DNA of 64,000 bases, taken from positions 9,000 to 72,999 of the IMG/VR virus record IMGVR_UViG_3300001531_000060; one strand, written 5' to 3'. This document shows positions 1 to 64,000 of this stretch, in pieces (position 1 is the first letter of the stretch; every line of letters begins with the position of its first letter). The notes beneath the pieces are model-generated. The model was not told the origin of the DNA. It worked only from the letters and a program-made list of their open reading frames with translations, and did no database searches. The position numbers were made by a program, and so were the translations under genes. The DNA is from a virus. Its lineage: Duplodnaviria > Caudoviricetes.

Positions 1-658
1 TTACTATTGCATTTTCACTAATATTAGAAAAGTTCACTTTGATTTCAAAAGAATAATTCTGTAAAGCAGTATTGTAAGCATACAATCCTGTTTTTATATA
101 TTGACTACCACTTGTTTCAACATAATTTAAGTATGTATATTCTTTTGTTGAAGCTTCAACATCAAAAGTATAAATATAATCAAGAAAATCTTTTGCAACT
201 TGTATAAATTTTTCGTTATTGTTGCTTCCTGTATATATCTTGTTTTCACCACCTATCCAATATCTGCCATTGTTTTTGTTAAACTCTATTATACTTGAAG
301 TTATAGAACGATAATTATTTGCATTGCTATTTAATGAATAATACCAATCCTTCCCTTTATAATTCAATGTTGACGATGAAATTTCCAATGTAATATTGGT
401 GTTACCATCATCTCTATACATAATACAATTATTTTTTACTTCTGAAATAGTAAAAGCAATTATCCAATTTTGTCCACCATCTTGAAACACGCAAAAACCA
501 CCATAACATAAACCTGCATATTTTTTTCTCCAATATGTTTGCCCATCTCTTGATTTGTATGTAATATAATTATTACTGTCCACATTGGTAAATACGACAT
601 TTGCAGGAATAAGTTGCTTTCCTTTTACTCTCATCATTAGTTGATTAAACCCCGGCAT
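1..658 (-). CDS. Tail-fibre-associated protein, 3'-truncated by window edge
   Basis: Hand-translated open frame from ATG at 658 (MPGFNQLMMRVKGK...EYTYLNYVETSGSQYIKTGL...) running off position 1; not in the ORF track; the Y-[IV]-E-x-x-G-x-Q-Y-I-x-T-G motif is typical of phage fibre proteins. Confidence 0.6.
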   Translation of the reverse strand, partial: MPGFNQLMMRVKGKQLIPANVVFTNVDSNNYITYKSRDGQTYWRKKYAGLCYGGFCVFQDGGQNWIIAFTISEVKNNCIMYRDDGNTNITLEISSSTLNYKGKDWYYSLNSNANNYRSITSSIIEFNKNNGRYWIGGENKIYTGSNNNEKFIQVAKDFLDYIYTFDVEASTKEYTYLNYVETSGSQYIKTGLYAYNTALQNYSFEIKVNFSNISENAIV

Positions 659-660
659 TG

Positions 661-1614
661 TTATCTCCCAAATTTATCTATTTCTGCTAACCCATTTTTT
701 ATTGCAATACAATAAGTTGTATTTGCTTCAAGTGAAGGTATTGAACCTCCTCCCCATTTTAAGGTAGAATTATCAACAAATGTAATGCTTGAACCTGTCG
801 TAAAATAAATAAAACTTTCTAAATAACTTTTTACTACACTTGATATTGTCAATGAAGTTATTGCATTGCTAAACTCATATATTGTATTCTCTGCTACTGA
901 TAATGTATATGTTGTATTTGTTAAAGTCGTTACTGTTGGCATTGGAATATAACCACTTCCACCACCGCCTTGAACTTCCGCCCACGCCACTGTACTTCCA
1001 TTAGTTGTCAAAAATTTTCCGCTGTTTCCGGTTTGTGTTGGTACAATATTATTTATATCTAATTCTTCCAAATCTTCTTCGTCAACTAAACCTAAATCAG
1101 AACCTGTTTGATCTCCACTTAAAGTAACACTATTAATAGATGGTTTATTTGTTAAATCATTATAATCAGAAGTTCCTCCACTACCAACTGTTGCCCAACT
1201 CATTGTAGTCCCATCTGTTGTTAAGAATTTTCCTGATTGTCCTGTCTGAGAAGGTAAAACATCTTGTTTATTCGACCATTCAGTAGTTGTAGGTAACTTA
1301 TATCCTGAAGCTATACTTATTGTAGTATTTAAAGTTGATGTTTGAGCTGTATTTTGTGAAGACGATAAACCAGTACCAGCTTGAACTCGAACTGAAGTTA
1401 CTGTTCCAGCAGGAACAGCTCCCCATGATAAAGTAGATCCATTAGTAGTAAGAAATTTTCCAGACTGCCCTGTTTGGTCTGGTAAATCTGTTCCACCACC
1501 CGAACCACTATCAGGAGTTAAATATAACTCATCTGCATTTTTAACTGCTTGTTCATATTGTGCATCTGTAAGTTTATTGATGATAAGTTGTCTAATATTA
1601 TGATCTGTCGGCAT
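661..1614 (-). CDS. Tail fibre protein with three PxQTG[QN]SGKFLTT[ND]G repeats
   Basis: Repeats visible in the translation; likely start is ATG 1614, overlapping the upstream stop (TAATG) after GGAGG, rather than 1644. Confidence 0.7.
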   Translation of the reverse strand: MPTDHNIRQLIINKLTDAQYEQAVKNADELYLTPDSGSGGGTDLPDQTGQSGKFLTTNGSTLSWGAVPAGTVTSVRVQAGTGLSSSQNTAQTSTLNTTISIASGYKLPTTTEWSNKQDVLPSQTGQSGKFLTTDGTTMSWATVGSGGTSDYNDLTNKPSINSVTLSGDQTGSDLGLVDEEDLEELDINNIVPTQTGNSGKFLTTNGSTVAWAEVQGGGGSGYIPMPTVTTLTNTTYTLSVAENTIYEFSNAITSLTISSVVKSYLESFIYFTTGSSITFVDNSTLKWGGGSIPSLEANTTYCIAIKNGLAEIDKFGR

Positions 1615-2225
1615 TAGCTGCCCTCCAAACAATGTAATATACATTTATCATTAGTTACTCCATCTATTTCAAATCTTGTCCATCTTAAATATATCTCTCC
1701 ATTCCATTTTTCTGTTCCACTATTATACCAAGAATGTCCCATACACATAGAAGAAACAGGATATATTTTTGTGCTATTATTTATTGTTATATCTGTTACC
1801 CAATTTATATTATCAAGTGAATACTTAAGATAGTATTTACTCCCATCATATTCAAAACATATATAATAAATAGTATTAACTAATAGAACATGTGTTCCAT
1901 CAACTTCATTTGCTTTACTTGAACCATTAGTAGAAATATTTACTCTGAACTTTCCTGTCGTTCTAACTACTATTTGAAAACATCTTGTAGAAGAATTTCT
2001 ATCTATTAATGATATTTGTGTTGTATAATCATATATTTTAACTTTAGTTGTAAATTTCCATTTAGATGTTCCTGGGTTAAATGCTCCTAATATTAAGTAA
2101 TCATTTTTATCAGTAAAACCACTTGCAATGCCATCTTCAGTAATTGTAGGACTTCCTTTTACTGTATATGATATTGCTGTTGGACTATGTAGCTTTACTT
2201 TATTTTCACCTAAATATAAAGACAT
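1614..2225 (-). CDS. LamG/ConA-like beta-sandwich tail protein
   Basis: Beta-rich; GSPTI...YDGSKYYLKYSLD motifs shared with 4848-5555. Confidence 0.5.
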   Translation of the reverse strand: MSLYLGENKVKLHSPTAISYTVKGSPTITEDGIASGFTDKNDYLILGAFNPGTSKWKFTTKVKIYDYTTQISLIDRNSSTRCFQIVVRTTGKFRVNISTNGSSKANEVDGTHVLLVNTIYYICFEYDGSKYYLKYSLDNINWVTDITINNSTKIYPVSSMCMGHSWYNSGTEKWNGEIYLRWTRFEIDGVTNDKCILHCLEGS

Positions 2226-2231
2226 ATATAA

Positions 2232-2456
2232 TTACCACTCTACTATTTTTAATACATATTCTACACTATCTAATGCTGCTTTAACTACTTTATTTTGAAC
2301 TGGGTTTTCTGAAGTGTCTGATAAGGCACTATCTACAATAGTTTTATTATTATCTACATAAGTCTTAACTGCTTTTTGAGAGGCAACAGTTATATCACTA
2401 TTGTTGGCAAGTGTTCCATCTGTATCTAAATCATAATGTTTACCTATCGTTGGCAT
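2232..2456 (-). CDS. Small tail-fibre-type protein
   Basis: TDGTLANNSD..SQKAVKTYVD and VDSALSDTSENPVQNK fibre motifs. Confidence 0.55.
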   Translation of the reverse strand: MPTIGKHYDLDTDGTLANNSDITVASQKAVKTYVDNNKTIVDSALSDTSENPVQNKVVKAALDSVEYVLKIVEW

Positions 2457-2468
2457 TTATTTCTCCGA

Positions 2469-4145
2469 TTATGAATTTATTTTTTGTCCAATTACCACTG
2501 CTCTATATGTTCCTGCTGCTATATTTGTTGAACTGTTTATCTTAATTGTTATTGCAGATGTCGCATAAGTTATATTGCAATATACTTCTTCTCCTGTACT
2601 AATTTCTCTAACACTACATATAACATCTGCGTTGTTCAATGTGTTTGTTATTGTCCATGTGCAAGTATTACCTGTTTGTGTTAATGCTGGATTATTAACT
2701 GCTAATGTTAAACTTGCATTACTTATAGCATCTTGAACAAATGCAGTAGTTGCTACTTGAGTTGTACTCGTTCCAGTTACTGCTGTCGGAGCAGTTGGTA
2801 TTCCTGTAAATGCAGGACTTGCTAAGTCTGCTTTTAAGTTTAATGCTGCATTTAAATTTGCATTATCAGAAGGTTGCCCAACTATCGAACTAAAACTTAT
2901 TTCTCTTTGTGAATTTACTTGTAGTAACCAATTCGTCCCATCATAGTAATAAACATCATTCGCTGCAACTGATTCTGTTTCTACAGTAGTAGATGCTACT
3001 CCAGTATAAGAACTTCCATTTGGTCTATAATTTGTTGTACTGCTAGTATTATCTACTATGTAATAATCTCCTGTTTTATACTCAAAAGGCAATGTACTTG
3101 ATGGATCTGTTTCAGGTAAACCTGTTGCTCCATTCCATAAACTTAAAAATCTTCCTCTTGCCTGTAAATCATCTATCTGGTCTTGTATATTCCCAGTTAC
3201 TCCACTTAAATACCCTAACTCTGTAGAAGTTATATCACTTACTGCAACTTTTCCAGAAGCATTCGAAATTAATGCTCTTGAAACAGTTAAATTATTAGTT
3301 GTAATAGTAGAAGCACCACCAGTAATTGTTGCTTGTTTTCCACTTAATGCTGCACTTATTGTTGAGTTCTGAACAGGATTAGATGAATTAGAACTTATTT
3401 CTGTATCTACTATAACGGCACCTTTTACTGAACTTGTTGCAGTTGGTAATTGTGAAGAGGGAACTAAAGTATTTACATCTAATGTTGCAACACCATTAGC
3501 AGAACCTTTTTGACTTACATTAATATAGGTTGAACTTAAATCTGGAATATCACTAGCTGCTAAATTTTCACCATCTGTTACTAATCCATCAGAATTATAT
3601 GTTATTTTACATTTTGTTGCTGCTGTTATTGCTGATGATAATTTATTTATTTTATTATCTAATTGTGTTTGTATATTAGATGTAACACCATGAACATATC
3701 CTAACTCTGTTGATGTTGTATCACTTACTGCTATTTTACCATCCCCATTAGATATTACTGCCCTATTCTGCATTAAATCATCATCTTTAATAGTACTTGC
3801 TGCACCTGTAATTTCTATATCTAAATTATCAATATAATTTTTAACATTTGTATTATCTAAATTTGAAATAGGTATTTCTGTTGCATTTATTATTATATTT
3901 GAACTTAGAGCTTTTCCATTAACTGTAGTACTTGTTAATACAAAATTACCTTGTTCATCAACATCTAATAATTTTTTCCAAGCACCATTTTTATAAATAT
4001 ATAAACCTTTAATACTGTTATCAGTATTATAATATATTTGTCCCTCTTTAGGGTTATCTGGTGCTATACCTTGATTTTCTATAACAGCCTGTTTTAATTC
4101 ATTTTTTTGTAGGTCAATATCGACAACAAATGATCTATCCGCCAT
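2469..4145 (-). CDS. Tail fibre protein (558 aa)
   Basis: Internal repeat (RA.ISN..GK.AVSD.TSTELGY..GVT.NIQ.Q.D twice); ASPAFTGIPTAPTA..GTSTTQVATTAFV fibre motif. Confidence 0.75.
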   Translation of the reverse strand: MADRSFVVDIDLQKNELKQAVIENQGIAPDNPKEGQIYYNTDNSIKGLYIYKNGAWKKLLDVDEQGNFVLTSTTVNGKALSSNIIINATEIPISNLDNTNVKNYIDNLDIEITGAASTIKDDDLMQNRAVISNGDGKIAVSDTTSTELGYVHGVTSNIQTQLDNKINKLSSAITAATKCKITYNSDGLVTDGENLAASDIPDLSSTYINVSQKGSANGVATLDVNTLVPSSQLPTATSSVKGAVIVDTEISSNSSNPVQNSTISAALSGKQATITGGASTITTNNLTVSRALISNASGKVAVSDITSTELGYLSGVTGNIQDQIDDLQARGRFLSLWNGATGLPETDPSSTLPFEYKTGDYYIVDNTSSTTNYRPNGSSYTGVASTTVETESVAANDVYYYDGTNWLLQVNSQREISFSSIVGQPSDNANLNAALNLKADLASPAFTGIPTAPTAVTGTSTTQVATTAFVQDAISNASLTLAVNNPALTQTGNTCTWTITNTLNNADVICSVREISTGEEVYCNITYATSAITIKINSSTNIAAGTYRAVVIGQKINS

Positions 4146-4162
4146 AGTATATTCCCCTTATA

Positions 4163-4474
4163 TTAATTTAAATATGCTCTACCTTTAAATGCAAAATTAA
4201 ATCTTACTATTATTTTTGAATCATTTATATATTGTATATCCGGTGTTACTACCCTATCATACTCATCAACAACAGTAACAGATGGTTTTTTATTTAAATT
4301 ATGTATTATTGTCCACGCATTTTTTGATTCAGCTTGTTCAAATACAAAATACTTATCTTTATTTGCTTGAGCAATATCAAAAGTAACATGAATATCATTA
4401 TCTTGTATTGTAAAGTTCGCAGTTTCTCTCTGTGGTTGTTCTAGATTAAAAGTTGCAATAAATTCATTAGGCAT
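4163..4474 (-). CDS. Small tail-associated protein
   Basis: WTIIHNLNKKPSVTVVD...FKGRAYLN motif common in phage tail clusters. Confidence 0.5.
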   Translation of the reverse strand: MPNEFIATFNLEQPQRETANFTIQDNDIHVTFDIAQANKDKYFVFEQAESKNAWTIIHNLNKKPSVTVVDEYDRVVTPDIQYINDSKIIVRFNFAFKGRAYLN

Positions 4475-4475
4475 A

Positions 4476-4766
4476 TTATACCACCTCCGGATTTGCTTTA
4501 AAGCTCAAAGTTCCTTCACAAGTGTACTTTTTTCCTTCACTATCATAGATAGCTAAATAACATTTATTATTATATTCATTTAATTGTTTTGTTTCTGTTC
4601 TATTTAAAGAAACTTGTAATGGGAAAACCGGATTCATAAATGTTTTTTTAATAACACCTATTCTTACTTCTGCTTTTGAGATTACATAGTCTTGAGCGTT
4701 TTCTAAATTAATTGTTAGAAAACCAAAACCAAAAGCATCTGTATCGTCTCCTCTTCTTATTGTCAT
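4476..4766 (-). CDS. Hypothetical tail/baseplate-associated protein
   Basis: ORF with GGAG RBS inside the tail cluster. Confidence 0.4.
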   Translation of the reverse strand: MTIRRGDDTDAFGFGFLTINLENAQDYVISKAEVRIGVIKKTFMNPVFPLQVSLNRTETKQLNEYNNKCYLAIYDSEGKKYTCEGTLSFKANPEVV

Positions 4767-4847
4767 AATATTTACTCCATTTATATATTTAATTTAATTA
4801 TTTATTTTTATTCTACAAACCAAATAACTTGATTATTTGTCGTTTAA

Positions 4848-5555
4848 TTATTCTGCAACCTCAAAGACATAATCTGTATCATCTATTACACATCCCGATT
4901 TATTTAAATATATTTTTCCATTAAAATACCAGTCAGCTGCTGCATGACCTTTCCCGAATGTAAGATTTAATTCCTGTCCGTTTCTGATTAAAGCAGTGGA
5001 AGAAACTACACACTCTGTTGTATAACTAATATCATCGGTAGATAATTCTAATTTATATTGAGTACCGTCAAAACTAAACTTAATATAATAGTCTGTATTT
5101 GTTTGAACATCACTGCTGCCTAATAGATTGGATATATTCCAAGAAAAGTCATTTGTTGATAAACCCATATACAGTTTGTTACTTCTATTAACTGCTATTG
5201 CTATTATACCGCCACTAGCAACCCATCCTATAAGGCAATTGTTTTCTCTATTAGCGGTATTACCGAAATATTGGAATTTCATTTTGAAAGAATAATGTTT
5301 ACTCGGATTAAAATTGTTAAATATAAGATAGTTTGAGTTTGAAAAATCATAAACTTCTCCATTGTTTATTGTCGGAGAGCCGTGTTTGGTAAGATATAAT
5401 ACTTCAACTCCACCACCTGCAATTTGATTTTTATTCAACAAAGTTTGCCTTGAACTATCCCCACTCTGCCTTACTTGATTTGCTCCAATTAAGGTCTGTG
5501 TTGAAGTATCTCCACTTGCTCTTAATTGGTTAGAGTTAATTATAGTTTCTGCCAT
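4848..5555 (-). CDS. LamG/ConA-like tail protein with N-terminal 18-aa tandem repeat
   Basis: NQLRASGDTSTQTLIGA / NQVRQSGDSSRQTLLNK repeat; paralogous to 1614-2225. Confidence 0.5.
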   Translation of the reverse strand: MAETIINSNQLRASGDTSTQTLIGANQVRQSGDSSRQTLLNKNQIAGGGVEVLYLTKHGSPTINNGEVYDFSNSNYLIFNNFNPSKHYSFKMKFQYFGNTANRENNCLIGWVASGGIIAIAVNRSNKLYMGLSTNDFSWNISNLLGSSDVQTNTDYYIKFSFDGTQYKLELSTDDISYTTECVVSSTALIRNGQELNLTFGKGHAAADWYFNGKIYLNKSGCVIDDTDYVFEVAE

Positions 5556-5557
5556 AA

Positions 5558-7612
5558 TTATTCTCCTTTGACTGTTATCTTATCCGTTGTAGATAATGCA
5601 GTAACAAAAGTTATCACACCACTTGATATTGTATAATCGTCTGTAAGTGCTAACTCTACACCGTTCTTCAATACATCTACTACCTTTGTGAAATCGGAAC
5701 TTACATTTAGAGTTGAAGTATTATCTGCACTAATGGTATATACCTTTTTCGTTAAACTTCCACCGATTTTTACTAACTCATCATTTTCATACAAGTAAAG
5801 TATTCCGTTGGTTTTGTCGGCTATCTCACTTTTATCTTCTATTGCTACACCACTATCCCAAGATAAATCTGAAGAAGGAACTAAAAATTCTCCTGAACTT
5901 TCTAAAAGATATATATCGCCACTTGTATATAACCCTCTACCATATTGGTCTATTATGTATGCAATACCGTATTCTATATAGGCACTTGTTGCAACAGACG
6001 AAAAATCGTTTATTGTAAAAGAAGTAGTCGCAACTTGTGTTTCGTTTTCTAATAAAGATACATTACAACTTGACGATGTTTTTTCTATCACAAGAGTATA
6101 TTTTTTGTTTTCGCTTATTTCAAAGAAATTTTCTTCTTTTTCTTTGTGATAAGAGCCTGAAGATATATATCCTTCTGTGTAAAAAATTTTTTTGTCTTTT
6201 GTTACTCCAAAACTTCTTTTATGTGTAGTGCTTGTATTTTTAGACGAATTAAAAGTTATTAAACCATTACCACCTATATCCGTTTGAGAAATAGAGGTCA
6301 TTTTAAATGTAACTTGATATGTCTTGTTTCCGTTCCAAAGAGTATTTCCAATTTGTCTGTGTAATATTCTTGGATTTGCATAGCCTTGAGATATATTAGT
6401 TACTATTCCTGTTGTATAATCAATAGTTACTGCTCCGTAAGTAACATTTGTGTTCCACTCATAAGTGTCTGCCAATGTCTTATAAATCTTCTTATCGCTC
6501 GTATTCAAAAAAGTATCTTTCCACTCCATAGAACTCGCACTCGGTAAAGAACTACCACTATCCGTTACTATTGTTGGAAATGCACCTCCACTCACTGTTG
6601 CCCAACTCATTGTAGTTCCATCGGTTGTTAAAAATTTCCCGCTGTTTCCGGTTTGTGTTGGGAAATATTCCTGAACAAAAGGTTTATCGATCTCTGTTAT
6701 TTCTATAGAAAATCTTGTGCTTCCACTACTTATTTGTTGAAAATTTAACTCATATACTGTATTAAACTTAAAATTATAATTTGTTAATATATCTAAATTT
6801 AAAATTTGCGCTGAAGTATAAGAACTTAAAATTACTGAAAAAGCATCAGTACCGTAAGGAGGAACACCTGTATAGGTTTTAAAAAATATTTTGCAACTCC
6901 CATTTAAACTAGATACTAATTCCAAACTTTTTATTCTTCTCCAATCTAATGCATTGATATAACCTACGTTAATAACTGAATTGGATTCTGCATCAGAAAA
7001 AGTATTTAAATTTATAGACATATCTGCAGCTTCACTGGCAGGTGATTGATTAAAAATTCTTTCTGTAAGATTATCTAAGCGCTGCCATTTTTTATCGGTA
7101 TAAGTATAATCATTTATTTGTCTAACATACGTTTGCCATGCCTCTATTCTGGTTATACCTGTTGAGCTTAGGTAAGAAAATTTTCCAGTTTGAACATACC
7201 AGTAGGTTCCACGTGTATTATCAAAACATTTTTCTTGCGTTAATATACACCAATATGTATCATATTCAGGATCCAATTCAAATGTAGTAATTGAAGGTAA
7301 AGTTCCGGTAGGGTTTTTTATAAAGAAAGTACCTTCTTGTCTTAAATTATCAATATTAGTTCCTTCTTCTAATTCTATAACATTAACTTGTATATTACTT
7401 AAAGCCTCACTCACAGCCTTTTCAGTAGGTATCACTGTATCTAAAGCATTAGTTGTATCTCTTACTGTTGTTTGTATAACACCGGATTTAAAATTTGAAA
7501 CTTCTAAATTCGATATAGTATTTTCCTGAGCGTTGATTTTTGCATCAGTTATATTATTACTATCAAAATTTACATCAGATACAATGTTAATCTTTTTATT
7601 ATCAATACTCAT
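5558..7612 (-). CDS. Tail fibre / receptor-binding protein (684 aa)
   Basis: PTQTGNSGKFLTTDGTTMSW repeat; beta-rich C-terminal region; first gene of the minus-strand block. Confidence 0.65.
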   Translation of the reverse strand: MSIDNKKINIVSDVNFDSNNITDAKINAQENTISNLEVSNFKSGVIQTTVRDTTNALDTVIPTEKAVSEALSNIQVNVIELEEGTNIDNLRQEGTFFIKNPTGTLPSITTFELDPEYDTYWCILTQEKCFDNTRGTYWYVQTGKFSYLSSTGITRIEAWQTYVRQINDYTYTDKKWQRLDNLTERIFNQSPASEAADMSINLNTFSDAESNSVINVGYINALDWRRIKSLELVSSLNGSCKIFFKTYTGVPPYGTDAFSVILSSYTSAQILNLDILTNYNFKFNTVYELNFQQISSGSTRFSIEITEIDKPFVQEYFPTQTGNSGKFLTTDGTTMSWATVSGGAFPTIVTDSGSSLPSASSMEWKDTFLNTSDKKIYKTLADTYEWNTNVTYGAVTIDYTTGIVTNISQGYANPRILHRQIGNTLWNGNKTYQVTFKMTSISQTDIGGNGLITFNSSKNTSTTHKRSFGVTKDKKIFYTEGYISSGSYHKEKEENFFEISENKKYTLVIEKTSSSCNVSLLENETQVATTSFTINDFSSVATSAYIEYGIAYIIDQYGRGLYTSGDIYLLESSGEFLVPSSDLSWDSGVAIEDKSEIADKTNGILYLYENDELVKIGGSLTKKVYTISADNTSTLNVSSDFTKVVDVLKNGVELALTDDYTISSGVITFVTALSTTDKITVKGE

Positions 7613-7689
7613 ATACTTACTCCATTATGCTGAATTTTTTACATTTTTCATAAAAATAACATATATAGCATATTTATAAAAAAAGCTAT

Positions 7690-7711
7690 ATTATGAGTGT
7701 TTTGTCAAGGG
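7690..7711 (-). promoter_or_regulatory. Putative late promoter, CCC-TTGACA-N7-CATAAT
   Basis: Reverse complement CCCTTGACAAAACACTCATAAT, upstream of the tail block; one of 7 copies. Confidence 0.7.
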
Positions 7712-7732
7712 TAATAAAATTGAAAAAAGTAC

Positions 7733-7761
7733 TTGACATTATTTTTATTTTATATTATAAT
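7733..7761 (+). promoter_or_regulatory. Canonical sigma70 promoter
   Basis: Perfect TTGACA-N17-TATAAT. Confidence 0.85.
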
Positions 7762-8070
7762 AGTGGCCGTAGGATAAATCTGCTAGTAGTGTCTACGACT
7801 ATAATATCAGGAATGGTAAAGCTCCTGCTCACTACTACAGCGTTGGGAAATGGGAAGTATAACAACGTACAAATGTATATACGTAATGTATATAGTATGC
7901 AACTCCCTTTGTATAATTGAGGGGAGCCCTAATACTGAAGGTTATTCATTAGCTTAATTTACCTAGAGACAGAAGAAGCTAACTACAGTTAATATAGGAC
8001 AATAGTAATTAGAGTGTTAACATAATTCCACTTTAATTTCTTTTTTCTTTTCTAAGAAAAAAGAAAGCTG
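7762..8070 (+). ncRNA. Possible structured non-coding RNA or origin region
   Basis: No convincing ORF; GC-richer than flanks; stems TAGTAGTG/CACTACTA, CAGGA/TCCTG, CGTTG/CAACG, CTCCCTT/AGGGGAG; lies between two perfect sigma70 promoters. Confidence 0.35.
8037..8066. repeat. Perfect 13-bp inverted repeat
   Basis: TTTCTTTTTTCTT-TTCT-AAGAAAAAAGAAA. Confidence 0.8.
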
Positions 8071-8132
8071 TGGGAAATAAAAAAATATTTGTTTACTTCT
8101 TATAGTCTTTTATTTAAAATAGTATTTACCTA

Positions 8133-8161
8133 TTGACATTTCAAATTAAATTTACTATAAT
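8133..8161 (+). promoter_or_regulatory. Canonical sigma70 promoter
   Basis: Perfect TTGACA-N17-TATAAT upstream of the replication block. Confidence 0.85.
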
Positions 8162-8198
8162 CTTAAGAAATTCAAAAAATAATGGAGGAAGTTTAAAA

Positions 8199-8462
8199 AT
8201 GGATTTATTTGGAAAGAAGAAAATTAAAATGTTACAAGAAACTCTTAACAACACTATTCAAAGTAATATCGCTTTAGAAAAGATTTCTAAAACATTAACC
8301 TGCCTTAATGAACTTATTATAGCAGATAATGAAAGTTTGAAAAAAGAAAATGATGAACTTAAAGAATTGAATCAATTTTATAAGATGTTTTATGTACCTA
8401 AAGATGAAATAGAAAAGTCTAAAAAAGAAAAGAAAGCAAAATCCAAAAAAGTAAAAAAATAA
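8199..8462 (+). CDS. Hypothetical coiled-coil protein
   Basis: GGAGG RBS then ATG 8199 (MDLFGKKK...); the ORF-track start at 8133 lies inside the promoter. Confidence 0.6.
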   Translation: MDLFGKKKIKMLQETLNNTIQSNIALEKISKTLTCLNELIIADNESLKKENDELKELNQFYKMFYVPKDEIEKSKKEKKAKSKKVKK

Positions 8463-8471
8463 ATCAGACAG

Positions 8472-8506
8472 AGAGAGTATGGATTAGTAAATAGTTCATA
8501 CTCTCT
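8472..8506. other. Intergenic hairpin (10-bp stem)
   Basis: AGAGAGTATG-N15-CATACTCTCT just before an AGGAG RBS. Confidence 0.55.
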
Positions 8507-8521
8507 TATTAGGAGTACTCT

Positions 8522-9304
8522 GTGCAAATTAGAGTTCTATCAGATATACATGAAGATATTAATGAAAGATATCCTTTGAATTATAACGATGATGTATTTA
8601 CAGTTATAGCTGGGGATATTAGCGGTGATCCGATTAATGGAGTTGTTTGGGTTAAAAAGAATATTAAAAATGGATTACTTGTTCATGGTAATCATGATTT
8701 TGTTTATAATACATTGGGTTTGACATTTCAAGAACAACAAGATGCTTATACTAATTGTTTCCCTTTGGATAGTAATGTTTCATATTTAAATAATCAGTAT
8801 AAGATTATTGATGATATTGTATTTATCGGTTGCTGTTTATATACAAATTATAAATATAATGGTAGTGTTACCGGTAATATGAAACTTGCTTCAAAAGGTT
8901 TAAATGATTTTAGATGGGGACAGATAAAAGAAAATGATAACATTGTAAGACTTGAACCAAGACACTATCTTGCAATGTTTAAAGAATCATTTGACTTTAT
9001 TAAACATACATTAAAAAAGTTTGAGGATAAGAAATGTGTTTTAATTACACATCATGGAGTTAGTCCTTTACAGATTGCTCCAAAATATTTTACAAGTAAT
9101 ATTAACGCTTCTTATATTTCAGATTTAACAAAGTTTATTGAAAAACAAAAGAATTTGAAACTAATTGTTACCGGACATATACATACAAGTAGTGATATAA
9201 TGATAGGTAATACCAGAGTTATCTGTAATCCTTACGGTTATAGAAGTTCTGTTTATGGAGAATGTAATTTGAATTTTAATCCAAATTTAATTGTAGAGGT
9301 ATAA
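8522..9304 (+). CDS. Calcineurin-like metallophosphoesterase
   Basis: SDIH, AGD, GNHD, THH and GHIH motifs. Confidence 0.9.
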   Translation: MQIRVLSDIHEDINERYPLNYNDDVFTVIAGDISGDPINGVVWVKKNIKNGLLVHGNHDFVYNTLGLTFQEQQDAYTNCFPLDSNVSYLNNQYKIIDDIVFIGCCLYTNYKYNGSVTGNMKLASKGLNDFRWGQIKENDNIVRLEPRHYLAMFKESFDFIKHTLKKFEDKKCVLITHHGVSPLQIAPKYFTSNINASYISDLTKFIEKQKNLKLIVTGHIHTSSDIMIGNTRVICNPYGYRSSVYGECNLNFNPNLIVEV

Positions 9305-9313
9305 TTATATATC

Positions 9314-9619
9314 ATGCATGAAATAATTCGATTTGTACAAAATAATCCGCATGTAATATTATATTATAAAGTTGAAGGAGAAAGTTTACAAATATATACG
9401 TTATGTAATGAAATCATTAATATCAGACCAATTAAATTGAAACGTAAGAAAAATTTTTATGAGGTTATTGTAACCGTTATAGACGGTAATGATTGTGATT
9501 ACCAAGCCTATACATTAAATATTATTGACGTATTTAGATTACTTAACGATTATATCTGTAATTTTTACAGGGAACCATATTTTGAAGATGAAGAAGAAGG
9601 AGATTTAAATGAGTTATAA
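9314..9619 (+). CDS. Hypothetical protein
   Basis: ORF track; operonic spacing. Confidence 0.55.
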   Translation: MHEIIRFVQNNPHVILYYKVEGESLQIYTLCNEIINIRPIKLKRKKNFYEVIVTVIDGNDCDYQAYTLNIIDVFRLLNDYICNFYREPYFEDEEEGDLNEL

Positions 9620-10226
9620 TTATATACTCGGTTTTGATAATGGAACCACCGCACATTTTACATTAGTTGATATTACCGGTAAATTACTTGCATTTGAGAA
9701 TGTACCTACATATCAACAAGTAAGTTGGAGTAAACCTACAAAGAGAAAATATAAAACGAAGAATGGCTACGTAACAAAACCATATCAGGCACATTTTACA
9801 TTTATAGATATTGATAAACTAAAGTCCAGACTTTCCGACTTAATTTCAGATTCAAAAGAAGTAATCTGTTATTTAGAAAGACCTGCAGTTAATTATCATG
9901 CAGGATGGGCAATGCAAAGTTCATTATCTGCTTTCGGTGCTTGGCTATCTGTATTATATGTATTAAATTCTTTAGGTATTAAATATGAGATGATTGATTC
10001 AAAACAATGGCAGAACGGAATGATACCGGAAGCTACCGGAAAGAATAATAAAGAATATGTAAGAAGTTTAGAGAAAGGCGAGAGAAATAAACTTCTTAAA
10101 AAAGCCGCAGATAAATTGGCAAAAGAATTGTATCCTTCAATTAAATTGCCTCGTGAAGGTGATGGTGATTCAATATGTATATCTGAATATTATCGAAGAG
10201 TGCAATTAAAAAATAAGTGTATTTAA
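9609..10226 (+). CDS. RuvC-like Holliday junction resolvase
   Basis: ILGFDNG, YLERP and GDGDSICI acidic motifs of the RNase H/RuvC fold. Confidence 0.75.
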   Translation: MSYNYILGFDNGTTAHFTLVDITGKLLAFENVPTYQQVSWSKPTKRKYKTKNGYVTKPYQAHFTFIDIDKLKSRLSDLISDSKEVICYLERPAVNYHAGWAMQSSLSAFGAWLSVLYVLNSLGIKYEMIDSKQWQNGMIPEATGKNNKEYVRSLEKGERNKLLKKAADKLAKELYPSIKLPREGDGDSICISEYYRRVQLKNKCI

Positions 10227-10240
10227 CAAAGGTAATTTAT

Positions 10241-11080
10241 ATGAAATTATTTAGTAATTATGTTAGATCACATAAAAGATGCGAATTAAAAATTTTAGCA
10301 AAGTATTACTTAACACAAGAAGTTAAAGATGTTCTAAGTAAATATAATTTAACTTTGTATGAACTTTGTTATAGGATAAAGTATAATATTTCTTTAGATA
10401 AAATATTTGTATGTAAATATTGTGGTAAACCTACGCATTTTTTAGGTATGAAGGGTTACTCTAAAGCATGTAGTGTTAAGTGTGAATTAGTTAATAGAAA
10501 TAAGTCTCAAGAACATAAAGATAAAAAGAAACAAACTTGTTTAAAAAGATTTGGTGAAAGTAATTATGCAAAGACTCAAAAGTTTAAGGAGTTTATAAAA
10601 GATCATATTAATGAAATACAAGTGAAGTCTTATAACACAAAAAAGAAGAATAATTCATTTCATACTTCAAAAGATGAAAATGAAGCATATGATTTACTTT
10701 TAACTAAATTTACTAAAGATGATATTATTAGGCAATATAAATCAGAAGTCTATCCCTTCGTCTGCGATTTTTATATTAAATCTCTAGACTTATATATAGA
10801 GTATAATGGGACTTGGACTCACGGCTATGATATAAATGGTAAATGTTTAGGTAGTTTTGATGAAAATAATTTAGAACATATTAAGTTATTAGAATTTTGG
10901 GAGAATAAATCTAAAGAAGTAAATTTTAAAAAGAAAGTTAAAACATATTATAAAAATGCAATTTATACCTGGACTGTATTAGATGTTAAGAAATTAGAAA
11001 CGTTTAGAAAGAATAACTTAAATTATAAAATATTTTGGAATTTAGAAGAAGTTAAAAATTGGATAGATAATCTTGTATAA
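10241..11080 (+). mobile_element. Free-standing PD-(D/E)XK homing-type endonuclease with Zn ribbon
   Basis: CKYCGK...CSVKC and CDFYIKSLDLYIEYNGTWTHG; flanked by a diverged 23-bp duplication; paralog of 28599-29549; likely ATG at 10241. Confidence 0.75.
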
Positions 11081-11104
11081 ATTAAAAAATAAAGGTAATT
11101 AAAA

Positions 11105-11362
11105 ATGAGAAAAACTAAAAATATATGGTCAGTTAAATGTACAGCTACAGATCAAGATTTTGCAATAACAAAATATACAGATAATATAGTTTTAAATTTA
11201 AGAACCTTAGAAGTCAATGTAATTGTTTTAGCAGATAAAAAAGATTATGACTTGATTTTAAATGAAAAATATTATAAAATAATAGATACTTTCGATGTTT
11301 TTGATCTTAAAGTATTGTCAAAACTATTCGAAGGTAGAAGTATAAAATTTAAAAGGAAATAA
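11105..11362 (+). CDS. Hypothetical protein
   Basis: ORF with AAAGGT RBS. Confidence 0.55.
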   Translation: MRKTKNIWSVKCTATDQDFAITKYTDNIVLNLRTLEVNVIVLADKKDYDLILNEKYYKIIDTFDVFDLKVLSKLFEGRSIKFKRK

Positions 11363-11372
11363 GGAAACTAAA

Positions 11373-11699
11373 ATGAAACAGAAAAAAGAAACAGGATTTA
11401 GAAAGTATGATCAAGGCAAACTTCGTTATGATTTGATGCCTGCAAAAGTTTTAGAGCAAGTAGTAGATGTATTAACTTATGGAGCAAATAAATATACAAC
11501 AAAAGATTCAGATGGTTCAAATAACTGGCATAAATGTCCAGATCCAAATAACAGATATTATGCCGCAGCTATGCGACATATACAAGCCTGGAGACAAGGA
11601 GAAATATTAGATAAAGAAAGTGGTAAGCCTCACCTAGCACATGCTATATGTTGCTTGACTTTTATTTTAGAATTTGCTAATATGCAAAACCATAAATAA
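11373..11699 (+). CDS. dATP/dGTP diphosphohydrolase-domain protein (DUF5664-like)
   Basis: KYDQGKLRYDL, YGANKY, NW.K, RYYAAAMRH, DKESGKPHLAHA signature. Confidence 0.85.
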   Translation: MKQKKETGFRKYDQGKLRYDLMPAKVLEQVVDVLTYGANKYTTKDSDGSNNWHKCPDPNNRYYAAAMRHIQAWRQGEILDKESGKPHLAHAICCLTFILEFANMQNHK

Positions 11700-11712
11700 G
11701 TGAGGTGATTCA

Positions 11713-12402
11713 ATGGAACTATATACACCGAAAGATATACAGGAATTAAAGATATTACAAGATAAGGTTATGAATTGTCCTAAATGTGGAGGTTCAGATT
11801 ATACTTGTGAGTGTGTTAAAGATTATAAATTTTTACACGGTATGATTATGTCTGCGATTCCATCCAAATATAGATATGCAGATATAAATAATATTCAAGT
11901 TGCTACATTAAAAGATAGTTTAAAAGCAATAAAAAATTATGTTAAGAATTTAAAAGAAAATAAAGAAGCAGGACTTGGCTTATATCTTTACGGTACAACC
12001 GGTACAGGTAAAAGTTATGTAGCTTGTTACGTATTAGAACAAGCATTACAGAAAGGTTATAGCGCATTTTTCTGTACAGTAGAACAATATAAGCGTGCTT
12101 TATTTGATAAGGATTCGGATTACATTTATAATGTAAACGAATCTGACTTTACTTTAATAGACGATTATGGTAGAGAGTTTTCAGATACAAAAGGTTTTAT
12201 AGATTCACAAGTAGATGAAATGCTTCGCTATAGATATGATAGAAATAAATCTACAATTATTACAAGTAATATACTTTCTAAAGATATAGAAAACTTAAGA
12301 ATAAAATCAATATTGTATGATGCTTATATTAAGTTACCGTTTGAAAGTGTTGACTATCGTAAATCATTAGGAGGTCTTAATGCCAAAAAAAGTATTAGGT
12401 AA
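11713..12402 (+). CDS. DnaC/IstB-like helicase loader ATPase
   Basis: CPKC..CEC Zn motif; Walker A GTTGTGKS; Walker B LIDD; TIITSN. Confidence 0.85.
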   Translation: MELYTPKDIQELKILQDKVMNCPKCGGSDYTCECVKDYKFLHGMIMSAIPSKYRYADINNIQVATLKDSLKAIKNYVKNLKENKEAGLGLYLYGTTGTGKSYVACYVLEQALQKGYSAFFCTVEQYKRALFDKDSDYIYNVNESDFTLIDDYGREFSDTKGFIDSQVDEMLRYRYDRNKSTIITSNILSKDIENLRIKSILYDAYIKLPFESVDYRKSLGGLNAKKSIR

Positions 12403-12676
12403 ACATCCGACAACAAAGAAACCTTTATATAAAAAAGATGTAGATGACTTAACTAACAACACTCTTAAAATAAAGAAAGAGTTAATTAAGCGATATAAAA
12501 ATGTTCCACCGGTAACATTATTACATTTAGCAATTGCTATATGTTTGAAGTATCCAATATATATTACAGAGTCACCGGATTTAAATGATGACAAAGCTTA
12601 TATAAAAAAGAAATATAAAATACAAGTTGGTCATATGTATGAGTTTTCAAATATTAATGAAGGAGTAATATTGTAA
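12380..12676 (+). CDS. Hypothetical protein
   Basis: ORF between loader and helicase. Confidence 0.5.
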   Translation: MPKKVLGKHPTTKKPLYKKDVDDLTNNTLKIKKELIKRYKNVPPVTLLHLAIAICLKYPIYITESPDLNDDKAYIKKKYKIQVGHMYEFSNINEGVIL

Positions 12677-12677
12677 C

Positions 12678-14003
12678 ATGGATTTAAATTTAGAATTCAC
12701 AAGTCATATATTTAAAAATAAAGAAGATCTTTTATCTATACTTAGTAAACCTTTTGATTTTAATTGTATAGATTTCGTAACTCCAGGATTTTCAGCATCA
12801 AGATCAGCTTGTTATTGTATTATAAATTTTTATAAAACATATAATGAATTATTAACATTATCTCAAGCAGAAACATTTGTAACAAATATTTGTTCAAATC
12901 CAGAACAGATTGTACCTATATTACAATATTTAAAACAAGCAAATGATTATGTACCTACTACAAACTTTACATTTTTATTAGATACAATTAGAAAAGAATA
13001 TAGTTTGTATATAATAAAGAATTCTTTATTAGATGTAACAAACTCTCTAGACTCAGCAGATTTAGACTCTATAGTTTCTAAGATGCAGAAAGGTTTAAAT
13101 AAAGTTAATTCTCTCGAGAATACTGAAGTTGTTGAAGGAGATTTAGCATTAAGTTTAGACGAGTTTTACGATAAGTATAAAAAAGTACAACAAGGTGAAA
13201 TGTCTGTTGGGTTACAAACAGGATTTCCTACATTTGATAAATCTACAGGTGGATTGAAAGCAGGTGAACTTGATATTGTTATTGCAGGTTCTAATGAAGG
13301 TAAATCAGTTTTCTTAATTAATGTGGCAAAACATTTATATTTACAAGGAAAGAATATTTTATATTTTTCAATTGAGTTACCTAAAGATCAAATTATTCGT
13401 AGATTTATTTCCTTAGCAGCAAATATAAATATTGATAGATTTAGAGATGGAATACTAACTCCGGATGAGAATACACGATTTATAAATACGATGCAAGAAT
13501 TTAAACAGAGAGAAAATATATTTTATATTGTAGACAATCCTACTTGTAATGCTGATACAATTGCAGCTAAGTATGAAGAAATTTCAGCGAAACATAAAAT
13601 AGATTTAATTCTAATAGATTATTTAGGTATTATGCGTCCTAAAAAATCAACAGGGCAGAAATGGGAAGAGCTTGGTAATATCGCTTTAGATGTAAGACAT
13701 TTAGCAAGAACATTTAAAATACCTGTACTTACTGCTATGCAGGTTAAATCAGAAGCAGTAAAGAATTCAAAGAATCCGGTTTATAATATGACAGATATTG
13801 CCAATTCATTTATGGTTATACATCATGCTGATACAGTATTAGCTTTAAAACTCAAAGATCCAGTCTCTGCAATGCAAGGACTTTCTATCGTAGAGATGAC
13901 TGCTTCAACTCCGAAAGTTAGAGATGGACAGAAATGTCAGTTTGATATAACGGCGATGTTTGCAAATATGTGTATGAAGGAGCCTGTAAATGCAACTTTC
14001 TAG
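12678..14003 (+). CDS. dnaB: DnaB-like replicative helicase
   Basis: TGFPTFD...GGLKAGEL, Walker A AGSNEGKS, ILIDYLG, AMQ, ADTVLAL. Confidence 0.92.
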   Translation: MDLNLEFTSHIFKNKEDLLSILSKPFDFNCIDFVTPGFSASRSACYCIINFYKTYNELLTLSQAETFVTNICSNPEQIVPILQYLKQANDYVPTTNFTFLLDTIRKEYSLYIIKNSLLDVTNSLDSADLDSIVSKMQKGLNKVNSLENTEVVEGDLALSLDEFYDKYKKVQQGEMSVGLQTGFPTFDKSTGGLKAGELDIVIAGSNEGKSVFLINVAKHLYLQGKNILYFSIELPKDQIIRRFISLAANINIDRFRDGILTPDENTRFINTMQEFKQRENIFYIVDNPTCNADTIAAKYEEISAKHKIDLILIDYLGIMRPKKSTGQKWEELGNIALDVRHLARTFKIPVLTAMQVKSEAVKNSKNPVYNMTDIANSFMVIHHADTVLALKLKDPVSAMQGLSIVEMTASTPKVRDGQKCQFDITAMFANMCMKEPVNATF

Positions 14004-14505
14004 TTTACCACAATTAGATATTGTTTCAATTTTTAAACATTATAACTTTGACTTAAAAGAGTCTGGTGATAGATATGTTTGCTTATGTCCGTTTCATAAT
14101 GATCGTAATACGCCGAACCTTACAATATATCCGAAAACAAATTCCTTCTATTGTTTTACTTGTAAGAAGTCCGGTGATGCTTTAACACTTATTTCTTTTA
14201 TGGAAAATAAACCGATTCATGTAATTAAACAAGAATTAGGTACAACATTTTTAAAATATAAATTGACTTCTCAGTATAAGAAACCAGTAGATTTTTTTCA
14301 AAGTTTATTGAAGGATAGTTCCGAACTATTTTATAATTATATTAGAGCATATCCAAATAATATACAACATTATACGTGGTGTATGCAACAGTTTGATATG
14401 TATTTAGAAGAACTTATAACTAATAAGATTGAAATTGATTTTACAAAGTATACACAAATACTTGACAATTTAAAAAAGATATTATATAATTTAGAAATTA
14501 AATAA
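13990..14505 (+). CDS. Stand-alone CHC2 zinc-finger domain of DnaG primase
   Basis: CLCPFHND.TP...FYCFTC.KSGD; no TOPRIM domain in this ORF. Confidence 0.85.
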   Translation: MQLSSLPQLDIVSIFKHYNFDLKESGDRYVCLCPFHNDRNTPNLTIYPKTNSFYCFTCKKSGDALTLISFMENKPIHVIKQELGTTFLKYKLTSQYKKPVDFFQSLLKDSSELFYNYIRAYPNNIQHYTWCMQQFDMYLEELITNKIEIDFTKYTQILDNLKKILYNLEIK

Positions 14506-14521
14506 GTAACAGGAGAAACAA

Positions 14522-14722
14522 ATGAAACAAGTAACAGTAACAAAAGGTTATTCTCAAACGATCTCGCAAGATTATAATTCGTACAAGTTCAGCGTATCAT
14601 TAACAGAAACGTTTGAAGTAGCAAATGGTGAGGAGTTAAATCAGAAGTCTGCAGAGTTATTTCAAAAATGTATTAATATGGTAAATGCAGACATAGCAAA
14701 TGTATTCGGAGGTAGAAAATAA
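14522..14722 (+). CDS. Hypothetical protein
   Basis: ORF with AGGAG RBS. Confidence 0.55.
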   Translation: MKQVTVTKGYSQTISQDYNSYKFSVSLTETFEVANGEELNQKSAELFQKCINMVNADIANVFGGRK

Positions 14723-15249
14723 TGCAATTAGAAAACGCAGAATTATTATCTTATACAGATTGTGAGCAGTATATTACTGAAGCAAAAGGTTTACGTGATG
14801 CAGTTAAGCTAGTTGAAGATCCTATTGCTGAATTAGGATTTAATGGAATAAATAAACAGTTGTCAAAAATTCAAGCATCAAAAGAAAGGATGACAGATAT
14901 ATTATTACATGCATTAAAAAATAAATCTAATGCGCAAAGATTGGCAAATAATTCTAAAGCAAGTTATGGTGCTGAGTATGCTATCTTAATGAGTTCTGAT
15001 CCGGAGGTTTTAGCACAGACATCTAAAGAAAAAAGAGAAGCTGCAGCAGCAGTTAAACTTAAAGAACAATATACAGAATTGCAAATAGCTGAAGATAATT
15101 TATCACAAGCAAATTTATTTAATCAAGTTATATCTACGATTGCAAAAGATTTAGAGAATAAACAAGATTTACTTGAGAAGCAAATCGATTTAATAAAGAT
15201 GTCTATGGTTGTACATCCAGATGTACGTGAACGTATGTCTACTAATTAA
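14722..15249 (+). CDS. Coiled-coil protein, possibly a UvsY-like recombination mediator
   Basis: All-helical; position before the SSB-like gene and recA. Confidence 0.4.
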   Translation: MQLENAELLSYTDCEQYITEAKGLRDAVKLVEDPIAELGFNGINKQLSKIQASKERMTDILLHALKNKSNAQRLANNSKASYGAEYAILMSSDPEVLAQTSKEKREAAAAVKLKEQYTELQIAEDNLSQANLFNQVISTIAKDLENKQDLLEKQIDLIKMSMVVHPDVRERMSTN

Positions 15250-15311
15250 GAGAAAATCTGTGAGGACCTCACAGATAATATATAATATTTTTGAACATAG
15301 GAGAGTAAAAA

Positions 15312-15995
15312 ATGATTTTAACAAGACAAGAAGCAAAGGATTACAGTAACGAACCAAGACCAGATTTGAATTATGTAGAGGATGGAATTTATCCTGCATC
15401 ATTCGTAAAATGCACAGAAGAACAAGGACAGTATGGGCCACAAATTAAATGGTTGTTTACATTGGATGAAGTAAACAAAATTAAGATTTTCGTAAGTTTA
15501 TTTACTTCTACATCATGGGCACCAGGAAATAAACTTGATGGCTTACTTGTATCATTAGGTATTGATACTACAAATAATTTTGATTTATCAACATTCAATA
15601 CTGATATGATAAAAGGTGGAACAAAAATTCTTTTGATGGTTTCAAAAAAGAAAAGTCAGAAGGGAAATATATATTTGAAGGTTGATAAATATTTACCTTA
15701 TTCACCTAATGCAAGAGGAGCAGAACCATTGATGTTCCCACAAGAACATATGATTATGCCAGAACCTCAACAACAGCCGCAACAGTTTCAGCAACAGCAA
15801 CCACCATTGAAAGTTAATTATCAAACAATTAAACCAATTAACAATCAACCTAATGGTATGTACCAACAATTTCAACAACAGCCATACACTACACCTGCAC
15901 CAAATGTTGGTCAGAGAGTAACAAATCCAGGTAATCAACAAGGTTTTGTTAACGCACCACAAATCAAAAAAGTAGATTTCAACAGTAACCTTTAA
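15312..15995 (+). CDS. Putative ssDNA-binding protein (OB-like N-terminus, Q/P/N-rich tail)
   Basis: DGIYPASFVK..E..GQYGPQIKW.F N-terminal region; low-complexity tail; adjacent to recA. Confidence 0.55.
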   Translation: MILTRQEAKDYSNEPRPDLNYVEDGIYPASFVKCTEEQGQYGPQIKWLFTLDEVNKIKIFVSLFTSTSWAPGNKLDGLLVSLGIDTTNNFDLSTFNTDMIKGGTKILLMVSKKKSQKGNIYLKVDKYLPYSPNARGAEPLMFPQEHMIMPEPQQQPQQFQQQQPPLKVNYQTIKPINNQPNGMYQQFQQQPYTTPAPNVGQRVTNPGNQQGFVNAPQIKKVDFNSNL

Positions 15996-16006
15996 TACTA
16001 AATTAT

Positions 16007-16036
16007 ATACACCCTTGTTGAATTACAAGGGTGTAT
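16007..16036 (+). terminator. Hairpin (12-bp stem); terminator or processing site
   Basis: ATACACCCTTGT-TGAATT-ACAAGGGTGTAT; U-tract is weak. Confidence 0.5.
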
Positions 16037-16056
16037 TATCTTAAGAGGTAAATACA

Positions 16057-17082
16057 ATGACAGAATTAAATGATAAATTGAAAAAATTAAAAGATTTAGG
16101 TATAAGTTTTTCTATGGGAAATGACCAAGTAGAAATTGAAAGAATACCTTCTGGTTCAATTGGACTTGATCGTATACTTGGTGGTGGTTATCCTAGAGGT
16201 AGAATGATAGAATTTTACGGAGATTTTTCTAGTGGTAAATCTTTGATGGCATATCTTGCAATTAAAGAAGCACAAAAGCGAGGACTAACAACTGCATTAG
16301 TAGATGCAGAAAATTCCTATACTCAAGACTGGGCTATTAATTTAGGTATTGATCCAGAAAGATTATATGTAATTAGTGCACAAAATGAAAAGGGTGCTCC
16401 AAGATCTGGTGAGTCTTTATTAGAAGACGTAAGTAAATTAATTGAAGCTGAAATAGATTTAATTGTAGTTGATTCTGTATCTGCATTAACTCCTCAAATT
16501 GCTTTAGAGAAAGCTTTAGATGAAAGTACTGCTATGGCAGAACATGCTAGAATGTTATCTAAATGTTTACAGAAAGTTAATGCATATTTAGGAGCACATA
16601 ATAAAACATCTTTAATATTCATCAACCAGCAACGTTCTAATCCAAATGTTATGTTTGGTAATCCTAATAAATCAACTGGTGGTAAAGCATTGGAGTTTTA
16701 TGATGCAATAAAGATGCTTGTATTTAAACGTACAGGTTCCGAGTTTACTTATTATAAGGATGAAAAGAATAAAGATGAAGGATTGGTAGGACAGAGAATT
16801 AAAATAACAACAGAAAAGAATAAACTTTTTAGACCTAAAATGTCTTGTGAGTTTGATGTATTCTTTGATATCGGACCTAGAAATTTGAGTGTAGGTGTAG
16901 ATACTGTTGGAGAATTATTAACTGAATGTCTTAAAGCAGATATTATTACAAGACCAAATAACGTAACATATACGTATAAAGATCAAAACTTTAAAGGTCA
17001 AATGGCTATAATGAAAGCAATTAAAGAAGATATGAAATTACAACAAGAATTGTTTGAGGCGTTAGGTAATGTATCTAACTAA
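16057..17082 (+). CDS. recA: RecA recombinase
   Basis: IPSGSIGLDRILGGGYPRGR, GDFSSGKS, IVVDSVSAL, FINQQR, TGGKALEFY. Confidence 0.97.
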   Translation: MTELNDKLKKLKDLGISFSMGNDQVEIERIPSGSIGLDRILGGGYPRGRMIEFYGDFSSGKSLMAYLAIKEAQKRGLTTALVDAENSYTQDWAINLGIDPERLYVISAQNEKGAPRSGESLLEDVSKLIEAEIDLIVVDSVSALTPQIALEKALDESTAMAEHARMLSKCLQKVNAYLGAHNKTSLIFINQQRSNPNVMFGNPNKSTGGKALEFYDAIKMLVFKRTGSEFTYYKDEKNKDEGLVGQRIKITTEKNKLFRPKMSCEFDVFFDIGPRNLSVGVDTVGELLTECLKADIITRPNNVTYTYKDQNFKGQMAIMKAIKEDMKLQQELFEALGNVSN

Positions 17083-18133
17083 GATAGAATTAGAAAATTT
17101 TCAATCACACAAATCCACCGCTATTAATTTAGATGGTGGATTTGTATGTATTGCAGGTAGAACAAGATCTGGTAAGAGTTCTGTTTTACGTGCATTAAAT
17201 TTTTTATTCAATGATGTTTGGTCAGACTCTTTTATTAGAACTGGTGAGAAGTCAGTTAAAGTTGCTGTAACTTTAGATAATGGAATTAAAGTTGTTAGAG
17301 AAAAAGGAAACGGATTAAATAAGATTACAGTTATAAATTCAGATGGAATATCTAAAGAGTTTACTAATTTTGGTATACAAGCTCCTGTAGAAATAAAACA
17401 TATATTAGGAGTGTCACCATTAGTAATAGATTCTGATTATTCAGAGAATATAAATATTCATATGCAAGATGATCCTCATTTCTTATTAACGAAGTCTGCA
17501 CCTATGAAAACAAAGTTTATAAATAGATTAACACAGTTGCATATTGTTGACGCTGTTAATCGTGAATTAACTAAAGAGATGCAGGATAATAAACAATCAT
17601 TAGAAGGATTAGAAAAATCAATTATAGAGTTAAGAGAAGTTTTAAAACAGTATGATAATTTGGAATCACATAAAAATTTTATATTACAATTACAAGAGAA
17701 ACTAAATGATTTATTAAAAGCATTTGAGACAATAAATTTAAAGTATGTTAATTTATTTAAACTAGCTACGAAGATGGCATCATATTTAAAATTAAAATTG
17801 TTTTATGAAAAGCGTGAGAAATTAATTAAGAAAACAATTGCACTGAAAGGAATAGTTGTTGACTACAATCGTATAAACAATATTTTATTATTATATGCAA
17901 AACGTTTATATTTAAATAGATTAATTACTCTGCAGGAGAATACTTTAAATGTATACAACGAATTGTTGCAATATTATAAAAATTATGGTATAATACAAAG
18001 ATTAGAAAATTTACAACAGGATTTAAAGAATAAAGAGTTAGAACTTAAAGATCAAGAAGAATTTATAAAGTTAGGTAAGCAGGTAACAAAAGTTTGTCCG
18101 ACATGTAAAAGACCTTTATGGGAGAAAAAATAA
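17069..18133 (+). CDS. SbcC/Rad50 N-terminal half (Walker A, coiled coil, Zn hook)
   Basis: IELENFQSH, GRTRSGKSS, Q-loop region; ends with CPTC. Confidence 0.85.
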   Translation: MYLTKIELENFQSHKSTAINLDGGFVCIAGRTRSGKSSVLRALNFLFNDVWSDSFIRTGEKSVKVAVTLDNGIKVVREKGNGLNKITVINSDGISKEFTNFGIQAPVEIKHILGVSPLVIDSDYSENINIHMQDDPHFLLTKSAPMKTKFINRLTQLHIVDAVNRELTKEMQDNKQSLEGLEKSIIELREVLKQYDNLESHKNFILQLQEKLNDLLKAFETINLKYVNLFKLATKMASYLKLKLFYEKREKLIKKTIALKGIVVDYNRINNILLLYAKRLYLNRLITLQENTLNVYNELLQYYKNYGIIQRLENLQQDLKNKELELKDQEEFIKLGKQVTKVCPTCKRPLWEKK

Positions 18134-18282
18134 TGGCAGGTATATTATTGTTATTATTAGTTGTCTGTGTTTTAGGACAGAAACCTAAAAATAATTATAA
18201 TGATGAATCTAATGAAAATAATGTAGTAGATATTAAGAAAATAGAGTCATCAATAAATCTTGAGAATTTATTTGAGGATTAA
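18133..18282 (+). CDS. Small membrane-anchored protein (49 aa)
   Basis: Hand-translated MAGILLLLLVVCVLGQKPK...ENLFED; start overlaps the upstream stop; absent from the ORF track. Confidence 0.5.
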   Translation: MAGILLLLLVVCVLGQKPKNNYNDESNENNVVDIKKIESSINLENLFED

Positions 18283-18285
18283 TTT

Positions 18286-19206
18286 ATGAGTAAGTTTATA
18301 TTTACTACAGATTGGCATATATGTTTTCATCAACCTAGTTGTAGGGTTGATAATATAACAGAAACTCAACTGAATAAGTTGAGTTCTTTAGTTAATATAT
18401 GTAATCAAGAGTTACCAGATTTTATTATTCATGGTGGAGATTTATTTGATGCTCCTAGATCTGCAGATCCATCAATACTTAATAATGTAATATCTATATT
18501 AAAGAACTTAAAATCGCCGTTCTTTTATGTTCCAGGCTCACATGATATTTATGGATATAATTTAGATTCTTATAAACAATCTTTTATTGGAACTTTAGAA
18601 GCTTCTGGCTGTATAAAGGTTTTGCATGATAAAGCTATATATAAATTTCCTTCAGACTTACTTTTAGGAGTTATGCCTTGTCAGTTGTCTAATAAAGTAG
18701 AAGACTATTTAGGATTTAAAGATTGTGATTTAATTGTTACACATAATTCTATTTCAGATATAAGTTTACCTTATGATCATATACTTATAAAAGATTTAGC
18801 ACAATACTTTAATGGTAAAATATTTTTGTGTGGACATATACATAAACCATTTTATATTATGGAAAACAATAATTTATTTGTGAATACAGGACCATTAATA
18901 AGAACATCAATTACAGAGAAAGATATTAAACCACATGTAGCAGTATTTAATAAAGTAAATACAAAGCTAGATTACAAAGATATTTTTATACCTGTATTAG
19001 ATAATATATTTGTTAATAAGAATATAACAACAGAAAGTAAAGAAGTCACTATGACATTTAATGATGCATTAAAAGATACGGATTTAGTTTTTAATGATAT
19101 ATATGAGGTATTAGATCATATAGTAAAACAATTAAATGTAGATCCGAAGTACGCAGAGAAACTGAAATTGCGTTTAGAAACTGTAACAAAGAAATTGACT
19201 AAGTAA
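18286..19206 (+). CDS. SbcD/Mre11 nuclease
   Basis: TDWH, GGDLFD, GSHD, THN, GHIH. Confidence 0.88.
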   Translation: MSKFIFTTDWHICFHQPSCRVDNITETQLNKLSSLVNICNQELPDFIIHGGDLFDAPRSADPSILNNVISILKNLKSPFFYVPGSHDIYGYNLDSYKQSFIGTLEASGCIKVLHDKAIYKFPSDLLLGVMPCQLSNKVEDYLGFKDCDLIVTHNSISDISLPYDHILIKDLAQYFNGKIFLCGHIHKPFYIMENNNLFVNTGPLIRTSITEKDIKPHVAVFNKVNTKLDYKDIFIPVLDNIFVNKNITTESKEVTMTFNDALKDTDLVFNDIYEVLDHIVKQLNVDPKYAEKLKLRLETVTKKLTK

Positions 19207-19217
19207 GAGAGGATAAT

Positions 19218-19652
19218 ATGGCACATAGTTCATCTACTAGAGAAGGTCGTGAATTTGGAGCAACATTAGAGAAGTTTGAAGAAACACAACAGAAGATGCA
19301 ATTAGATAAACAAATAGATGCTAGACTAAATGAAATAAAGAATATGTCACATGAGCAGATTGTTGAACGTATAACAAAGTTGACATCTGAAAGTTATGCA
19401 ACTAAGGCTCAGTTACAACAACTTGAGGCTGAGATAAAAGAGTGTGAAAAGGATTTAAATATTGAAGCTACTCCGGAGAATATAGTAGCTTATAAAAAAC
19501 GTTTAGATACATCAATGAGAACAGCGTTATCTAATTTAGCACAATTTGAAGAAATGCTATTAGAAGAAACAAAAGATATGCATGATGATGCTAGACGTAA
19601 ATGGTTGGAAGATATTATTAATGAGGCACAAACAAATGCAAATACAAAATAA
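19218..19652 (+). CDS. Coiled-coil protein, possible SbcC middle segment
   Basis: Heptad-rich; located between SbcD and the SbcC C-terminal half. Confidence 0.45.
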   Translation: MAHSSSTREGREFGATLEKFEETQQKMQLDKQIDARLNEIKNMSHEQIVERITKLTSESYATKAQLQQLEAEIKECEKDLNIEATPENIVAYKKRLDTSMRTALSNLAQFEEMLLEETKDMHDDARRKWLEDIINEAQTNANTK

Positions 19653-20388
19653 AGTGCCAAAGATGCCTAGAAATAAACAGGCACTTGAAGAATATTTTGA
19701 AATAAGACAACCTTATGTGACGCCGAAAGAAGAGTTCTGTGTTGACCAAAAGGTGTTGGATAAAGTTTATAAGTTAAAGAAGTATATAGAGGATATGCTT
19801 TTAGATATTGCAAAACGTGAAGGTGAATTTAATATTTATAGTTCACAGTTAAAGTCATTAGAAGATAAACAAAAAGAATTAGTAGAAGTTAAATTTGATT
19901 TAGAAAACGAAAAGGTTTTAGTTAAAGCATTATCAAAAATATCTCAGACGCAATTATCTAAGATAGAGAATTTATGTACAGTTGCATTACAAGATATTTT
20001 ACAAGATACGAATATTAAATTTAAAATTAGTATGGAAGAAACAAAGAAAGGTATAGATACATATTTTTATACAGTATCAGATGCAGGAGAGTCTGATATA
20101 TTACAATCTGAAGCAGGTGGAGTTAAGAACGTTTTATCTGTTTGTTTGCGTCTTATATTTCTTGAGTTCTGCAAACCAAAGATACAAGGTCCGGTTATAT
20201 TGGATGAAGTAGGAGCCAATATATCTGCAGAGTATCAAAGTGCATTTGGAGAATTTTTAAGACAGTTTAGTGAGAAGAATAACAGACAAATAATATTAAT
20301 TACTCATAATAATAGTATAAAAGAAAAAGCACCAAATTTAATAACAATATATAAACATGGAAATGAATCTAAGGTAGGAGGTATATAA
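19582..20388 (+). CDS. SbcC/Rad50 C-terminal half
   Basis: Signature-like SEAGG, Walker B VILDE, H-loop LITH; true start probably a downstream Met. Confidence 0.85.
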   Translation: MMMLDVNGWKILLMRHKQMQIQNKVPKMPRNKQALEEYFEIRQPYVTPKEEFCVDQKVLDKVYKLKKYIEDMLLDIAKREGEFNIYSSQLKSLEDKQKELVEVKFDLENEKVLVKALSKISQTQLSKIENLCTVALQDILQDTNIKFKISMEETKKGIDTYFYTVSDAGESDILQSEAGGVKNVLSVCLRLIFLEFCKPKIQGPVILDEVGANISAEYQSAFGEFLRQFSEKNNRQIILITHNNSIKEKAPNLITIYKHGNESKVGGI

Positions 20389-20759
20389 TGCGTATAATAG
20401 ATGTAAGGAAATTAAATCGTGGGTACGTAGTTTATGTAAATGAAGATTATGATATTAAAACGTTAGATAATGATAAACGTTTTCAAGAGTTGACAACTTA
20501 TTATAAAAATCATAAACTATTAGGTAAAGAATATTACTTTACATTTGTTAAACCAGAAGCCTGTTCTAAAATTCAAACTTATTTACGTAAAAGAATTTTG
20601 GGTGTAGCACAGGAAAAGAAAGTTATAAAGCAAGATGTATTTACAGAAGGTCCATCAGAATCTTTTTTAAATAGAGGTGTTAATAAAGAACATAGAAAGA
20701 GACAACCAAAAATAATAAAAGAAGCATTTAAAGTAACAAGAAAAAGGAGAAGAAAGTAA
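20388..20759 (+). CDS. Hypothetical protein
   Basis: ORF with GGAGG RBS. Confidence 0.5.
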   Translation: MRIIDVRKLNRGYVVYVNEDYDIKTLDNDKRFQELTTYYKNHKLLGKEYYFTFVKPEACSKIQTYLRKRILGVAQEKKVIKQDVFTEGPSESFLNRGVNKEHRKRQPKIIKEAFKVTRKRRRK

Positions 20760-20761
20760 CA

Positions 20762-23224
20762 ATGAAACAATGTAACATTTGTGGTTTTAATTGTAAGAAT
20801 AATGTAGGTAGTTATATTGGAAGTAATGCAAAGGTATTATTTTTATTTGAAACACCTACATATCAAGCTGATCTAGAGAATAGAATTACAGCCGGTCCTG
20901 TAATGGAATTATTTAAACAATATTTAACGAAGCATAAAATATCATTTGATGATATAGCAATAACTTATATGTCACATTGCTTTTCCGGTACACCAACAAA
21001 AGACCAGGCATTTAAATTAACAAACAATCCTGTAAAGAAAAAATATTATGAGAATTGTAGACATCATCTAAATAAAATTTTAGAAGATGTTAAACCTAAA
21101 TTAGTTGTTTGTGTTGGAGATAGACCTACAAAGTATTTTCTTGGCGACACAAAAGCAAAGTTATTTGATGTTTATGGAGCAATAATAAAAAGTCCATTAT
21201 ATAAAATAGATACATTTTGTATGTTGGATATGTATAAATTGTATTTGAAAACTCAGTATCGTTGTTACGGAGACAAATCATTTGAGTTTATTAAGAATTT
21301 TATTGATGGTATAAAAGTACCTATGCAACAGACAAATTGTACTGTTACTGTAGATATTAAGTTATTACATGAAGCATTATCAAAGCTTTTAACATCAACA
21401 AAGACCGCTATAGATATTGAAACAAGTGGATTAAATTTTTTAAAAGATAAAATTATGGGTATAGGTTTTGCTCTTGACAAAGAGAATTCTTATTATATAC
21501 CCTTACATAAATATGAGAATGATAAGATAGTTTCTTTCTGGGATGAACAAACTGAGAATTTAATTAAAGAAGATTTAAAAAAGTTTGTATCAAATGAAAC
21601 ATTAAAGATTGCTTATAATGGTCAATTTGATTTTAAATTTATAAGACACTATTTAAATGTCGATAGAATTAATAATGCAAGTTTTGATGTAATGTTAGCT
21701 TCGCATTTATTAAATGAAAATTTAAATGGTATGCGTTCCTTAAAGTTATTATCTGTTTTATTTACGGATATGGGTGGATACGAATCCGTATTATATAATT
21801 GGTTACGAGAACATAAGATAGTTAAAGATGATATGTATAAAGCTCCAGTAGATATTCTTGGAACGTATTGTTGTTTAGATACGATAGCAACATATAGATT
21901 ATATAGTAAGTTTGATATACAACTTGAGAGAGAAGGTTTATTAGATGTATTTAAAAAATTAACCATGCCATTACAGAAAGTATTAATGGATGTTGAGTAT
22001 GATGGTGTACAAGTTGATATAAATCATTTAGCAGAAATTGAAAAGAATAATAAGAAAGCACTTGAAGATAAGTTAGCTGTTATTCGTGGAAAGGTTGGAG
22101 ATCCGGAATTTAATGTTAATTCAACTCAGCAGCTTGCAGATTTGATGTTTAAGAAATTAGGATGTAAAGTTTTAAGAACAACAGACTCTGGTAATCCTGC
22201 TACAGATAAAGCAACAATTTCTAAGTATGCAAAGAAACATTCTGTACTACAAGATATACTTGATTATAAAAAGATTAGAACAGAAACATCTACATTTATA
22301 ACAGGTATGAAAGCTTTGTTAGATGATAACAACAAAGTGCATACGAATTATTTATTACATGGTACAGATTCTGGAAGATTGTCCTCAACAAATCCTAACT
22401 TACAAAATATTCCTAGAGAGAAAACTATAAAGAATCTTTATATACCAGAACCTGGAAAGGTTATGATACAGTGCGATTTATCTCAAGGAGAGTTTAACGC
22501 TTGGGCTTCATATGCACAAGATGCAAAGATGTTAAATGATATTAAGAACGGATTAGATATTCATAGAACAGTTGCATCTAAAGTGTGGAATATGAAACCA
22601 GAAGACGTAACAAAAGAACTTCGTACATTTGCAAAGAGAGTTGTGTTTGGATTGATGTATGGTATATCTATAGAAGGTGCAGCCAAATTGGTAGGGTGTT
22701 CAGAATCCGAAGCACAAAGAATTCAAACTACGTTTTTTGGTATGTATCCAAAAGCAGCTGCTTGGTTAAAAAATATTCCGGTAGTAGCAAGAGCAAACGG
22801 TTATTTACAAACTGTATTCGGGAGAAAGAGAAGATTATCCCATCTATTTAATCATCCATTACAAAGCATAAGAAATTATGCAAATAGAGTTTCTTCTAAT
22901 TTTCCTATGCAGTCGACAGTTGCAGATATTACAGCAAGGAATATGATTAATTTAAAACCATATTTAGATTCTGTAGGAGCACAAATTATATTAACTGTGC
23001 ATGATTCAATAATAGTTCAATGTGATAAAGCAATTGCAAAACAAGTATCAGAAGAAATGATGAAGATTGTTACACAACCGGTTCCAAATTATCATGGAAT
23101 TATTAGATGTGATATTGAAATTGGTGAAGCTTGGGGACATTTAGATAAAGTAGAATTTGACGAGGATACAGATAAGATTTTAAATGAGGATATTTTTTCA
23201 GAATTTGAACAAGAAAATACTTGA
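20762..23224 (+). CDS. polA: Family A DNA polymerase with N-terminal UDG-like domain and 3'-5' exonuclease
   Basis: Cys-rich UDG-like N-terminus; exonuclease DIET; GRLSSTNPNLQNIP; motif A DLSQGE; motif B KRVVFGLMYG; motif C VHDS. Confidence 0.93.
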   Translation: MKQCNICGFNCKNNVGSYIGSNAKVLFLFETPTYQADLENRITAGPVMELFKQYLTKHKISFDDIAITYMSHCFSGTPTKDQAFKLTNNPVKKKYYENCRHHLNKILEDVKPKLVVCVGDRPTKYFLGDTKAKLFDVYGAIIKSPLYKIDTFCMLDMYKLYLKTQYRCYGDKSFEFIKNFIDGIKVPMQQTNCTVTVDIKLLHEALSKLLTSTKTAIDIETSGLNFLKDKIMGIGFALDKENSYYIPLHKYENDKIVSFWDEQTENLIKEDLKKFVSNETLKIAYNGQFDFKFIRHYLNVDRINNASFDVMLASHLLNENLNGMRSLKLLSVLFTDMGGYESVLYNWLREHKIVKDDMYKAPVDILGTYCCLDTIATYRLYSKFDIQLEREGLLDVFKKLTMPLQKVLMDVEYDGVQVDINHLAEIEKNNKKALEDKLAVIRGKVGDPEFNVNSTQQLADLMFKKLGCKVLRTTDSGNPATDKATISKYAKKHSVLQDILDYKKIRTETSTFITGMKALLDDNNKVHTNYLLHGTDSGRLSSTNPNLQNIPREKTIKNLYIPEPGKVMIQCDLSQGEFNAWASYAQDAKMLNDIKNGLDIHRTVASKVWNMKPEDVTKELRTFAKRVVFGLMYGISIEGAAKLVGCSESEAQRIQTTFFGMYPKAAAWLKNIPVVARANGYLQTVFGRKRRLSHLFNHPLQSIRNYANRVSSNFPMQSTVADITARNMINLKPYLDSVGAQIILTVHDSIIVQCDKAIAKQVSEEMMKIVTQPVPNYHGIIRCDIEIGEAWGHLDKVEFDEDTDKILNEDIFSEFEQENT

Positions 23225-23249
23225 CAAAATTTTAAAAATTATGTATAAT
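23221..23249 (+). promoter_or_regulatory. Canonical sigma70 promoter
   Basis: Perfect TTGACA-N17-TATAAT upstream of the groES-like gene. Confidence 0.85.
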
Positions 23250-23274
23250 TATTTTAAATTTATCGGAGGAATTC

Positions 23275-25204
<1,930 letters not shown>

Positions 25205-25205
<1 letters not shown>

Positions 25206-25894
25206 TGGTATACGGATTGAATTACTTACACCAACGCAATATAGATGATCAACAGATATCTGATTTTGGATTAGCATATCTGTATAATAATCAACTATAT
25301 GGTGTAAGTAATTCACCTACATTTGAAAAACTTTGTCAGTTTATACATAAGTTATTTGAAGAAAAAATAGATTTAAATATATATGATAATTGTATACTTA
25401 TACCTATTTTTGATTTATATAATAATATAATTTCATTTGCAGCTAGACACTTATCACCAAATGTAAAACAAAAATTTATTGGTGTAAAAGGATTTAAAAA
25501 ATCTTTATTATTGTTTGGCTTGAATTTAGCTTATGACGCAATACTTGAAATGGATGAAGTTATTTTAGTTGAAGGATATTGGGAAGTAATTGCGTTACAT
25601 AAAGTAGGGATTCGAAACGTTGTAGCTTTATGTGGATGTTCCATTAAAGATGTACAAGTTTCTTATTTAATGAGATTTACAAAAAATTTTAAAATATTAT
25701 TAGATCCAGATAAAGCAGGAATGGAAGGTAGTGAAAGAGTCGCTAAAACTATAAATAGTTTTGGTGGTAACGTAGAAATTTTACAGTTACAATCAAATGT
25801 CGATATTGATGAATTTTTAGCAAAAAATAATAAAGAGGAGTTTATACAAAAATGTGGACTATCGCAGAAGTATTTAAAAGAATCCCTCAAGTAA
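25205..25894 (+). CDS. DnaG primase catalytic core (TOPRIM), no Zn finger
   Basis: IPI.D..N.I..F.AR, LFGLN, LVEGYWE, LDPDKAG. Confidence 0.85.
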
Positions 25895-26412
25895 CTGTTT
25901 CAGATTATCGTTGGTATATTATAAATTTTTACTCGTTTGTAAAATTAAATCAGATAAGTAATGTACTTAAGTCTTATGACAATGACAATTTTTTATGGGT
26001 ACCTACTCATTTAGAAAAGAAGCGTTTACAAGAACGAAGTAATCAAATTATAACGGTTGATAAACCAAATTATTTTACATATGGATTTATTGCGATTAGA
26101 CCACAAAGTACAAATATAAAAGAGATTGCAAGTAGAATTAATTTTATTTATGGTGCACAAATACTTAAAGGTATGGTGTTTGATGATGAAGTTAAGCAAG
26201 CATTAGAGGTTGCTTATAAATATAATGCAAAGAAAAAGGAAGTAAGTTTTCAACCCGGTACAACTGTCCGTATTAATTCCGGTGCCTTTTATGGATTAAA
26301 TGCTAAGGTTGTAGAAGTTAATGGCACTAAAGTATCTCTAGAAGTTGATATGTGGCAGAATACAATCCAAATAGTCACAAGTATATTAGATATTCAAAGC
26401 TTGGATGAATAA
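25852..26412 (+). CDS. NusG-family (NGN+KOW) antitermination factor
   Basis: RWYII, WVPT, PNYFTYGFI (NGN); FQPGTTVRINSGAFYGLNAKVVEV..VSLEVDMW (KOW). Confidence 0.85.
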   Translation: MWTIAEVFKRIPQVTVSDYRWYIINFYSFVKLNQISNVLKSYDNDNFLWVPTHLEKKRLQERSNQIITVDKPNYFTYGFIAIRPQSTNIKEIASRINFIYGAQILKGMVFDDEVKQALEVAYKYNAKKKEVSFQPGTTVRINSGAFYGLNAKVVEVNGTKVSLEVDMWQNTIQIVTSILDIQSLDE

Positions 26413-26914
26413 GGAGAGAACTATGTTTTCTGAGTTTAAACAAGCTGTTGAGAATATCTCTACAAGTACAGATATACTAGAAGTAATGTTTTTATTTTAC
26501 TTCGATAAGAAAACTTTTATGTGGTATAAACATTTAATAGATAATAGGACTTCTCAGAAAAATCAAACTCAGTTAGGTATATTGTATGATATGGAGCAAA
26601 GTTTTATATGCAGAGAGCTACAGAAGGTTCAATCAAAGATAAAGAAATATATGTCAGATTTAGATAGAAACAGACCTTTATTAATAAATGTATTGAATTA
26701 TATAGATAAAAATACAAATGAACATCAGAAGTTAGTACTTTCTTATATATTACAAAGAAAGTCTTATAGTAAGATTGCAAAGATACTTGGTGTAAGTAGA
26801 CAAGCAGTACACTGTTGTGTATCTGGTTTTTACCATAGAGTTGCCAAACAAACTGATCAAGAGTCAATTTTATTCAAAAATCAATATAAAAAATTATTTG
26901 GTATTGAATTTTAA
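26405..26914 (+). CDS. Tandem sigma-region-4-like HTH protein; candidate late transcription factor
   Basis: QTQLGILYDMEQSFICRELQK and SYSKIAKILGVSRQAVH. Confidence 0.55.
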   Translation: MNKERTMFSEFKQAVENISTSTDILEVMFLFYFDKKTFMWYKHLIDNRTSQKNQTQLGILYDMEQSFICRELQKVQSKIKKYMSDLDRNRPLLINVLNYIDKNTNEHQKLVLSYILQRKSYSKIAKILGVSRQAVHCCVSGFYHRVAKQTDQESILFKNQYKKLFGIEF

Positions 26915-26916
26915 CT

Positions 26917-26938
26917 CCCTTGACAAAACTATCATAAT
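26917..26938 (+). promoter_or_regulatory. Putative late promoter
   Basis: CCCTTGACA-AAACTAT-CATAAT. Confidence 0.7.
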
Positions 26939-26977
26939 ATAGGTTTTTAAGATAGTTTTTATTATAAGGAGAGTACT

Positions 26978-27820
26978 ATGTCTATATTTGATAAGTTTAA
27001 GAAAATATTTAGTTCAGGGAGTGACGATTCATTTGAGGAAGCTAAATCACCAGAAGAACAAGTCTTGAATAAAGCTTTAGATGAAGAAGCTAAATTTCAA
27101 GATGCTGTTGAAAAAGAACAAGCTACAATGCTTAAAAATGTTAATTGGTCTAAGATTATACAAAAAGTATTTTCAAATACTGAAATTAAAGAATTGATAA
27201 AGAAATTACGTGATAGCTATTCAAAAATTGATTACTCAGATATGAGTGTGTTTTTTGATGATATCTCTGATGGCGTTGATTTAATTATTGAGTTTATGTG
27301 TAAAGATGAGTCAGAAGATTTTGTAGAGCTTACAAAGATACCTATGTTTAAATCACAAGTTGCAGAAGCATTATTCAAAGTTATTTCTAAACCGGTTTCT
27401 GAAAAAACCAGTGATAAATATGATTATGACGCAGTTAATTTTAATAAAATTTTTAATCCTGAGATGAATAACTTAGCTTCTTTATGCAGATTCATTTCTG
27501 AATTCTTGAGAAGCTACAGAAGAAATCCTAGAGTTGCTACTAATTTAATATTACCTTATTTTGAATCTAAAGAATATGTACAAAATTTTATAGAGCTTTG
27601 TTATAATATTGATATGTTTGTACAGAATTTTAGACAAATACCATACAACGATATTTCTAATGAAGAAAAGAAAAGATTTCTCGATACTATAAATAGTTTT
27701 GTTGCAGGATATTCTAAAAACAATATATTAACTGCATTAAATATTTTAATGAAAACACAAAAATATTACGAGCAAAGTAATCCGAAGGTAGATTATTCTG
27801 TTATTGGAGGAAGTCTTTAA
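26978..27820 (+). CDS. Hypothetical (probably virion) protein
   Basis: First gene after a late motif; N-terminus MSIFDKFKKIFS. Confidence 0.55.
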   Translation: MSIFDKFKKIFSSGSDDSFEEAKSPEEQVLNKALDEEAKFQDAVEKEQATMLKNVNWSKIIQKVFSNTEIKELIKKLRDSYSKIDYSDMSVFFDDISDGVDLIIEFMCKDESEDFVELTKIPMFKSQVAEALFKVISKPVSEKTSDKYDYDAVNFNKIFNPEMNNLASLCRFISEFLRSYRRNPRVATNLILPYFESKEYVQNFIELCYNIDMFVQNFRQIPYNDISNEEKKRFLDTINSFVAGYSKNNILTALNILMKTQKYYEQSNPKVDYSVIGGSL

Positions 27821-27823
27821 TTT

Positions 27824-28510
27824 ATGGCATCACATATATTTCAATATCCAGCTGATGTTTTAGAAGCATTGAACCAGAAGATTGATAGTGGAGCATCAGT
27901 TCGTGTTATACAACAATTCATAAAAGATAATTATAGTAACGTGGTAACAGTACCATCGTTAGATGCAATATCTTTGTATAGAAAACAATATCAATCAAAG
28001 AATACTGCAATTACTTTACAAACAAATAAGACCGAAATAAGTAGAGAGTTTAATGAGGGATTAACAGAACTTGATAGATTACTTACACAAATTAAAGGAA
28101 GACAAGAACTTAACTATAGTAATGTAAAGGTTTTGCAAGGTTTAATGGGTAAGTGCTTATTGAGGGAGTCCGCATTAGAACATCAACAGGCGAGTAATAG
28201 AGTTCCTGATATGATGGTTGAAAAACAAATACTTGCTTACATATCTGAAGCTAGAAACTATGTTAAAACAATTGTACAACTTACAGCAGATTTAGCGTCA
28301 CAGCAGGCTAAACTCGATGAGCTTGTAAAAAAAGAAACTAAGTTTTTATTACAAACTGTTTCTAATATTGTTTTACAAATCTGTCCACAACATTACGATC
28401 AATTTACTAAACTATTTAAACAAGCATTAATAAATGAATCTAGTAATCTAAATATGTTAGTATCACAAGAAGAAGCTTCTGAAAATGAAAAAGAGTTAAA
28501 AAATTTTTAA
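27824..28510 (+). CDS. Probable terminase small subunit
   Basis: N-terminal HTH-like segment and helical body; position upstream of TerL. Confidence 0.5.
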   Translation: MASHIFQYPADVLEALNQKIDSGASVRVIQQFIKDNYSNVVTVPSLDAISLYRKQYQSKNTAITLQTNKTEISREFNEGLTELDRLLTQIKGRQELNYSNVKVLQGLMGKCLLRESALEHQQASNRVPDMMVEKQILAYISEARNYVKTIVQLTADLASQQAKLDELVKKETKFLLQTVSNIVLQICPQHYDQFTKLFKQALINESSNLNMLVSQEEASENEKELKNF

Positions 28511-28516
28511 TAATTA

Positions 28517-28598
28517 ATGTAGCTAGGTTCGCTACCGAAAAGGATGCAACTCACATCCCTGCTACATATTAAATTTTGAGTAATTACAGGAGTGTAAT
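28517..28598 (+). ncRNA. Endonuclease-leader structured RNA, copy 1
   Basis: P1 ATGTAGC/GCTACAT; P2 GGT-TCGCT-ACC; GAAAA; P3 GGATG-CAACTCA-CATCC; loop pairs with TGAGT; SD hairpin ATTACA-GGAG-TGTAAT. Confidence 0.75.
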
Positions 28599-29549
28599 AT
28601 GGAAGAATTAATTAAGTATTTAAATGGTCATAAGAATTATAGAGTTTCAACTATAGAGAAAGATTACTTAACTCAAGAAGTTAAAGATACGTTAACTAAG
28701 TATAGTTTAACTTTAAAAGAGTTGTGTTATAGAATAATACATAATATAGCTTTAGATAAAGTGTTTACTTGTAAATATTGCGGTAAACGTGTTGGGTTGA
28801 GAAAAGGTAAAAATAAATATAAAGAGTTTTGTGACCTTAAATGTTCTGGTGATTATATAAATAATTTAAAAGAAGTTAAAGAAAAAAAGCAACAAACTTT
28901 GATAGAAAAGTATGGCGTAAATAACCCTACTAAATTAAAAGAGTTTAAAATTAAGATAAAAAATACTTGTTTAAATAAATATGGTGTAGATCATTATTCT
29001 AAAACCCAGAAGTGGAAAGATAGATATAAACAAACTTGTAATAAGCGCTATGGTACAGATTATTATTTACAGTCTCAAGAACGTAAGAATAGAAATGATG
29101 AAATACAAGAGAAGGCTTATAATACAAAGAAAAGCAATAATACATGTAATACATCAAAACAAGAAGAAGCAGTATATAAATTGCTTTTAACTAAATTTCA
29201 ATCAGATGATATTGTAAGATATTATAAATCTAAGCTATACCCTTTTAACTGTGATTTTTATATTAAGAGTTTGGATTTATATATTGAGTATAATGGTAAT
29301 TGGACTCATGGCAAGGAACCTTTTGACAAGAATAATTTAAAACATTTAAAACTATTGGAATATTGGAAGATTAAATCTAAAGAAACAAATTTTAAAAAGA
29401 AAACAAAGAACTATTATAGAAGTGCTATTTATACTTGGACAGTAAGAGATGTTAAGAAGTTAGAAACTTTCAAAAAGAATAAGCTTAATTATAAAATATT
29501 TTGGAATATTGAAGAAGTGAAAATTTGGATTAAAGAACAGGAAGTATGA
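28599..29549 (+). mobile_element. Free-standing PD-(D/E)XK homing-type endonuclease
   Basis: CKYCGK, KYGV[DN] repeats, CDFYIKSLDLYIEYNGNWTHG; inserted between the TerS candidate and TerL. Confidence 0.8.
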
Positions 29550-29550
29550 T

Positions 29551-32424
29551 ATGACAGATAGAAGTTCCGCATCAATTAGACAACAGTTGTGTGAATCTGC
29601 ACTTGGTGATATAGATAAAATTTTTAAAACAGATAATAAAGTATGGAATGAAGATCCAATTTCGTTCAGGGACTTCATAATTTCGAAAGATCACATGAAT
29701 TTTGTTCCGTTATCAGAAAGACAGGAAGCTCCGTTTGATTTCTTGTTTGGCAATGATTCAAAAAAGATATTTGATAATGGAAATACTACAGCAGTATTAT
29801 GTTGGGGAAAAGGATGTGTTTCAGCAGAAACAGTTTTAGAAGATGCTTTGACTCATGAAAAGTATACTGTTGGTGATCTTTATAAGAATCAAAAAAGTAT
29901 TTTTGTTAATTGCTATGATGAGAATACTAAAAGGTCTACTATAGAGGTTGCTTCAGTTCCATGGATTTCTGGTAATGGCGAAATTTATAAAGTTGAAACT
30001 GAGAGTGGCAAAACTATAAATGTTTATAAATTTCATAAGTTTTTAACTAGAAATGGTTGGAAAAGATTATCTGAATTGAGTGTAGGTGACGAGATATTAG
30101 ATGATAATATTGATATAGAAACATCTAATATTATAAGTAATGTAATTAATGAGTTTAAAGAAACGCACAAAACATATACAGAAGTTGAAGTAAAGACCTA
30201 TTTACTTGAAAGATTTTCTTGGAAAAAGAAATCAAAAGAAGAGAAACTTAGAAATAAACTAATATATTATAAAAGTTTATATGGTATAATGGGTGAAGAT
30301 TGGAGAAGCAAAAAATTTGGTTCACAGAAAGAAAAGCATCCTTTGTGGGGTACATATCAATCTGAAGAATTAAAGAAAAGAAATAGTGAATCAAATAAGA
30401 TTTCTATTAGGAAATTGTATGCAAGTGAACGTGGTGAAGAAGTAAAAAGAAAAATATCTTTAAAAACAAAAGGTGAGTTAAATCCTATGTACGGTAAGCC
30501 AGCACCTTTTGGTAGTGGGAAATGTGATTATTTTAAATTCAAAAATAATAAAGGTGAAGAATTTTATATACAAGGTACATGGGAATTAAAGTTTGCAGAA
30601 TTTTTAAATGATAAGAACATTAATTGGGAAAAGAATTTTGATAGATTTAATTATATTGCAAAAGATGGAAGTGAGAGAACTTATTGTCCAGATTTTAAAT
30701 TGTTTTTTGAACATAAAAGTATTTATGTAGAGATAAAAGGTTTAGAAGACGAGAATGTTAATATAAAGTTACAGGCTGTAAGAGATGCTGGAAAAGAAAT
30801 TATAATAATTCGCCAGGATACATTTAGACAATACTATAAGAATTATGAAACACCTGAATTGAAATTTGAAAAAATAAAAGCAATTACTTATTTACGTAAC
30901 GATAATTATTATGATTTAGAAGTTGCTAAGTATCACAACTATTTAGCTCATGGGTTATATAATCATAATTCAGGTAAAGATACAATAACATCTTTATTGA
31001 TGTGCTATGTTGTCTATGTACTACTTTGTTTAAGGTCTCCACAGAAGTTTCTTAATTTACCTGAAGGTGAAGCTATAGACTTGCTTAATGTGGCAGTTAA
31101 TGCACAACAAGCCTCAGGTGTTTTCTTTGAGAAGTTTAAACAAAGATTAATACGTTGGCAATGGTTAAGAGATAAATATCCGGTTAAGTTTTCCGGTTCA
31201 TTTCTTGGACAGGCAAGAATAGATGATATATTAAATACAGTTACAATAACGCAAAACGCAGCTATATTTCCAAATAATATAAGAGCTATTTCAGGACATT
31301 CAGGAGCTAATTCACAGGAAGGTAAGAATATATTATTTTTTGTATGTGATGAGATTGCAGGCTTTGATGAAACTCCAGCTACAAATAAAGGTATAACAAT
31401 TTTTAACATGATGAAATCTTCTGCGATTTCTCGTTTTGGAAACAGATATAAAGGTGTAGCATTAAGCTTTTCCAGATATGAAGGTGATGCAATACTTAGA
31501 TTATATGATCAAGGACAATCTGAGTTACATTGGTTTTGTGATAAAGCCTGTACATGGGAAGTAAAACCTGCACATTGTTTTAAAGATTATCCTCAGAAGT
31601 ATTTTGAGTTTCAAGGACACAAGATTCCGTTGGAATATCAATCTGAGTTTAAAGCAGATCCGGAAAATGCTAAAACAAAATATATGTGTTTACCATCTTC
31701 TATATCAAGTGTGTTTATTGAGAAGCCTGAAAAGATTAGAGCTTGTATAGATCCAAATAGATTACCATTAGTTGATACACAAGATTATGAAGAAGATGGT
31801 TATGTTAAGAAATTAATTACCAATTATAATATAAGTAGAACAGATATAGATTATACAATAACAATCGATTTAGGATTAAGGAGTGACTCTGCAGCGTTAT
31901 CAATATTTCATACAGAGTCCACAGCTACTGGATTAAAAGCAATACAAGATTTAATGATATCTTGGGTGCCTAATCCAGAAAAGAAGTTAGAAGTTTCAAT
32001 GCATAATGTGAAACAGTTTTTGGTTGATATAAGTAAGCATATAAATATAAATAGAGTTTATTTTGACCAATGGAACAGTGCTTTACTTATTGAACAGTTA
32101 AATGAGTTGCATATACCTTCTGAAGAATATAGGCTCAATTTTGCAGATTATAAACATGCAAAAGAAATGATGTATGAAGGTAGAGTATCTTTGCAGCCTA
32201 GTGAGAGACTTCAGGAAGAGTTTAGAAGACTGATATTAACTAGATCAAAACGTGTAGATCACCCAGCAGATTTCCATAATGATAACTGTGATACAGTTGT
32301 AGGTGCAATAAAGATTTTACTTACAAAGAAAGCATTGAATAGCAATATAAATATGGAAGGTGGAATTTATATACAGAATAACTTAAGTTCAATAGGTGGA
32401 ACAATTATTGGACAACAGGAGTAA
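29551..32424 (+). CDS. terL: Terminase large subunit containing an intein
   Basis: Walker A GKG|SGKD split by the intein; Walker B FFVCDE; nuclease TIDLG..SD; FDQWNS; HNDNCD. Confidence 0.9.
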   Translation: MTDRSSASIRQQLCESALGDIDKIFKTDNKVWNEDPISFRDFIISKDHMNFVPLSERQEAPFDFLFGNDSKKIFDNGNTTAVLCWGKGCVSAETVLEDALTHEKYTVGDLYKNQKSIFVNCYDENTKRSTIEVASVPWISGNGEIYKVETESGKTINVYKFHKFLTRNGWKRLSELSVGDEILDDNIDIETSNIISNVINEFKETHKTYTEVEVKTYLLERFSWKKKSKEEKLRNKLIYYKSLYGIMGEDWRSKKFGSQKEKHPLWGTYQSEELKKRNSESNKISIRKLYASERGEEVKRKISLKTKGELNPMYGKPAPFGSGKCDYFKFKNNKGEEFYIQGTWELKFAEFLNDKNINWEKNFDRFNYIAKDGSERTYCPDFKLFFEHKSIYVEIKGLEDENVNIKLQAVRDAGKEIIIIRQDTFRQYYKNYETPELKFEKIKAITYLRNDNYYDLEVAKYHNYLAHGLYNHNSGKDTITSLLMCYVVYVLLCLRSPQKFLNLPEGEAIDLLNVAVNAQQASGVFFEKFKQRLIRWQWLRDKYPVKFSGSFLGQARIDDILNTVTITQNAAIFPNNIRAISGHSGANSQEGKNILFFVCDEIAGFDETPATNKGITIFNMMKSSAISRFGNRYKGVALSFSRYEGDAILRLYDQGQSELHWFCDKACTWEVKPAHCFKDYPQKYFEFQGHKIPLEYQSEFKADPENAKTKYMCLPSSISSVFIEKPEKIRACIDPNRLPLVDTQDYEEDGYVKKLITNYNISRTDIDYTITIDLGLRSDSAALSIFHTESTATGLKAIQDLMISWVPNPEKKLEVSMHNVKQFLVDISKHININRVYFDQWNSALLIEQLNELHIPSEEYRLNFADYKHAKEMMYEGRVSLQPSERLQEEFRRLILTRSKRVDHPADFHNDNCDTVVGAIKILLTKKALNSNINMEGGIYIQNNLSSIGGTIIGQQE
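29815..30969 (+). mobile_element. Intein (385 aa) with NUMOD3-like repeats and a PD-(D/E)XK nuclease
   Basis: Starts CVSAET; block B HKFLT..GW; ends YDLEV..HNYLAHGLYNHN followed by Ser+1; internal GELNPMYGK and YCPDF..YVEIKG. Confidence 0.92.
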
Positions 32425-32426
32425 AA

Positions 32427-32675
32427 ATGTCTAGATGGTTAATTGCAAATGATATGAAAGGTGTAGATCAAGATCCAAATACATTTCAAAACGAAGTTAA
32501 AGTAGTTGAGCAAAAACAAAATAGTTTGTCTGAACATCCGAATGAAGGTAAAGATGTTGAAGTTAAAATAAGTTTTGATGCGAAAGAAAATAATCCGGAG
32601 GGCAAAGATATCAGTAATGTTCCTATAGGAATATCCCCAAACGGACAGCAACAAACAAAAGATGCTATTGCGTAG
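32427..32675 (+). CDS. MSRWL-leader small protein 1
   Basis: MSRWLIA... Confidence 0.65.
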   Translation: MSRWLIANDMKGVDQDPNTFQNEVKVVEQKQNSLSEHPNEGKDVEVKISFDAKENNPEGKDISNVPIGISPNGQQQTKDAIA

Positions 32676-32696
32676 CCTTGACATTTTTATCATAAT
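32676..32696 (+). promoter_or_regulatory. Putative late promoter
   Basis: CCTTGACA-TTTTTAT-CATAAT. Confidence 0.7.
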
Positions 32697-32731
32697 ATCT
32701 AGATTTTTAAATATTTATTAGGAGTTTTCAT

Positions 32732-34267
32732 ATGGGTTTATTTGATAATTTTAAAAAGATATTAGCTATAGATGAATCTGATTTTGTATCTGAAGATGAA
32801 TTAGGATCTAATGAACAGTCAGATTTTGATGACGAAGAAGATAATATAGAGTTATTTGAAAAAAATGTAATAAGTAAGATTTCAAATATGAAACAGTTAT
32901 TATCTGCTGGAAAAGTTGATTTAGATGCTTTGAATTCTGAGTTGAAAGAGATTGAGAATTATATTGATTCTGCAGATTATATAAGTTCAAATCTAAAATT
33001 AGATTTTAAAGATCAAATAAATATAACAATTAATAGTTTAAATAAAGAAACAGAACTTCAGTTACCAGATTATATTTTAGATATTGGTCGCAAATATTAT
33101 TGTTTGTCAGACTATATTGAAAATAATTTAGCTAATTTAGAAACTTCAAAATATAATTTAGAAAGTTTACAGAGTGCATTAAAAAGTCTTACAAATGAAA
33201 TGCAAAGAATTTTATATTCATATTCTTTCCAATCAGATATTGAACTTTCTAAAAATGCAATAAACGAATTTGAAAGTATATTCGATAATATAATAGCAAG
33301 TATGCTAGATAAAGATTCTGCTATTGGGATTAATAACAAATTAAATGAGATTACAAATCAGGATGTAGAAGAATTTTTAAAAGTTCGTTTTAGTAATTTG
33401 CTTTCAAATATCGGTTCAGATAGTTGGTCATTTAAATTAAAAACTTTATCTAAGCATTTAACCAAACTTGAAATGCTTTGTTCTTCTGTTATAGAACTTT
33501 TAGATAAAGAAGATATGAAAGCACCTTTAAGAAATAAATTATATGATATCTTATGTTCTGAACAATATATAATTACTAATATTTGGCGTAATAGAAATGA
33601 CAGAGATTCACTATTTAGAACATTAGCTTATAATTTTGAAGGTGCATTTGTAGCGTCTGATTACACACAGAATTCTGAAGTAAGACAACTTTTAAAAGAG
33701 TTAACTACTAAATTAACTGATATAACGAAATCGGCTAATATTAGAGATATAAACTATAATAAGATTATTAGCGAAATAAATTTAGCTGGTATTAAAACCG
33801 CTATAAAAGAATTAAATTATTATTTTGTTAATAATGCTGAGAAGTTTAAAACATTAGTAAATAAATTAAACAATATAGGAAATGTTAACGGTAAGTTTGT
33901 TGCATCAAAACGTGAATACAATGAGATTAATCAGATCTGGAATTCAATTTTCAATAAATTATATAAAGTTGTAGAACCTATCTATAGTTTGAAAAATAAA
34001 GTGAAAGACAATGTATCTGATATAAATATAACATTAGGTTCAGGACAATCTTTAACAGCGCCCGAATTAGTAGATTTTTTATGTGAATTTAGAGATTTTG
34101 TATTTAAAGAATCAATGAGTCCAGATTTAAGTGTTAATATAGAATCTCAAACAGATGCTGTACAACCGATGGAAGTAAGTGAAAAAGTTTTGAATAATTT
34201 TAAATTAACTTATTCACAGTTAGTTAATTTTGAGAGAAAAATAAAAACGTATAATAATATTAATTAG
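32732..34267 (+). CDS. Hypothetical helical virion protein (511 aa)
   Basis: AGGAG RBS; follows a late motif; N-terminus MGLFDNFKKILA. Confidence 0.55.
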   Translation: MGLFDNFKKILAIDESDFVSEDELGSNEQSDFDDEEDNIELFEKNVISKISNMKQLLSAGKVDLDALNSELKEIENYIDSADYISSNLKLDFKDQINITINSLNKETELQLPDYILDIGRKYYCLSDYIENNLANLETSKYNLESLQSALKSLTNEMQRILYSYSFQSDIELSKNAINEFESIFDNIIASMLDKDSAIGINNKLNEITNQDVEEFLKVRFSNLLSNIGSDSWSFKLKTLSKHLTKLEMLCSSVIELLDKEDMKAPLRNKLYDILCSEQYIITNIWRNRNDRDSLFRTLAYNFEGAFVASDYTQNSEVRQLLKELTTKLTDITKSANIRDINYNKIISEINLAGIKTAIKELNYYFVNNAEKFKTLVNKLNNIGNVNGKFVASKREYNEINQIWNSIFNKLYKVVEPIYSLKNKVKDNVSDINITLGSGQSLTAPELVDFLCEFRDFVFKESMSPDLSVNIESQTDAVQPMEVSEKVLNNFKLTYSQLVNFERKIKTYNNIN

Positions 34268-34281
34268 ATAAGGAGTAGATT

Positions 34282-34629
34282 ATGGAAGATATAAAAAAGG
34301 AAGCAAGATTTAATTTATTTGCAGAGTTCGATGATGTTGGTGATGACAATACTTGGGAAGTTGTTGAAGATGAGAACGGTAATAAAGTTCTCGGAAGAAT
34401 GGCATCAGCAAAAGATGTGACAAATAAAGAAGCAATTAAGGCCGGTGGAGCCTGGGCATATAAAGAAGGAGATAATGTTTATATTGATACAGGTGATACG
34501 ATGCTTCATAAAGCAACTATTTTAGACAGAAGAGCTAACTTAAAATACGGTATTGTTTGTGAAGGAAGTTCTTTAGTTCATGAAATAGAAGAAGCAGATA
34601 TTATAGATGTAGATGAAAATTTATTTTAA
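34282..34629 (+). CDS. Hypothetical head-region protein
   Basis: AAGGAG RBS. Confidence 0.55.
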   Translation: MEDIKKEARFNLFAEFDDVGDDNTWEVVEDENGNKVLGRMASAKDVTNKEAIKAGGAWAYKEGDNVYIDTGDTMLHKATILDRRANLKYGIVCEGSSLVHEIEEADIIDVDENLF

Positions 34630-34642
34630 TAGGAGTGAGAAT

Positions 34643-35911
34643 ATGTCAGATTTAAATAAAAAAGAAGCTGGTATACAAGAAATTACACAGATGCTCTTTA
34701 ATGTGAATTTTGCAGGAACAAATTCAAAGGAAGAGTTTACAGAATTACAAAATAACATGATTAAGATGTTGAGTCAACATCAGTATTCTTACTCTGATAT
34801 TGAAAATTATTTTATTGGTTGGGGCTATCAAGTTCCTATGATAAAAGAAATTTATAAACATCTTACAGGATTAGATCCGGAAAGAGTTAATTCAACAGAT
34901 TATTTATTGAATATGCCTGGATGTATTCCTGGATTTAATTATGGTTGGGGAGAAGGTAAAGGTAGTAAATATAAATATGTATTTATTATAGGATATAAAC
35001 TCGGATTCGGTGTGTTTGGTCAAATCGATGATTTGTCTAGAGAACTTATACAGTATACATTGGATCTTGAAGAAGCATTAAATGTTTTAAATAAAAATGC
35101 AAAGGATATAAAGACTTGCAAATCTATTATATCTGTTCCTGAAAAAGATATTAATAAGAGTTTGGAAGTACCTTATCTTTGTACAGATGCTCCTATAACA
35201 CAGAAGGTTTTATTCAAAGGTAGAACCGCTTCTCTTGCAAAGAGTATTGATTCTTATCAAATGCAACCTCATGAAGTAAGAGCAATGTTAAGAGTTGCTT
35301 ATGATCAAAATGAAATTACAGCACAAGAACACAAAGACTTGTACGATTATTATTTAAAGAGATATGCAGAGGAAGATGAAGCTTCTGATATAACAAAAGA
35401 ACTCGAGAAAGAAGATATTAAAACAAATCAAACAGATAAAGATTTACAAAAAGAAGTAGTTAATGAAGATAAAGCTGCGTTTGATTTGGATAAAATTGCT
35501 TTTTACATAAAAGAAATCAATAAGTATTTTGAAGATAATCTGTCAGAATTATTGTCAAAAGCTTTGATAGAAGTTAAAGAAGTAAAGTATGTTAATAAAA
35601 ATGTAGATAATTCAATCGAAAAAACTCCGGAAGTTCCGGGACAAAATCCAATTCAATATTTTAATAAAGCTGCAAAACTTTCTGTAGTTTTAGGTGTTAC
35701 TTGGAATGATAAAGCAAATTTAGGACAACAGTTTGTTCTAGCGATGTTCGCTATAGATGATAAAGGCAATGTTGAAACAGACGGTAACTTCAAAGGTGTT
35801 GATGAAGAAATTTATCCTTTGAATGCATCTGGTCTTGAAAATTATTTTTCTAAACTTGAAGAGTTAGATAAATCTGGAAATGTAAAAGATGATGTAAAGG
35901 AAGAAGAATAA
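34643..35911 (+). CDS. Hypothetical head-region protein
   Basis: AGGAG RBS precedes ATG 34643, in frame with the track ORF at 34613. Confidence 0.55.
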   Translation: MSDLNKKEAGIQEITQMLFNVNFAGTNSKEEFTELQNNMIKMLSQHQYSYSDIENYFIGWGYQVPMIKEIYKHLTGLDPERVNSTDYLLNMPGCIPGFNYGWGEGKGSKYKYVFIIGYKLGFGVFGQIDDLSRELIQYTLDLEEALNVLNKNAKDIKTCKSIISVPEKDINKSLEVPYLCTDAPITQKVLFKGRTASLAKSIDSYQMQPHEVRAMLRVAYDQNEITAQEHKDLYDYYLKRYAEEDEASDITKELEKEDIKTNQTDKDLQKEVVNEDKAAFDLDKIAFYIKEINKYFEDNLSELLSKALIEVKEVKYVNKNVDNSIEKTPEVPGQNPIQYFNKAAKLSVVLGVTWNDKANLGQQFVLAMFAIDDKGNVETDGNFKGVDEEIYPLNASGLENYFSKLEELDKSGNVKDDVKEEE

Positions 35912-36105
35912 TGTCTAGATGGTTGATTACATCAGAAATCAATAAATCAAATGAGATAGATAACAACTCTAATAAAAGTTTAGAAGATAATCAAGTTATG
36001 GAAGCGTTACCAACAGGTGAGTTAGGGAATGGTACATTTGAAGGTAATGAAAATAAATGGAAAGAAGAACAAGAAAAGAATAAGGTACAAATAAATGCAA
36101 AATGA
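35911..36105 (+). CDS. MSRWL-leader small protein 2
   Basis: MSRWLITS... Confidence 0.6.
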   Translation: MSRWLITSEINKSNEIDNNSNKSLEDNQVMEALPTGELGNGTFEGNENKWKEEQEKNKVQINAK

Positions 36106-36286
36106 TTTACTATATATAATAGAAGATATAGAAAAGCGTGTATATTACTTATCTCAAGAATTAAATAAAAATAATATTAATGCAAATATAGATATAAGTA
36201 ATATACAATATGCTTTAATAAATGGTATAAAGCCAAAGGTAAATGAATACACTGAAAAAATGAAAAAATTAGAAAATGAAAATTAA
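36095..36286 (+). CDS. Hypothetical protein
   Basis: ORF track; overlaps the upstream gene. Confidence 0.45.
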   Translation: MQNDLLYIIEDIEKRVYYLSQELNKNNINANIDISNIQYALINGIKPKVNEYTEKMKKLENEN

Positions 36287-36303
36287 ATTAAGGAAGATTA
36301 CAT

Positions 36304-38040
36304 ATGCCAAATATAAAAGAGATAAAAAGTAGTAAGGGTTTTAATAGAAGAGCAAATACAATAATGATGGATGGCGGAATGGGAATGATGGGTAACCCAA
36401 ACAGTTCCATTAACCGTGTTCCTATGATGTACGTTGATCCTTTAATGGATCCAGTATTGATGATATTTCCTCGTGAAAATGATACACAGTTAAACGCGAG
36501 ATTAAGACATTATTATATGTACAATCCTTTGGTACATTCTGTAATAGATTTGCATTCATCTTATGCTTTAAGTGATTTTGAGTTAAGATGTGATGACAGA
36601 GAAATTGAACAATATTATAATGATATAAAAGATAGATTAGATATTTTAACTATGATGATTAATCTCAATAGAGATTTTTGGTTATTAGGTAATGCTTATA
36701 TGTATGGTGATTGGGATGAAACAAATGCTGAGTGGATAAGATTTAACCAATTCCCTCCGGAAAATATTGAGATACACAGATCATATGCTGGTGGAAATGC
36801 TGTATATTTTCTTAAGCCAGACGAATCAACAAAGAAAGTTTTACAATCAAGTAGTGCTGCAGATCAAGCAGTTGCTTCAACTATACCAATAGAATTTAGA
36901 AATTCAATTTTAACTGGAACGCCTTATCAATTAGCAAATGAAAGAGTTATTCATTTTGCAAATAGACCTGCTCAATATTCATTACAAGGCGAATCAATAC
37001 TTAAATCTTGTTTAAAAGATTTAATGTATGAGGATAAGTTAAGATTATTACAATTTACTTTTGCAGATAGAGCAATGTATCCAATTAAACATTGGAAAGT
37101 TGGATCAGAAGCAAAAGGTTGGTTTCCAGATAAAAGACAATTTAATGAAACCAAAGCATTAATTATGGCTGGAATAAATGATCCGGATTATAATTTAATA
37201 ACACATCCATTTGTTAATCTTGAAATAAAAGACCAACATGGTAATTGGCAAGATTTGAAAGCAGAATTTGATTTTGCACAAAAGAGAATAATGATTGGAT
37301 TGTTCTGTAATGACGCAATGCTTGGTGGCGAGGCCGGACCCTATGCAAAAGATATGATTAATATGAAAGTTGTTATGCATAGATATTTAATGAACAGAAA
37401 TTTACTTGAAAGACTTATAAGAGAAAAAGTATTTTTACCAATTGCAAGAGAACATGGATTGATAAAAAGAACTCAAGCTGAAGTTCAACATAAATTAAGA
37501 TTAAGTTCATCCTATAATAATTTTATATTACCTAAATTCTTTTATAAAGAAAGAGTTAATCTTCTTAGTTCACAATCAGAACAAGAAATGTTGCTTAGAC
37601 TTAGAGATAAAAAAGAAATTCCATTTGAACTTGTTGCAGATATGTTTGGTTGGGATATGGATCAACTTCAAGAGAAGTTTAATAGAGAAGCTGATACAGT
37701 ATTTGATCCATTATATAAAGCAGCCAAAGATGATTTAGCTAAAGAAAAAGCAATGAGAAATAGAATTTTGAATGGTGATTTTAAAGATAATAATTATAAA
37801 GATTTGGCAAAGACAAAAGAAAATCCACAAGGTAAAGCAGGTAGAGAAACAGGTGGTGCAGCTAATGGTGGTGGAAGACCTCCGTTATCGGAAGATGAAT
37901 TAAAGACAGAAGAACCTGCAATACTTCCAAATGGTGAAGGTGATTTAAGTCCAAGAGGTAAGCAAGAAGAAACAGGTGAATTGCCTGCTCCGGAAGGCGG
38001 TGGAGATTTAGGTGATATATTAAGTGGTATCGGAGGATAG
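36304..38040 (+). CDS. Portal protein
   Basis: HYY..NPLVHSVIDLHS, HFA..P.QY...GESIL..CL, disordered acidic tail; between terminase and protease. Confidence 0.85.
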   Translation: MPNIKEIKSSKGFNRRANTIMMDGGMGMMGNPNSSINRVPMMYVDPLMDPVLMIFPRENDTQLNARLRHYYMYNPLVHSVIDLHSSYALSDFELRCDDREIEQYYNDIKDRLDILTMMINLNRDFWLLGNAYMYGDWDETNAEWIRFNQFPPENIEIHRSYAGGNAVYFLKPDESTKKVLQSSSAADQAVASTIPIEFRNSILTGTPYQLANERVIHFANRPAQYSLQGESILKSCLKDLMYEDKLRLLQFTFADRAMYPIKHWKVGSEAKGWFPDKRQFNETKALIMAGINDPDYNLITHPFVNLEIKDQHGNWQDLKAEFDFAQKRIMIGLFCNDAMLGGEAGPYAKDMINMKVVMHRYLMNRNLLERLIREKVFLPIAREHGLIKRTQAEVQHKLRLSSSYNNFILPKFFYKERVNLLSSQSEQEMLLRLRDKKEIPFELVADMFGWDMDQLQEKFNREADTVFDPLYKAAKDDLAKEKAMRNRILNGDFKDNNYKDLAKTKENPQGKAGRETGGAANGGGRPPLSEDELKTEEPAILPNGEGDLSPRGKQEETGELPAPEGGGDLGDILSGIGG

Positions 38041-38042
38041 AG

Positions 38043-38264
38043 ATGAGTAGATGGTTACAGGCAGAATATACAGGTAAAGTGTTATTTGATTTAATAGATA
38101 AAAAAATTACTAGAGATGATCCTAATTTTATGGAAGCGTTGAAAGAAGCGATAGAATATAAAGGGCTTGAACAAGCTCACACACTTATTGATGATGGAAT
38201 AGCTACACAAGAAGAAGTGAGTCAAGCTATTACGGAATTGAATAAAAGTAACATGGAGGAATAA
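38043..38264 (+). CDS. MSRWL-leader small protein 3
   Basis: MSRWLQA... Confidence 0.65.
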   Translation: MSRWLQAEYTGKVLFDLIDKKITRDDPNFMEALKEAIEYKGLEQAHTLIDDGIATQEEVSQAITELNKSNMEE

Positions 38265-38265
38265 T

Positions 38266-38397
38266 ATGTTTAAAAGATCTGGAGTAGTTACTCCAATGAA
38301 GGTTTTGAAAAAGATTACATCTGAAGATATGCCAAGTAAGAAGATGAAGAAAGTTGCTGAAGATGAGCAACAAACAAAAACTACTAAGGAAAAATAA
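38266..38397 (+). CDS. Small basic protein (43 aa)
   Basis: Hand-translated MFKRSGVVTPMKVLKKITS...KKVAEDEQQTKTTKEK after GGAGG; not in the ORF track. Confidence 0.5.
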   Translation: MFKRSGVVTPMKVLKKITSEDMPSKKMKKVAEDEQQTKTTKEK

Positions 38398-38398
38398 T

Positions 38399-38683
38399 AT
38401 GTCTAGATGGTTAGTGCAAGCTTTTTACAATGAACCAAATACTATTGAGATTGATAAACCTAACTCAAGTGATGAGAAAGCTAATAAAAAATTGCAATAT
38501 ATTTTTGATATGTTAGAAAATATACAAGCATCAGATAAGTATTATACATACGAAAAAACTGAGTTAGATGATAAATATATATTAACAATTAAACGTGAAC
38601 GCACACCAAAATCCGGTGAAGAAACAATGCCTATGGTGAAAGATATATTAAATAGATATAAGATCAATTATAGGGAGATATAA
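38399..38683 (+). CDS. MSRWL-leader small protein 4
   Basis: Internal ATG of track ORF 38354 gives MSRWLVQA... Confidence 0.6.
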   Translation: MSRWLVQAFYNEPNTIEIDKPNSSDEKANKKLQYIFDMLENIQASDKYYTYEKTELDDKYILTIKRERTPKSGEETMPMVKDILNRYKINYREI

Positions 38684-38684
38684 A

Positions 38685-39449
38685 ATGTTTAAAAGATTGT
38701 GTATGGCAGAACCAATAGAAGTCTATGCTTCAGCAAATGATATGCTTGAAGGTTGGTATGGATTTAATAGACAAGCTTCAAAAAAGATAGTAAAAGCTTT
38801 TGAGTTTGATCCGGATAACTATTTGTATTATAGAAACAGAGCTATTACAGCGGATGAAAGAAATGCAAATGGAGATATATTTCCTCACGATGAAATAAAG
38901 AAAGCATATACTACTTTTATAGGAAAAGGTATATTTTATAATCATAATTCTGATGATCCTAATAACTCTATGGGAATTATATTGGATGCTAATTTTGTTG
39001 AACCAGCACAAAAACATGCTTATGTAGAATTACTTTGTGCTATTGATAAACAATTAGCAGAACAAAAATATCCTGGATTGTTACATAGAGTTGAATCAGG
39101 ATTGGTTTCAGGTACTTCGATGGGTACATTTGCAGGAGCTGCACAGTGCTGTATTTGTGGAAACTATACAACTACATTAGAAGGATTATGTGAACATATG
39201 AATCCGGATGATATGCATTATTGTAAAGGTAAACTTATAAATGCTTCTACAAATGAGTATGGTGCAGAAATTAATTACGGATTATGTTTCTGTGAAGATA
39301 GTATTGTTAATGAACCAGCAGATCCAACTGCACATATTTTCCAAGTTTATGCAAGTACAAAAGATAAATTAGATGTCAATAATCCAAATAAAGAAATAAT
39401 TGCAAGTTTAATAAATACTTTACAAACAATGTTAAAGGTATTGAAGTAA
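38685..39449 (+). CDS. Prohead (maturation) protease
   Basis: N.NGD.F, FYNHN (His), SGTSMG (Ser), CCICGN..CEH; between portal and scaffold. Confidence 0.7.
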   Translation: MFKRLCMAEPIEVYASANDMLEGWYGFNRQASKKIVKAFEFDPDNYLYYRNRAITADERNANGDIFPHDEIKKAYTTFIGKGIFYNHNSDDPNNSMGIILDANFVEPAQKHAYVELLCAIDKQLAEQKYPGLLHRVESGLVSGTSMGTFAGAAQCCICGNYTTTLEGLCEHMNPDDMHYCKGKLINASTNEYGAEINYGLCFCEDSIVNEPADPTAHIFQVYASTKDKLDVNNPNKEIIASLINTLQTMLKVLK

Positions 39450-39461
39450 AATAAGAAAATA

Positions 39462-39561
39462 ATCATTATCAGGTAGCATTAACCTAGCTAGTTAATGAGA
39501 TAATAGTATACCTTGAAATACTAAGCTGATAATGATATAATATCTTTCAAGGAGATAATTA
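39462..39561 (+). ncRNA. Endonuclease-leader structured RNA, copy 3 (divergent)
   Basis: P1 ATCATTATCAG/CTGATAATGAT; P2 CATTAAC-CTAGCTA-GTTAATG; AGATAA; P3 TAGTAT-ACCTTGAA-ATACTA; loop CCTTGAA pairs with TTCAAGG overlapping the SD. Confidence 0.7.
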
Positions 39562-41217
39562 ATGCAAAGAGATGATTATACAAAAGAAATATTAATAAAT
39601 ATTATAAAAGATTTGAAACAGAGAAATTTAGAATTTGATTTACAAGCTAAAGTTTTTGGGTTTTCTAAAAAGAATAAGTTAATTTATAAGCAAGTTAATA
39701 GTCAATATCCAAATGCATTTATTAATGTTTCTGAATTGCATAAAGCATTAAATTGTGATATGGATGAATTATTTTGTAAGAATTGTGGTAAACGCGTAAC
39801 GTTTATTAGTGAGAAACGATCTAGACAATTTTGTTCAGTATCATGCAAGTCAAAATATATGTTAAAGACAGGTAAAGTTGTTAATCCATCTTTACGTTCA
39901 GAATGTGTAGCTAAGAGAAATAGAACATTTATAGATAAATTTGGTTGCAATCCTTCACAATTATTAGAAATTAAAAATAAAAAAGAAGCAACATGTTTTA
40001 AACATTTTGGTGTGAAGTTTCCAGGTCAAGTTGAAAGTGGGAAATTAAAGTCTAAACAAACTTGTCTAGAAAAATATGGTGTAGAATATTACAATCAGTC
40101 AGAAATTGCTAAGGAAAAACAAAGACAATTTAATTTACTGAAGTTTGGTGTTGAAAATATGAATCAAGTGCACATTAAGAACTATAATAATTTGCATGAG
40201 GATTATGTTAGAAGCAATTTCATAAAAGATAATAAATTTTTAATACAAGAATTTCAAGCTTACTTTAATCTACAATATAAGGCAGCGTCACAATATAAGA
40301 AACAGTTTAATATACAAGAACAAAATAAATTAGATGTACAAAAAACACAGCAAGAGCTATACAGGTTTATAAAATCTTTAAATATAAGTAAAGTTAACTA
40401 TAATGATAGAAGTGTTTTAAATGGTAAAGAATTGGATATTTACATACCAGATAAGAAATTAGCTATAGAGTTTGATGGATTAATGTTTCATTCATTTGGT
40501 AAGTCAAAGCATACAATATTTAATAACTTTATTGAAGAAGATCGGAATATACATTTATCTAAAACTAATGTTTGTCAAGAAAAAGGAATACAATTACTCC
40601 ATATATTTGAAAACGAATGGTTAACTAAAAAAGACATATGGAAGTCTGTGATTAAAAATAAACTTGGTTTGATTGACAAAAAAATATATGCAAGAAAATG
40701 TGAAATAAAGAAAGTTCAGAATTCAGAAAAGGAGACCTTCTTAAATACAAATCATTTACAAGGTAGCTGTCAATCAAGTATAGATATAGGTTTGTATTAC
40801 AATAATGAATTAGTATCGTTAATGACTTTCGGTAAGTCAAGATTCAATAAAAAATATAAATATGAATTACTTAGATTTTGTAATAAATTAGATATAATTG
40901 TAGTTGGTGGAGCTTCCAAGTTATTAAGCTACTTCAGAAAACATTATAACGGTAATATTATAAGTTACGCAAATAGACGTTGGAGTAACGGTGACTTATA
41001 CCAAAAATTAGGATTTAGTTTTGTAGAAGTGTCGGAGCCAAATTACTTCTATTTTAATCTTAAAGATAGAGTACTTATAAGTCGTATACAGTTTCAAAAA
41101 CATAAATTACATAAAAAATTAAGTACATTTAATTCTAGCCTTTCAGAAACACAAAATATGTACAATAATGGTTATCGTAAGATTTATGATTGTGGTAATT
41201 ATACATTTAGTTTGTAG
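39562..41217 (+). mobile_element. Free-standing Hef-like/PD-(D/E)XK endonuclease with KYG repeats and a C-terminal acetyltransferase-like extension
   Basis: FCKNCG..FCSVSC; K[FY]GV repeats; ELDIYIPDKKLAIEFDGLMFH; ARKC..NHLQG..YELLRFC..GGASKLL..YDCG. Confidence 0.75.
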
Positions 41218-41266
41218 TCTTAAAAATTTCATAAAATATTAAAATACTATATAAAAATTGTAGAAA

Positions 41267-41288
41267 CCCTTGACAAAAGTATCATATT
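41267..41288 (+). promoter_or_regulatory. Putative late promoter
   Basis: CCCTTGACA-AAAGTAT-CATATT. Confidence 0.7.
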
Positions 41289-41324
41289 ACACTTGTATAT
41301 ATAAGTATTTTTTTGGAGGATACT

Positions 41325-42026
41325 ATGGCTGATCAATTTAACAGATTAGCACAACATTATTCAAATTATTGGAAAGATAAAGGAGAGAATGCTCCTGCTA
41401 TCAATTTTGATACAAAACAAATAGAAAGAACAGCTGAGCAAGCTTTTAGATCAGCAGCTGAATCTGATACATCCGATAAAGATTCTGCTCCATCTGTAGC
41501 TGATAAAGGCGCAAGTAAACCAAAAGATAAGGGTTTGAATCTTGCCGGATTGTTTTCAAATATAGATGAGATGATTGAAAAAGCAGCTGAGAATAAGGTT
41601 AAAAGAATTTTGGATAGAATAATAGATGATAAGTTACGTTCTGAATATAGTAACGATTTATCTTTATTTGAAAAATCAATGGCAAATAAAGTACAAGAAA
41701 AAGTTAAAAGTATGTCTCCAAAATTTCTTGAAGGTTTAAAAACAGTTGCTCCTGATGTAGGAAAAGGTACAGGAAGTAAAACACCTACTTCATTTACAGA
41801 AGGTGTATTAGATGAAGTTGATGAAGAAATAGTTGATAAGAAAGCTTCTGTAGAAGTATTTCCAGGGATTTATGTAAAGGCTTCTAAAGAAGATGAAACA
41901 GTTGGTGAAGTATTTGTGAAAGACAATGACTCATTACAAAAAATGAGTTATGTTGTTAATTTACCAAAAACAAATTCTAAAAAAGAATATATAGAAGAAT
42001 TACAAAATACATTTGAATCATTATAA
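41325..42026 (+). CDS. Hypothetical head protein
   Basis: GGAGG RBS precedes ATG 41325; RSAA and KKAS motifs. Confidence 0.55.
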   Translation: MADQFNRLAQHYSNYWKDKGENAPAINFDTKQIERTAEQAFRSAAESDTSDKDSAPSVADKGASKPKDKGLNLAGLFSNIDEMIEKAAENKVKRILDRIIDDKLRSEYSNDLSLFEKSMANKVQEKVKSMSPKFLEGLKTVAPDVGKGTGSKTPTSFTEGVLDEVDEEIVDKKASVEVFPGIYVKASKEDETVGEVFVKDNDSLQKMSYVVNLPKTNSKKEYIEELQNTFESL

Positions 42027-42142
42027 AATAATAGAAAATCTAGAACAAAGAAGAAAAAAGAACAGAGAAAAATAGAAAGGTAATAGAAGTTATTTTATAT
42101 GGTCTAAATTATATTTAAATTTAATTAAATAGGAGATACTAA

Positions 42143-43342
42143 ATGTTTGAATTATTTTATAAAGCAGGTAAATCACTTGCTGACTCTTTCTTTATTGGAA
42201 GAGAAGGTAAAGATGACGTATTAGTTATAAGTGCTTCTGAAGTTTTGCCGTTAGAAATGCAAAAGAAAATCGAAGCAGCTGAAGAAGAATTAAATAAGGT
42301 TGAAGTAGAAAATACAGTTGAAGGAACACCTGCAACTGAAGATAAAGCTATTGAAAATTTAAATGAAGCAGAAGTTAAATTAGATAGCGTAAAAGAAGAT
42401 ATTCAAGAAGCAAAAGGTCATGAAGAAATGGAAAAAGCTGAAGAAGTTGTTGAAGCTTCTAAAGTTGATGTAGATGCTATATATAAAAAAGCAGGTGTAC
42501 CTACACCAGAATTTATAGCAAAACAGATTGCTTCTGTATGTAAAGATTTTAAAGGTTTCGAACAATTCTGTAAAGAAGCTAAAGCAAACAAAGCTGAAAT
42601 GGTTAAAAAAGCTTCATTAAAGAAAGAAGCTGCTAAAGAAGATGAGACAGTATTTACATTTAATAAAGAAGAAGATGGTAAAAATAAACCAGCAAAAGCA
42701 ACTGAAGGTGCGATAGTTTCTGTAAATGAAAAAGAAGCTAAAGCAGATGCAGGTAAGGGTGTTAAAGACGCTAATGCAGTTTCTTCACCGGTTAAATCAT
42801 ATTTTGGTAGATTGCCAGGAAATGGTGGTGGAGATGCAGTAGAATCTATAAATAGACAATCTTCATTGAAAGAACAATTCCTTAAACTTACAGCAGAATT
42901 AGATGAAATGAAAAAGAAAGATGAAGAAAAAACTGAAAAGTTAGGAAAGATGGAAGATGAAAACAAGAACTTGAAAGAAGAAATTTCCAATGGAAACAAA
43001 GACAAAGACATCAATGCAATTATCTCTGAAATCAAGAAAGTAGTTAAGGTACAAAAAGAAAATGTTTTCAAAGATAAACTTGTAAAAGCAGATGAAAAAG
43101 CTTTGAAAGTTGTATTAGATGTTGTAAAAGAAATTGCAAAACTTTCTGATGGAGAAAAAGCTGATAAAGACGCAGCAAGTCTTTTCGGTGGAGAAGCAAA
43201 GAAAGATAACAAAAAAGAAGAAGTTGTAGATTTCACAGAAGTAAAAGCATCAAGAAGAATGCCTGGACAAAACATACCACAAGTATTTTCACAATATAAC
43301 GGTGGAGATGTTTCAGGATTAAATTCATTATTCGAAGACTAA
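42143..43342 (+). CDS. Capsid scaffolding protein
   Basis: E/K/A-rich coiled coil upstream of the decoration and capsid genes. Confidence 0.7.
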   Translation: MFELFYKAGKSLADSFFIGREGKDDVLVISASEVLPLEMQKKIEAAEEELNKVEVENTVEGTPATEDKAIENLNEAEVKLDSVKEDIQEAKGHEEMEKAEEVVEASKVDVDAIYKKAGVPTPEFIAKQIASVCKDFKGFEQFCKEAKANKAEMVKKASLKKEAAKEDETVFTFNKEEDGKNKPAKATEGAIVSVNEKEAKADAGKGVKDANAVSSPVKSYFGRLPGNGGGDAVESINRQSSLKEQFLKLTAELDEMKKKDEEKTEKLGKMEDENKNLKEEISNGNKDKDINAIISEIKKVVKVQKENVFKDKLVKADEKALKVVLDVVKEIAKLSDGEKADKDAASLFGGEAKKDNKKEEVVDFTEVKASRRMPGQNIPQVFSQYNGGDVSGLNSLFED

Positions 43343-43377
43343 TCTAGTCTTAAAAATTTAAAAGGAGAATATAAATC

Positions 43378-43881
43378 ATGGGTATAATGTATTCAGTTCA
43401 AGAAGATAATTTAACAACCGACTTTGGTATATCATCTTTGTTCCCTACAACAATTGAAGATAATACTAAAGTTTTCAAAGGAACAGCAGTAATAGCAGGT
43501 CAATGCTTGGAAAACACAACTGAAGGTTTGGTATTGGCAAATGCTTCTTCTACAGTTTATGGTTTGGCAAAAGAATCAGTAAACGTTGAAGCAAATGTAA
43601 ACGAAGTTTCAGATAACGGATGGGGCATTTTCGGTTCAAAGAAAATAACAGCTTGTATGTTTGGTGTATACAGCGTTAAAAACTTTGAATATACGAAAGG
43701 TGATGGCGATGTTGTAGAATTTACAGCTATAGATACAAATGCTATAAATGCAAATACTACATTAGGTGTAGCTTTGGCTTCTAATGCTAGTGGAAACATT
43801 ACAGTAGCATCTGGTGATGGCTTCGGTACATTGCTTGCTGTATCTGCAGACGGAAAAGAAATTCAAGTATTTATAAAGTAA
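43378..43881 (+). CDS. Head decoration/cement protein
   Basis: Small beta-rich G/A/T protein directly upstream of the capsid gene. Confidence 0.6.
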   Translation: MGIMYSVQEDNLTTDFGISSLFPTTIEDNTKVFKGTAVIAGQCLENTTEGLVLANASSTVYGLAKESVNVEANVNEVSDNGWGIFGSKKITACMFGVYSVKNFEYTKGDGDVVEFTAIDTNAINANTTLGVALASNASGNITVASGDGFGTLLAVSADGKEIQVFIK

Positions 43882-43915
43882 TTATTTAAAAAATTTTAAA
43901 AGGAGATAATAAATC

Positions 43916-44896
43916 ATGGGTACAATAGATAATATATCATTATGGGGCGATACAGCATTAGCAAGAAAAGCTTCAGTTAATGCATCTGCTACACCTGTAT
44001 CAATGGAAGCAAAAGAACAAAAATTTAACATGTACTGGAATGCACCAGGCGGATATCAAAGAATAGCTTTCGCATTGTCTGGTCCGTTGAAAACAAGATT
44101 GGATTACGTTGGTGTTGGAAGAAAACTTTTGATGGTTGATACCATACCTACCGGAGATATTCCTGTATACGATATGGATATGCCAGAATTTGGTGCTGTT
44201 AAAATAGCTGCTAGAGGTCAAGCTCCAGTATTTGAACAAGGCATCAAGAGAATTGGAATTCCTACATTTGAAGTAACAGTAAATGAAGTTATTAAGAAAC
44301 AAGAATTAGCTGTAAGAAAATATCCTGTATTCGACAGAGCAAAAGAAAGAGCTGCAATAGCTATGGCTATAGCTGAAGATGACATGATATTTGATTTGGT
44401 TAAATCAGCAGCAGTTAAGAATCCTAACCCAGCTACAATGGCTACATATGGTTCTGCTACAACATCAATAACAAAAGCAGATTTTGCTGAAATGTTCGGT
44501 GATATAACTGAAAGACAGTTGATTGCTAAAACATATTTGTTAGGTGCAAAAACATATGCAGATATATTGAAATGGAATTCTCAAGATTTGGATCCAGTAT
44601 CTTTGAACATCCAATTGGAAACAGGAAATTTTGGTTCTATATTTGGTGTTAGAGCTATTGCTTCTACAAGACTTGATAAAAACTATGGTTATGATACAAA
44701 CGGAAAGAATCAACAACCAGTATTTACATTGACAACTCCTGATAAACTCGGAAGATTGCCAGAAAGAAAAGCTGTTGAAGTTTCCATATTTGATAACATT
44801 CCTAAACTTCAGTATGATATAATTCCTTACGAAATAATCGGTATGGGTATTTATAACTGTGCTGGTGTATCTGGAAGAGTTAGAAGTTTGGCTTAA
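43916..44896 (+). CDS. Major capsid protein (HK97 fold)
   Basis: PLKTRLDYVGVGRKLLMVD.IP.G.IPVYD, PTFEV, A.A.AED..IF; strong RBS; followed by a terminator. Confidence 0.85.
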   Translation: MGTIDNISLWGDTALARKASVNASATPVSMEAKEQKFNMYWNAPGGYQRIAFALSGPLKTRLDYVGVGRKLLMVDTIPTGDIPVYDMDMPEFGAVKIAARGQAPVFEQGIKRIGIPTFEVTVNEVIKKQELAVRKYPVFDRAKERAAIAMAIAEDDMIFDLVKSAAVKNPNPATMATYGSATTSITKADFAEMFGDITERQLIAKTYLLGAKTYADILKWNSQDLDPVSLNIQLETGNFGSIFGVRAIASTRLDKNYGYDTNGKNQQPVFTLTTPDKLGRLPERKAVEVSIFDNIPKLQYDIIPYEIIGMGIYNCAGVSGRVRSLA

Positions 44897-44910
44897 TCAG
44901 TTTAGTATTA

Positions 44911-44944
44911 AAAAGCTACCGAGGAATCCTCGGTAGCTTTTTTT
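44911..44944 (+). terminator. Rho-independent terminator
   Basis: AAAAGCTACCGAGG-AAT-CCTCGGTAGCTTTT followed by a T-tract. Confidence 0.92.
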
Positions 44945-44950
44945 ATATAC

Positions 44951-44972
44951 CCCTTGACATTTATATCATATT
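44951..44972 (+). promoter_or_regulatory. Putative late promoter
   Basis: CCCTTGACA-TTTATAT-CATATT, immediately after the capsid terminator. Confidence 0.72.
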
Positions 44973-45022
44973 ATAGATAGATTGTAGATGGGCATAAATT
45001 ATTTTTATTTGAGGAATGAACT

Positions 45023-45430
45023 ATGAATAATGAAAAAGACGTTAAAGATACAGGAATAGTATCACAAGAATCAATTAATAGAGCAATTGAAGACACAACG
45101 CAGTCCGAATATTATCAACAAAATAGAATTCCTTTACTAACAGGTGAATATAGAAAGGAAGCATTTCTTAAATTAAAAGGATTATTTTTAAAAGAGTTAT
45201 ATAAAGCAGTAGATGAAGAAGAAAAAGCTTGTAGAAAGGCTGATTTAGAGCCACAAATGAAAGGTGATAAGCTTAAATATATAGAAGACATGGTTGAGAC
45301 ATTTGACAATATGTTTCAACTAGAAGCACTAGCACAGTATTTATATCAAGAAAATATTATACCGACATTAGACGAAGTTAATACAAGAGCAAATAAACTA
45401 AACGAAAATCTCGGTAAACTTGAACTTTAA
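45023..45430 (+). CDS. Hypothetical protein
   Basis: GAGG RBS. Confidence 0.55.
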   Translation: MNNEKDVKDTGIVSQESINRAIEDTTQSEYYQQNRIPLLTGEYRKEAFLKLKGLFLKELYKAVDEEEKACRKADLEPQMKGDKLKYIEDMVETFDNMFQLEALAQYLYQENIIPTLDEVNTRANKLNENLGKLEL

Positions 45431-45432
45431 TT

Positions 45433-45780
45433 TTGGAGTATATCATGCTTAAGAAAACTGTAAAATTTTTAAAAGATGTTAAGACAATTATTTGGGCAAT
45501 CGTATTAAGTGGAACAGTTTTAATATTTATTTATGGAACGTATCTTAAAGTTGCAGAAACGGTACCGACAAAAGTATATGCAATGGAACAAGATTTAAAT
45601 GACGTTAAGTATCGTGTAACTGATCTTGAAACTGAAAAACTTATTATAAATAAAGACTTAAGCGTGATGCAAACAGAATTAAAAGAGATAAAGGCACAAA
45701 TTGCAGAGAATCAAAAAGAAACAAGAGCAGCTTTAAAAGAGATAAATAGAGATGTAAAAGACATCCTTAAAACCATATAA
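45433..45780 (+). CDS. Holin/spanin-like membrane protein
   Basis: One TM segment (IIWAIVLSGTVLIFIYG) plus coiled coil, upstream of the endolysin. Confidence 0.5.
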   Translation: MEYIMLKKTVKFLKDVKTIIWAIVLSGTVLIFIYGTYLKVAETVPTKVYAMEQDLNDVKYRVTDLETEKLIINKDLSVMQTELKEIKAQIAENQKETRAALKEINRDVKDILKTI

Positions 45781-45793
45781 TTATTGTTGATAA

Positions 45794-45829
45794 ATGACAA
45801 CACAGCTATCACCTAATTTCACATTGTAG
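45794..45829 (+). pseudogene. Orphaned original 5' end of the endolysin (MTTQLSPNFTL*)
   Basis: Aligns to MIYLAPSFTL at 46573. Confidence 0.7.
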
Positions 45830-45837
45830 TTTAGATA

Positions 45838-45925
45838 ATAGTGGCTAGGGTAGCTCCCGAAAAAACAGCAACTCACTGTTCTGCCACTATAAATTATATG
45901 AGTAATATTTTACAGGAGTGTAAAA
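45838..45925 (+). ncRNA. Endonuclease-leader structured RNA, copy 2
   Basis: P1 ATAGTGGC/GCCACTAT; P2 GGG-TAGCT-CCC; GAAAA; P3 AACAG-CAACTCA-CTGTT; TGAGT; SD hairpin TTTTACA-GGAG-TGTAAAA. Confidence 0.78.
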
Positions 45926-46576
45926 ATGACTAAATTAAATTTAGAAGTAGGACAAAAGTTTGGAAGGTGGACAGTTTTAGAAATTTCAAAGAAAATAAAA
46001 GGTCATGGCAATATTTTAGTAAGATGTAAATGTGATTGTGGTACAATAAAAGAAATTAGTCACTACACATTATTAAACGGTAAATCTGTTAGTTGCGGTT
46101 GTTTACGAAAAGAATTGTTAAGTAATAGAGAAAACGCTCACCATAAAACAAATACAAAGCTTTATCAAATTCATGCAGCAATGAAAGCTCGTTGTTTTAG
46201 TAAAAATCATAAAAATTATAAACAATATGGTGGTCGTGGGATAACAGTTTGTGATGAATGGAAAAATGACTTCGTGGCTTTCTATAATTGGGCAATGAGC
46301 AATGGTTATAAGGAAGGTCTTACAATAGACAGAATAGATGTGAATGGTAATTACGAGCCAAATAATTGTAGATGGGTTACTAGAAAAGAGCAGGCAAATA
46401 ATACTAGAAAAAATTGTTTTATTGAATATAATAATGAAAGACATACTATTGCTGAATGGTGTGATATTTTAGGTATAACATACAGCAAACTATTTAGCAG
46501 ACTACGTAAAGGTCTTCCTCTAGATAAATGTTTTTACCCTGGTAAAATATCAAATAATGGAATAGATTTACTATGA
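45926..46576 (+). mobile_element. Free-standing HNH endonuclease
   Basis: GQKFGRWTV, CKCDCG, SCGC, YGGRGITVC, TIDRIDVNGNYEPNNCRW. Confidence 0.9.
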
Positions 46577-47037
46577 TATATTTAGCACCTTCGTTCACTC
46601 TCGATGAGCTATTAACTACTTCACATAAGGATTTACTTCCTAAACAAAATGAGGAAGTGAAGCCTTATGTGAATAACTTATATATACTTGCCAATTATAT
46701 ACTTCAACCAATCCGTAATTACTATAAAGTACCTATAACAGTTACAAGTGGATTCAGAGGAAAAGCATTAAATGAAAGAGTTGGTGGAAATAAAACCAGT
46801 CAACATTGTTTAGGTGAAGCAGTAGACTTTATAGTTAAAGGCAAGACAGTTGATGAAGTATTTGAAGATATTAGAACAGGTAAGATTGATATTTGTTATA
46901 AACAGCTGATTAAGGAAAAAATATCTGGAAAGTTTTGGATTCATATAGGGATGGTCAAGATACCCTTTAAACCTAAAGATAAGTATTTGCAGAAGTTAAC
47001 TACAACTGATGGTAAAAAATATACAGAAGTAAAATAG
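46573..47037 (+). CDS. Peptidase M15A-family endolysin
   Basis: LQPIR, ITVTSGFR, VGG..TSQH..GEAVDF, WIHIG. Confidence 0.88.
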   Translation: MIYLAPSFTLDELLTTSHKDLLPKQNEEVKPYVNNLYILANYILQPIRNYYKVPITVTSGFRGKALNERVGGNKTSQHCLGEAVDFIVKGKTVDEVFEDIRTGKIDICYKQLIKEKISGKFWIHIGMVKIPFKPKDKYLQKLTTTDGKKYTEVK

Positions 47038-47058
47038 AATAAAGGAGAAAAATGAACA

Positions 47059-47775
47059 ATGAAAATTAGATCAAACATGGACAGAGTTTGGAGTTTGGCA
47101 GGAATTAGATTTGAGCCAGGAATGGTTATTACATTTGATATTTTGAAATGTAATGACTTAAGACAATTAAAAGCAGTAGTTGAAGAAATTAGAAAAGGTA
47201 ATATAACGGTAGTTGAGCAGGATGACTATTTTAAACCAGCTTCAATTACAAAGGTTGAACAACCACAAGTAATTAAAAAAGAATCTCAAGAAGATATAGT
47301 TGTAGTTACAAGAGGTGGAACATTTACAGATGAGATACCGAAAGATGTTTTGACTGAGAATACAATACAATCTGTTCCGGTAACTATAGATGTAGAGAAA
47401 CAATCAGAACCAGTAGTTGGTGAAGGTAATATAAAAAATGAATCTTCAACGGAAGCCGGATTTGTAGTGCTTCCGGGAAAGAAACCAGGTGAAGGACAAT
47501 TAAAATCAGTTAGTGAAGTCATACAAGAAAAGACAGACGAAATTGCAGATGTGTTAAAAGATGCTGCAAAGGATTTAGAAGAGCTTAACAAAAAAGAAGA
47601 AGTAATAGAGCAAGTTCCAGAAGACGTTGATAAGATACTGAAGATGAAAGCTAACGAAAGAAAATTGTATATAGCTAAATTAGATGATAAAGAGTTGTTA
47701 CTTAAGATAAGTAAATATACAAAAGTAAAAACTATATTAAATATAATTAATCAAAGGTTGGAAGAACTAAAATAA
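47059..47775 (+). CDS. Hypothetical virion-cluster protein
   Basis: AAGGAG RBS. Confidence 0.55.
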   Translation: MKIRSNMDRVWSLAGIRFEPGMVITFDILKCNDLRQLKAVVEEIRKGNITVVEQDDYFKPASITKVEQPQVIKKESQEDIVVVTRGGTFTDEIPKDVLTENTIQSVPVTIDVEKQSEPVVGEGNIKNESSTEAGFVVLPGKKPGEGQLKSVSEVIQEKTDEIADVLKDAAKDLEELNKKEEVIEQVPEDVDKILKMKANERKLYIAKLDDKELLLKISKYTKVKTILNIINQRLEELK

Positions 47776-47791
47776 AGGAGAACAATGAAAA

Positions 47792-48223
47792 ATGAAAAGT
47801 ATTAATTTGAGAGTATTTAGAAGAACAAACAATAGTATATCATGTTTATTTAATGATAATGCAGTATCAGGTATTAAGCTTGAGGATTTAAAGATTTATG
47901 ATATAGAGGATAAGGAAAAGAAAAATCCTTTGATATATAAGATTGGGGTTGATCAAGAAACACAAACCGTTCAAGTCGTACTTGATCATCAAATAAATAA
48001 GTTAGATGCAAATAAAACATACGTATTTGTTTTTGATTTTAAAACATTCGATGTAAACATAAAAGTATATCCTTCAGAGGTATTACCTTTGTTTGAGAAA
48101 GATTCTGTTAATAAAAATCAGCACGTAATGGGTTGGGTAGAGTCTGAGAGAAAATGGGTGAAGCTTAAAGCAGTTAAAGATGCTTCTGGAGATTATGTAC
48201 TCGCAGTTAAATCTGTTAAATAG
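47792..48223 (+). CDS. Hypothetical protein
   Basis: AAGGAG RBS. Confidence 0.55.
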   Translation: MKSINLRVFRRTNNSISCLFNDNAVSGIKLEDLKIYDIEDKEKKNPLIYKIGVDQETQTVQVVLDHQINKLDANKTYVFVFDFKTFDVNIKVYPSEVLPLFEKDSVNKNQHVMGWVESERKWVKLKAVKDASGDYVLAVKSVK

Positions 48224-48232
48224 GAGTTTAAA

Positions 48233-48418
48233 ATGAGTAGATGGTTGCAAGCATCTTTAAAAAAGAAATCCAATTTATATAAAATGAAAGACAAATATGG
48301 ACATTATTTCAAATGTCCACCTATAGAAGCAGCGAGTGAAGAAGAAGCAAGAATAAAATGTGCCAATAGTACTATAAATTTAACACCTGATGATGTGGTA
48401 GCTGAAGAAGTAAAATAA
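48233..48418 (+). CDS. MSRWL-leader small protein 5
   Basis: MSRWLQA...; AGGAG RBS. Confidence 0.65.
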   Translation: MSRWLQASLKKKSNLYKMKDKYGHYFKCPPIEAASEEEARIKCANSTINLTPDDVVAEEVK

Positions 48419-48439
48419 TTGAAAATAAGGATTTTAACA

Positions 48440-48907
48440 ATGAGTAGATGGTTAATTAAAGCAGAAACTCAATTAGAATTACCTTTAGGTACAGAACACG
48501 TATATTATCCAACTTTGGTTAGAGAAATTAGTTTTAAAGATAAGATGTCAAAGTTGAAAGATAAGAATATACAATATGTACAGAAAGTCATTTACGATTG
48601 TTTAAATGATGTATCTAATAATAAAATTTCAGATAGATTTTATGATGATATAGAAGCAGACTTAATAGAGGGCGCTTTTAAAGAATTTGCAAAGAAGTAT
48701 GCAGATAGTAACTATAAAGTATATGATGTAACTATTAGTGAAGTAGAGAAAGAGAATCATAATATTATAAAAGATAATACAGAGAAAAGATATTTAATAT
48801 GTCCTTTTGTAAGTCAAACAAAGCTTTATGATATATCTGAATTTAATACGTTGGTAGAAGCTCTTTCTATAAAAATATTCTATCATTTGAAGTCACTTAA
48901 TAAGTAG
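48440..48907 (+). CDS. MSRWL-leader small protein 6
   Basis: Internal ATG of track ORF 48419, after AAGGA, gives MSRWLIKA... Confidence 0.6.
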   Translation: MSRWLIKAETQLELPLGTEHVYYPTLVREISFKDKMSKLKDKNIQYVQKVIYDCLNDVSNNKISDRFYDDIEADLIEGAFKEFAKKYADSNYKVYDVTISEVEKENHNIIKDNTEKRYLICPFVSQTKLYDISEFNTLVEALSIKIFYHLKSLNK

Positions 48908-48916
48908 GAGGTCGTA

Positions 48917-50122
48917 ATGTCATTAAGATTACCAGTTGAAATATCATGGTGTCCGGATGATGCAATAACATCTGCTGTAGATGAAAACGGTAATGCATTG
49001 TATCCATATGTGAGAATATATAGATCTAGACATGAAACATTTGGTTATGATTTAGTAAGCGCAGATGTAGTTATATCAGACAATAAATATCCTATACAGT
49101 TTGTTGAAGGCGAGTCATGTAGAAATTTGAGCTTTAATAAAGGGTTTGAGATAGATACATTCCTAGATTCGATACATAGTGGTGGAAATAATAAAGTAGT
49201 TCTACTTACTTTAGGTTCACAAGAACCTGAAAAGGTAGAACTTTTCTCAATTAAAGACGATCAAGGTGGCTACAGACTTTGTTTAGATGATAATAGAATA
49301 GTATATAATTCAGTTCAATATGGATATATAAAACCAGGTTGGCATTGTTTACACTATAACGTAGGTAATTTAATTTTAAATATGACAGAGTTACCTATAG
49401 TTTATGTTAATCCTGCACTAACAAATGAGTTGGTAAGTAACAGTATTAACTACGACGAAAGAAATCCTTATGTTGAGAACAGAGTTATATCAGAAATAAG
49501 TTCTCAAATAAATGGATATTGGGTTAACAAGTGGACAGATCCAACAATAGATATTAGATGTAAAGATTCTTACTATTATATTATAAAATATTTAAATGCA
49601 GATAAAACATATGAATCTAAATTCTTTTTACCTAGAAAATCATTAACACCGAAGGAACAAAGACTAGTTAATCATTTAAAGATCTGGCTTACAAATTGGA
49701 TAACAAATTGCGCAACTGACGATGAAATTCGTGCAGGTATTAAATTTGCTTTGGAATCTTTAAATATTAAGTCTCCAGTTACACATTTTACAATAGAATC
49801 CCTTCCAGAAATATTAGAGTCTGTTCTTATGGTAGGAAGTGCAATATATACATTAATGGTACACTACTTAGGTATTGCGTTTACAGATGTTTCTTACACA
49901 GATTCTGGCGTATCTATTACAATTGATAGAGGACAGAAAATTCAAAACGCTATAGATAAAGCTACAGCATATTATGATAAATTGATTGATGTAGCAAAAT
50001 TGCATTACTTGAATGCAGGGTGTTCGATCGGAAGCATCCCATTAAACTTAAGCTTGGGTGGGCGTTTATCAGGAAATATATTAGGAGCAATTTCCAACCT
50101 TTTCAATGCTATAGGTAGATAG
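48917..50122 (+). CDS. Probable head-tail adaptor (neck) protein
   Basis: C-terminal DDEI...ALESLN...SYTDSGVSITIDRGQK resembles head-tail connector proteins. Confidence 0.55.
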   Translation: MSLRLPVEISWCPDDAITSAVDENGNALYPYVRIYRSRHETFGYDLVSADVVISDNKYPIQFVEGESCRNLSFNKGFEIDTFLDSIHSGGNNKVVLLTLGSQEPEKVELFSIKDDQGGYRLCLDDNRIVYNSVQYGYIKPGWHCLHYNVGNLILNMTELPIVYVNPALTNELVSNSINYDERNPYVENRVISEISSQINGYWVNKWTDPTIDIRCKDSYYYIIKYLNADKTYESKFFLPRKSLTPKEQRLVNHLKIWLTNWITNCATDDEIRAGIKFALESLNIKSPVTHFTIESLPEILESVLMVGSAIYTLMVHYLGIAFTDVSYTDSGVSITIDRGQKIQNAIDKATAYYDKLIDVAKLHYLNAGCSIGSIPLNLSLGGRLSGNILGAISNLFNAIGR

Positions 50123-50159
50123 TTGAATTTAATCTAATATTTTAATATAATATACTGTT

Positions 50160-51188
50160 ATGAATAATTATATAGTTTATAAACATACTTTTCCTAATGG
50201 TAAAATTTATATAGGTATAACCTGTCGTAAACCTAAACTTCGTTGGAAAAATGGTAATGGTTATTCTAGTAATATTTATATGCAAAATGCTATTAATAAA
50301 TATGGCTGGAATAATATAAAGCATGAGATTTTAAAAACAGGTTTAACATTAAATGAAGCTTGTAAATTAGAGCGTCAGTTTATTAATGATTTTAAAAGTA
50401 ATGAACGTGAGTTTGGATACAATATAGAGTCTGGTGGTACTCAAGGTAAAGAAATATCTGATGAAACGCGTTTAAAATTAAGCAACGCTATTAAGAAAAT
50501 TAGATATAAATATAGTAAAAAAGTATATCAGTATGATCTTCAAGGAAATTTTATAAAAACTTGGTACTGTATTGCTGATGCAGTAAGTGCTTTAAATTTA
50601 AAAGAAAAAGCACGTGATGCAATAACAGAATGTTGTAAAGGTAGTTCATCTAAATGTCTAAGGTTGACAGCTTATAATTATATTTGGTTATATGATAATA
50701 ATATAGAAGAGCGTTTAAAGCAAATATCTAATATAAAAACAGCAAAATATAATAGCCATATTGTACCTATAATTCAATATACATTAGACGGAAAATTTTT
50801 ACATAAATTTGATAATGGTTCAGATGCAGCTAGATATATAAGCACCAAATTAAATAAAGATTATATTAATGTACATAGAAATATTCACGCTACTTGTGAT
50901 GGTAGACAGAAATCCGCTTTCGGTTATATTTGGTTAAAGGATACAGATGATATTCAAGAACGTTTGAAAGAAATACAATCTAGTAGATATAATAAAATGA
51001 TTGGTATTCGTAGTAAACGTATTCAACAATATACCTTAACAGGTGATTTTATTACAGAATATAATTCTTTAACGGATGCTTGTAAAGCTTTAAAATTAGA
51101 TATGAATTGTCGACCAACTATTTCACAATGCGGTAATGGTATTAAAAAATCTGCTTATGGTTATAAATGGAAGTATATTAACGAATAA
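50160..51188 (+). mobile_element. GIY-YIG endonuclease with three NUMOD1-like repeats
   Basis: YIVYKH..NGKIYIGIT..R, GYNIESGG; three [VI]xQY[DT]LxG repeats. Confidence 0.88.
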
Positions 51189-51189
51189 A

Positions 51190-51211
51190 CCCTTGACATA
51201 ACTATCATAAT
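51190..51211 (+). promoter_or_regulatory. Putative late promoter
   Basis: CCCTTGACA-TAACTAT-CATAAT. Confidence 0.7.
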
Positions 51212-51240
51212 ATGAGTAAAAACATTAGGAGTTTCTGTAA

Positions 51241-51747
51241 ATGTTTAAAATTTCTACATTCAAAATACAATCAAAAAGAGTTGAACTTCCTAAAGGGAAT
51301 CTTAACTTAGATTCTCTTATAGTTTCATTTAATGAGATGTATCGCGATTATGTTATTTATTATCCAGGCTCAATAGATAAATATATAACAAATATAGGAG
51401 ATATTGAATTAGGCTTCGGACCAAGATATCTTCTGCATAAACTTTTAAGAGAAGTTAGAAAGGCAAATCCAGATGGTACTGTTGATAATGGTTCTGTTGT
51501 TGTAAAAACTATTCCACAGTTACCAGAACCTTTAGTTAGAAGACTTGGTAGTTTAAATAGAGAAGCTTGTGGTGAAGATTTTCCCACAAGCAATAAATCT
51601 ATTCCAGGTAGTTTTGGTGAACCAGAACACATGTTTATAGATACAGATGTAGAAGATAAAGCAGAAAGACATACACAAGAAACAAATGATCCAGACGGAA
51701 AAACAATAAAAGTTGTGATAAAAGATCCAAATAAACTTTTTGAATAG
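51241..51747 (+). CDS. Hypothetical protein
   Basis: AGGAG RBS. Confidence 0.55.
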   Translation: MFKISTFKIQSKRVELPKGNLNLDSLIVSFNEMYRDYVIYYPGSIDKYITNIGDIELGFGPRYLLHKLLREVRKANPDGTVDNGSVVVKTIPQLPEPLVRRLGSLNREACGEDFPTSNKSIPGSFGEPEHMFIDTDVEDKAERHTQETNDPDGKTIKVVIKDPNKLFE

Positions 51748-51757
51748 GAGAGTATAT

Positions 51758-52753
51758 ATGTTTGATTTCTTTAAGAAAAAATCTTATACAGTTACACAGG
51801 AGAACGGAATGGAAAAATTAGTTACTGCTGCAGATATGAATAAAGCTGCAGAAGATGCTTTGAAAGCATTGGAAGCTTTGCCGGAGAATTATATTAAAGA
51901 TTTGATTGATTATACAAAATCTAGTATTGATCATGGAAATATTTCAAAAGAATTTTTAAAAATGATTATAAAAATTGTTGACGCAGTAAGTACAAAGAAA
52001 GCAAAAGAAGTTCAAAAAAGTTTAGATGATGAAGCTCCTGCTCCTAAACCAAAAGAAGAGAAGAAGGAAGAACCTAAAAAAGAAGAAGAGTCTAAGGAAG
52101 AACTCAAGAAAGATGATATCTTAGATTTAGATAAAGTAGCAAGTGTTAATAAAGAATCTATTGTAAGATCTGCTGCAGATACAAATCCAGCAAGTTCTAA
52201 ATATAGAGCAGAAGGTATAAAGGAAAAACTTCTTGAAATTAATAAAGAAGTTGCAGTTAAATCAGATAATAAAGTTCAGAATATAGGTAATAATACGAAA
52301 GGAATTATAACTCCTGGAGATAAAAGTACAGTTGTTAAAGTTAAAGAAGAAACTGTAAAACCGGATATAGTTGTTGAAAATGTAAAAATAAAAATTATTA
52401 GAGATGACGGTGAGTTTGAAAAATTATTCCCGGAAAAGAATATAAAATTTCCTACCGGAGATAAAGTAGTTATTAAAGCTAGTGATAATAATGTAGAAAT
52501 AGATACAGCTGTATTACAAACAAAACCAGAAGAGATTAAAGATAAAGTTGCTAAAGCAGTTGAGAAAGGTAATCCTACAGAAATAGAGCAAGTTGTTAAT
52601 GAAACAGGTGTTGGAAAAACAGGAACGGCATCAATTTATGATCAAGTAATGAATACAGTTTTCAATAGAAGTGCGGAAGCTGATACTGAAGACACTGATA
52701 AATTTGAAGAAGAGGTAAAAGAAGATTTGTCTTTATTAAATAATAAGGAGTAG
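51758..52753 (+). CDS. Hypothetical charged virion protein
   Basis: AGGAG precedes ATG 51758 (MFDFFKKKS); KVAS and RSAA motifs. Confidence 0.55.
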   Translation: MFDFFKKKSYTVTQENGMEKLVTAADMNKAAEDALKALEALPENYIKDLIDYTKSSIDHGNISKEFLKMIIKIVDAVSTKKAKEVQKSLDDEAPAPKPKEEKKEEPKKEEESKEELKKDDILDLDKVASVNKESIVRSAADTNPASSKYRAEGIKEKLLEINKEVAVKSDNKVQNIGNNTKGIITPGDKSTVVKVKEETVKPDIVVENVKIKIIRDDGEFEKLFPEKNIKFPTGDKVVIKASDNNVEIDTAVLQTKPEEIKDKVAKAVEKGNPTEIEQVVNETGVGKTGTASIYDQVMNTVFNRSAEADTEDTDKFEEEVKEDLSLLNNKE

Positions 52754-52756
52754 TTT

Positions 52757-53041
52757 ATGGAATTTGAAACTATTTTAACTGATATAGATAAATTAACAGA
52801 AGAACTCGATGTACTTGAGAAAGAGATTACTATAAATGCAAGTTCCCTATTTAATAATTTTTTAAATAAAGTTTTTGCAACAGGTATGTCTACGCAAGAA
52901 GTTTTAGAAATTAGCGAGTCAGATAATAATACTACAAAAAATAATCCGACAAATACAGAGAGTAATCAAATACCGATCATAGATAAAATAAATAATAAAG
53001 AAATTCCTTATGAAAATTCAATAATTAATGAGGTACAATAA
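52757..53041 (+). CDS. Hypothetical protein
   Basis: AAGGAG RBS. Confidence 0.5.
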   Translation: MEFETILTDIDKLTEELDVLEKEITINASSLFNNFLNKVFATGMSTQEVLEISESDNNTTKNNPTNTESNQIPIIDKINNKEIPYENSIINEVQ

Positions 53042-56000
53042 TATGGCTGATAACTTTAGTGATATAAAAGTGTCACAATTAGATGCATTCTTACAGAAAT
53101 TTCCTAAATTAGATGCTTTATTGAAAGATAATGAAGGAATTTCTTTTTCTAGTTTCGAAATAATACTTCCTATTATTTTAGATAATTTTAATGAAATAAA
53201 AACTAATATAGAAACATTTGCAAATGCAAATAGAAAAAATGCATTTGGTCAAATTGTTCTTTGGTTAAAAGATAATGGTTATATAGTAGATAATAAATTT
53301 GTTAATAAAGATATTAGCGTCGCAGATTTAACAAATTTTGCTGCATTTTATTGTAATACATTATTTAAAAATAATTTAATATCTACACAAGCTGGTAGTT
53401 TAAAAGATGCAACTTCAGGCGCAACAGAGTTGGCTCCGAATTTTTTTAACAAACAATTCGATATCGAAGGATTAACTAATGATAATGGTGAACAAGTTTC
53501 ATTAAGTTTGCATGACGGTATTTCAAAATTAAGATCACAACAGATATTATATTCAGATACTACAGATAAAGTATTGAGAGATCTTGTTGTCGATAGATTT
53601 AATATCGGTGATTCAAAGAAAATAGGTGTAGATCCTTCCGGAAAATCAGTATTTTTCGGATCATATGTTAATACACAAATAACAAATAACTGGAATAAAT
53701 TAATTCATAAAGAAAATATAATAAAGAAATTGTTATCTGTTCCTGAATTACAAGATGAAGCTTGGGTTAATAAAGATGTAGATTCAATTTCTTTTTATGA
53801 ACATTTAAAAGAGTGTGTTAAAAATAATGTTGGAAATTTAAAAGATGATGCTGAGATAAAAAATATAGTTGATAACTTTGATCCTAGATCAGTATTATTT
53901 TTGACTCAGAAATTAGAGGATACAGCTACTAAAAATTATGTTCCAGATAATCGTTATAAAGATACAAAAATATTTGTAGGTCTTATAGATGATGTTAAAA
54001 AACATATTTCGAAAATAGGTTTTATTATTAAGAAACTTGAATTGAAAGAACCAGGAAGTATGTCAGAGAAAATTTATGATTCAAGAGAAGATACATTTAC
54101 AATACCAAAACCAACAACTTCTGCAGATACAGATGCTTTTAAACAATTATTAGTAAGTGACATTAATACAGATGAAGATTCTATAAAACAAAGAATAGAT
54201 GCTATAGATGATCAAACTTTATATTCGATAGATCATAATTTAGCTAACCCATATACAGAATCTTATTTAGTGAAATGGTTTACTACATTATTTACAAAAA
54301 AGGTTTTAGCAGAGCAATACGGTTTTACTGCAGTTGAGAAAGGAAATGAATTAGTTTTTAGATATTCTGGTGAAGAAAAAACAGATGCGTCAGATTCTTT
54401 AAGTGCATACTTAAGTAAATTAAGAGGCATTATAAAAAAGTATAAAGATTATTTAGCAGTTTTAAAATATATCGTTAAATCTATTACTTCTGGTAAATAT
54501 AATTTTGATACATCAGAACTTGCTACAATACATGCATCAACCACACAGCTTTACTTACGTGGTTACGCAACTACTTTCGGTGAGAAATTAGGAGATTTAG
54601 CAGAGTATTCGAAATCAAAAGATTTGAATGATGTTAATTTTAAATCAATTGTAGATAGTAATGAATTACAAAAATTTGTTTTAGACGCTGCATCTTTAGC
54701 AGCTAATACATTACTCCCTATTAATGATGATTTAGAAGAAATTGCGAGTATGGAATATAAAAAATTTAAAATGGATCAGCCGTTGGATAAAGAAGAATTT
54801 AATGCTATTTATAAAGAAAAACAACAAGAAGCAGAGTTATTTATTCAAAGTATAAAATCTTATGTCAATGAAAAGTTGAATAATTTACAAACTACACCGA
54901 CAGAGTCTGTTGAAGATTTAGATTTGTATTTAGGTAAGTACAGTAATTTCATCAATGCTTTAACTTTAAAAAGAGAAGCAGCACATAAATTTGATGAATC
55001 AGATTTAGTAGATTTCTTTAAAGAATTATATGGTCAACAGTATGATAGTACTACTAGAACATTATCAGCTACAAAACAAAGTTTATTGAGTGAAGTTTAT
55101 AATATAGAAAATGTTGCAGAATCTATAATTGAGTTTTTAAATTTAAAGAATGTGAAAGATATAAATAAAGTTCAGATCGGTGCCTATATAAATCAATTAG
55201 TTGAATTGAATAAGTATGCTACATATCGTAATATTTTAACACAGAATATAGATTTAGAATTTTTACAAGAAAATTTAACTTCTATTATAGATGCAATATA
55301 CAATAAATTGAACGCACAAAATACGCAATTAAGTTACAATGATATCTTGAAAGAGATATTAGCTTTTAATAAAGATTTAAATACGAATGAAAATTTAGAT
55401 GATTCTAATTTAAGTAAATTTATAAAAGATAATAACATTTCTACTTTAAGTTCAGAAAATATTTCAGCTTCTGAAGATGCAGAAGCACTTATATCTTTCG
55501 TAGCAAATATTTTATTTAAGACATATAGAAAAACTTTAGAAGATTCGAAATCAGTTAGTTTAATTAATTATATAGATAATCAGAAGTTTAATTTGCTTGT
55601 GGATATTTGTGATGCTTTATCTGCAAATAAGACAGCGTTTACTGATAGAATAACTTCAGCTATACAATTAATTAAGAATAAAGAATATTTATTAAATGCG
55701 GAGAATAAGTTTGATAGATTGAGCGAACAGTTTTTATATAGAGGGGAACCAATTCGTGTAATACAATCAATTTCAAACTATAAAGTATTATCAAATGCTA
55801 GAGCAATATTATTTAATATCGTAAACTCAGATGCTATCCTAGCAAGTTTAATGCAAGATTGTACGGATTGGGATTTTAGTGATAAGTTAGTAAATGAAGT
55901 TTTAAAATCTTCTAAGATATTTAATATTTCTGGTAAGCTTGTTGATGGTAATATAAATGATTTAAGAGGTAATGTAGCATTACCTTTAGATCAGAAATAT

Positions 56001-56864
56001 ACTATGGATAATTCTTTTGAAACAAAATTTAGAACAATCTTTAATAAGTTGAAGAACTTAAGTAGTGTTTCTATAAATAAAAATATTGTCGCTTTAATGA
56101 AAGTATTAAACGATACACAATATAATTTTAAAAGTATATCTAGAGATATAGAAAGCTTATCTAAGAAACTTTATGAAACAAAGAAAGATAAAAGTAATGC
56201 AGATGGTGAAGTTTTAAAACAAAGTATGGCTAGTTTAGAAAAGACATTAAATGAAATCAATGATTTAGCTACAGAATCTGTTGAGAATTTAAGACCTAAT
56301 GTAGAACAAAAAATTCAAGATTGGTTGACCGCTAATAAAAATATCGCACCTTATGTAACTATTAAGTTTATTTCTGATAGACATAGACGTGGTTTATTTA
56401 GTAAAGAGTTTGATATACTCCCTATAGATATTACTGTTGATACCGTTGCTATACAGAATAAAATAAAATCTTCAGGATCATCTGTACAGAAAGAAATATC
56501 AGATTTAGATAGAAAGTTACAAAAGATGAGATTTTTACTTTCACAATATTTATATAATGCAATGGTTGATTCTAGTACGAGTCCAGAAACTTTATCTGGA
56601 TTACAAGTATTGTTAGAAAGAAATAATAATTTGTTAAGCAGTTTAACCGATAAAATACAGAATAGTTTTAAAGGTGAGTTTATCACAATTCCTTATATAG
56701 CAGAGAAATTATCATCTTTAAAGACAGATTTAATAAATTACGTAGCAGATATGTGTGAAAAAACGAATAAGTGCTTTGATTTGACAATGAATTTTAGTGA
56801 ACAATTAACTAATTTGTGGCAAAAAGTTGAAGATATATCTGCAGAATATGACCTTAAAATCTAA
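53028..56864 (+). CDS. Large orphan protein (1278 aa), possible internal/ejection protein
   Basis: Long ORF with helical character; no recognisable motif; late cluster. Confidence 0.55.
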   Translation: MRYNNMADNFSDIKVSQLDAFLQKFPKLDALLKDNEGISFSSFEIILPIILDNFNEIKTNIETFANANRKNAFGQIVLWLKDNGYIVDNKFVNKDISVADLTNFAAFYCNTLFKNNLISTQAGSLKDATSGATELAPNFFNKQFDIEGLTNDNGEQVSLSLHDGISKLRSQQILYSDTTDKVLRDLVVDRFNIGDSKKIGVDPSGKSVFFGSYVNTQITNNWNKLIHKENIIKKLLSVPELQDEAWVNKDVDSISFYEHLKECVKNNVGNLKDDAEIKNIVDNFDPRSVLFLTQKLEDTATKNYVPDNRYKDTKIFVGLIDDVKKHISKIGFIIKKLELKEPGSMSEKIYDSREDTFTIPKPTTSADTDAFKQLLVSDINTDEDSIKQRIDAIDDQTLYSIDHNLANPYTESYLVKWFTTLFTKKVLAEQYGFTAVEKGNELVFRYSGEEKTDASDSLSAYLSKLRGIIKKYKDYLAVLKYIVKSITSGKYNFDTSELATIHASTTQLYLRGYATTFGEKLGDLAEYSKSKDLNDVNFKSIVDSNELQKFVLDAASLAANTLLPINDDLEEIASMEYKKFKMDQPLDKEEFNAIYKEKQQEAELFIQSIKSYVNEKLNNLQTTPTESVEDLDLYLGKYSNFINALTLKREAAHKFDESDLVDFFKELYGQQYDSTTRTLSATKQSLLSEVYNIENVAESIIEFLNLKNVKDINKVQIGAYINQLVELNKYATYRNILTQNIDLEFLQENLTSIIDAIYNKLNAQNTQLSYNDILKEILAFNKDLNTNENLDDSNLSKFIKDNNISTLSSENISASEDAEALISFVANILFKTYRKTLEDSKSVSLINYIDNQKFNLLVDICDALSANKTAFTDRITSAIQLIKNKEYLLNAENKFDRLSEQFLYRGEPIRVIQSISNYKVLSNARAILFNIVNSDAILASLMQDCTDWDFSDKLVNEVLKSSKIFNISGKLVDGNINDLRGNVALPLDQKYTMDNSFETKFRTIFNKLKNLSSVSINKNIVALMKVLNDTQYNFKSISRDIESLSKKLYETKKDKSNADGEVLKQSMASLEKTLNEINDLATESVENLRPNVEQKIQDWLTANKNIAPYVTIKFISDRHRRGLFSKEFDILPIDITVDTVAIQNKIKSSGSSVQKEISDLDRKLQKMRFLLSQYLYNAMVDSSTSPETLSGLQVLLERNNNLLSSLTDKIQNSFKGEFITIPYIAEKLSSLKTDLINYVADMCEKTNKCFDLTMNFSEQLTNLWQKVEDISAEYDLKI

Positions 56865-56879
56865 TAATATGGAGCATAT

Positions 56880-59291
56880 ATGTATAATAATTTCTTAAAA
56901 ACTTTACAAGCAGCTGATAAATTTACTTTAGAGAAAGCATTAAGACAAATTGTACAAGATTATAAGTTTAAGAATACAAATAGTGTACCAGTTAATCTTA
57001 TTGCTTATAACAGAAATAAAGAAAATGAAAATATTTATCAACTATTTATAAGATACGTGCCAGGTTTAACATTATTGAATGTAGACACTTTTATCGGCGG
57101 TTCTAATATTCAAAATGATACAACTCCTTTAACTCATGTAGCAAATATTTTTGTTGATGATAGTGTAAAATCTGATGATACATTGATGTCAAAGCCTGGA
57201 TATGCATCTATCAGAGTTGATGTTACTCCACTAAACTCAAGTGTTTCTGATAAAGATGAATTTGATTTCTATACAGGTATGTTAGAAAACGTTATTCATA
57301 AATTAAATAGTGAAGTTCAAGCCAGTAATGCAAAATATGTAGTAGAGTATGTAAGACCATCTGATATTTCTGAGAGTATATACTTTGATGATAAGGGTAG
57401 GTTGTCATCAACAGAAAGTGATATATACGATATAAAAGGTAAATTACAATTAGTTGCTATTATAAGTCGTAATTATTATATAAATAAATTAAGAACTTCC
57501 GATGTGTTATTGAACTTAGGTAAGTTTACGGAAGTTACGTTTGATAGAAGTTTTGTTTCAAGAAAATATAATGAGATTATGGATTTATATTGGCGTAGCG
57601 AAGAGTTTAAGAATCTTGTATATAAACTTGCACATAGATTAAATGCTTTAGGAAAATTAGGTAAGGATGTTAAGTTACCTGTAAGTGAGATGGAAGATAT
57701 TAAAAATGATTCTACTTTAAATAGTTATATTGATGAATTGATTTTAGAATTTAAAAAAGCAGAATCTATTGTTTATGATACGTCTTCTGAACAATTAACT
57801 GAAAATTATATAAAACGTTTCTTTGAATTATATAATGAAAAAATTGAAGATAAGTTTAAACAAGAAATGCAAAGATCTGGTAGTATATATTCGAATTTTC
57901 TTTTTAGAGTTGCTTTGAAATTCGAAGATTATTTAAGTGATGCTGAGAAGTTAAATATGGAAAATTTAAAAAAACGTTTAGAAGATGAAAATAAATTTTC
58001 TGCTGAAGAGCTTCAATCACTTAATGAAGATGTTGATACAGATCCCGATACAATACAAAAGAAACAACAAGAAGAAGCTATAAGAGAAGAGCTTCCAGTA
58101 ATAGAAGAAGCACCTAAAGTTTCTGATGAAAGTAATGTTGCTAGATTATTGGTTGAAAATGATGAGTTGGTTTTATCAGAATTTGGTGCTTCCGGTTCTT
58201 ATACTCAAGACGCTAAAGATGATTTTCAAGAATTTTTATATGAACGTGGTTATGATCTTCAACAGAATAAAGATGGTAAATATATAGGAGTAGTTGATGA
58301 TAAAGGATCAGCAATAGATACAGCTGAAGTATTACGTGATTTTAAAGAGAATTTTACAAGTTTATCTAATGATGAGATTTTAAAAATAGAGGATTCAAAT
58401 GCTTCTGAGTCTACATCAGGTAAAGTTGTATTTGAAAATTATATGAAAGAGAGAGCGCATTATCCAAAGATATTTAATTTCTTTGGAGCAGCAGCTCAAA
58501 ATGATAAAGAGAATCTCCAATCACTATTAAAATTTATTCAAAGCGAATCAACAAAGTTGGATGATAAAAATACTTCCGCTAAAGAAGTTTTATCAACTAT
58601 TGTTCAAGAAGTTTATTCAACACCTCTTGACAAAGATTTATCTAAATCGTTATTATTAGCTTGTGCATATCCAACAAAAAACCCTACTAAGTGGATTGAA
58701 CACTTAGTTTCTATTGTAGTTTTAAGTATTCAGATTTTGGATATATTTATAGAATCAGACGATAATAAGAAGGCAATGAATAGTTTAAAAGCTTTGTTTA
58801 ATGAAAAACAGTCATTAGAATCTTACTTTTTAAAATCTAATTTACAAGCATTAGATACTTCTATATTAGATAGACAAAAGTTCGTAGAGAAAACCGATAT
58901 TAATTTATTGTCTACAATAAGATTGTTTTTAAATACACTAAAAGATAAAGAATATAATTATGATATTATAGAGAATAAACTTAAAACTATTTCTAAAGAC
59001 GGAAAAGAATTAGATAAAAATTCTATAAATAGTTTAATTGATGAGTTTAATAAAGAGCAATCCAAGTCTTTAACATATGATCAATTATTTAATACAAAGA
59101 TTCAGTTCTCTGAGCAATTATCTAGACCTTTAACAGATGTAGAGACTTCAAATAATCCGCAATTAAATAATGCTCGTATGGAGTATATAAATTCTATTAA
59201 TAGTGTTGGACTAAAAAATTTAGAAAATAAATTAAATAGTATAGAAGATCAAATAAATAAAATAGATTGGGAGGAAATAAATGTCAAATAA
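56880..59291 (+). CDS. Large orphan protein (803 aa)
   Basis: N-terminus MYNNFLKTLQA; late cluster. Confidence 0.55.
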   Translation: MYNNFLKTLQAADKFTLEKALRQIVQDYKFKNTNSVPVNLIAYNRNKENENIYQLFIRYVPGLTLLNVDTFIGGSNIQNDTTPLTHVANIFVDDSVKSDDTLMSKPGYASIRVDVTPLNSSVSDKDEFDFYTGMLENVIHKLNSEVQASNAKYVVEYVRPSDISESIYFDDKGRLSSTESDIYDIKGKLQLVAIISRNYYINKLRTSDVLLNLGKFTEVTFDRSFVSRKYNEIMDLYWRSEEFKNLVYKLAHRLNALGKLGKDVKLPVSEMEDIKNDSTLNSYIDELILEFKKAESIVYDTSSEQLTENYIKRFFELYNEKIEDKFKQEMQRSGSIYSNFLFRVALKFEDYLSDAEKLNMENLKKRLEDENKFSAEELQSLNEDVDTDPDTIQKKQQEEAIREELPVIEEAPKVSDESNVARLLVENDELVLSEFGASGSYTQDAKDDFQEFLYERGYDLQQNKDGKYIGVVDDKGSAIDTAEVLRDFKENFTSLSNDEILKIEDSNASESTSGKVVFENYMKERAHYPKIFNFFGAAAQNDKENLQSLLKFIQSESTKLDDKNTSAKEVLSTIVQEVYSTPLDKDLSKSLLLACAYPTKNPTKWIEHLVSIVVLSIQILDIFIESDDNKKAMNSLKALFNEKQSLESYFLKSNLQALDTSILDRQKFVEKTDINLLSTIRLFLNTLKDKEYNYDIIENKLKTISKDGKELDKNSINSLIDEFNKEQSKSLTYDQLFNTKIQFSEQLSRPLTDVETSNNPQLNNARMEYINSINSVGLKNLENKLNSIEDQINKIDWEEINVK

Positions 59292-60435
59292 ATATATGAA
59301 AGAGATTCCTATTTTTGACATAAAAGCAGGAACGGAATTCACACATGATTTATATGGCGTTGGAAAAGTTGTAGCATCTTATCCAATGGAAGGTGTTGTA
59401 GATCTTGAATTTAAAGATGGTCATATAGAATATGGCTTCGACATTAAATCACAAACAAAACCTACTGAGGTTCTTAAAATCGAAGCTTTTAAATGTCCTA
59501 TCACAGGTGAAGATGTATTAGCTGAAAGATGCGCATGTATAAAAGATGGTATTCATTCATGTGATTACTTTAAAGCTGATTTAGAAAAGAAAGAAAGTTC
59601 TTGTATTTATGACTCTGAGATGCAAAGAATTGCTGCAGAAGCTGATGAAAAAGTAAAAAGAGAAGCGAAAGTTTCTAAAGATAAATTAGATGCAGTTAAT
59701 CAAATTAAAAAGCTTCTTAATAAATTATTAAAAGAAGCTAAGTTTGAAGATGTATTAGGTCCTGCACCGGAAGGAATAAATGCTAAAAATACATACTTAT
59801 ATGTACAGCATAGAGTAACTGGAGCAAAAGGCAAAGTTGAAAAGTCTGTATCCGATAATGCTGTAGTAGTAAATTGGAAAAATCAAGAAGAAGGACAATG
59901 TCTTTGTCAGACAGTTGTTACAGGTGATGAACTTGCTCCAGATAATGAAGCTAAAATTTGGTGCAAGATAAAAGAAATTCAAGAGAAATTAAAAAAGAAA
60001 TTTGTTAAACCTATTAGTGATTTCTTTAAAAAGAAAGCTTCAACAGAATCTAACTTAATAAAGATAGATGCAGATAAAATATTAAATAAATTAACTGCAA
60101 TGTCAGATGTTAAGAAACAAAGTTATTTGCAGGAAATGAGATCACAATTGAATTCAATAGGAATTGACGTTGAAGCTAGTTCAGTTGTATTAGATTCAAA
60201 TGGATTTGCTCAATCATTTAGTATAATAAAAGCAAATAATCATGATATTTGTCCTGAATATATTACAAATGTGAGCAGAAAGAAAGTTGCACAGAAACTT
60301 GGATATGATGGTGATGTATTAAAAATTTATGCTTCTTTAAAAGGTCAGTTAAATACACAATATTCAGAAGATGGATTTGAAAATTTTATAGAAAAAGATT
60401 TATCTAAAGATGAGGAATTAAATACTTTGTTTTAA
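59281..60435 (+). CDS. Hypothetical multi-module head protein
   Basis: Short modules separated by [KR]xA motifs; Cys cluster. Confidence 0.5.
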   Translation: MSNKYMKEIPIFDIKAGTEFTHDLYGVGKVVASYPMEGVVDLEFKDGHIEYGFDIKSQTKPTEVLKIEAFKCPITGEDVLAERCACIKDGIHSCDYFKADLEKKESSCIYDSEMQRIAAEADEKVKREAKVSKDKLDAVNQIKKLLNKLLKEAKFEDVLGPAPEGINAKNTYLYVQHRVTGAKGKVEKSVSDNAVVVNWKNQEEGQCLCQTVVTGDELAPDNEAKIWCKIKEIQEKLKKKFVKPISDFFKKKASTESNLIKIDADKILNKLTAMSDVKKQSYLQEMRSQLNSIGIDVEASSVVLDSNGFAQSFSIIKANNHDICPEYITNVSRKKVAQKLGYDGDVLKIYASLKGQLNTQYSEDGFENFIEKDLSKDEELNTLF

Positions 60436-60445
60436 GGTAGGCCAA

Positions 60446-60841
60446 ATGCGTAAACCTAAAGAGAAAGTCTTAGATATAAGAATACATTTTGTTCCGGATT
60501 TGGTAGAAAAGCAGAGTGCATATGGTTTGTATTATAGATTGCGCAAAAGCAAGAATGTAACAGATATCTATATAGATACAAACCATGCAAATCAGCTTGA
60601 TGTAATTAATACATTTTATCATGAATTTACACATTTCATAGTAGATGTAGTTTTACAAGAAGATAATTACAGTAAATTTTTTCATGACGTCGATCAAAAT
60701 AAAAAAGTAAATGTAACTTTAGGTGAAGTTGAGAGCTTAGATGAACAAACTAGCGATGATATAAACGAAGAAAAGCTGTGCACTCAGATAGCAAATAAGT
60801 GCACAGCTATTGTTAAAAAGAAGTTGAATATCGTCCCTTGA
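60446..60841 (+). CDS. HExxH metallopeptidase-like protein
   Basis: TFYHEFTHF with downstream NEEKLC. Confidence 0.55.
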   Translation: MRKPKEKVLDIRIHFVPDLVEKQSAYGLYYRLRKSKNVTDIYIDTNHANQLDVINTFYHEFTHFIVDVVLQEDNYSKFFHDVDQNKKVNVTLGEVESLDEQTSDDINEEKLCTQIANKCTAIVKKKLNIVP

Positions 60842-60856
60842 CATTTTTATCATAAT
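60835..60856 (+). promoter_or_regulatory. Putative late promoter
   Basis: CCCTTGACA-TTTTTAT-CATAAT. Confidence 0.7.
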
Positions 60857-60884
60857 TATACTAAATTTAAATAGTGGTGATAGT

Positions 60885-62066
60885 ATGCCTATAAATATAC
60901 AAGAGTTGTTAACTATAAATCCAAGTACAGATCCTGAAAAATGTAATTGTAACCAAGCAGGTCCTTGCTGGATGAATACTGTACAGACAGATGGTTCAGG
61001 TTTGAATCCTGATGGTTCAACAAATGGAACCGGTAAAATTCTTACAGAGGAAGATACAGAAATAACGACACCATCTGATCTTAATTATTCTGGAATTAGT
61101 TTACTTAAGGTTTATCATAAAGAAGGTACTCAATATACTTATGTAGTAGAGTTTCCGAAAGTAAGAACTCCGGAAGGATTTGCAAAGTCATATGAGTTAT
61201 GGGGAAGCCCTTCACCAATATTACCTCAATTATTATTAAGCCAAGGGGATTTTGTTCCTCAAGAAATTGGTAATAATAAGATGAAAGTCGAATTTGATGT
61301 TCCTGTTCCCTATGCAAGCACAGAAATACAGTGGAGTTTTTGGGTACAAGGTTTTCCTTTTGGAAACGGTTTAGGTGGTTTAGTTTCAACAAAAGGTGCT
61401 CATGTTTATAATTCAGAGAGAGATTGGACGATACCTAGTAATCAAAAGATAATAGCTCCGATAAATTATCCTACGACACCGAATGGAAATATAATAGATA
61501 CAGACTATTTAGATTTTGCTATACAGAAAAATCGTGCAGATAAGATGTCGATTTTACAAGCAGACGGTGAAATGTGGGATTTATATTTAAGACGCTGGGA
61601 AGGAATAGCTTGTCCTTATTGTGATCACAGAGGTTCAATAGATGAAGAGAATCCTGATTTAGATTATAATACACATACAAATTGTAACATATGTTTTGGA
61701 ACAGGATTTGTTGGTGGTTATTATAAGAAGATTAGAATAATGGCAAGATATAATTCAAATCCGGCAAGAGTAATAAAACATACACCTCAAGGAATACAGA
61801 CAACACAGCAGTTGCAATCTTGGACTTTGTGGACACCTTTATTAAGATCACATGATTTACTTGTTCAATGTTCTACAGGCGATAGATTTTATATACAAGA
61901 TGTTTCCAGAACATTATTTAAAAGTTATATTATGGACCAGCAGTTTAACAATGCATTGTGTCAAAGAAGTGAGATTGTTTATCATGTTACAGATGAGTCT
62001 ATAGATAATGCTTTTGAATCTTATTATAAAGCAAAAGAAAAACCAGTAGATACAATTTGGGGATAA
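60885..62066 (+). CDS. Probable head-closure/neck protein with Zn finger
   Basis: RRWEGIACPYC..CNICFGTGFVGGY; WT..TPLLRSHDLLV..TGDRFYI. Confidence 0.6.
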   Translation: MPINIQELLTINPSTDPEKCNCNQAGPCWMNTVQTDGSGLNPDGSTNGTGKILTEEDTEITTPSDLNYSGISLLKVYHKEGTQYTYVVEFPKVRTPEGFAKSYELWGSPSPILPQLLLSQGDFVPQEIGNNKMKVEFDVPVPYASTEIQWSFWVQGFPFGNGLGGLVSTKGAHVYNSERDWTIPSNQKIIAPINYPTTPNGNIIDTDYLDFAIQKNRADKMSILQADGEMWDLYLRRWEGIACPYCDHRGSIDEENPDLDYNTHTNCNICFGTGFVGGYYKKIRIMARYNSNPARVIKHTPQGIQTTQQLQSWTLWTPLLRSHDLLVQCSTGDRFYIQDVSRTLFKSYIMDQQFNNALCQRSEIVYHVTDESIDNAFESYYKAKEKPVDTIWG

Positions 62067-62067
62067 T

Positions 62068-63804
62068 ATGTATAATGATTTTTTAAAAAAAATTAACGCA
62101 TATATAGAAGATTATTTTCCATTAAAAGATATAAGTTATAAGTTTGTTATAAAAGATGCTGATGGTAAAGATGTATCCAGTAAAATAGCTGAGATTATCA
62201 GTAGTGGTAAAAAAGTAAGTAATAGTGAAATTCTAAAGTTAATAGCAAATAATGTTTATGCAGCTTTAGCATATATGGCGAAGAAAGATCATGGTGAGAG
62301 AAGACAGCAGATTTTAAGAGAAGTTCCAACTTTAAGTTTAGCTTTTGCTTCTAAGCCAGATCTTAACCTCGCATTACAATATACAATGAATGTGCTTGAT
62401 GGTGATCCAACAGCAGATCCCGAATTTTTTAATTACTTAAAGGATCGTTTAAATCAAGAACCTAAAGATATACCAACATTCATTTGGGTAACAGGATATT
62501 ATGACGGTGATTTGATAAATTCTTTTTGTAAAGCATCTTCAGAAGTACATTCATTTCGTAACGTTTCAGAATTTTTTTCGGCTCTGTATAAATATATAGG
62601 TAAAGAAGGTTTAGAGAGTTTGGTAAAAAGCAATCCTAAAGTTGATTCATTAGTAAAATTGTTACGTGAACAATTATCTGAAGGATCTGGTAATCAACAA
62701 ACTATACCAGATATTAAACAAGATAAAAACATAGAGTCAGATAATACATTACAAGATGAGACAGTTCTTTCATTTTTTAATGAATTAAAAACTTATTTAG
62801 TAGACGATAGTGTTTTAGATATTAAGGAATTAAATAGGAATTCAAATGTAGAAGAAACAGTTAGTGATATATATGATAATGTAAATGCAGATTTCAAGTC
62901 AAGTTTAAAAACATTTGTAAAAGGTAATGCAGATAAAGTTATTAAAATATTGAATACATATACAGATTACGATAATTTAAAAAATTTTGTAGAACAATTA
63001 AAATTAAAAGTAGCAACAGCTAATATTAATAGAGGTAAAAATATGTTTAGATTATCAAAAGCATATACAAGATATTACATTAAGAATATTTTAGCTTATA
63101 AAGTAAAAGCTAATAATACTCCTGAGGCTTTACCTCAAGTAGTAAAAGTAAGTACAGATGAAATACAGGATTTGATGTACGGAGATTCAATAAAACATCC
63201 TGAGAATTTAAGTGAAATTCAAAATCCTGCAGCGAAAGAACAAATTTTTAATGATGTAGAAGATGCGGTAGAGAAAATATCTAAAGGCGATTTACTTGAA
63301 GATGGTGCAGCAGATGGAATGTCAATTGAAGATTTGGCAAAAAAATGGGCACCAATGTATAACATGCAATATGAACAGATGCTTGATACATTAAAAACGC
63401 AAGAGCAAGCAGGTTCTATTGTTGAACAGGAGCATACAGATAATTTAGAGATTGCAAAAGAAATCGCCAGAGATCATCTTGCAGAGGCTCCTGATTATTA
63501 TACACATTTGGAAAATATGGAAACACTATTTCCAGATGAGAATGTTGCAGTTAAGCCTTTGATGGAACCGGAAAACATGGATTTAAAAACAGTAAATCCT
63601 ATACCGGAAGATTCAGATCATGTATGTGACGGTTCTTGTGGCGGTAATTGTAAATGTCATGATAAAGTTCAAACTGTAGAAGATAAGATTCAAGATTTAT
63701 CAGGTGATGGAATTGTAGTTGTTATGGTATCTGATTCACCTGAAGTTACAGAGGAGCAACCTTTAGATTTCATACAACAAATCGCTGCTAAAATTAAGAG
63801 GTAA
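62068..63804 (+). CDS. Hypothetical virion protein (578 aa)
   Basis: N-terminus MYNDFLKKINA; EQEHTD..IAKEIARDHLAE.PDYY motif. Confidence 0.55.
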   Translation: MYNDFLKKINAYIEDYFPLKDISYKFVIKDADGKDVSSKIAEIISSGKKVSNSEILKLIANNVYAALAYMAKKDHGERRQQILREVPTLSLAFASKPDLNLALQYTMNVLDGDPTADPEFFNYLKDRLNQEPKDIPTFIWVTGYYDGDLINSFCKASSEVHSFRNVSEFFSALYKYIGKEGLESLVKSNPKVDSLVKLLREQLSEGSGNQQTIPDIKQDKNIESDNTLQDETVLSFFNELKTYLVDDSVLDIKELNRNSNVEETVSDIYDNVNADFKSSLKTFVKGNADKVIKILNTYTDYDNLKNFVEQLKLKVATANINRGKNMFRLSKAYTRYYIKNILAYKVKANNTPEALPQVVKVSTDEIQDLMYGDSIKHPENLSEIQNPAAKEQIFNDVEDAVEKISKGDLLEDGAADGMSIEDLAKKWAPMYNMQYEQMLDTLKTQEQAGSIVEQEHTDNLEIAKEIARDHLAEAPDYYTHLENMETLFPDENVAVKPLMEPENMDLKTVNPIPEDSDHVCDGSCGGNCKCHDKVQTVEDKIQDLSGDGIVVVMVSDSPEVTEEQPLDFIQQIAAKIKR

Positions 63805-63809
63805 TAATT

Positions 63810-64000
63810 ATGGCAGTAATTAGATATACAAATACGATTAAAGCTCTTTGGGAGAAATATTTAAGAGTTATTTTTAGTTCAGAAGTAACCCCTAAAGAAT
63901 TTAGATATAATGCAGATGAGAGAAAAAGTAGAATTAGAATTTATAAAGAAACACCAAACAGAGTATTTAATGTTCCGATGATTACAATTTCTGCAGGTAG
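63810..64000 (+). CDS. Partial CDS, possible tail-completion protein
   Basis: Hand-translated MAVIRYTNTIKALWEKYL...RIRIYKETPNRVFNVPMITISAG, open to the window end. Confidence 0.45.
   Translation, partial: MAVIRYTNTIKALWEKYLRVIFSSEVTPKEFRYNADERKSRIRIYKETPNRVFNVPMITISAG

Follow-up and report, generated by a model that had tools for sequence, protein, structure and literature searches.

The window, a stretch of 64,000 nucleotides of DNA from a large, uncultured phage of low GC content, belongs to a 73-kb record (G000). It carries seven copies of the motif CCTTGACA-N7-CATAWT, a gene for a 163-aa protein with two HTH domains beside a NusG-like gene, a terminator, and four perfect matches to TTGACA-N17-TATAAT (Table 1). 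The genes downstream of the copies include those for terminase, portal, protease, major head protein and endolysin and a tail-fibre operon.

Table 1 Motif copies, putative promoters and candidate regulators in the window
Feature	Position	TTGACA-N7-CATAWT match	Strand	Context
Late motif copy 1 (CCTTGACA-N7-CATAAT)	7690..7710	7690-7708	-	Faces leftward operon 7612->2, including tail-fibre-like protein 2469-4145; back to back with early promoter 7733, 22 nt between
Late motif copy 2	26918..26938	from 26920	+	Starts 4 nt past stop of tandem-HTH gene; putative first late promoter; upstream of 26978-27820
Late motif copy 3	32676..32696	from 32678	+	After terminase (with intein) and 82-aa gene; upstream of 32732-34267 and portal gene
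Late motif copy 4	41268..41288	from 41270	+	After homing endonuclease; upstream of block ending with major head protein
Late motif copy 5	44952..44972	from 44954	+	Directly after capsid-gene terminator; upstream of 45023-45430 and endolysin region
Late motif copy 6	51191..51211	from 51193	+	Upstream of 51241-51747; ribosome site begins only 15 nt past motif
Late motif copy 7	60836..60856	from 60838	+	Overlaps last codons of 60446-60841; upstream of 60885-62066
Perfect TTGACA-N17-TATAAT (putative early promoter, sequence match)	7733-7761		+	
Perfect TTGACA-N17-TATAAT (putative early promoter, sequence match)	8133-8161			
Perfect TTGACA-N17-TATAAT (putative early promoter, sequence match)	14462-14490			
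Perfect TTGACA-N17-TATAAT (putative early promoter, sequence match)	23221-23249			
NusG/UpxY-like paralog with KOW domain	25852..26412		+	Always adjoins tandem-HTH gene
Gene for 163-aa protein, two tandem sigma-region-4/LuxR-type HTH domains	26423..26914		+	Candidate motif reader
Intrinsic terminator (hairpin and T-run)	44910..44943		+	After major head protein gene; -24.1 kcal/mol, z -7.6

Occurrence and placement of the motif

Exact matches to TTGACA-N7-CATAWT number seven in the window, where 0.07 are expected, and none of 100 shuffles reached seven. The seven copies proposed by an earlier sequence-only reading of this DNA are thereby confirmed; some of the starts it gave lie one base early, which is harmless. 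An eighth exact copy, on the minus strand at G000 6201-6221 and thus some 2.8 kb ahead of the window, completes the total for the record. No copies with one or two mismatches were found in the whole 73 kb. CC precedes TTGACA in all seven window copies. Taken over 21 distinct sites, those of this phage and of its close relatives, the consensus is cCC-TTGACA-WWWN-TAT-CATAWT, a 21-base signal in which 17 positions are invariant or nearly so and TTGACA is invariant (21/21). CC and TAT were absent from the search pattern, yet they are among the conserved positions of these sites. The gap between TTGACA and CATAWT had been described as fixed, and it is exactly 7 bp in all eight copies and all 21 distinct sites, not the 16-18 bp of a sigma-70-type promoter.

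Each copy falls between genes or on the closing codons of the gene upstream, and it has the orientation of the downstream gene, just as the sequence-only reading had it. Its placement of one copy right after the capsid terminator was also correct, as the copy at 44952 stands directly behind a strong hairpin and T-run. That the motif marks only morphogenesis genes is true within the window but not in the full record, in which the eighth copy precedes a TnpB gene by about 60 nt. A copy of the motif thus probably stands at the beginning of every late transcription unit (virion, lysis, TnpB).

Conservation in related phages

Two phages with a 90% identical regulator have 9 and 11 motif copies, and a 75% relative retains two orthologous sites. 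A phage with a 71% identical capsid protein has three sites at homologous places, one of them directly after the capsid gene. The site of copy 2 is retained in relatives as an ortholog, that of copy 3 was found in the relative L031, and homologs of copy 4 and of the post-capsid copy 5 were found in the relative L042. At the orthologous post-regulator site, the sequences are TTGACA-N7-AATAAT, TTTACA-N7-AATATT and TTGACA-N7-TATAAT in relatives at 52%, 42% and 38% identity, respectively. In the most distant relatives (24-32% identity, one site each), the upstream box is not TTGACA. The spacing of 7 nt, whose conservation the sequence-only reading had left to be checked, is kept in all relatives examined that retain a TTGACA-like box, and both spacing and site positions persist at identities as low as 38% for the regulator and 71% for the capsid. 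Homologous TnpB genes lie at differing genome positions in G000 and in G001/G002, and each is preceded by the same motif, which travels with these genes as their sole upstream signal.

Putative promoter elements

The best -10 matches located 16-18 nt after TTGACA score 2-4 out of 6, which is the background distribution in this AT-rich DNA, and the claim that no consistent -10 lies at 17 nt holds. Downstream of the plus-strand copies, ribosome sites begin 15-38 nt past the motif. As a distance of only 15 nt leaves no room for another -10, CATAWT itself must, judging from the sequence, act as the -10 element. The spacing of the ribosome sites suits a putative start about 7 nt after CATAWT, and positions -1/+1 of the motif sites are T followed by A/T.

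The sequence-only reading had assigned perfect TTGACA-N17-TATAAT promoters to the early, replication and groE genes. All three sites that it named (7733, 8133 and 23221) are present, but its count has to be raised by a fourth, at 14462. GroEL was confirmed, whereas the 109-aa ORF taken for groES (23275-23604) has no Pfam match. All four perfect sites are located within 5-25 kb, i.e., in the early/replication arm only, and no 12/12 site occurs in 25-64 kb. The sigma-70-type promoters and the motif would represent two promoter classes that are split by genome arm.

The tandem-HTH protein and its neighbour

Two transcription proteins alone could be recognised, the NusG paralog and the 163-aa protein. 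In every relative, their genes stand as a pair ahead of the first late site. From the end of the tandem-HTH gene, it is 4 nt to the first late motif, and the terminase gene follows less than 3 kb further on; the order of tandem-HTH gene and late/packaging region is the same in all relatives. The open reading frame spans 26405-26914, and its start is probably at 26423, giving 163 aa.

The predicted model of the protein (pLDDT 92.9, pTM 0.84) consists of an N domain (approximately residues 10-83) and a C domain (approximately residues 83-157). Many sigma factors match the C domain with their region 4 (Z 6.5-7.3, rmsd 1.7-2.8 Å, 56-72 residues), and the N domain matches sigma region 4 or LuxR/DeoR HTH folds (Z 6-7.1); small helical domains can attain Z values of 6-7 through a common arrangement, but the match lists are nonetheless dominated by sigma region 4. 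Within sigma chains, the N domain aligns to region-4 segments, with no region-2 segment among the listed matches, even where one chain holds both. By sequence, the C domain matches the NCBIfam ECF sigma model with E 7e-6 (under the model's cutoff) and LuxR/GerE chains with E 0.006-0.02, and Pfam Sigma70_r4 gives E 0.0015 (under cutoff). By hhalign, the two halves, N against C, show no significant similarity (E 0.02, probability 2%). Neither a Sigma70_r2 signal nor a phage RNA polymerase was detected in the six reading frames of G000 and of G002, which is 98% complete. The evidence leans against a region 2 in the 163-aa protein, except perhaps a very divergent one. The protein is probably not a usual or complete sigma factor, as both halves fold as sigma-4/LuxR HTH and no region 2 was seen; its predicted fold is better read as that of a two-HTH activator or a sigma-4 mimic.

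Two HTH domains fit the two conserved blocks of the motif, whose centres are 10-12 bp apart with an A/T-rich 4-mer between them. The recognition helix of the C domain starts with SRQ in four phages with TTGACA, with SRY where the box is TTTACA, and with SKD or SVS where it is not TTGACA-like. In the N domain, Q59 is invariant, alongside the invariant ATAAT. This suggested covariation of helix and box is weak and anecdotal because the distant relatives (24-32% identity) contribute one site each. Gene position, co-occurrence and fold make the 163-aa protein the likely reader of the motif. Hence, of the two products that the sequence-only reading had put forward, that of 26405-26914 stands as a candidate, although not as a usual sigma factor.

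The other product, that of 25852-26412, is more likely to act after initiation, as a NusG/UpxY-like elongation factor, than to read the motif. In the NusG/Spt5 family, an NGN domain precedes a KOW domain; the Pfam KOW match here is above the cutoff (26.1 versus 22.3 bits). The whole-length matches to UpxY (E 3.7e-8), NusG (E 1.8e-6) and RfaH (E 1e-4) are all under the curated cutoffs, and the PHROG label is "transcription antiterminator" (E 6.5e-7). For late transcripts, this protein is a candidate for a role in processivity or antitermination.

A proposed phage-specific late promoter and its alternatives

We favour, with a probability of about 0.5, a phage-specific late promoter at which the host polymerase would melt CATAWT and the tandem-HTH protein would provide the upstream contact, by analogy with sigma appropriation of the T4 MotA type. 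The separate, phage-specific class postulated by the sequence-only reading is supported by the conserved spacing, the confinement of sigma-70 promoters to the early arm, the ribosome sites and the lack of both an ordinary -10 at 16-18 nt and a detectable phage polymerase. Its role as a promoter is what we infer from these data, as are melting by the host sigma factor and the assignment of each HTH domain to one half of the motif.

In the favoured mechanism, CATAWT would be the -10 element, melted by the host RNA polymerase via region 2 of its primary sigma factor. This -10 would carry C at position -12 and would lack a -35 within usable reach. The 163-aa protein would recognise CC-TTGACA (about -27 to -20) and TAT (-15 to -13) in double-stranded form and would replace the anchoring that sigma region 4 normally takes from a -35 box 17 bp away. 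In this putative geometry, a protein covering -27 to -13 would have to occupy the DNA together with sigma regions 2.4 and 3. As the regulator gene is the last of the early/replication arm, the late units would be switched on once the regulator accumulates. The neighbouring NusG paralog would then carry the polymerase through the long late units.

Split sigma factors are represented by T4 gp55/gp33 and B. subtilis SigO-RsoA. The 163-aa protein could similarly be a true replacement specificity subunit on the core polymerase. Its two domains would read both boxes, the N domain or an unrecognised phage region-2 partner would perform the melting, and a short linker would set the 7-nt spacing. A sigma-like polarity, with the N domain at the -10-proximal half and the C domain at the TTGACA half, would agree with this. 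The top whole-chain Foldseek matches are sigma factors (weak, E 0.5-1), the protein-language look-alikes are viral proteins of 188-203 aa with Sigma70_r4, and very divergent phage sigma factors such as phiEco32 gp36 exist (PMC12276001). We nevertheless consider a replacement subunit unlikely, given the alignment of the N domain to region-4 segments and the missing Sigma70_r2 signal described above, and given that no partner candidate appears among the early genes in Pfam. In addition, CATAWT is a near-consensus host -10, which would be a strange coincidence without a part for the host sigma factor.

The perfect host-type TTGACA could also be bound by host region 4 and not by the phage protein. 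The host sigma factor would then read both hexamers, and a phage factor, possibly a sigma-4 mimic on the beta-flap tip, would free region 4 to bind TTGACA 7 bp from the -10; the phage protein would read only CC and TAT, or no DNA at all. Once released from the flap, region 4 of sigma-70 is able to bind a -35-like element that lies 1 bp from a -10-like one (lambda PR', Q), and in lambda Q-engaged complexes it binds beside the pause-inducing -10-like element. The box is exactly that of the phage's own early promoters, without exception in the 21 sites, and the 163-aa protein is built of the fold that binds the flap tip. But the hexamers are no more invariant than CC and TAT, which argues for a reader of these extra bases other than host sigma, and the drift of the box away from TTGACA in distant relatives, where the recognition helices change, is a better fit to a phage-encoded reader. 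Reading of both hexamers by the host sigma factor is improbable in our view.

We give even less credence to the motif as an operator or as a loading or pause site in transcribed DNA, e.g., for recruitment of the NusG paralog, with the late units transcribed from elsewhere. RfaH has such a recruitment site in ops, the NusG paralog is encoded alongside, and -10-like and -35-like elements of this kind cause sigma-dependent pausing. However, one copy stands directly behind a strong terminator, the minus-strand copy lies at a divergence point which no upstream transcript can reach, the late arm offers no alternative promoter among perfect N17 sites (25-64 kb), and the motif moves with TnpB genes. 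Ordinary host promoters with a weak -10 at 16-18 nt and CATAWT by chance are very improbable, because the 4/6 hexamers at 16 or 18 nt in four of the seven window copies (TAGATT twice, TAAATT, TAAAAA) score within the background, chance cannot account for an invariant TAT-CATAWT at the fixed 7-nt spacing of 21 sites, and at 51193 the ribosome site would fall inside the start region of such a promoter.

Comparison with known systems

Phage specificity factors such as phiEco32 gp36, T4 gp55 and SPO1 gp28/gp34 redirect the core enzyme of the host towards a conserved promoter, middle or late (PMC12276001). In these divergent sigma factors, a region-2-like domain binds the clamp helices and melts the -10, and no such domain was seen in the 163-aa protein. 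Their promoters lack host-type hexamers, unlike the motif described here.

MarA, SoxS and Rob are monomeric and use two HTH motifs to bind an asymmetric site of about 20 bp, with two boxes in successive major grooves, near or overlapping the promoter. The proposed arrangement is alike in that a single polypeptide with two HTHs would bind a two-box asymmetric site. It differs in the HTH class (AraC versus sigma-4/LuxR type) and in position, as Mar boxes are placed at a normal -35 or upstream of it and not between -27 and -13.

The Ltr super-family of Gram-positive phages (RinA, ArpU and LtrA, i.e., the Sigma70_r4 family) comprises small sigma-4-like late activators needed for the late operon to be transcribed (PMC3753634). 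As in that family, the gene of the 163-aa protein is located immediately upstream of the late/packaging region and its putative promoter. Ltr activators belong to temperate siphoviruses whose single late promoter precedes terS, whereas here there are 8-11 putative promoters in a phage of about 160 kb, and the protein has two HTH domains. No sequence relationship to LtrA of phage 37 (YP_240149) was detectable by hhalign of the family profile (E 0.34, 17 columns).

In T4 middle promoters, the MotA box with its TGCTT core is located 12 ± 1 bp from a sigma-70 -10 (PMC2988021). Here, CCTTGACA with its CC-TTGACA stands at 7 bp, the conserved signal runs unbroken into the -10, and hardly any sequence deviation is tolerated, in contrast to MotA boxes. 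The candidate reader has two sigma-4-type HTH domains in place of the double-wing fold of MotA, and no MotA or AsiA homologue was named when the early genes of the window were scanned with Pfam. The likeness to MotA/AsiA lies in the architecture, as a host-type -10 is combined with a phage-specific upstream box which replaces the -35 and is nearer to the -10 than a -35 would be. In T4, a phage protein with two domains reads this box as a monomer and the host polymerase stays in use, and the 163-aa protein is the candidate for the equivalent role here.

Occurrence and placement of the late motif

The motif TTGACA-N7-CATAWT occurs seven times in the window against 0.07 expected, and CC precedes every one of these copies. 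An eighth exact copy is present in the whole 73-kb record, which holds no copies with one or two mismatches. The seven-copy motif of the sequence-only reading is real, given this excess and its conserved spacing and position. Alignment of 21 distinct sites, from this phage and from relatives whose regulator (the candidate reader described below) is 75-90% identical, gave the consensus c-CC-TTGACA-WWWN-TAT-CATAWT with about 17 fixed positions. CC is kept in 21/21 sites and the TAT bases in 19/21, 20/21, and 21/21; the search pattern had included neither. Every copy lies in an intergenic gap or in the last codons of the upstream gene, and the next gene runs in the same direction. The copy at 44952 comes immediately after a hairpin and T-run located behind the capsid gene (-24.1 kcal/mol, z -7.6).

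The divergence point at 7690-7761 has a leftward late motif back to back with a rightward perfect early promoter, their TTGACA boxes being 22 nt apart; G001, a relative with a 90% identical regulator, shows the same layout (locus L028). Before the window, at G000:C1:1176-1215 of the whole record, TATTGACAATCATA forms a tandem pair 21 nt apart on the plus strand. In this pair, no more than 2 nt separate a TTGACA box from CATA, and it falls outside both promoter classes.

Perfect TTGACA-N17-TATAAT sites are found at 7733, 8133, 14462, and 23221. The window has no further 12/12 matches, and these sites are confined to the early arm. Three of them had been recognized before; with 14462 the count becomes four. 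This fourth promoter (14462-14490) is located inside the 3' end of 13990-14505, which encodes a primase zinc-ribbon protein, and upstream of 14522-14722.

Genome organization

The 73-kb IMG/VR record has a CheckV completeness estimate of 45%, and the GC content of the window DNA is 26-32%. A rightward early/replication arm covers about 7.7-26.9 kb of the window, and from its end a rightward late arm extends up to the window end. The late arm also holds large proteins without assignment and several homing endonucleases. No tRNA genes were found. The nearest bacterial matches of the GroEL protein (41% identical) are in Lachnospiraceae, which is only a hint as to the host.

Genes and gene-associated motifs of the phage and its relatives (window coordinates unless a locus is named)
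Feature	Position	Location
TnpB gene with late motif	G000:C1:4993-6221 = L001:293-1521	about 2.8-4 kb before window
Homologous TnpB gene with late motif	L009:1911-3150	G001/G002 relatives
Leftward operon with tail-fibre-like protein	7612 to 2	
DnaB-type helicase and primase parts		early arm, rightward
Family A DNA polymerase with UDG domain	20762-23224	early arm
GroEL	23604-25205	early arm
Toprim primase	25205-25894	early arm
Homing endonuclease, free-standing	28599-29549	late arm
Terminase with intein	29551-32424	late arm
Portal protein	36304-38040	late arm
Protease	38685-39449	late arm
Homing endonuclease, free-standing	39562-41217	late arm
Major head protein	43916-44896	late arm
Homing endonuclease, free-standing	45926-46576	late arm
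Endolysin	46573-47037	late arm
Homing endonuclease, free-standing	50160-51188	late arm

The 109-aa ORF before GroEL (23275-23604), named groES earlier, has no Pfam match at E 0.01. The ORFs at the same place in relatives (111-120 aa) likewise have no Pfam hits on record. In a 28% relative, the GroEL gene (L035:6227-8776) encodes 849 aa and contains an insertion of the LAGLIDADG/Hom_end type that points to a chaperonin intein. The large terminase gene has an Intein_splicing match (E 1.7e-17) and a NUMOD3 motif; the terminase of the 75% relative has 572 aa and no intein match. The four free-standing homing endonuclease genes that interrupt the late arm are of the DUF7487/HNH/GIY-YIG types. Late motif copies directly after such genes were counted as three, comprising those at 41268 and 51191 and others in relatives. 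For the endonuclease gene at 39562 there is a separate sigma-70-like site with TG at 39513, reading TTGAAA-N17-TATAAT.

Conservation in relatives

Exact copies number 9 and 11 in two phages with a 90% identical regulator, and the 75% relative keeps both orthologous sites within the available 20 kb. Three TTGACA-N7-CATAAT sites occur in a phage with a 71% identical capsid protein: one ahead of the scaffold/capsid block, one directly behind the capsid gene, and one ahead of a tail block. At greater distance, the orthologous site after the regulator gene reads TTGACA-N7-AATAAT (52% regulator identity), TTTACA-N7-AATATT (42%), TTGACA-N7-TATAAT (38%), CAAACG-N7-AATAAT (32%), and CATATA-N7-AATAAT (28%). 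The ATAAT core and the register are retained at all of these sites, while the upstream box is retained down to 38% identity and differs below. The spacing, whose loss in relatives would have spoken against the sequence-only reading, is kept. The distant relatives have G at -14, i.e., GT ahead of the hexamer, in place of the TAT found here.

Two two-mismatch sites in the 300-kb relative G002, CCTTGACA-N4-GTG-TAATAAA (G002:C1:8140-8160) and ACTTGACA-N4-AGT-AATAAT (G002:C1:56859-56879), have the GT-AATAAT form of the 28-52% relatives and perhaps represent a weaker or older form of this promoter. The motif is absent from the high-GC capsid relative L043 (64.5% GC, 41% identity).

Relatives in assemblies are contigs of 158-166 kb. 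Close cultured relatives did not turn up: when 24 kb were compared by megablast with 50,697 phage records, the single result was a match of 34 nt to a homing endonuclease, and the portal protein shares 29% identity with its counterpart in Bacillus phage G. A tblastn search with the regulator gave nothing meaningful, and in IMG/VR and JGI metagenomes the regulator profile retrieved the two 90% relatives and nothing more.

Probable position of the -10 element

Judged as a sigma-70-type promoter, the late motif fails on spacing. The hexamers 16-18 nt past its TTGACA match TATAAT at 2-4 of six positions, which is AT-rich background and bears out the earlier remark that no consistent -10 lies 17 nt away. 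On the plus strand, ribosome-binding sites start 15-38 nt past the motif. At 51193, the gap is only 15 nt, hence there is no room for another -10 plus a start site, and no second -10 has a conserved position downstream of the motif across the 21 sites. A T followed by A/T is conserved 6 and 7 nt downstream of CATAWT. When CATAWT is set at -12 to -7, these two bases fall at -1 and +1, CC-TTGACA spans -27 to -20, and TAT spans -15 to -13. The motif is most likely the late promoter mark of an uncultured phage clade.

The candidate reader

In six-frame searches of G000 and the 98%-complete G002, both the beta-type domain RNA_pol_Rpb2_6 and Sigma70_r2 were absent. T7-type RNA_pol was also absent from both genomes, but its control was silent in every control genome, so this search is uninformative alone. 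Among the early genes, Pfam recognized no further transcription protein. The early arm ends with the genes for a NusG paralog and the regulator, and this pair stands beside the first late site in every relative.

The NusG/UpxY-like product of 25852-26412 has a KOW domain above the Pfam cutoff and whole-length NCBIfam matches below cutoff. It is more plausibly a processivity factor for long late units than the motif reader.

With the second methionine as start, as in its homologues, the regulator ORF (26405-26914) yields 163 aa beginning at 26423. The family is very small (10 clusters among 1.8 billion representatives). An AlphaFold2 model from 11 sequences reached pLDDT 92.9 and pTM 0.84. In fold searches with it, residues 83-157 match region 4 of many sigma factors, such as Fusobacterium sigma-H (Z 7.3, rmsd 2.5 A, 66 residues), S. 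coelicolor HrdB (Z 7.1), and SigF (Z 7.0), and sequence profiles agree with a sigma-4-type fold for this C domain. The N domain, modelled alone (pLDDT 82.9), has the same fold class, with matches to EsrB of the LuxR type (Z 7.1) and to region 4 of WhiG (Z 6.8), SigW (Z 6.7), and sigma-H (Z 6.6); region 2 of sigma chains was not among the matches listed. For helical domains this small, Z values in this range are modest, and the sigma-4/LuxR-type HTH fold is a likely, though not certain, assignment for both domains. Protein-language look-alikes of the regulator are viral Sigma70_r4 proteins of 188-203 aa. As modelled, the regulator is best described as a tandem sigma-4/LuxR-type HTH protein rather than a complete sigma. 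An internal duplication of the two HTH domains was considered; hhalign aligned them in register but non-significantly.

Proposed mechanism

The motif consists of two conserved blocks whose centres are 10-12 bp apart, with an A/T-rich 4-mer between them, and two HTH domains per chain fit such a two-block signal. Comparison of the protein alignment with the orthologous sites showed that the recognition helix of the C domain starts with SRQ in phages with TTGACA, with SRY where the box is TTTACA, and with SKD or SVS where the box is unrelated. In the N domain, the residue that opens the recognition helix, Q59, never varies, and neither does ATAAT. From these sequence comparisons, recognition of the upstream box may fall to the C domain and that of the -10-proximal block to the N domain, the same polarity as in sigma factors. 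The covariation is weak; the 24-42% relatives are contigs of 0.9-5 kb with one site each.

Except for C at -12, CATAWT is a near-consensus host -10, and no melting domain is seen in the regulator; both points favour a MotA-like scheme, in which host polymerase works with the phage tandem-HTH protein as candidate reader. We give this scheme a probability of about 0.5. The host holoenzyme would melt the CATAWT -10, and the regulator would supply the upstream contact that a -35 box cannot offer at 7 bp.

That the regulator is a true sigma replacement is unlikely; its C domain resembles region 4, but the host-like -10 and the search for a melting domain, which showed none, favour the MotA-like scheme. 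Equally doubtful is a reading of TTGACA by host region 4 itself, after a sigma-4 mimic has freed it from the flap. Less likely still is a non-promoter pause or loading site, since the minus-strand copy at 7690 is 22 nt from the divergent -35 of 7733, where no upstream transcript can reach it, and the eighth copy is the sole recognizable signal about 60 nt upstream of TnpB; both argue for initiation over a signal in transcribed DNA.

More tentatively, the architecture as a whole may be undescribed, with a two-sigma-4-domain protein redirecting host RNA polymerase to a 21-bp signal across a clade of ~160-kb uncultured phages. The -35-type box would then lie one helical turn nearer the -10 than sigma-70 holoenzymes can use. 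The regulator would replace host sigma regions 3 and 4, or would release region 4 from the beta flap and let it bind beside region 2. Either way, sigma appropriation would take a new form.

In outline, the sequence-only reading of a separate late class that needs a phage factor holds; the nature of the factor and the scope of the class, which includes TnpB, have to be revised.

TnpB and the motif as an apparently portable signal

The TnpB gene before the window encodes the Pfam domains OrfB_IS605, Cas12f-like TNB, and HTH_OrfB and carries the exact late motif about 60 nt upstream. The restriction to morphogenesis genes proposed earlier is therefore correct inside the window but breaks down outside it. 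In the 90% relatives G001/G002, the TnpB homologue lies elsewhere in the genome, within the replication module, and has an identical motif and spacer. As TnpB keeps the motif at differing positions, the motif behaves as a portable expression signal, and the TnpB transposon seems to be wired into the phage late programme. In both G000 and G001/G002, the strand opposite to TnpB has a canonical TTGACA-N17-TATAAT promoter in back-to-back arrangement with it.

Comparison with known systems

Phage take-over of host RNA polymerase is the source of most known ways of re-aiming the polymerase, for example MotA/AsiA, gp55/gp33, Q, and gp36/gp79. If our reading is true, a -35-type box 7 bp from the -10 together with a two-sigma-4-fold protein would be a new promoter recognition geometry and a compact, highly specific promoter/activator pair. 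With about 17 fixed positions and no near-copies in 73 kb, the pair may find use in low-GC bacteria as an orthogonal expression switch. For annotation, the motif is helpful too: in an uncultured phage clade it bounds the late transcription units, and it indicates phage TnpB elements tied into the late programme.

The nearest precedent is the T4 middle promoter, in which a phage box 12 +/- 1 bp from the host -10 is read by a monomeric two-domain protein on remodelled holoenzyme (PMC2988021); box, spacing, and protein fold all differ from those described here. In genomic position the regulator matches the Ltr late activators of Gram-positive temperate phages, among which a Sigma70_r4 match defines one family (PMC3753634). 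It has no detectable sequence relationship to the tested Ltr member of phage 37, and each Ltr phage has just one late promoter. A region-2-like domain is retained in divergent phage sigmas such as phiEco32 gp36 (PMC12276001). Full-text literature searches found no description of a TTGACA-N7-CATAAT late promoter, which does not prove that none exists. The late motif most likely belongs to the phage-factor-dependent late promoters, a kind already known, and there is a fair chance that its recognition geometry itself is new.

Follow-up and report, generated by a model that had tools for sequence, protein, structure and literature searches.

The stretch of DNA analysed here (the window) comprises 64,000 nucleotides of the viral record IMGVR_UViG_3300001531_000060 and carries three endonuclease-type genes that are each preceded by a structured RNA leader (Table 1). 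In the preliminary description these were taken for three different endonuclease genes, but genes 1 and 3 share one protein family (DUF7487/phrog_3339), and it is there that family searches place gene 3, which had been described as Hef-like. A search for relatives with the 551-aa protein returned only two, both partial. All three leaders begin 6–12 nt past the upstream stop codon, within operons, and two further endonuclease-like genes in the window have no such leader.

Table 1. Features of the three leaders and their genes (window coordinates; paired strands are separated by a slash)
Feature	Position	Strand	Description	Basis or energy
Leader 1 three-way junction	28517..28567	+		sequence; RF02996 37.3 bits; model R1 76.6 bits
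Leader 1 P1	28517-28523/28561-28567		followed by junction UA
Leader 1 P2	28526-28528/28534-28536		loop UCGCU; followed by junction GAAAA
Leader 1 P3	28542-28546/28554-28558		loop CAACUCA; followed by junction CU
Leader 1 site 1	28577..28581	+	UGAGU, pseudoknot partner of P3 loop	best duplex -4.9 kcal/mol
Leader 1 Shine-Dalgarno hairpin	28583..28598	+	AUUACA-GGAG-UGUAAU	fold -3.6 kcal/mol
Homing-endonuclease-like gene 1	28599..29549	+	316 aa; DUF7487, phrog_3339	protein-family searches
Leader 3 (variant class) junction	39462..39536	+		sequence; relatives with covariation; model R2 78.4 bits
Leader 3 P1	39462-39472/39526-39536		11 bp; followed by GUAG
Leader 3 P2	39477-39483/39491-39497		7 bp; loop CUAGCUA; followed by AGAUAA
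Leader 3 P3	39504-39509/39518-39523		6 bp; loop ACCUUGAA; followed by AG
Sigma-70-like promoter within leader 3	39513..39541	+	TTGAAA, 17 nt, TG-n-TATAAT	11/12 matches, extended -10
Leader 3 hairpin	39542..39556	+	AUCU-UUCAAGG-AGAU	loop-loop duplex with P3 loop -8.4 kcal/mol
Homing-endonuclease gene 3	39562..41217	+	551 aa; DUF7487	phrog_3339, E 1e-144
Mobile cassette (leader 2 and HNH gene)	45826..46582	+		absent from 97%-identical relative L005
Leader 2 three-way junction	45838..45890	+		sequence; RF02996 42.3 bits; model R1 77.6 bits
Leader 2 P1	45838-45845/45883-45890
Leader 2 P2	45848-45850/45856-45858		loop UAGCU
Leader 2 P3	45864-45868/45876-45880		loop CAACUCA, as in leader 1
Leader 2 site 1	45899..45903	+	UGAGU	duplex -5.0 kcal/mol
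Leader 2 Shine-Dalgarno hairpin	45908..45925	+	UUUUACA-GGAG-UGUAAAA, ending at AUG	-4.7 kcal/mol
HNH endonuclease gene	45926..46576	+	216 aa	phrog_374, E 1e-76

Direct reading of the two canonical copies (28517-28598 and 45838-45925) gave exactly the layout that had been described for them, in which a three-way junction is followed, after a linker of 9 nt in leader 1 and 8 nt in leader 2, by UGAGU. All three stems differ in sequence between the copies, with pairing retained. The Shine-Dalgarno hairpin of leader 1 starts 1 nt past UGAGU and ends at the AUG; its stem covaries in relatives, and the UGAGU itself is kept in nine of them. That the element is a genuine covarying RNA on the sense strand was confirmed by Rfam E-values, by the scores of our own model and by compensatory changes in relatives. 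Model R1 gave 77 bits for both canonical copies and less than 10 bits everywhere else in the window, the best score on the opposite strand being 9.7 bits. Among eight close relatives, both partners had changed in 12 of 16 pairs, and pairing was retained in 93.8% of cells, compared with 34–54% when the partners were slid. The corresponding values for 99 distinct family members, among the matches listed, were 91.5% and 27–45%. At least 119 viral stretches with the leader came up in a pattern scan, and P1 and P3 covary strongly across more than 100 viral relatives; because the search pattern itself prescribed the core, this sample is uninformative on core conservation. The count of G-U against A-C used for strand assignment was 47 versus 51 and did not separate the strands.

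The preliminary description had not identified the RNA with a named family. However, both canonical copies exceed the gathering score (35.8 bits) of Rfam family RF02996, int-alpA, over the full model length of 1–71 and with E-values of 1e-6 for copy 1 and 6e-8 for copy 2. The gathering scan of the whole window returned no match, and the copies were matched only in scans of short stretches, the blank result being due to speed filters; a search of the whole virus record with RF02996 listed one of the two canonical copies. The int-alpA family has the same three-way junction, with the letters C-UA-G, CGAAAA and C-CU-G, and the junction letters of copies 1 and 2 are the capital letters of its consensus. 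Its 3' pseudoknot is likewise present, as ACUCA pairs with UGAGU in both copies. From their sequence, leaders 1 and 2 are therefore assigned to int-alpA, an orphan phage RNA family. They differ from it in having a P2 of 3 bp instead of 4 and in their context, since they precede homing-endonuclease genes in a phage of 29% GC and do not lie between an integrase and alpA; the name records the first context found and is not a structural criterion. The model also ends at site 1, so that the Shine-Dalgarno hairpin and the second site of the window leaders fall outside it, and the family is entered in Rfam as an sRNA, whereas the copies in the window are built like cis leaders. The int-alpA motif presumably originates from the candidate RNAs put forward by Weinberg et al. 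2017 (PMC5737381), whose main text does not discuss it, and the papers found to name 'int-alpA' assign the RNA no function, either listing the Rfam family among predicted small RNAs or using the term for a gene order. A literature search for the present combination of features found no description of it.

Leader 3 has the topology of copies 1 and 2, but its joining strands differ from UA, GAAAA and CU (Table 1). Of what had been proposed for a third copy at 39462-39561, the topology and the pairing of the P3 loop with UUCAAGG over the Shine-Dalgarno held. UUCAAGG (39546-39552) follows 9 nt after P1' and forms the 7-nt loop of a hairpin; it can pair over its whole length with the P3 loop and shares bases with the Shine-Dalgarno AAGGAG (39549-39554). 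No Rfam match, to RF02996 included, was obtained at E up to 10, nor any to R1. The same design was repeated in four relatives (L135, L138, L142 and L159); a further one, L129, has the variant-class junction and lacks the partner of the P3 loop. This class, captured by model R2, is defined by P1, a 7-bp P2, the junction AG and a P3 loop CCUUNAN complementary to the loop of a Shine-Dalgarno hairpin, all of which the window copy possesses; it covaries in five members and has no decoy site 1. Judged on these features, leader 3 is a member of a small, uncatalogued sister class that Rfam misses and that has the same wiring as int-alpA. The novelty claimed for the RNA is accordingly lost in part, through copies 1 and 2, albeit to an orphan family. 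The promoter-like site within leader 3 is not conserved among relatives.

Across the family, two sites farther downstream match the P3 loop: site 1, which lies 4–13 nt past P1', and site 2, which overlaps the Shine-Dalgarno. Among the matches listed, the longest Watson-Crick run averaged 5.6 for loops against their own site 1 and 3.2 for loops against the tails of other instances; over the last 22 nt ahead of the start codon the averages were 5.05 and 3.4. The P2 loop is near-constant, and the P3 loop is the sole target-complementary one; self-pairing of the P2 loop as a general feature was rejected, since UCGCU of leader 1 is not self-complementary. In one phage with two leaders the loops differ and each is matched to its own tail, and CAACUCA together with UGAGU is common to all nine members of an AT-rich subgroup and to both canonical window leaders. 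The start codon lies 21–67 nt past P1' on the same strand in 95 of 102 instances, a hairpin encloses site 2 within its loop in 67 of 94, and this hairpin begins 0–1 nt past site 1 in 45 of 77 (all among the matches listed), usually terminating at the start codon. Because a strong sigma-70-like promoter was found upstream of the leader in only 8 of 103 instances among the matches listed, a start of the leader always at +1 was rejected, most leaders lying inside operons. In three AT-rich relatives the -10 box of a promoter ends 4–7 nt before P1, so that the transcript would begin almost directly with the fold. The surroundings of leaders 2 and 3 yielded no terminator-like site, and a single one near leader 1 is on the opposite strand.

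Comparison with the 97%-identical phage L005, which lacks exactly leader 2 and the HNH gene, identified the two as one indel unit inserted within the 5' end of an M15 peptidase gene, the leader forming the 5' edge of the insertion; the leader therefore moves with its gene. The idea of a mobile module travelling with selfish endonucleases is borne out to that extent, but the leader RNA is not specific to endonucleases. Phage replication proteins (DUF1376, 20; HTH_36, 9; also DUF927 and DnaT) were as common as endonucleases among the 110 downstream proteins of the matches listed, in which DUF1376, HTH_36 and nuclease genes predominate, and the homing endonucleases there belong to several families.

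As to the functions that had been suggested for the RNA, its anatomy points to translation control, whereas ribozyme, guide and autoregulation were left without support. No ribozyme family was matched, and the hammerhead CUGANGA core is absent, as had been noted, the P1-P2 junction being only UA and no hammerhead match being obtained at E up to 10. A guide scaffold was rejected since the variable loop matches the ribosome-binding region of its own gene and not the known insertion target of cassette 2. An autoregulatory binding site is unsupported, the downstream proteins being too diverse for one common site. Also rejected were CsrA-type GGA sites (GGA is missing from many site pairs) and a tRNA-like fold (no T arm and a different junction).

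Taken from sequence, all three leaders are probably cis-acting 5' leaders that travel with the gene behind them and limit or gate its translation. The junction, with its invariant core, would present the variable P3 loop either to site 1 or to the Shine-Dalgarno-overlapping site 2. Pairing at site 1 is expected to let the pseudoknot helix stack on the hairpin, so that the Shine-Dalgarno is displayed but the start region stays closed; pairing at site 2 would mask the Shine-Dalgarno directly through a loop-loop kiss. Initiation would be damped in both states, and the cassette would fix a low output of its nuclease or replication initiator, regardless of the recipient operon. Repression by leaders 1 and 2 may be mild, as their loop matches the Shine-Dalgarno over just 4 bp (GAGU) and their hairpins are weak (-3.6 and -4.7 kcal/mol). 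Leader 3 would adopt the kissing state only, and transcripts from its internal promoter would be without the junction and could escape repression. Pairing near a Shine-Dalgarno is compatible, as far as sequence goes, with both repression and activation.

A plain hairpin suffices to occlude a ribosome-binding site, and the invariant core (UA, GAAAA, CU and the P2 loop U-GC-) therefore hints at a partner or ligand. The leaders might thus be conditional switches whose core recognises a small molecule, an ion or some conserved host factor, for which a ribosomal protein, the 30S subunit and an RNase would be candidates. Binding would then direct the loop either to site 1 as a decoy, with the gene on, or to the Shine-Dalgarno, with the gene off, in the manner of a riboswitch-like sensor of host state. 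The one loop with two mutually exclusive partners and the agreement of the junction letters with the Rfam capitals fit such a switch, and its partner would have to be universal, given host phages of 42 to 73% GC and unrelated downstream genes. However, these genes are non-metabolic and give no hint of a ligand, none of the known riboswitch families was matched, and toggling is not universal, as the variant class has no decoy site; we consider this reading unlikely. The wider proposition, that the core senses a universal ligand or host factor and that int-alpA-type leaders are a widespread phage switch keyed to host state, appears improbable. If it were true, host state would time the translation of selfish endonucleases, replication initiators and satellite regulators, decoy site and Shine-Dalgarno loop would be two outputs, and the variant class would be a decoy-less, always-repressing derivative.

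It is quite unlikely that the leader is instead a processing or stability element (a ribozyme, an RNase P-type substrate or a 5' stabiliser) separating cassette mRNA from the host-operon transcript: the position just behind an upstream stop codon and the -10 boxes close to P1 would suit it, yet the absence of ribozyme-family matches and of a hammerhead core does not, and covariation of the loop with the Shine-Dalgarno region would be left unexplained. Very little probability is given to a trans-acting antisense regulator akin to c4 RNA of P1/P7 or CI RNA of P4. Although the Rfam entry is of the sRNA-gene type and the shared CAACUCA/UGAGU would permit cross-talk, the scarcity of terminator-like sites, the tight spacing to the start codon, the private loop-site pairs within one phage and the lack of a C4-family match at E up to 10 argue against it. 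A DNA-level cassette element, such as a recombination or homing signal, is hardly credible; the leader does lie at the 5' edge of inserted DNA, but the models score on the gene strand only, compensatory changes maintain pairing, and one partner is a ribosome-binding site.

No new kind of RNA is added. What is gained for the orphan int-alpA is a mutationally testable model of a loop with two partners, a ribosome-binding site in an abutting hairpin, mobile cassettes and a decoy-less sister class. If translation is indeed limited in cis as proposed, a portable leader would let a selfish or dose-sensitive gene fix its own translation level at any insertion site, which would bear on how homing endonucleases avoid harm to their phage and might offer a compact insulator for engineered constructs.

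In IncI/IncB plasmids, translation is activated by the repZ/repA pseudoknot (Rfam PK-repZ), against which a separate antisense RNA acts. There, too, a hairpin loop reaches from a distance to a sequence beside the ribosome-binding site of a gene for a replication initiator, but PK-repZ has no three-way junction and no sequence relation to the window leaders. The c4 RNA of P1/P7 and the CI RNA of P4 are likewise structured and come from their target's own transcript. The likeness extends to a loop complementary to two sites, one of them at a ribosome-binding site; the Rfam C4 model (RF01695) gave no match at E up to 10, and the window leaders have one specificity loop instead of two, with both targets immediately downstream in cis. 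Homing-endonuclease genes of phages are commonly repressed by RNA structure over the ribosome-binding site, as for I-TevI, mobE and segB, and in I-TevI a promoter inside the structure yields translatable transcripts (PMC3014915). The hairpins of T4 I-TevI, Aeh1 mobE and T4 segB concern the same kind of gene and hold the Shine-Dalgarno or start codon in RNA structure, and the I-TevI internal promoter resembles the promoter-like site within leader 3. Those, however, are simple local hairpins that share no family, whereas in the window leaders a conserved three-way junction supplies the loop from afar and a second, decoy-like partner is added.

Direct reading of leaders 1 and 2 gave exactly the layout claimed for them in the preliminary description, P1-UA-P2 (3 bp, loop U[C/A]GCU)-GAAAA-P3 (5 bp, loop CAACUCA)-CU-P1', where P1 to P3 are the stems of a three-way junction and P1' is the 3' strand of P1, followed after an 8-9-nt linker by UGAGU; as had been stated, none of the three stems has the same sequence in both copies, yet all remain paired. 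Copy 3, reported as a divergent third example, does have the same topology, with an 11-bp P1, a 7-bp P2 (loop CUAGCUA) and a 6-bp P3 (loop ACCUUGAA). Its junctions (GUAG, AGAUAA and AG) are unlike those of copies 1 and 2, and the loop-complementary UUCAAGG, 9 nt after P1', overlaps the Shine-Dalgarno (SD) sequence AAGGAG, as claimed. The junctions were recovered by minimum-free-energy folds of the leaders.

The supposition that this RNA belonged to no named family had to be abandoned. When stretches of 160-180 nt were searched, copies 1 and 2 scored 37.3 and 42.3 bits against the full Rfam model RF02996 (int-alpA) and so exceeded its cut-off of 35.8 bits. The zero matches returned by an Rfam scan of the whole window (64,000 nt) at the gathering threshold were therefore regarded as a filter artefact; for short AT-rich motifs, a blank scan of this kind is not proof of absence, as matches appear in searches of less than 200 nt. 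Copy 3 had no Rfam match at E values up to 10. The int-alpA entry is typed in Rfam as an sRNA gene, and the main text of a 2017 survey does not discuss it. Because a literature search for the string int-alpA yielded one listing among predicted small RNAs, the string elsewhere denoting a gene order, and no match gave the RNA a function, int-alpA RNA is catalogued but uncharacterised. Leaders 1 and 2 are additional members of this known orphan family, and copy 3 represents a small uncatalogued variant class.

Six more viral contigs, and one metagenome-assembled contig from the rumen, matched an exact pattern including the CAACUCA loop. All nine members of the AT-rich subgroup carry UGAGU 8-12 nt 3' of P1', then a hairpin with GGAG in its loop, the stem of which varies in sequence between copies with pairing kept, and then ATG. 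Their nine downstream genes are all homing-endonuclease-like and of three kinds: DUF7487, an HNH type of 210-216 aa, and a group assigned to NUMOD4/HNH_3 on the basis of sequence features, the viral locus L002 being without a Pfam call. A looser pattern fixing only the core gave at least 119 contigs, and a covariance model built from 8 close sequences re-found 103 instances in 100 loci among the matches listed; in the window, with filters off, this model returned copies 1 and 2 only. The covariation claimed for the stems was strong among homologs, both in the 8 close sequences, where both sides had changed in 12 of 16 pairs and 93.8% of cells pair (34-54% for slid partners), and in 99 distinct sequences among the matches listed (91.5% versus 27-45%). 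Covariation of P2 is uninformative, as this stem was largely fixed by the search pattern.

A same-strand ORF starts 21-67 nt after P1' in 95 of the 102 non-redundant instances among the matches listed, and in the same matches the P3 loop has two complementary sites. Site 1, the decoy-like pseudoknot partner, starts 4-13 nt 3' of P1' in nearly all instances, and site 2 usually has its 3' end 4-13 nt upstream of the start codon and therefore overlaps the SD. Each P3 loop was compared with the tails of other instances as a control. Among the matches listed, the longest Watson-Crick run between loop and site-1 region had a mean of 5.6 for the own tail and 3.2 for foreign tails; the values were 5.05 and 3.4 over the 22 nt that precede the start codon, and 4.9 and 3.5 when the regions were kept non-overlapping. 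An enclosing hairpin holding site 2 in its loop was found in 67 of 94 instances listed; in 45 of 77 it begins 0-1 nt 3' of site 1, its other end lying mostly within a few nucleotides of the start codon, an arrangement that would let the pseudoknot helix stack directly against the SD hairpin. In two phages with two leaders each, the loops differ and each matches its own tail, which favours addressing in cis. The loop/site-1 duplexes of leaders 1 and 2 have 5 bp (-4.9 and -5.0 kcal/mol), and the P3-loop match to the SD is GAGU only.

Given the fold observed, the location and orientation with respect to the gene, the two matched sites, an SD hairpin abutting site 1 and co-mobility, the leader probably damps or gates translation initiation in cis. 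The most interesting rival, a ligand- or factor-responsive switch, is kept alive because plain occlusion leaves unexplained the invariant junction core, which a plain occlusion device would not need; such a switch is nevertheless considered unlikely. The tight spacing, the private loop-site pairs and the strand-specific scores are less consistent with a role in RNA processing or stability, self-cleavage included, which is quite improbable, with a trans-acting antisense role like that of c4 or CI, which is less probable still, and with a role at the DNA level, to which hardly any weight is given. The previous observation of a structured RNA was confirmed, and the interpretation offered with it is partly supported; the assembled anatomy, with damping or gating in cis as its preferred reading, provides a testable model for an orphan RNA family that was itself already catalogued.

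The claimed tie to endonucleases stood for all three leaders in the window, whereas replication-initiation genes were about equally frequent among the 110 downstream proteins listed. Replication-type Pfam matches in these were DUF1376 (20), HTH_36 (9), DUF927 (3), DnaT (2) and PriCT_2, DnaD_N and Dam (one each), and nuclease-type matches were HNH_3 (9), NUMOD3, DUF7487, NUMOD4 and HNH (3 each), and GIY-YIG and HNH_5 (2 each). The homing endonucleases, which the family precedes about as often as it does phage replication-initiation genes, are of at least five nuclease types; from the general rarity of such genes in phages, we infer that endonucleases are enriched downstream of it. The three endonuclease genes had been called different, but genes 1 and 3 are 36% identical over DUF7487 repeats and both match phrog_3339, and therefore two endonuclease families are present, not three. 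In Prevotella Lak megaphages, up to seven places per genome match part of the DUF7487 gene (29095-29378) at 68-73% DNA identity; this endonuclease family is distributed over very different phages. Directly after cassette 1 (leader plus gene) lies a 957-aa gene (29551-32424) with an intein splicing domain that has a NUMOD3 motif within it.

Co-mobility was shown by comparison with the related phage L005, which is 92-97% identical to the window over 45049-58820 and lacks exactly 45826-46582, that is, leader 2 together with the HNH gene; an RNA module travelling with a selfish endonuclease, as proposed, is thereby borne out. The insertion point of the HNH cassette is within the 5' end of an M15 peptidase gene (46573-47037), which in L005 starts at the empty site. 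The first 11 peptidase codons (MTTQLSPNFTL) are kept as a relic ORF (45794-45829) ending 8 nt before P1, and the cassette brings a recoded peptidase 5' end (MIYLAPSFTLDELL...), the ATG of which overlaps the endonuclease stop (ATGA, 46573-46576). This recoding is likely to mark the target site of the endonuclease and to protect it. Two further endonuclease-like genes in the window are without a leader (see table). One has 68-83% DNA identity to parts of the L005 DUF7487 endonuclease and may be a decayed copy in the early region; the other, a NUMOD1 gene, comes with a promoter-like site of its own (TTGAAT, 17 nt, TATAAT). As L005 carries at this NUMOD1 site a leader and DUF7487 gene 86% and 70% identical to those of cassette 1, this is a hotspot occupied by alternative endonuclease cassettes.

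All three leaders start 6-12 nt after an upstream stop codon and are therefore inside late operons. Among the matches listed, a strong sigma-70-like promoter lies directly upstream in 8 of 103 instances, compared with 1 of 100 control segments; three of the eight are in AT-rich endonuclease cassettes, the -10 box ending 4-7 nt before P1. The motif CCTTGACA-N7-CATAWT has seven exact copies in the window (7690, 26918, 32676, 41268, 44952, 51191 and 60836), a number reached in 0 of 100 shuffles (mean 1.5), and six of them are on the + strand in the structural-gene region, which suggests a late-promoter motif; in L005, CTTGACA-N7-CATAAT is found about 20 nt 5' of the leader. The four perfect TTGACA-17-TATAAT promoters (7733, 8133, 14462 and 23221) all lie before 26.9 kb, and early genes thus appear to use host sigma-70-type promoters. 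The phage hosting the leaders is novel, with 29% identity between its portal protein and the Bacillus phage G counterpart and a GC content of 29%.

Leaders, variant-class loci and leaderless endonuclease-like genes
Feature	Position	Strand	Details
Leader 1	28517-28598		SD hairpin AUUACA-GGAG-UGUAAU
Leader 2	45838-45925		SD hairpin UUUUACA-GGAG-UGUAAAA
Leader 3 (variant)	39462-39561		SD hairpin AUCU-UUCAAGG-AGAU; loop-loop duplex with P3 loop -8.4 kcal/mol; downstream gene DUF7487
Sigma-70-like promoter in copy 3	TTGAAA at 39513; TG-n-TATAAT ending 39541		17-nt spacer; 11/12 matches
Variant relative			SD hairpin UAUUUCU-AUUAAGG-AGAAAUA
Variant, viral locus L142			Downstream gene DUF7487
Variant, viral locus L159			Downstream gene 490 aa, DUF7487-like repeats
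Variant, viral locus L138			Downstream gene PDDEXK_5
Variant, viral locus L135			Downstream gene 106-aa zinc-finger protein
Variant junction, viral locus L129	3630-3730	-	tRNA array, between two tRNA genes of 118-kb phage
Endonuclease-like gene, 279 aa	10241-11080		No leader, no Pfam match
NUMOD1 gene, 342 aa	50160-51188 (region 50123-51188)		Three NUMOD1 domains, GIY-YIG-like start; no structured leader

Searching with a copy 3-derived pattern revealed true relatives on four large phage contigs (118-394 kb), and a model built from these found two more copies. Within this variant class, both sides had changed in 12 of 18 pairs, and 96.7% of cells pair versus 13-51% for slid partners. Copy 3 and its relatives have no decoy site; the 7-nt P3 loop (CCUUGAA, CCUUAAU, CCUUGAU or CCUUCAU) and the 7-nt loop of the SD hairpin are complementary throughout. 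At L129, the P3 loop has no partner and the locus no downstream gene, and this junction may represent the remnant of a cassette since lost, or have a second role. The variant class has UA of the first junction and GA[U/A]AA of the second in common with int-alpA, as well as UAGCU within the P2 loop, which L159 has lost. The last two are present in copy 3 as previously described, and common descent of the two classes is plausible. The -35 box of the sigma-70-like promoter in copy 3 sits within the P3 loop, and transcription initiated there would begin just 5' of the SD and so yield an RNA that escapes repression; as the promoter is not conserved in the relatives, it may be a chance occurrence. 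The arrangement resembles that of T4 I-TevI, in which a transcript from a promoter within the RNA structure escapes repression (PMC3014915).
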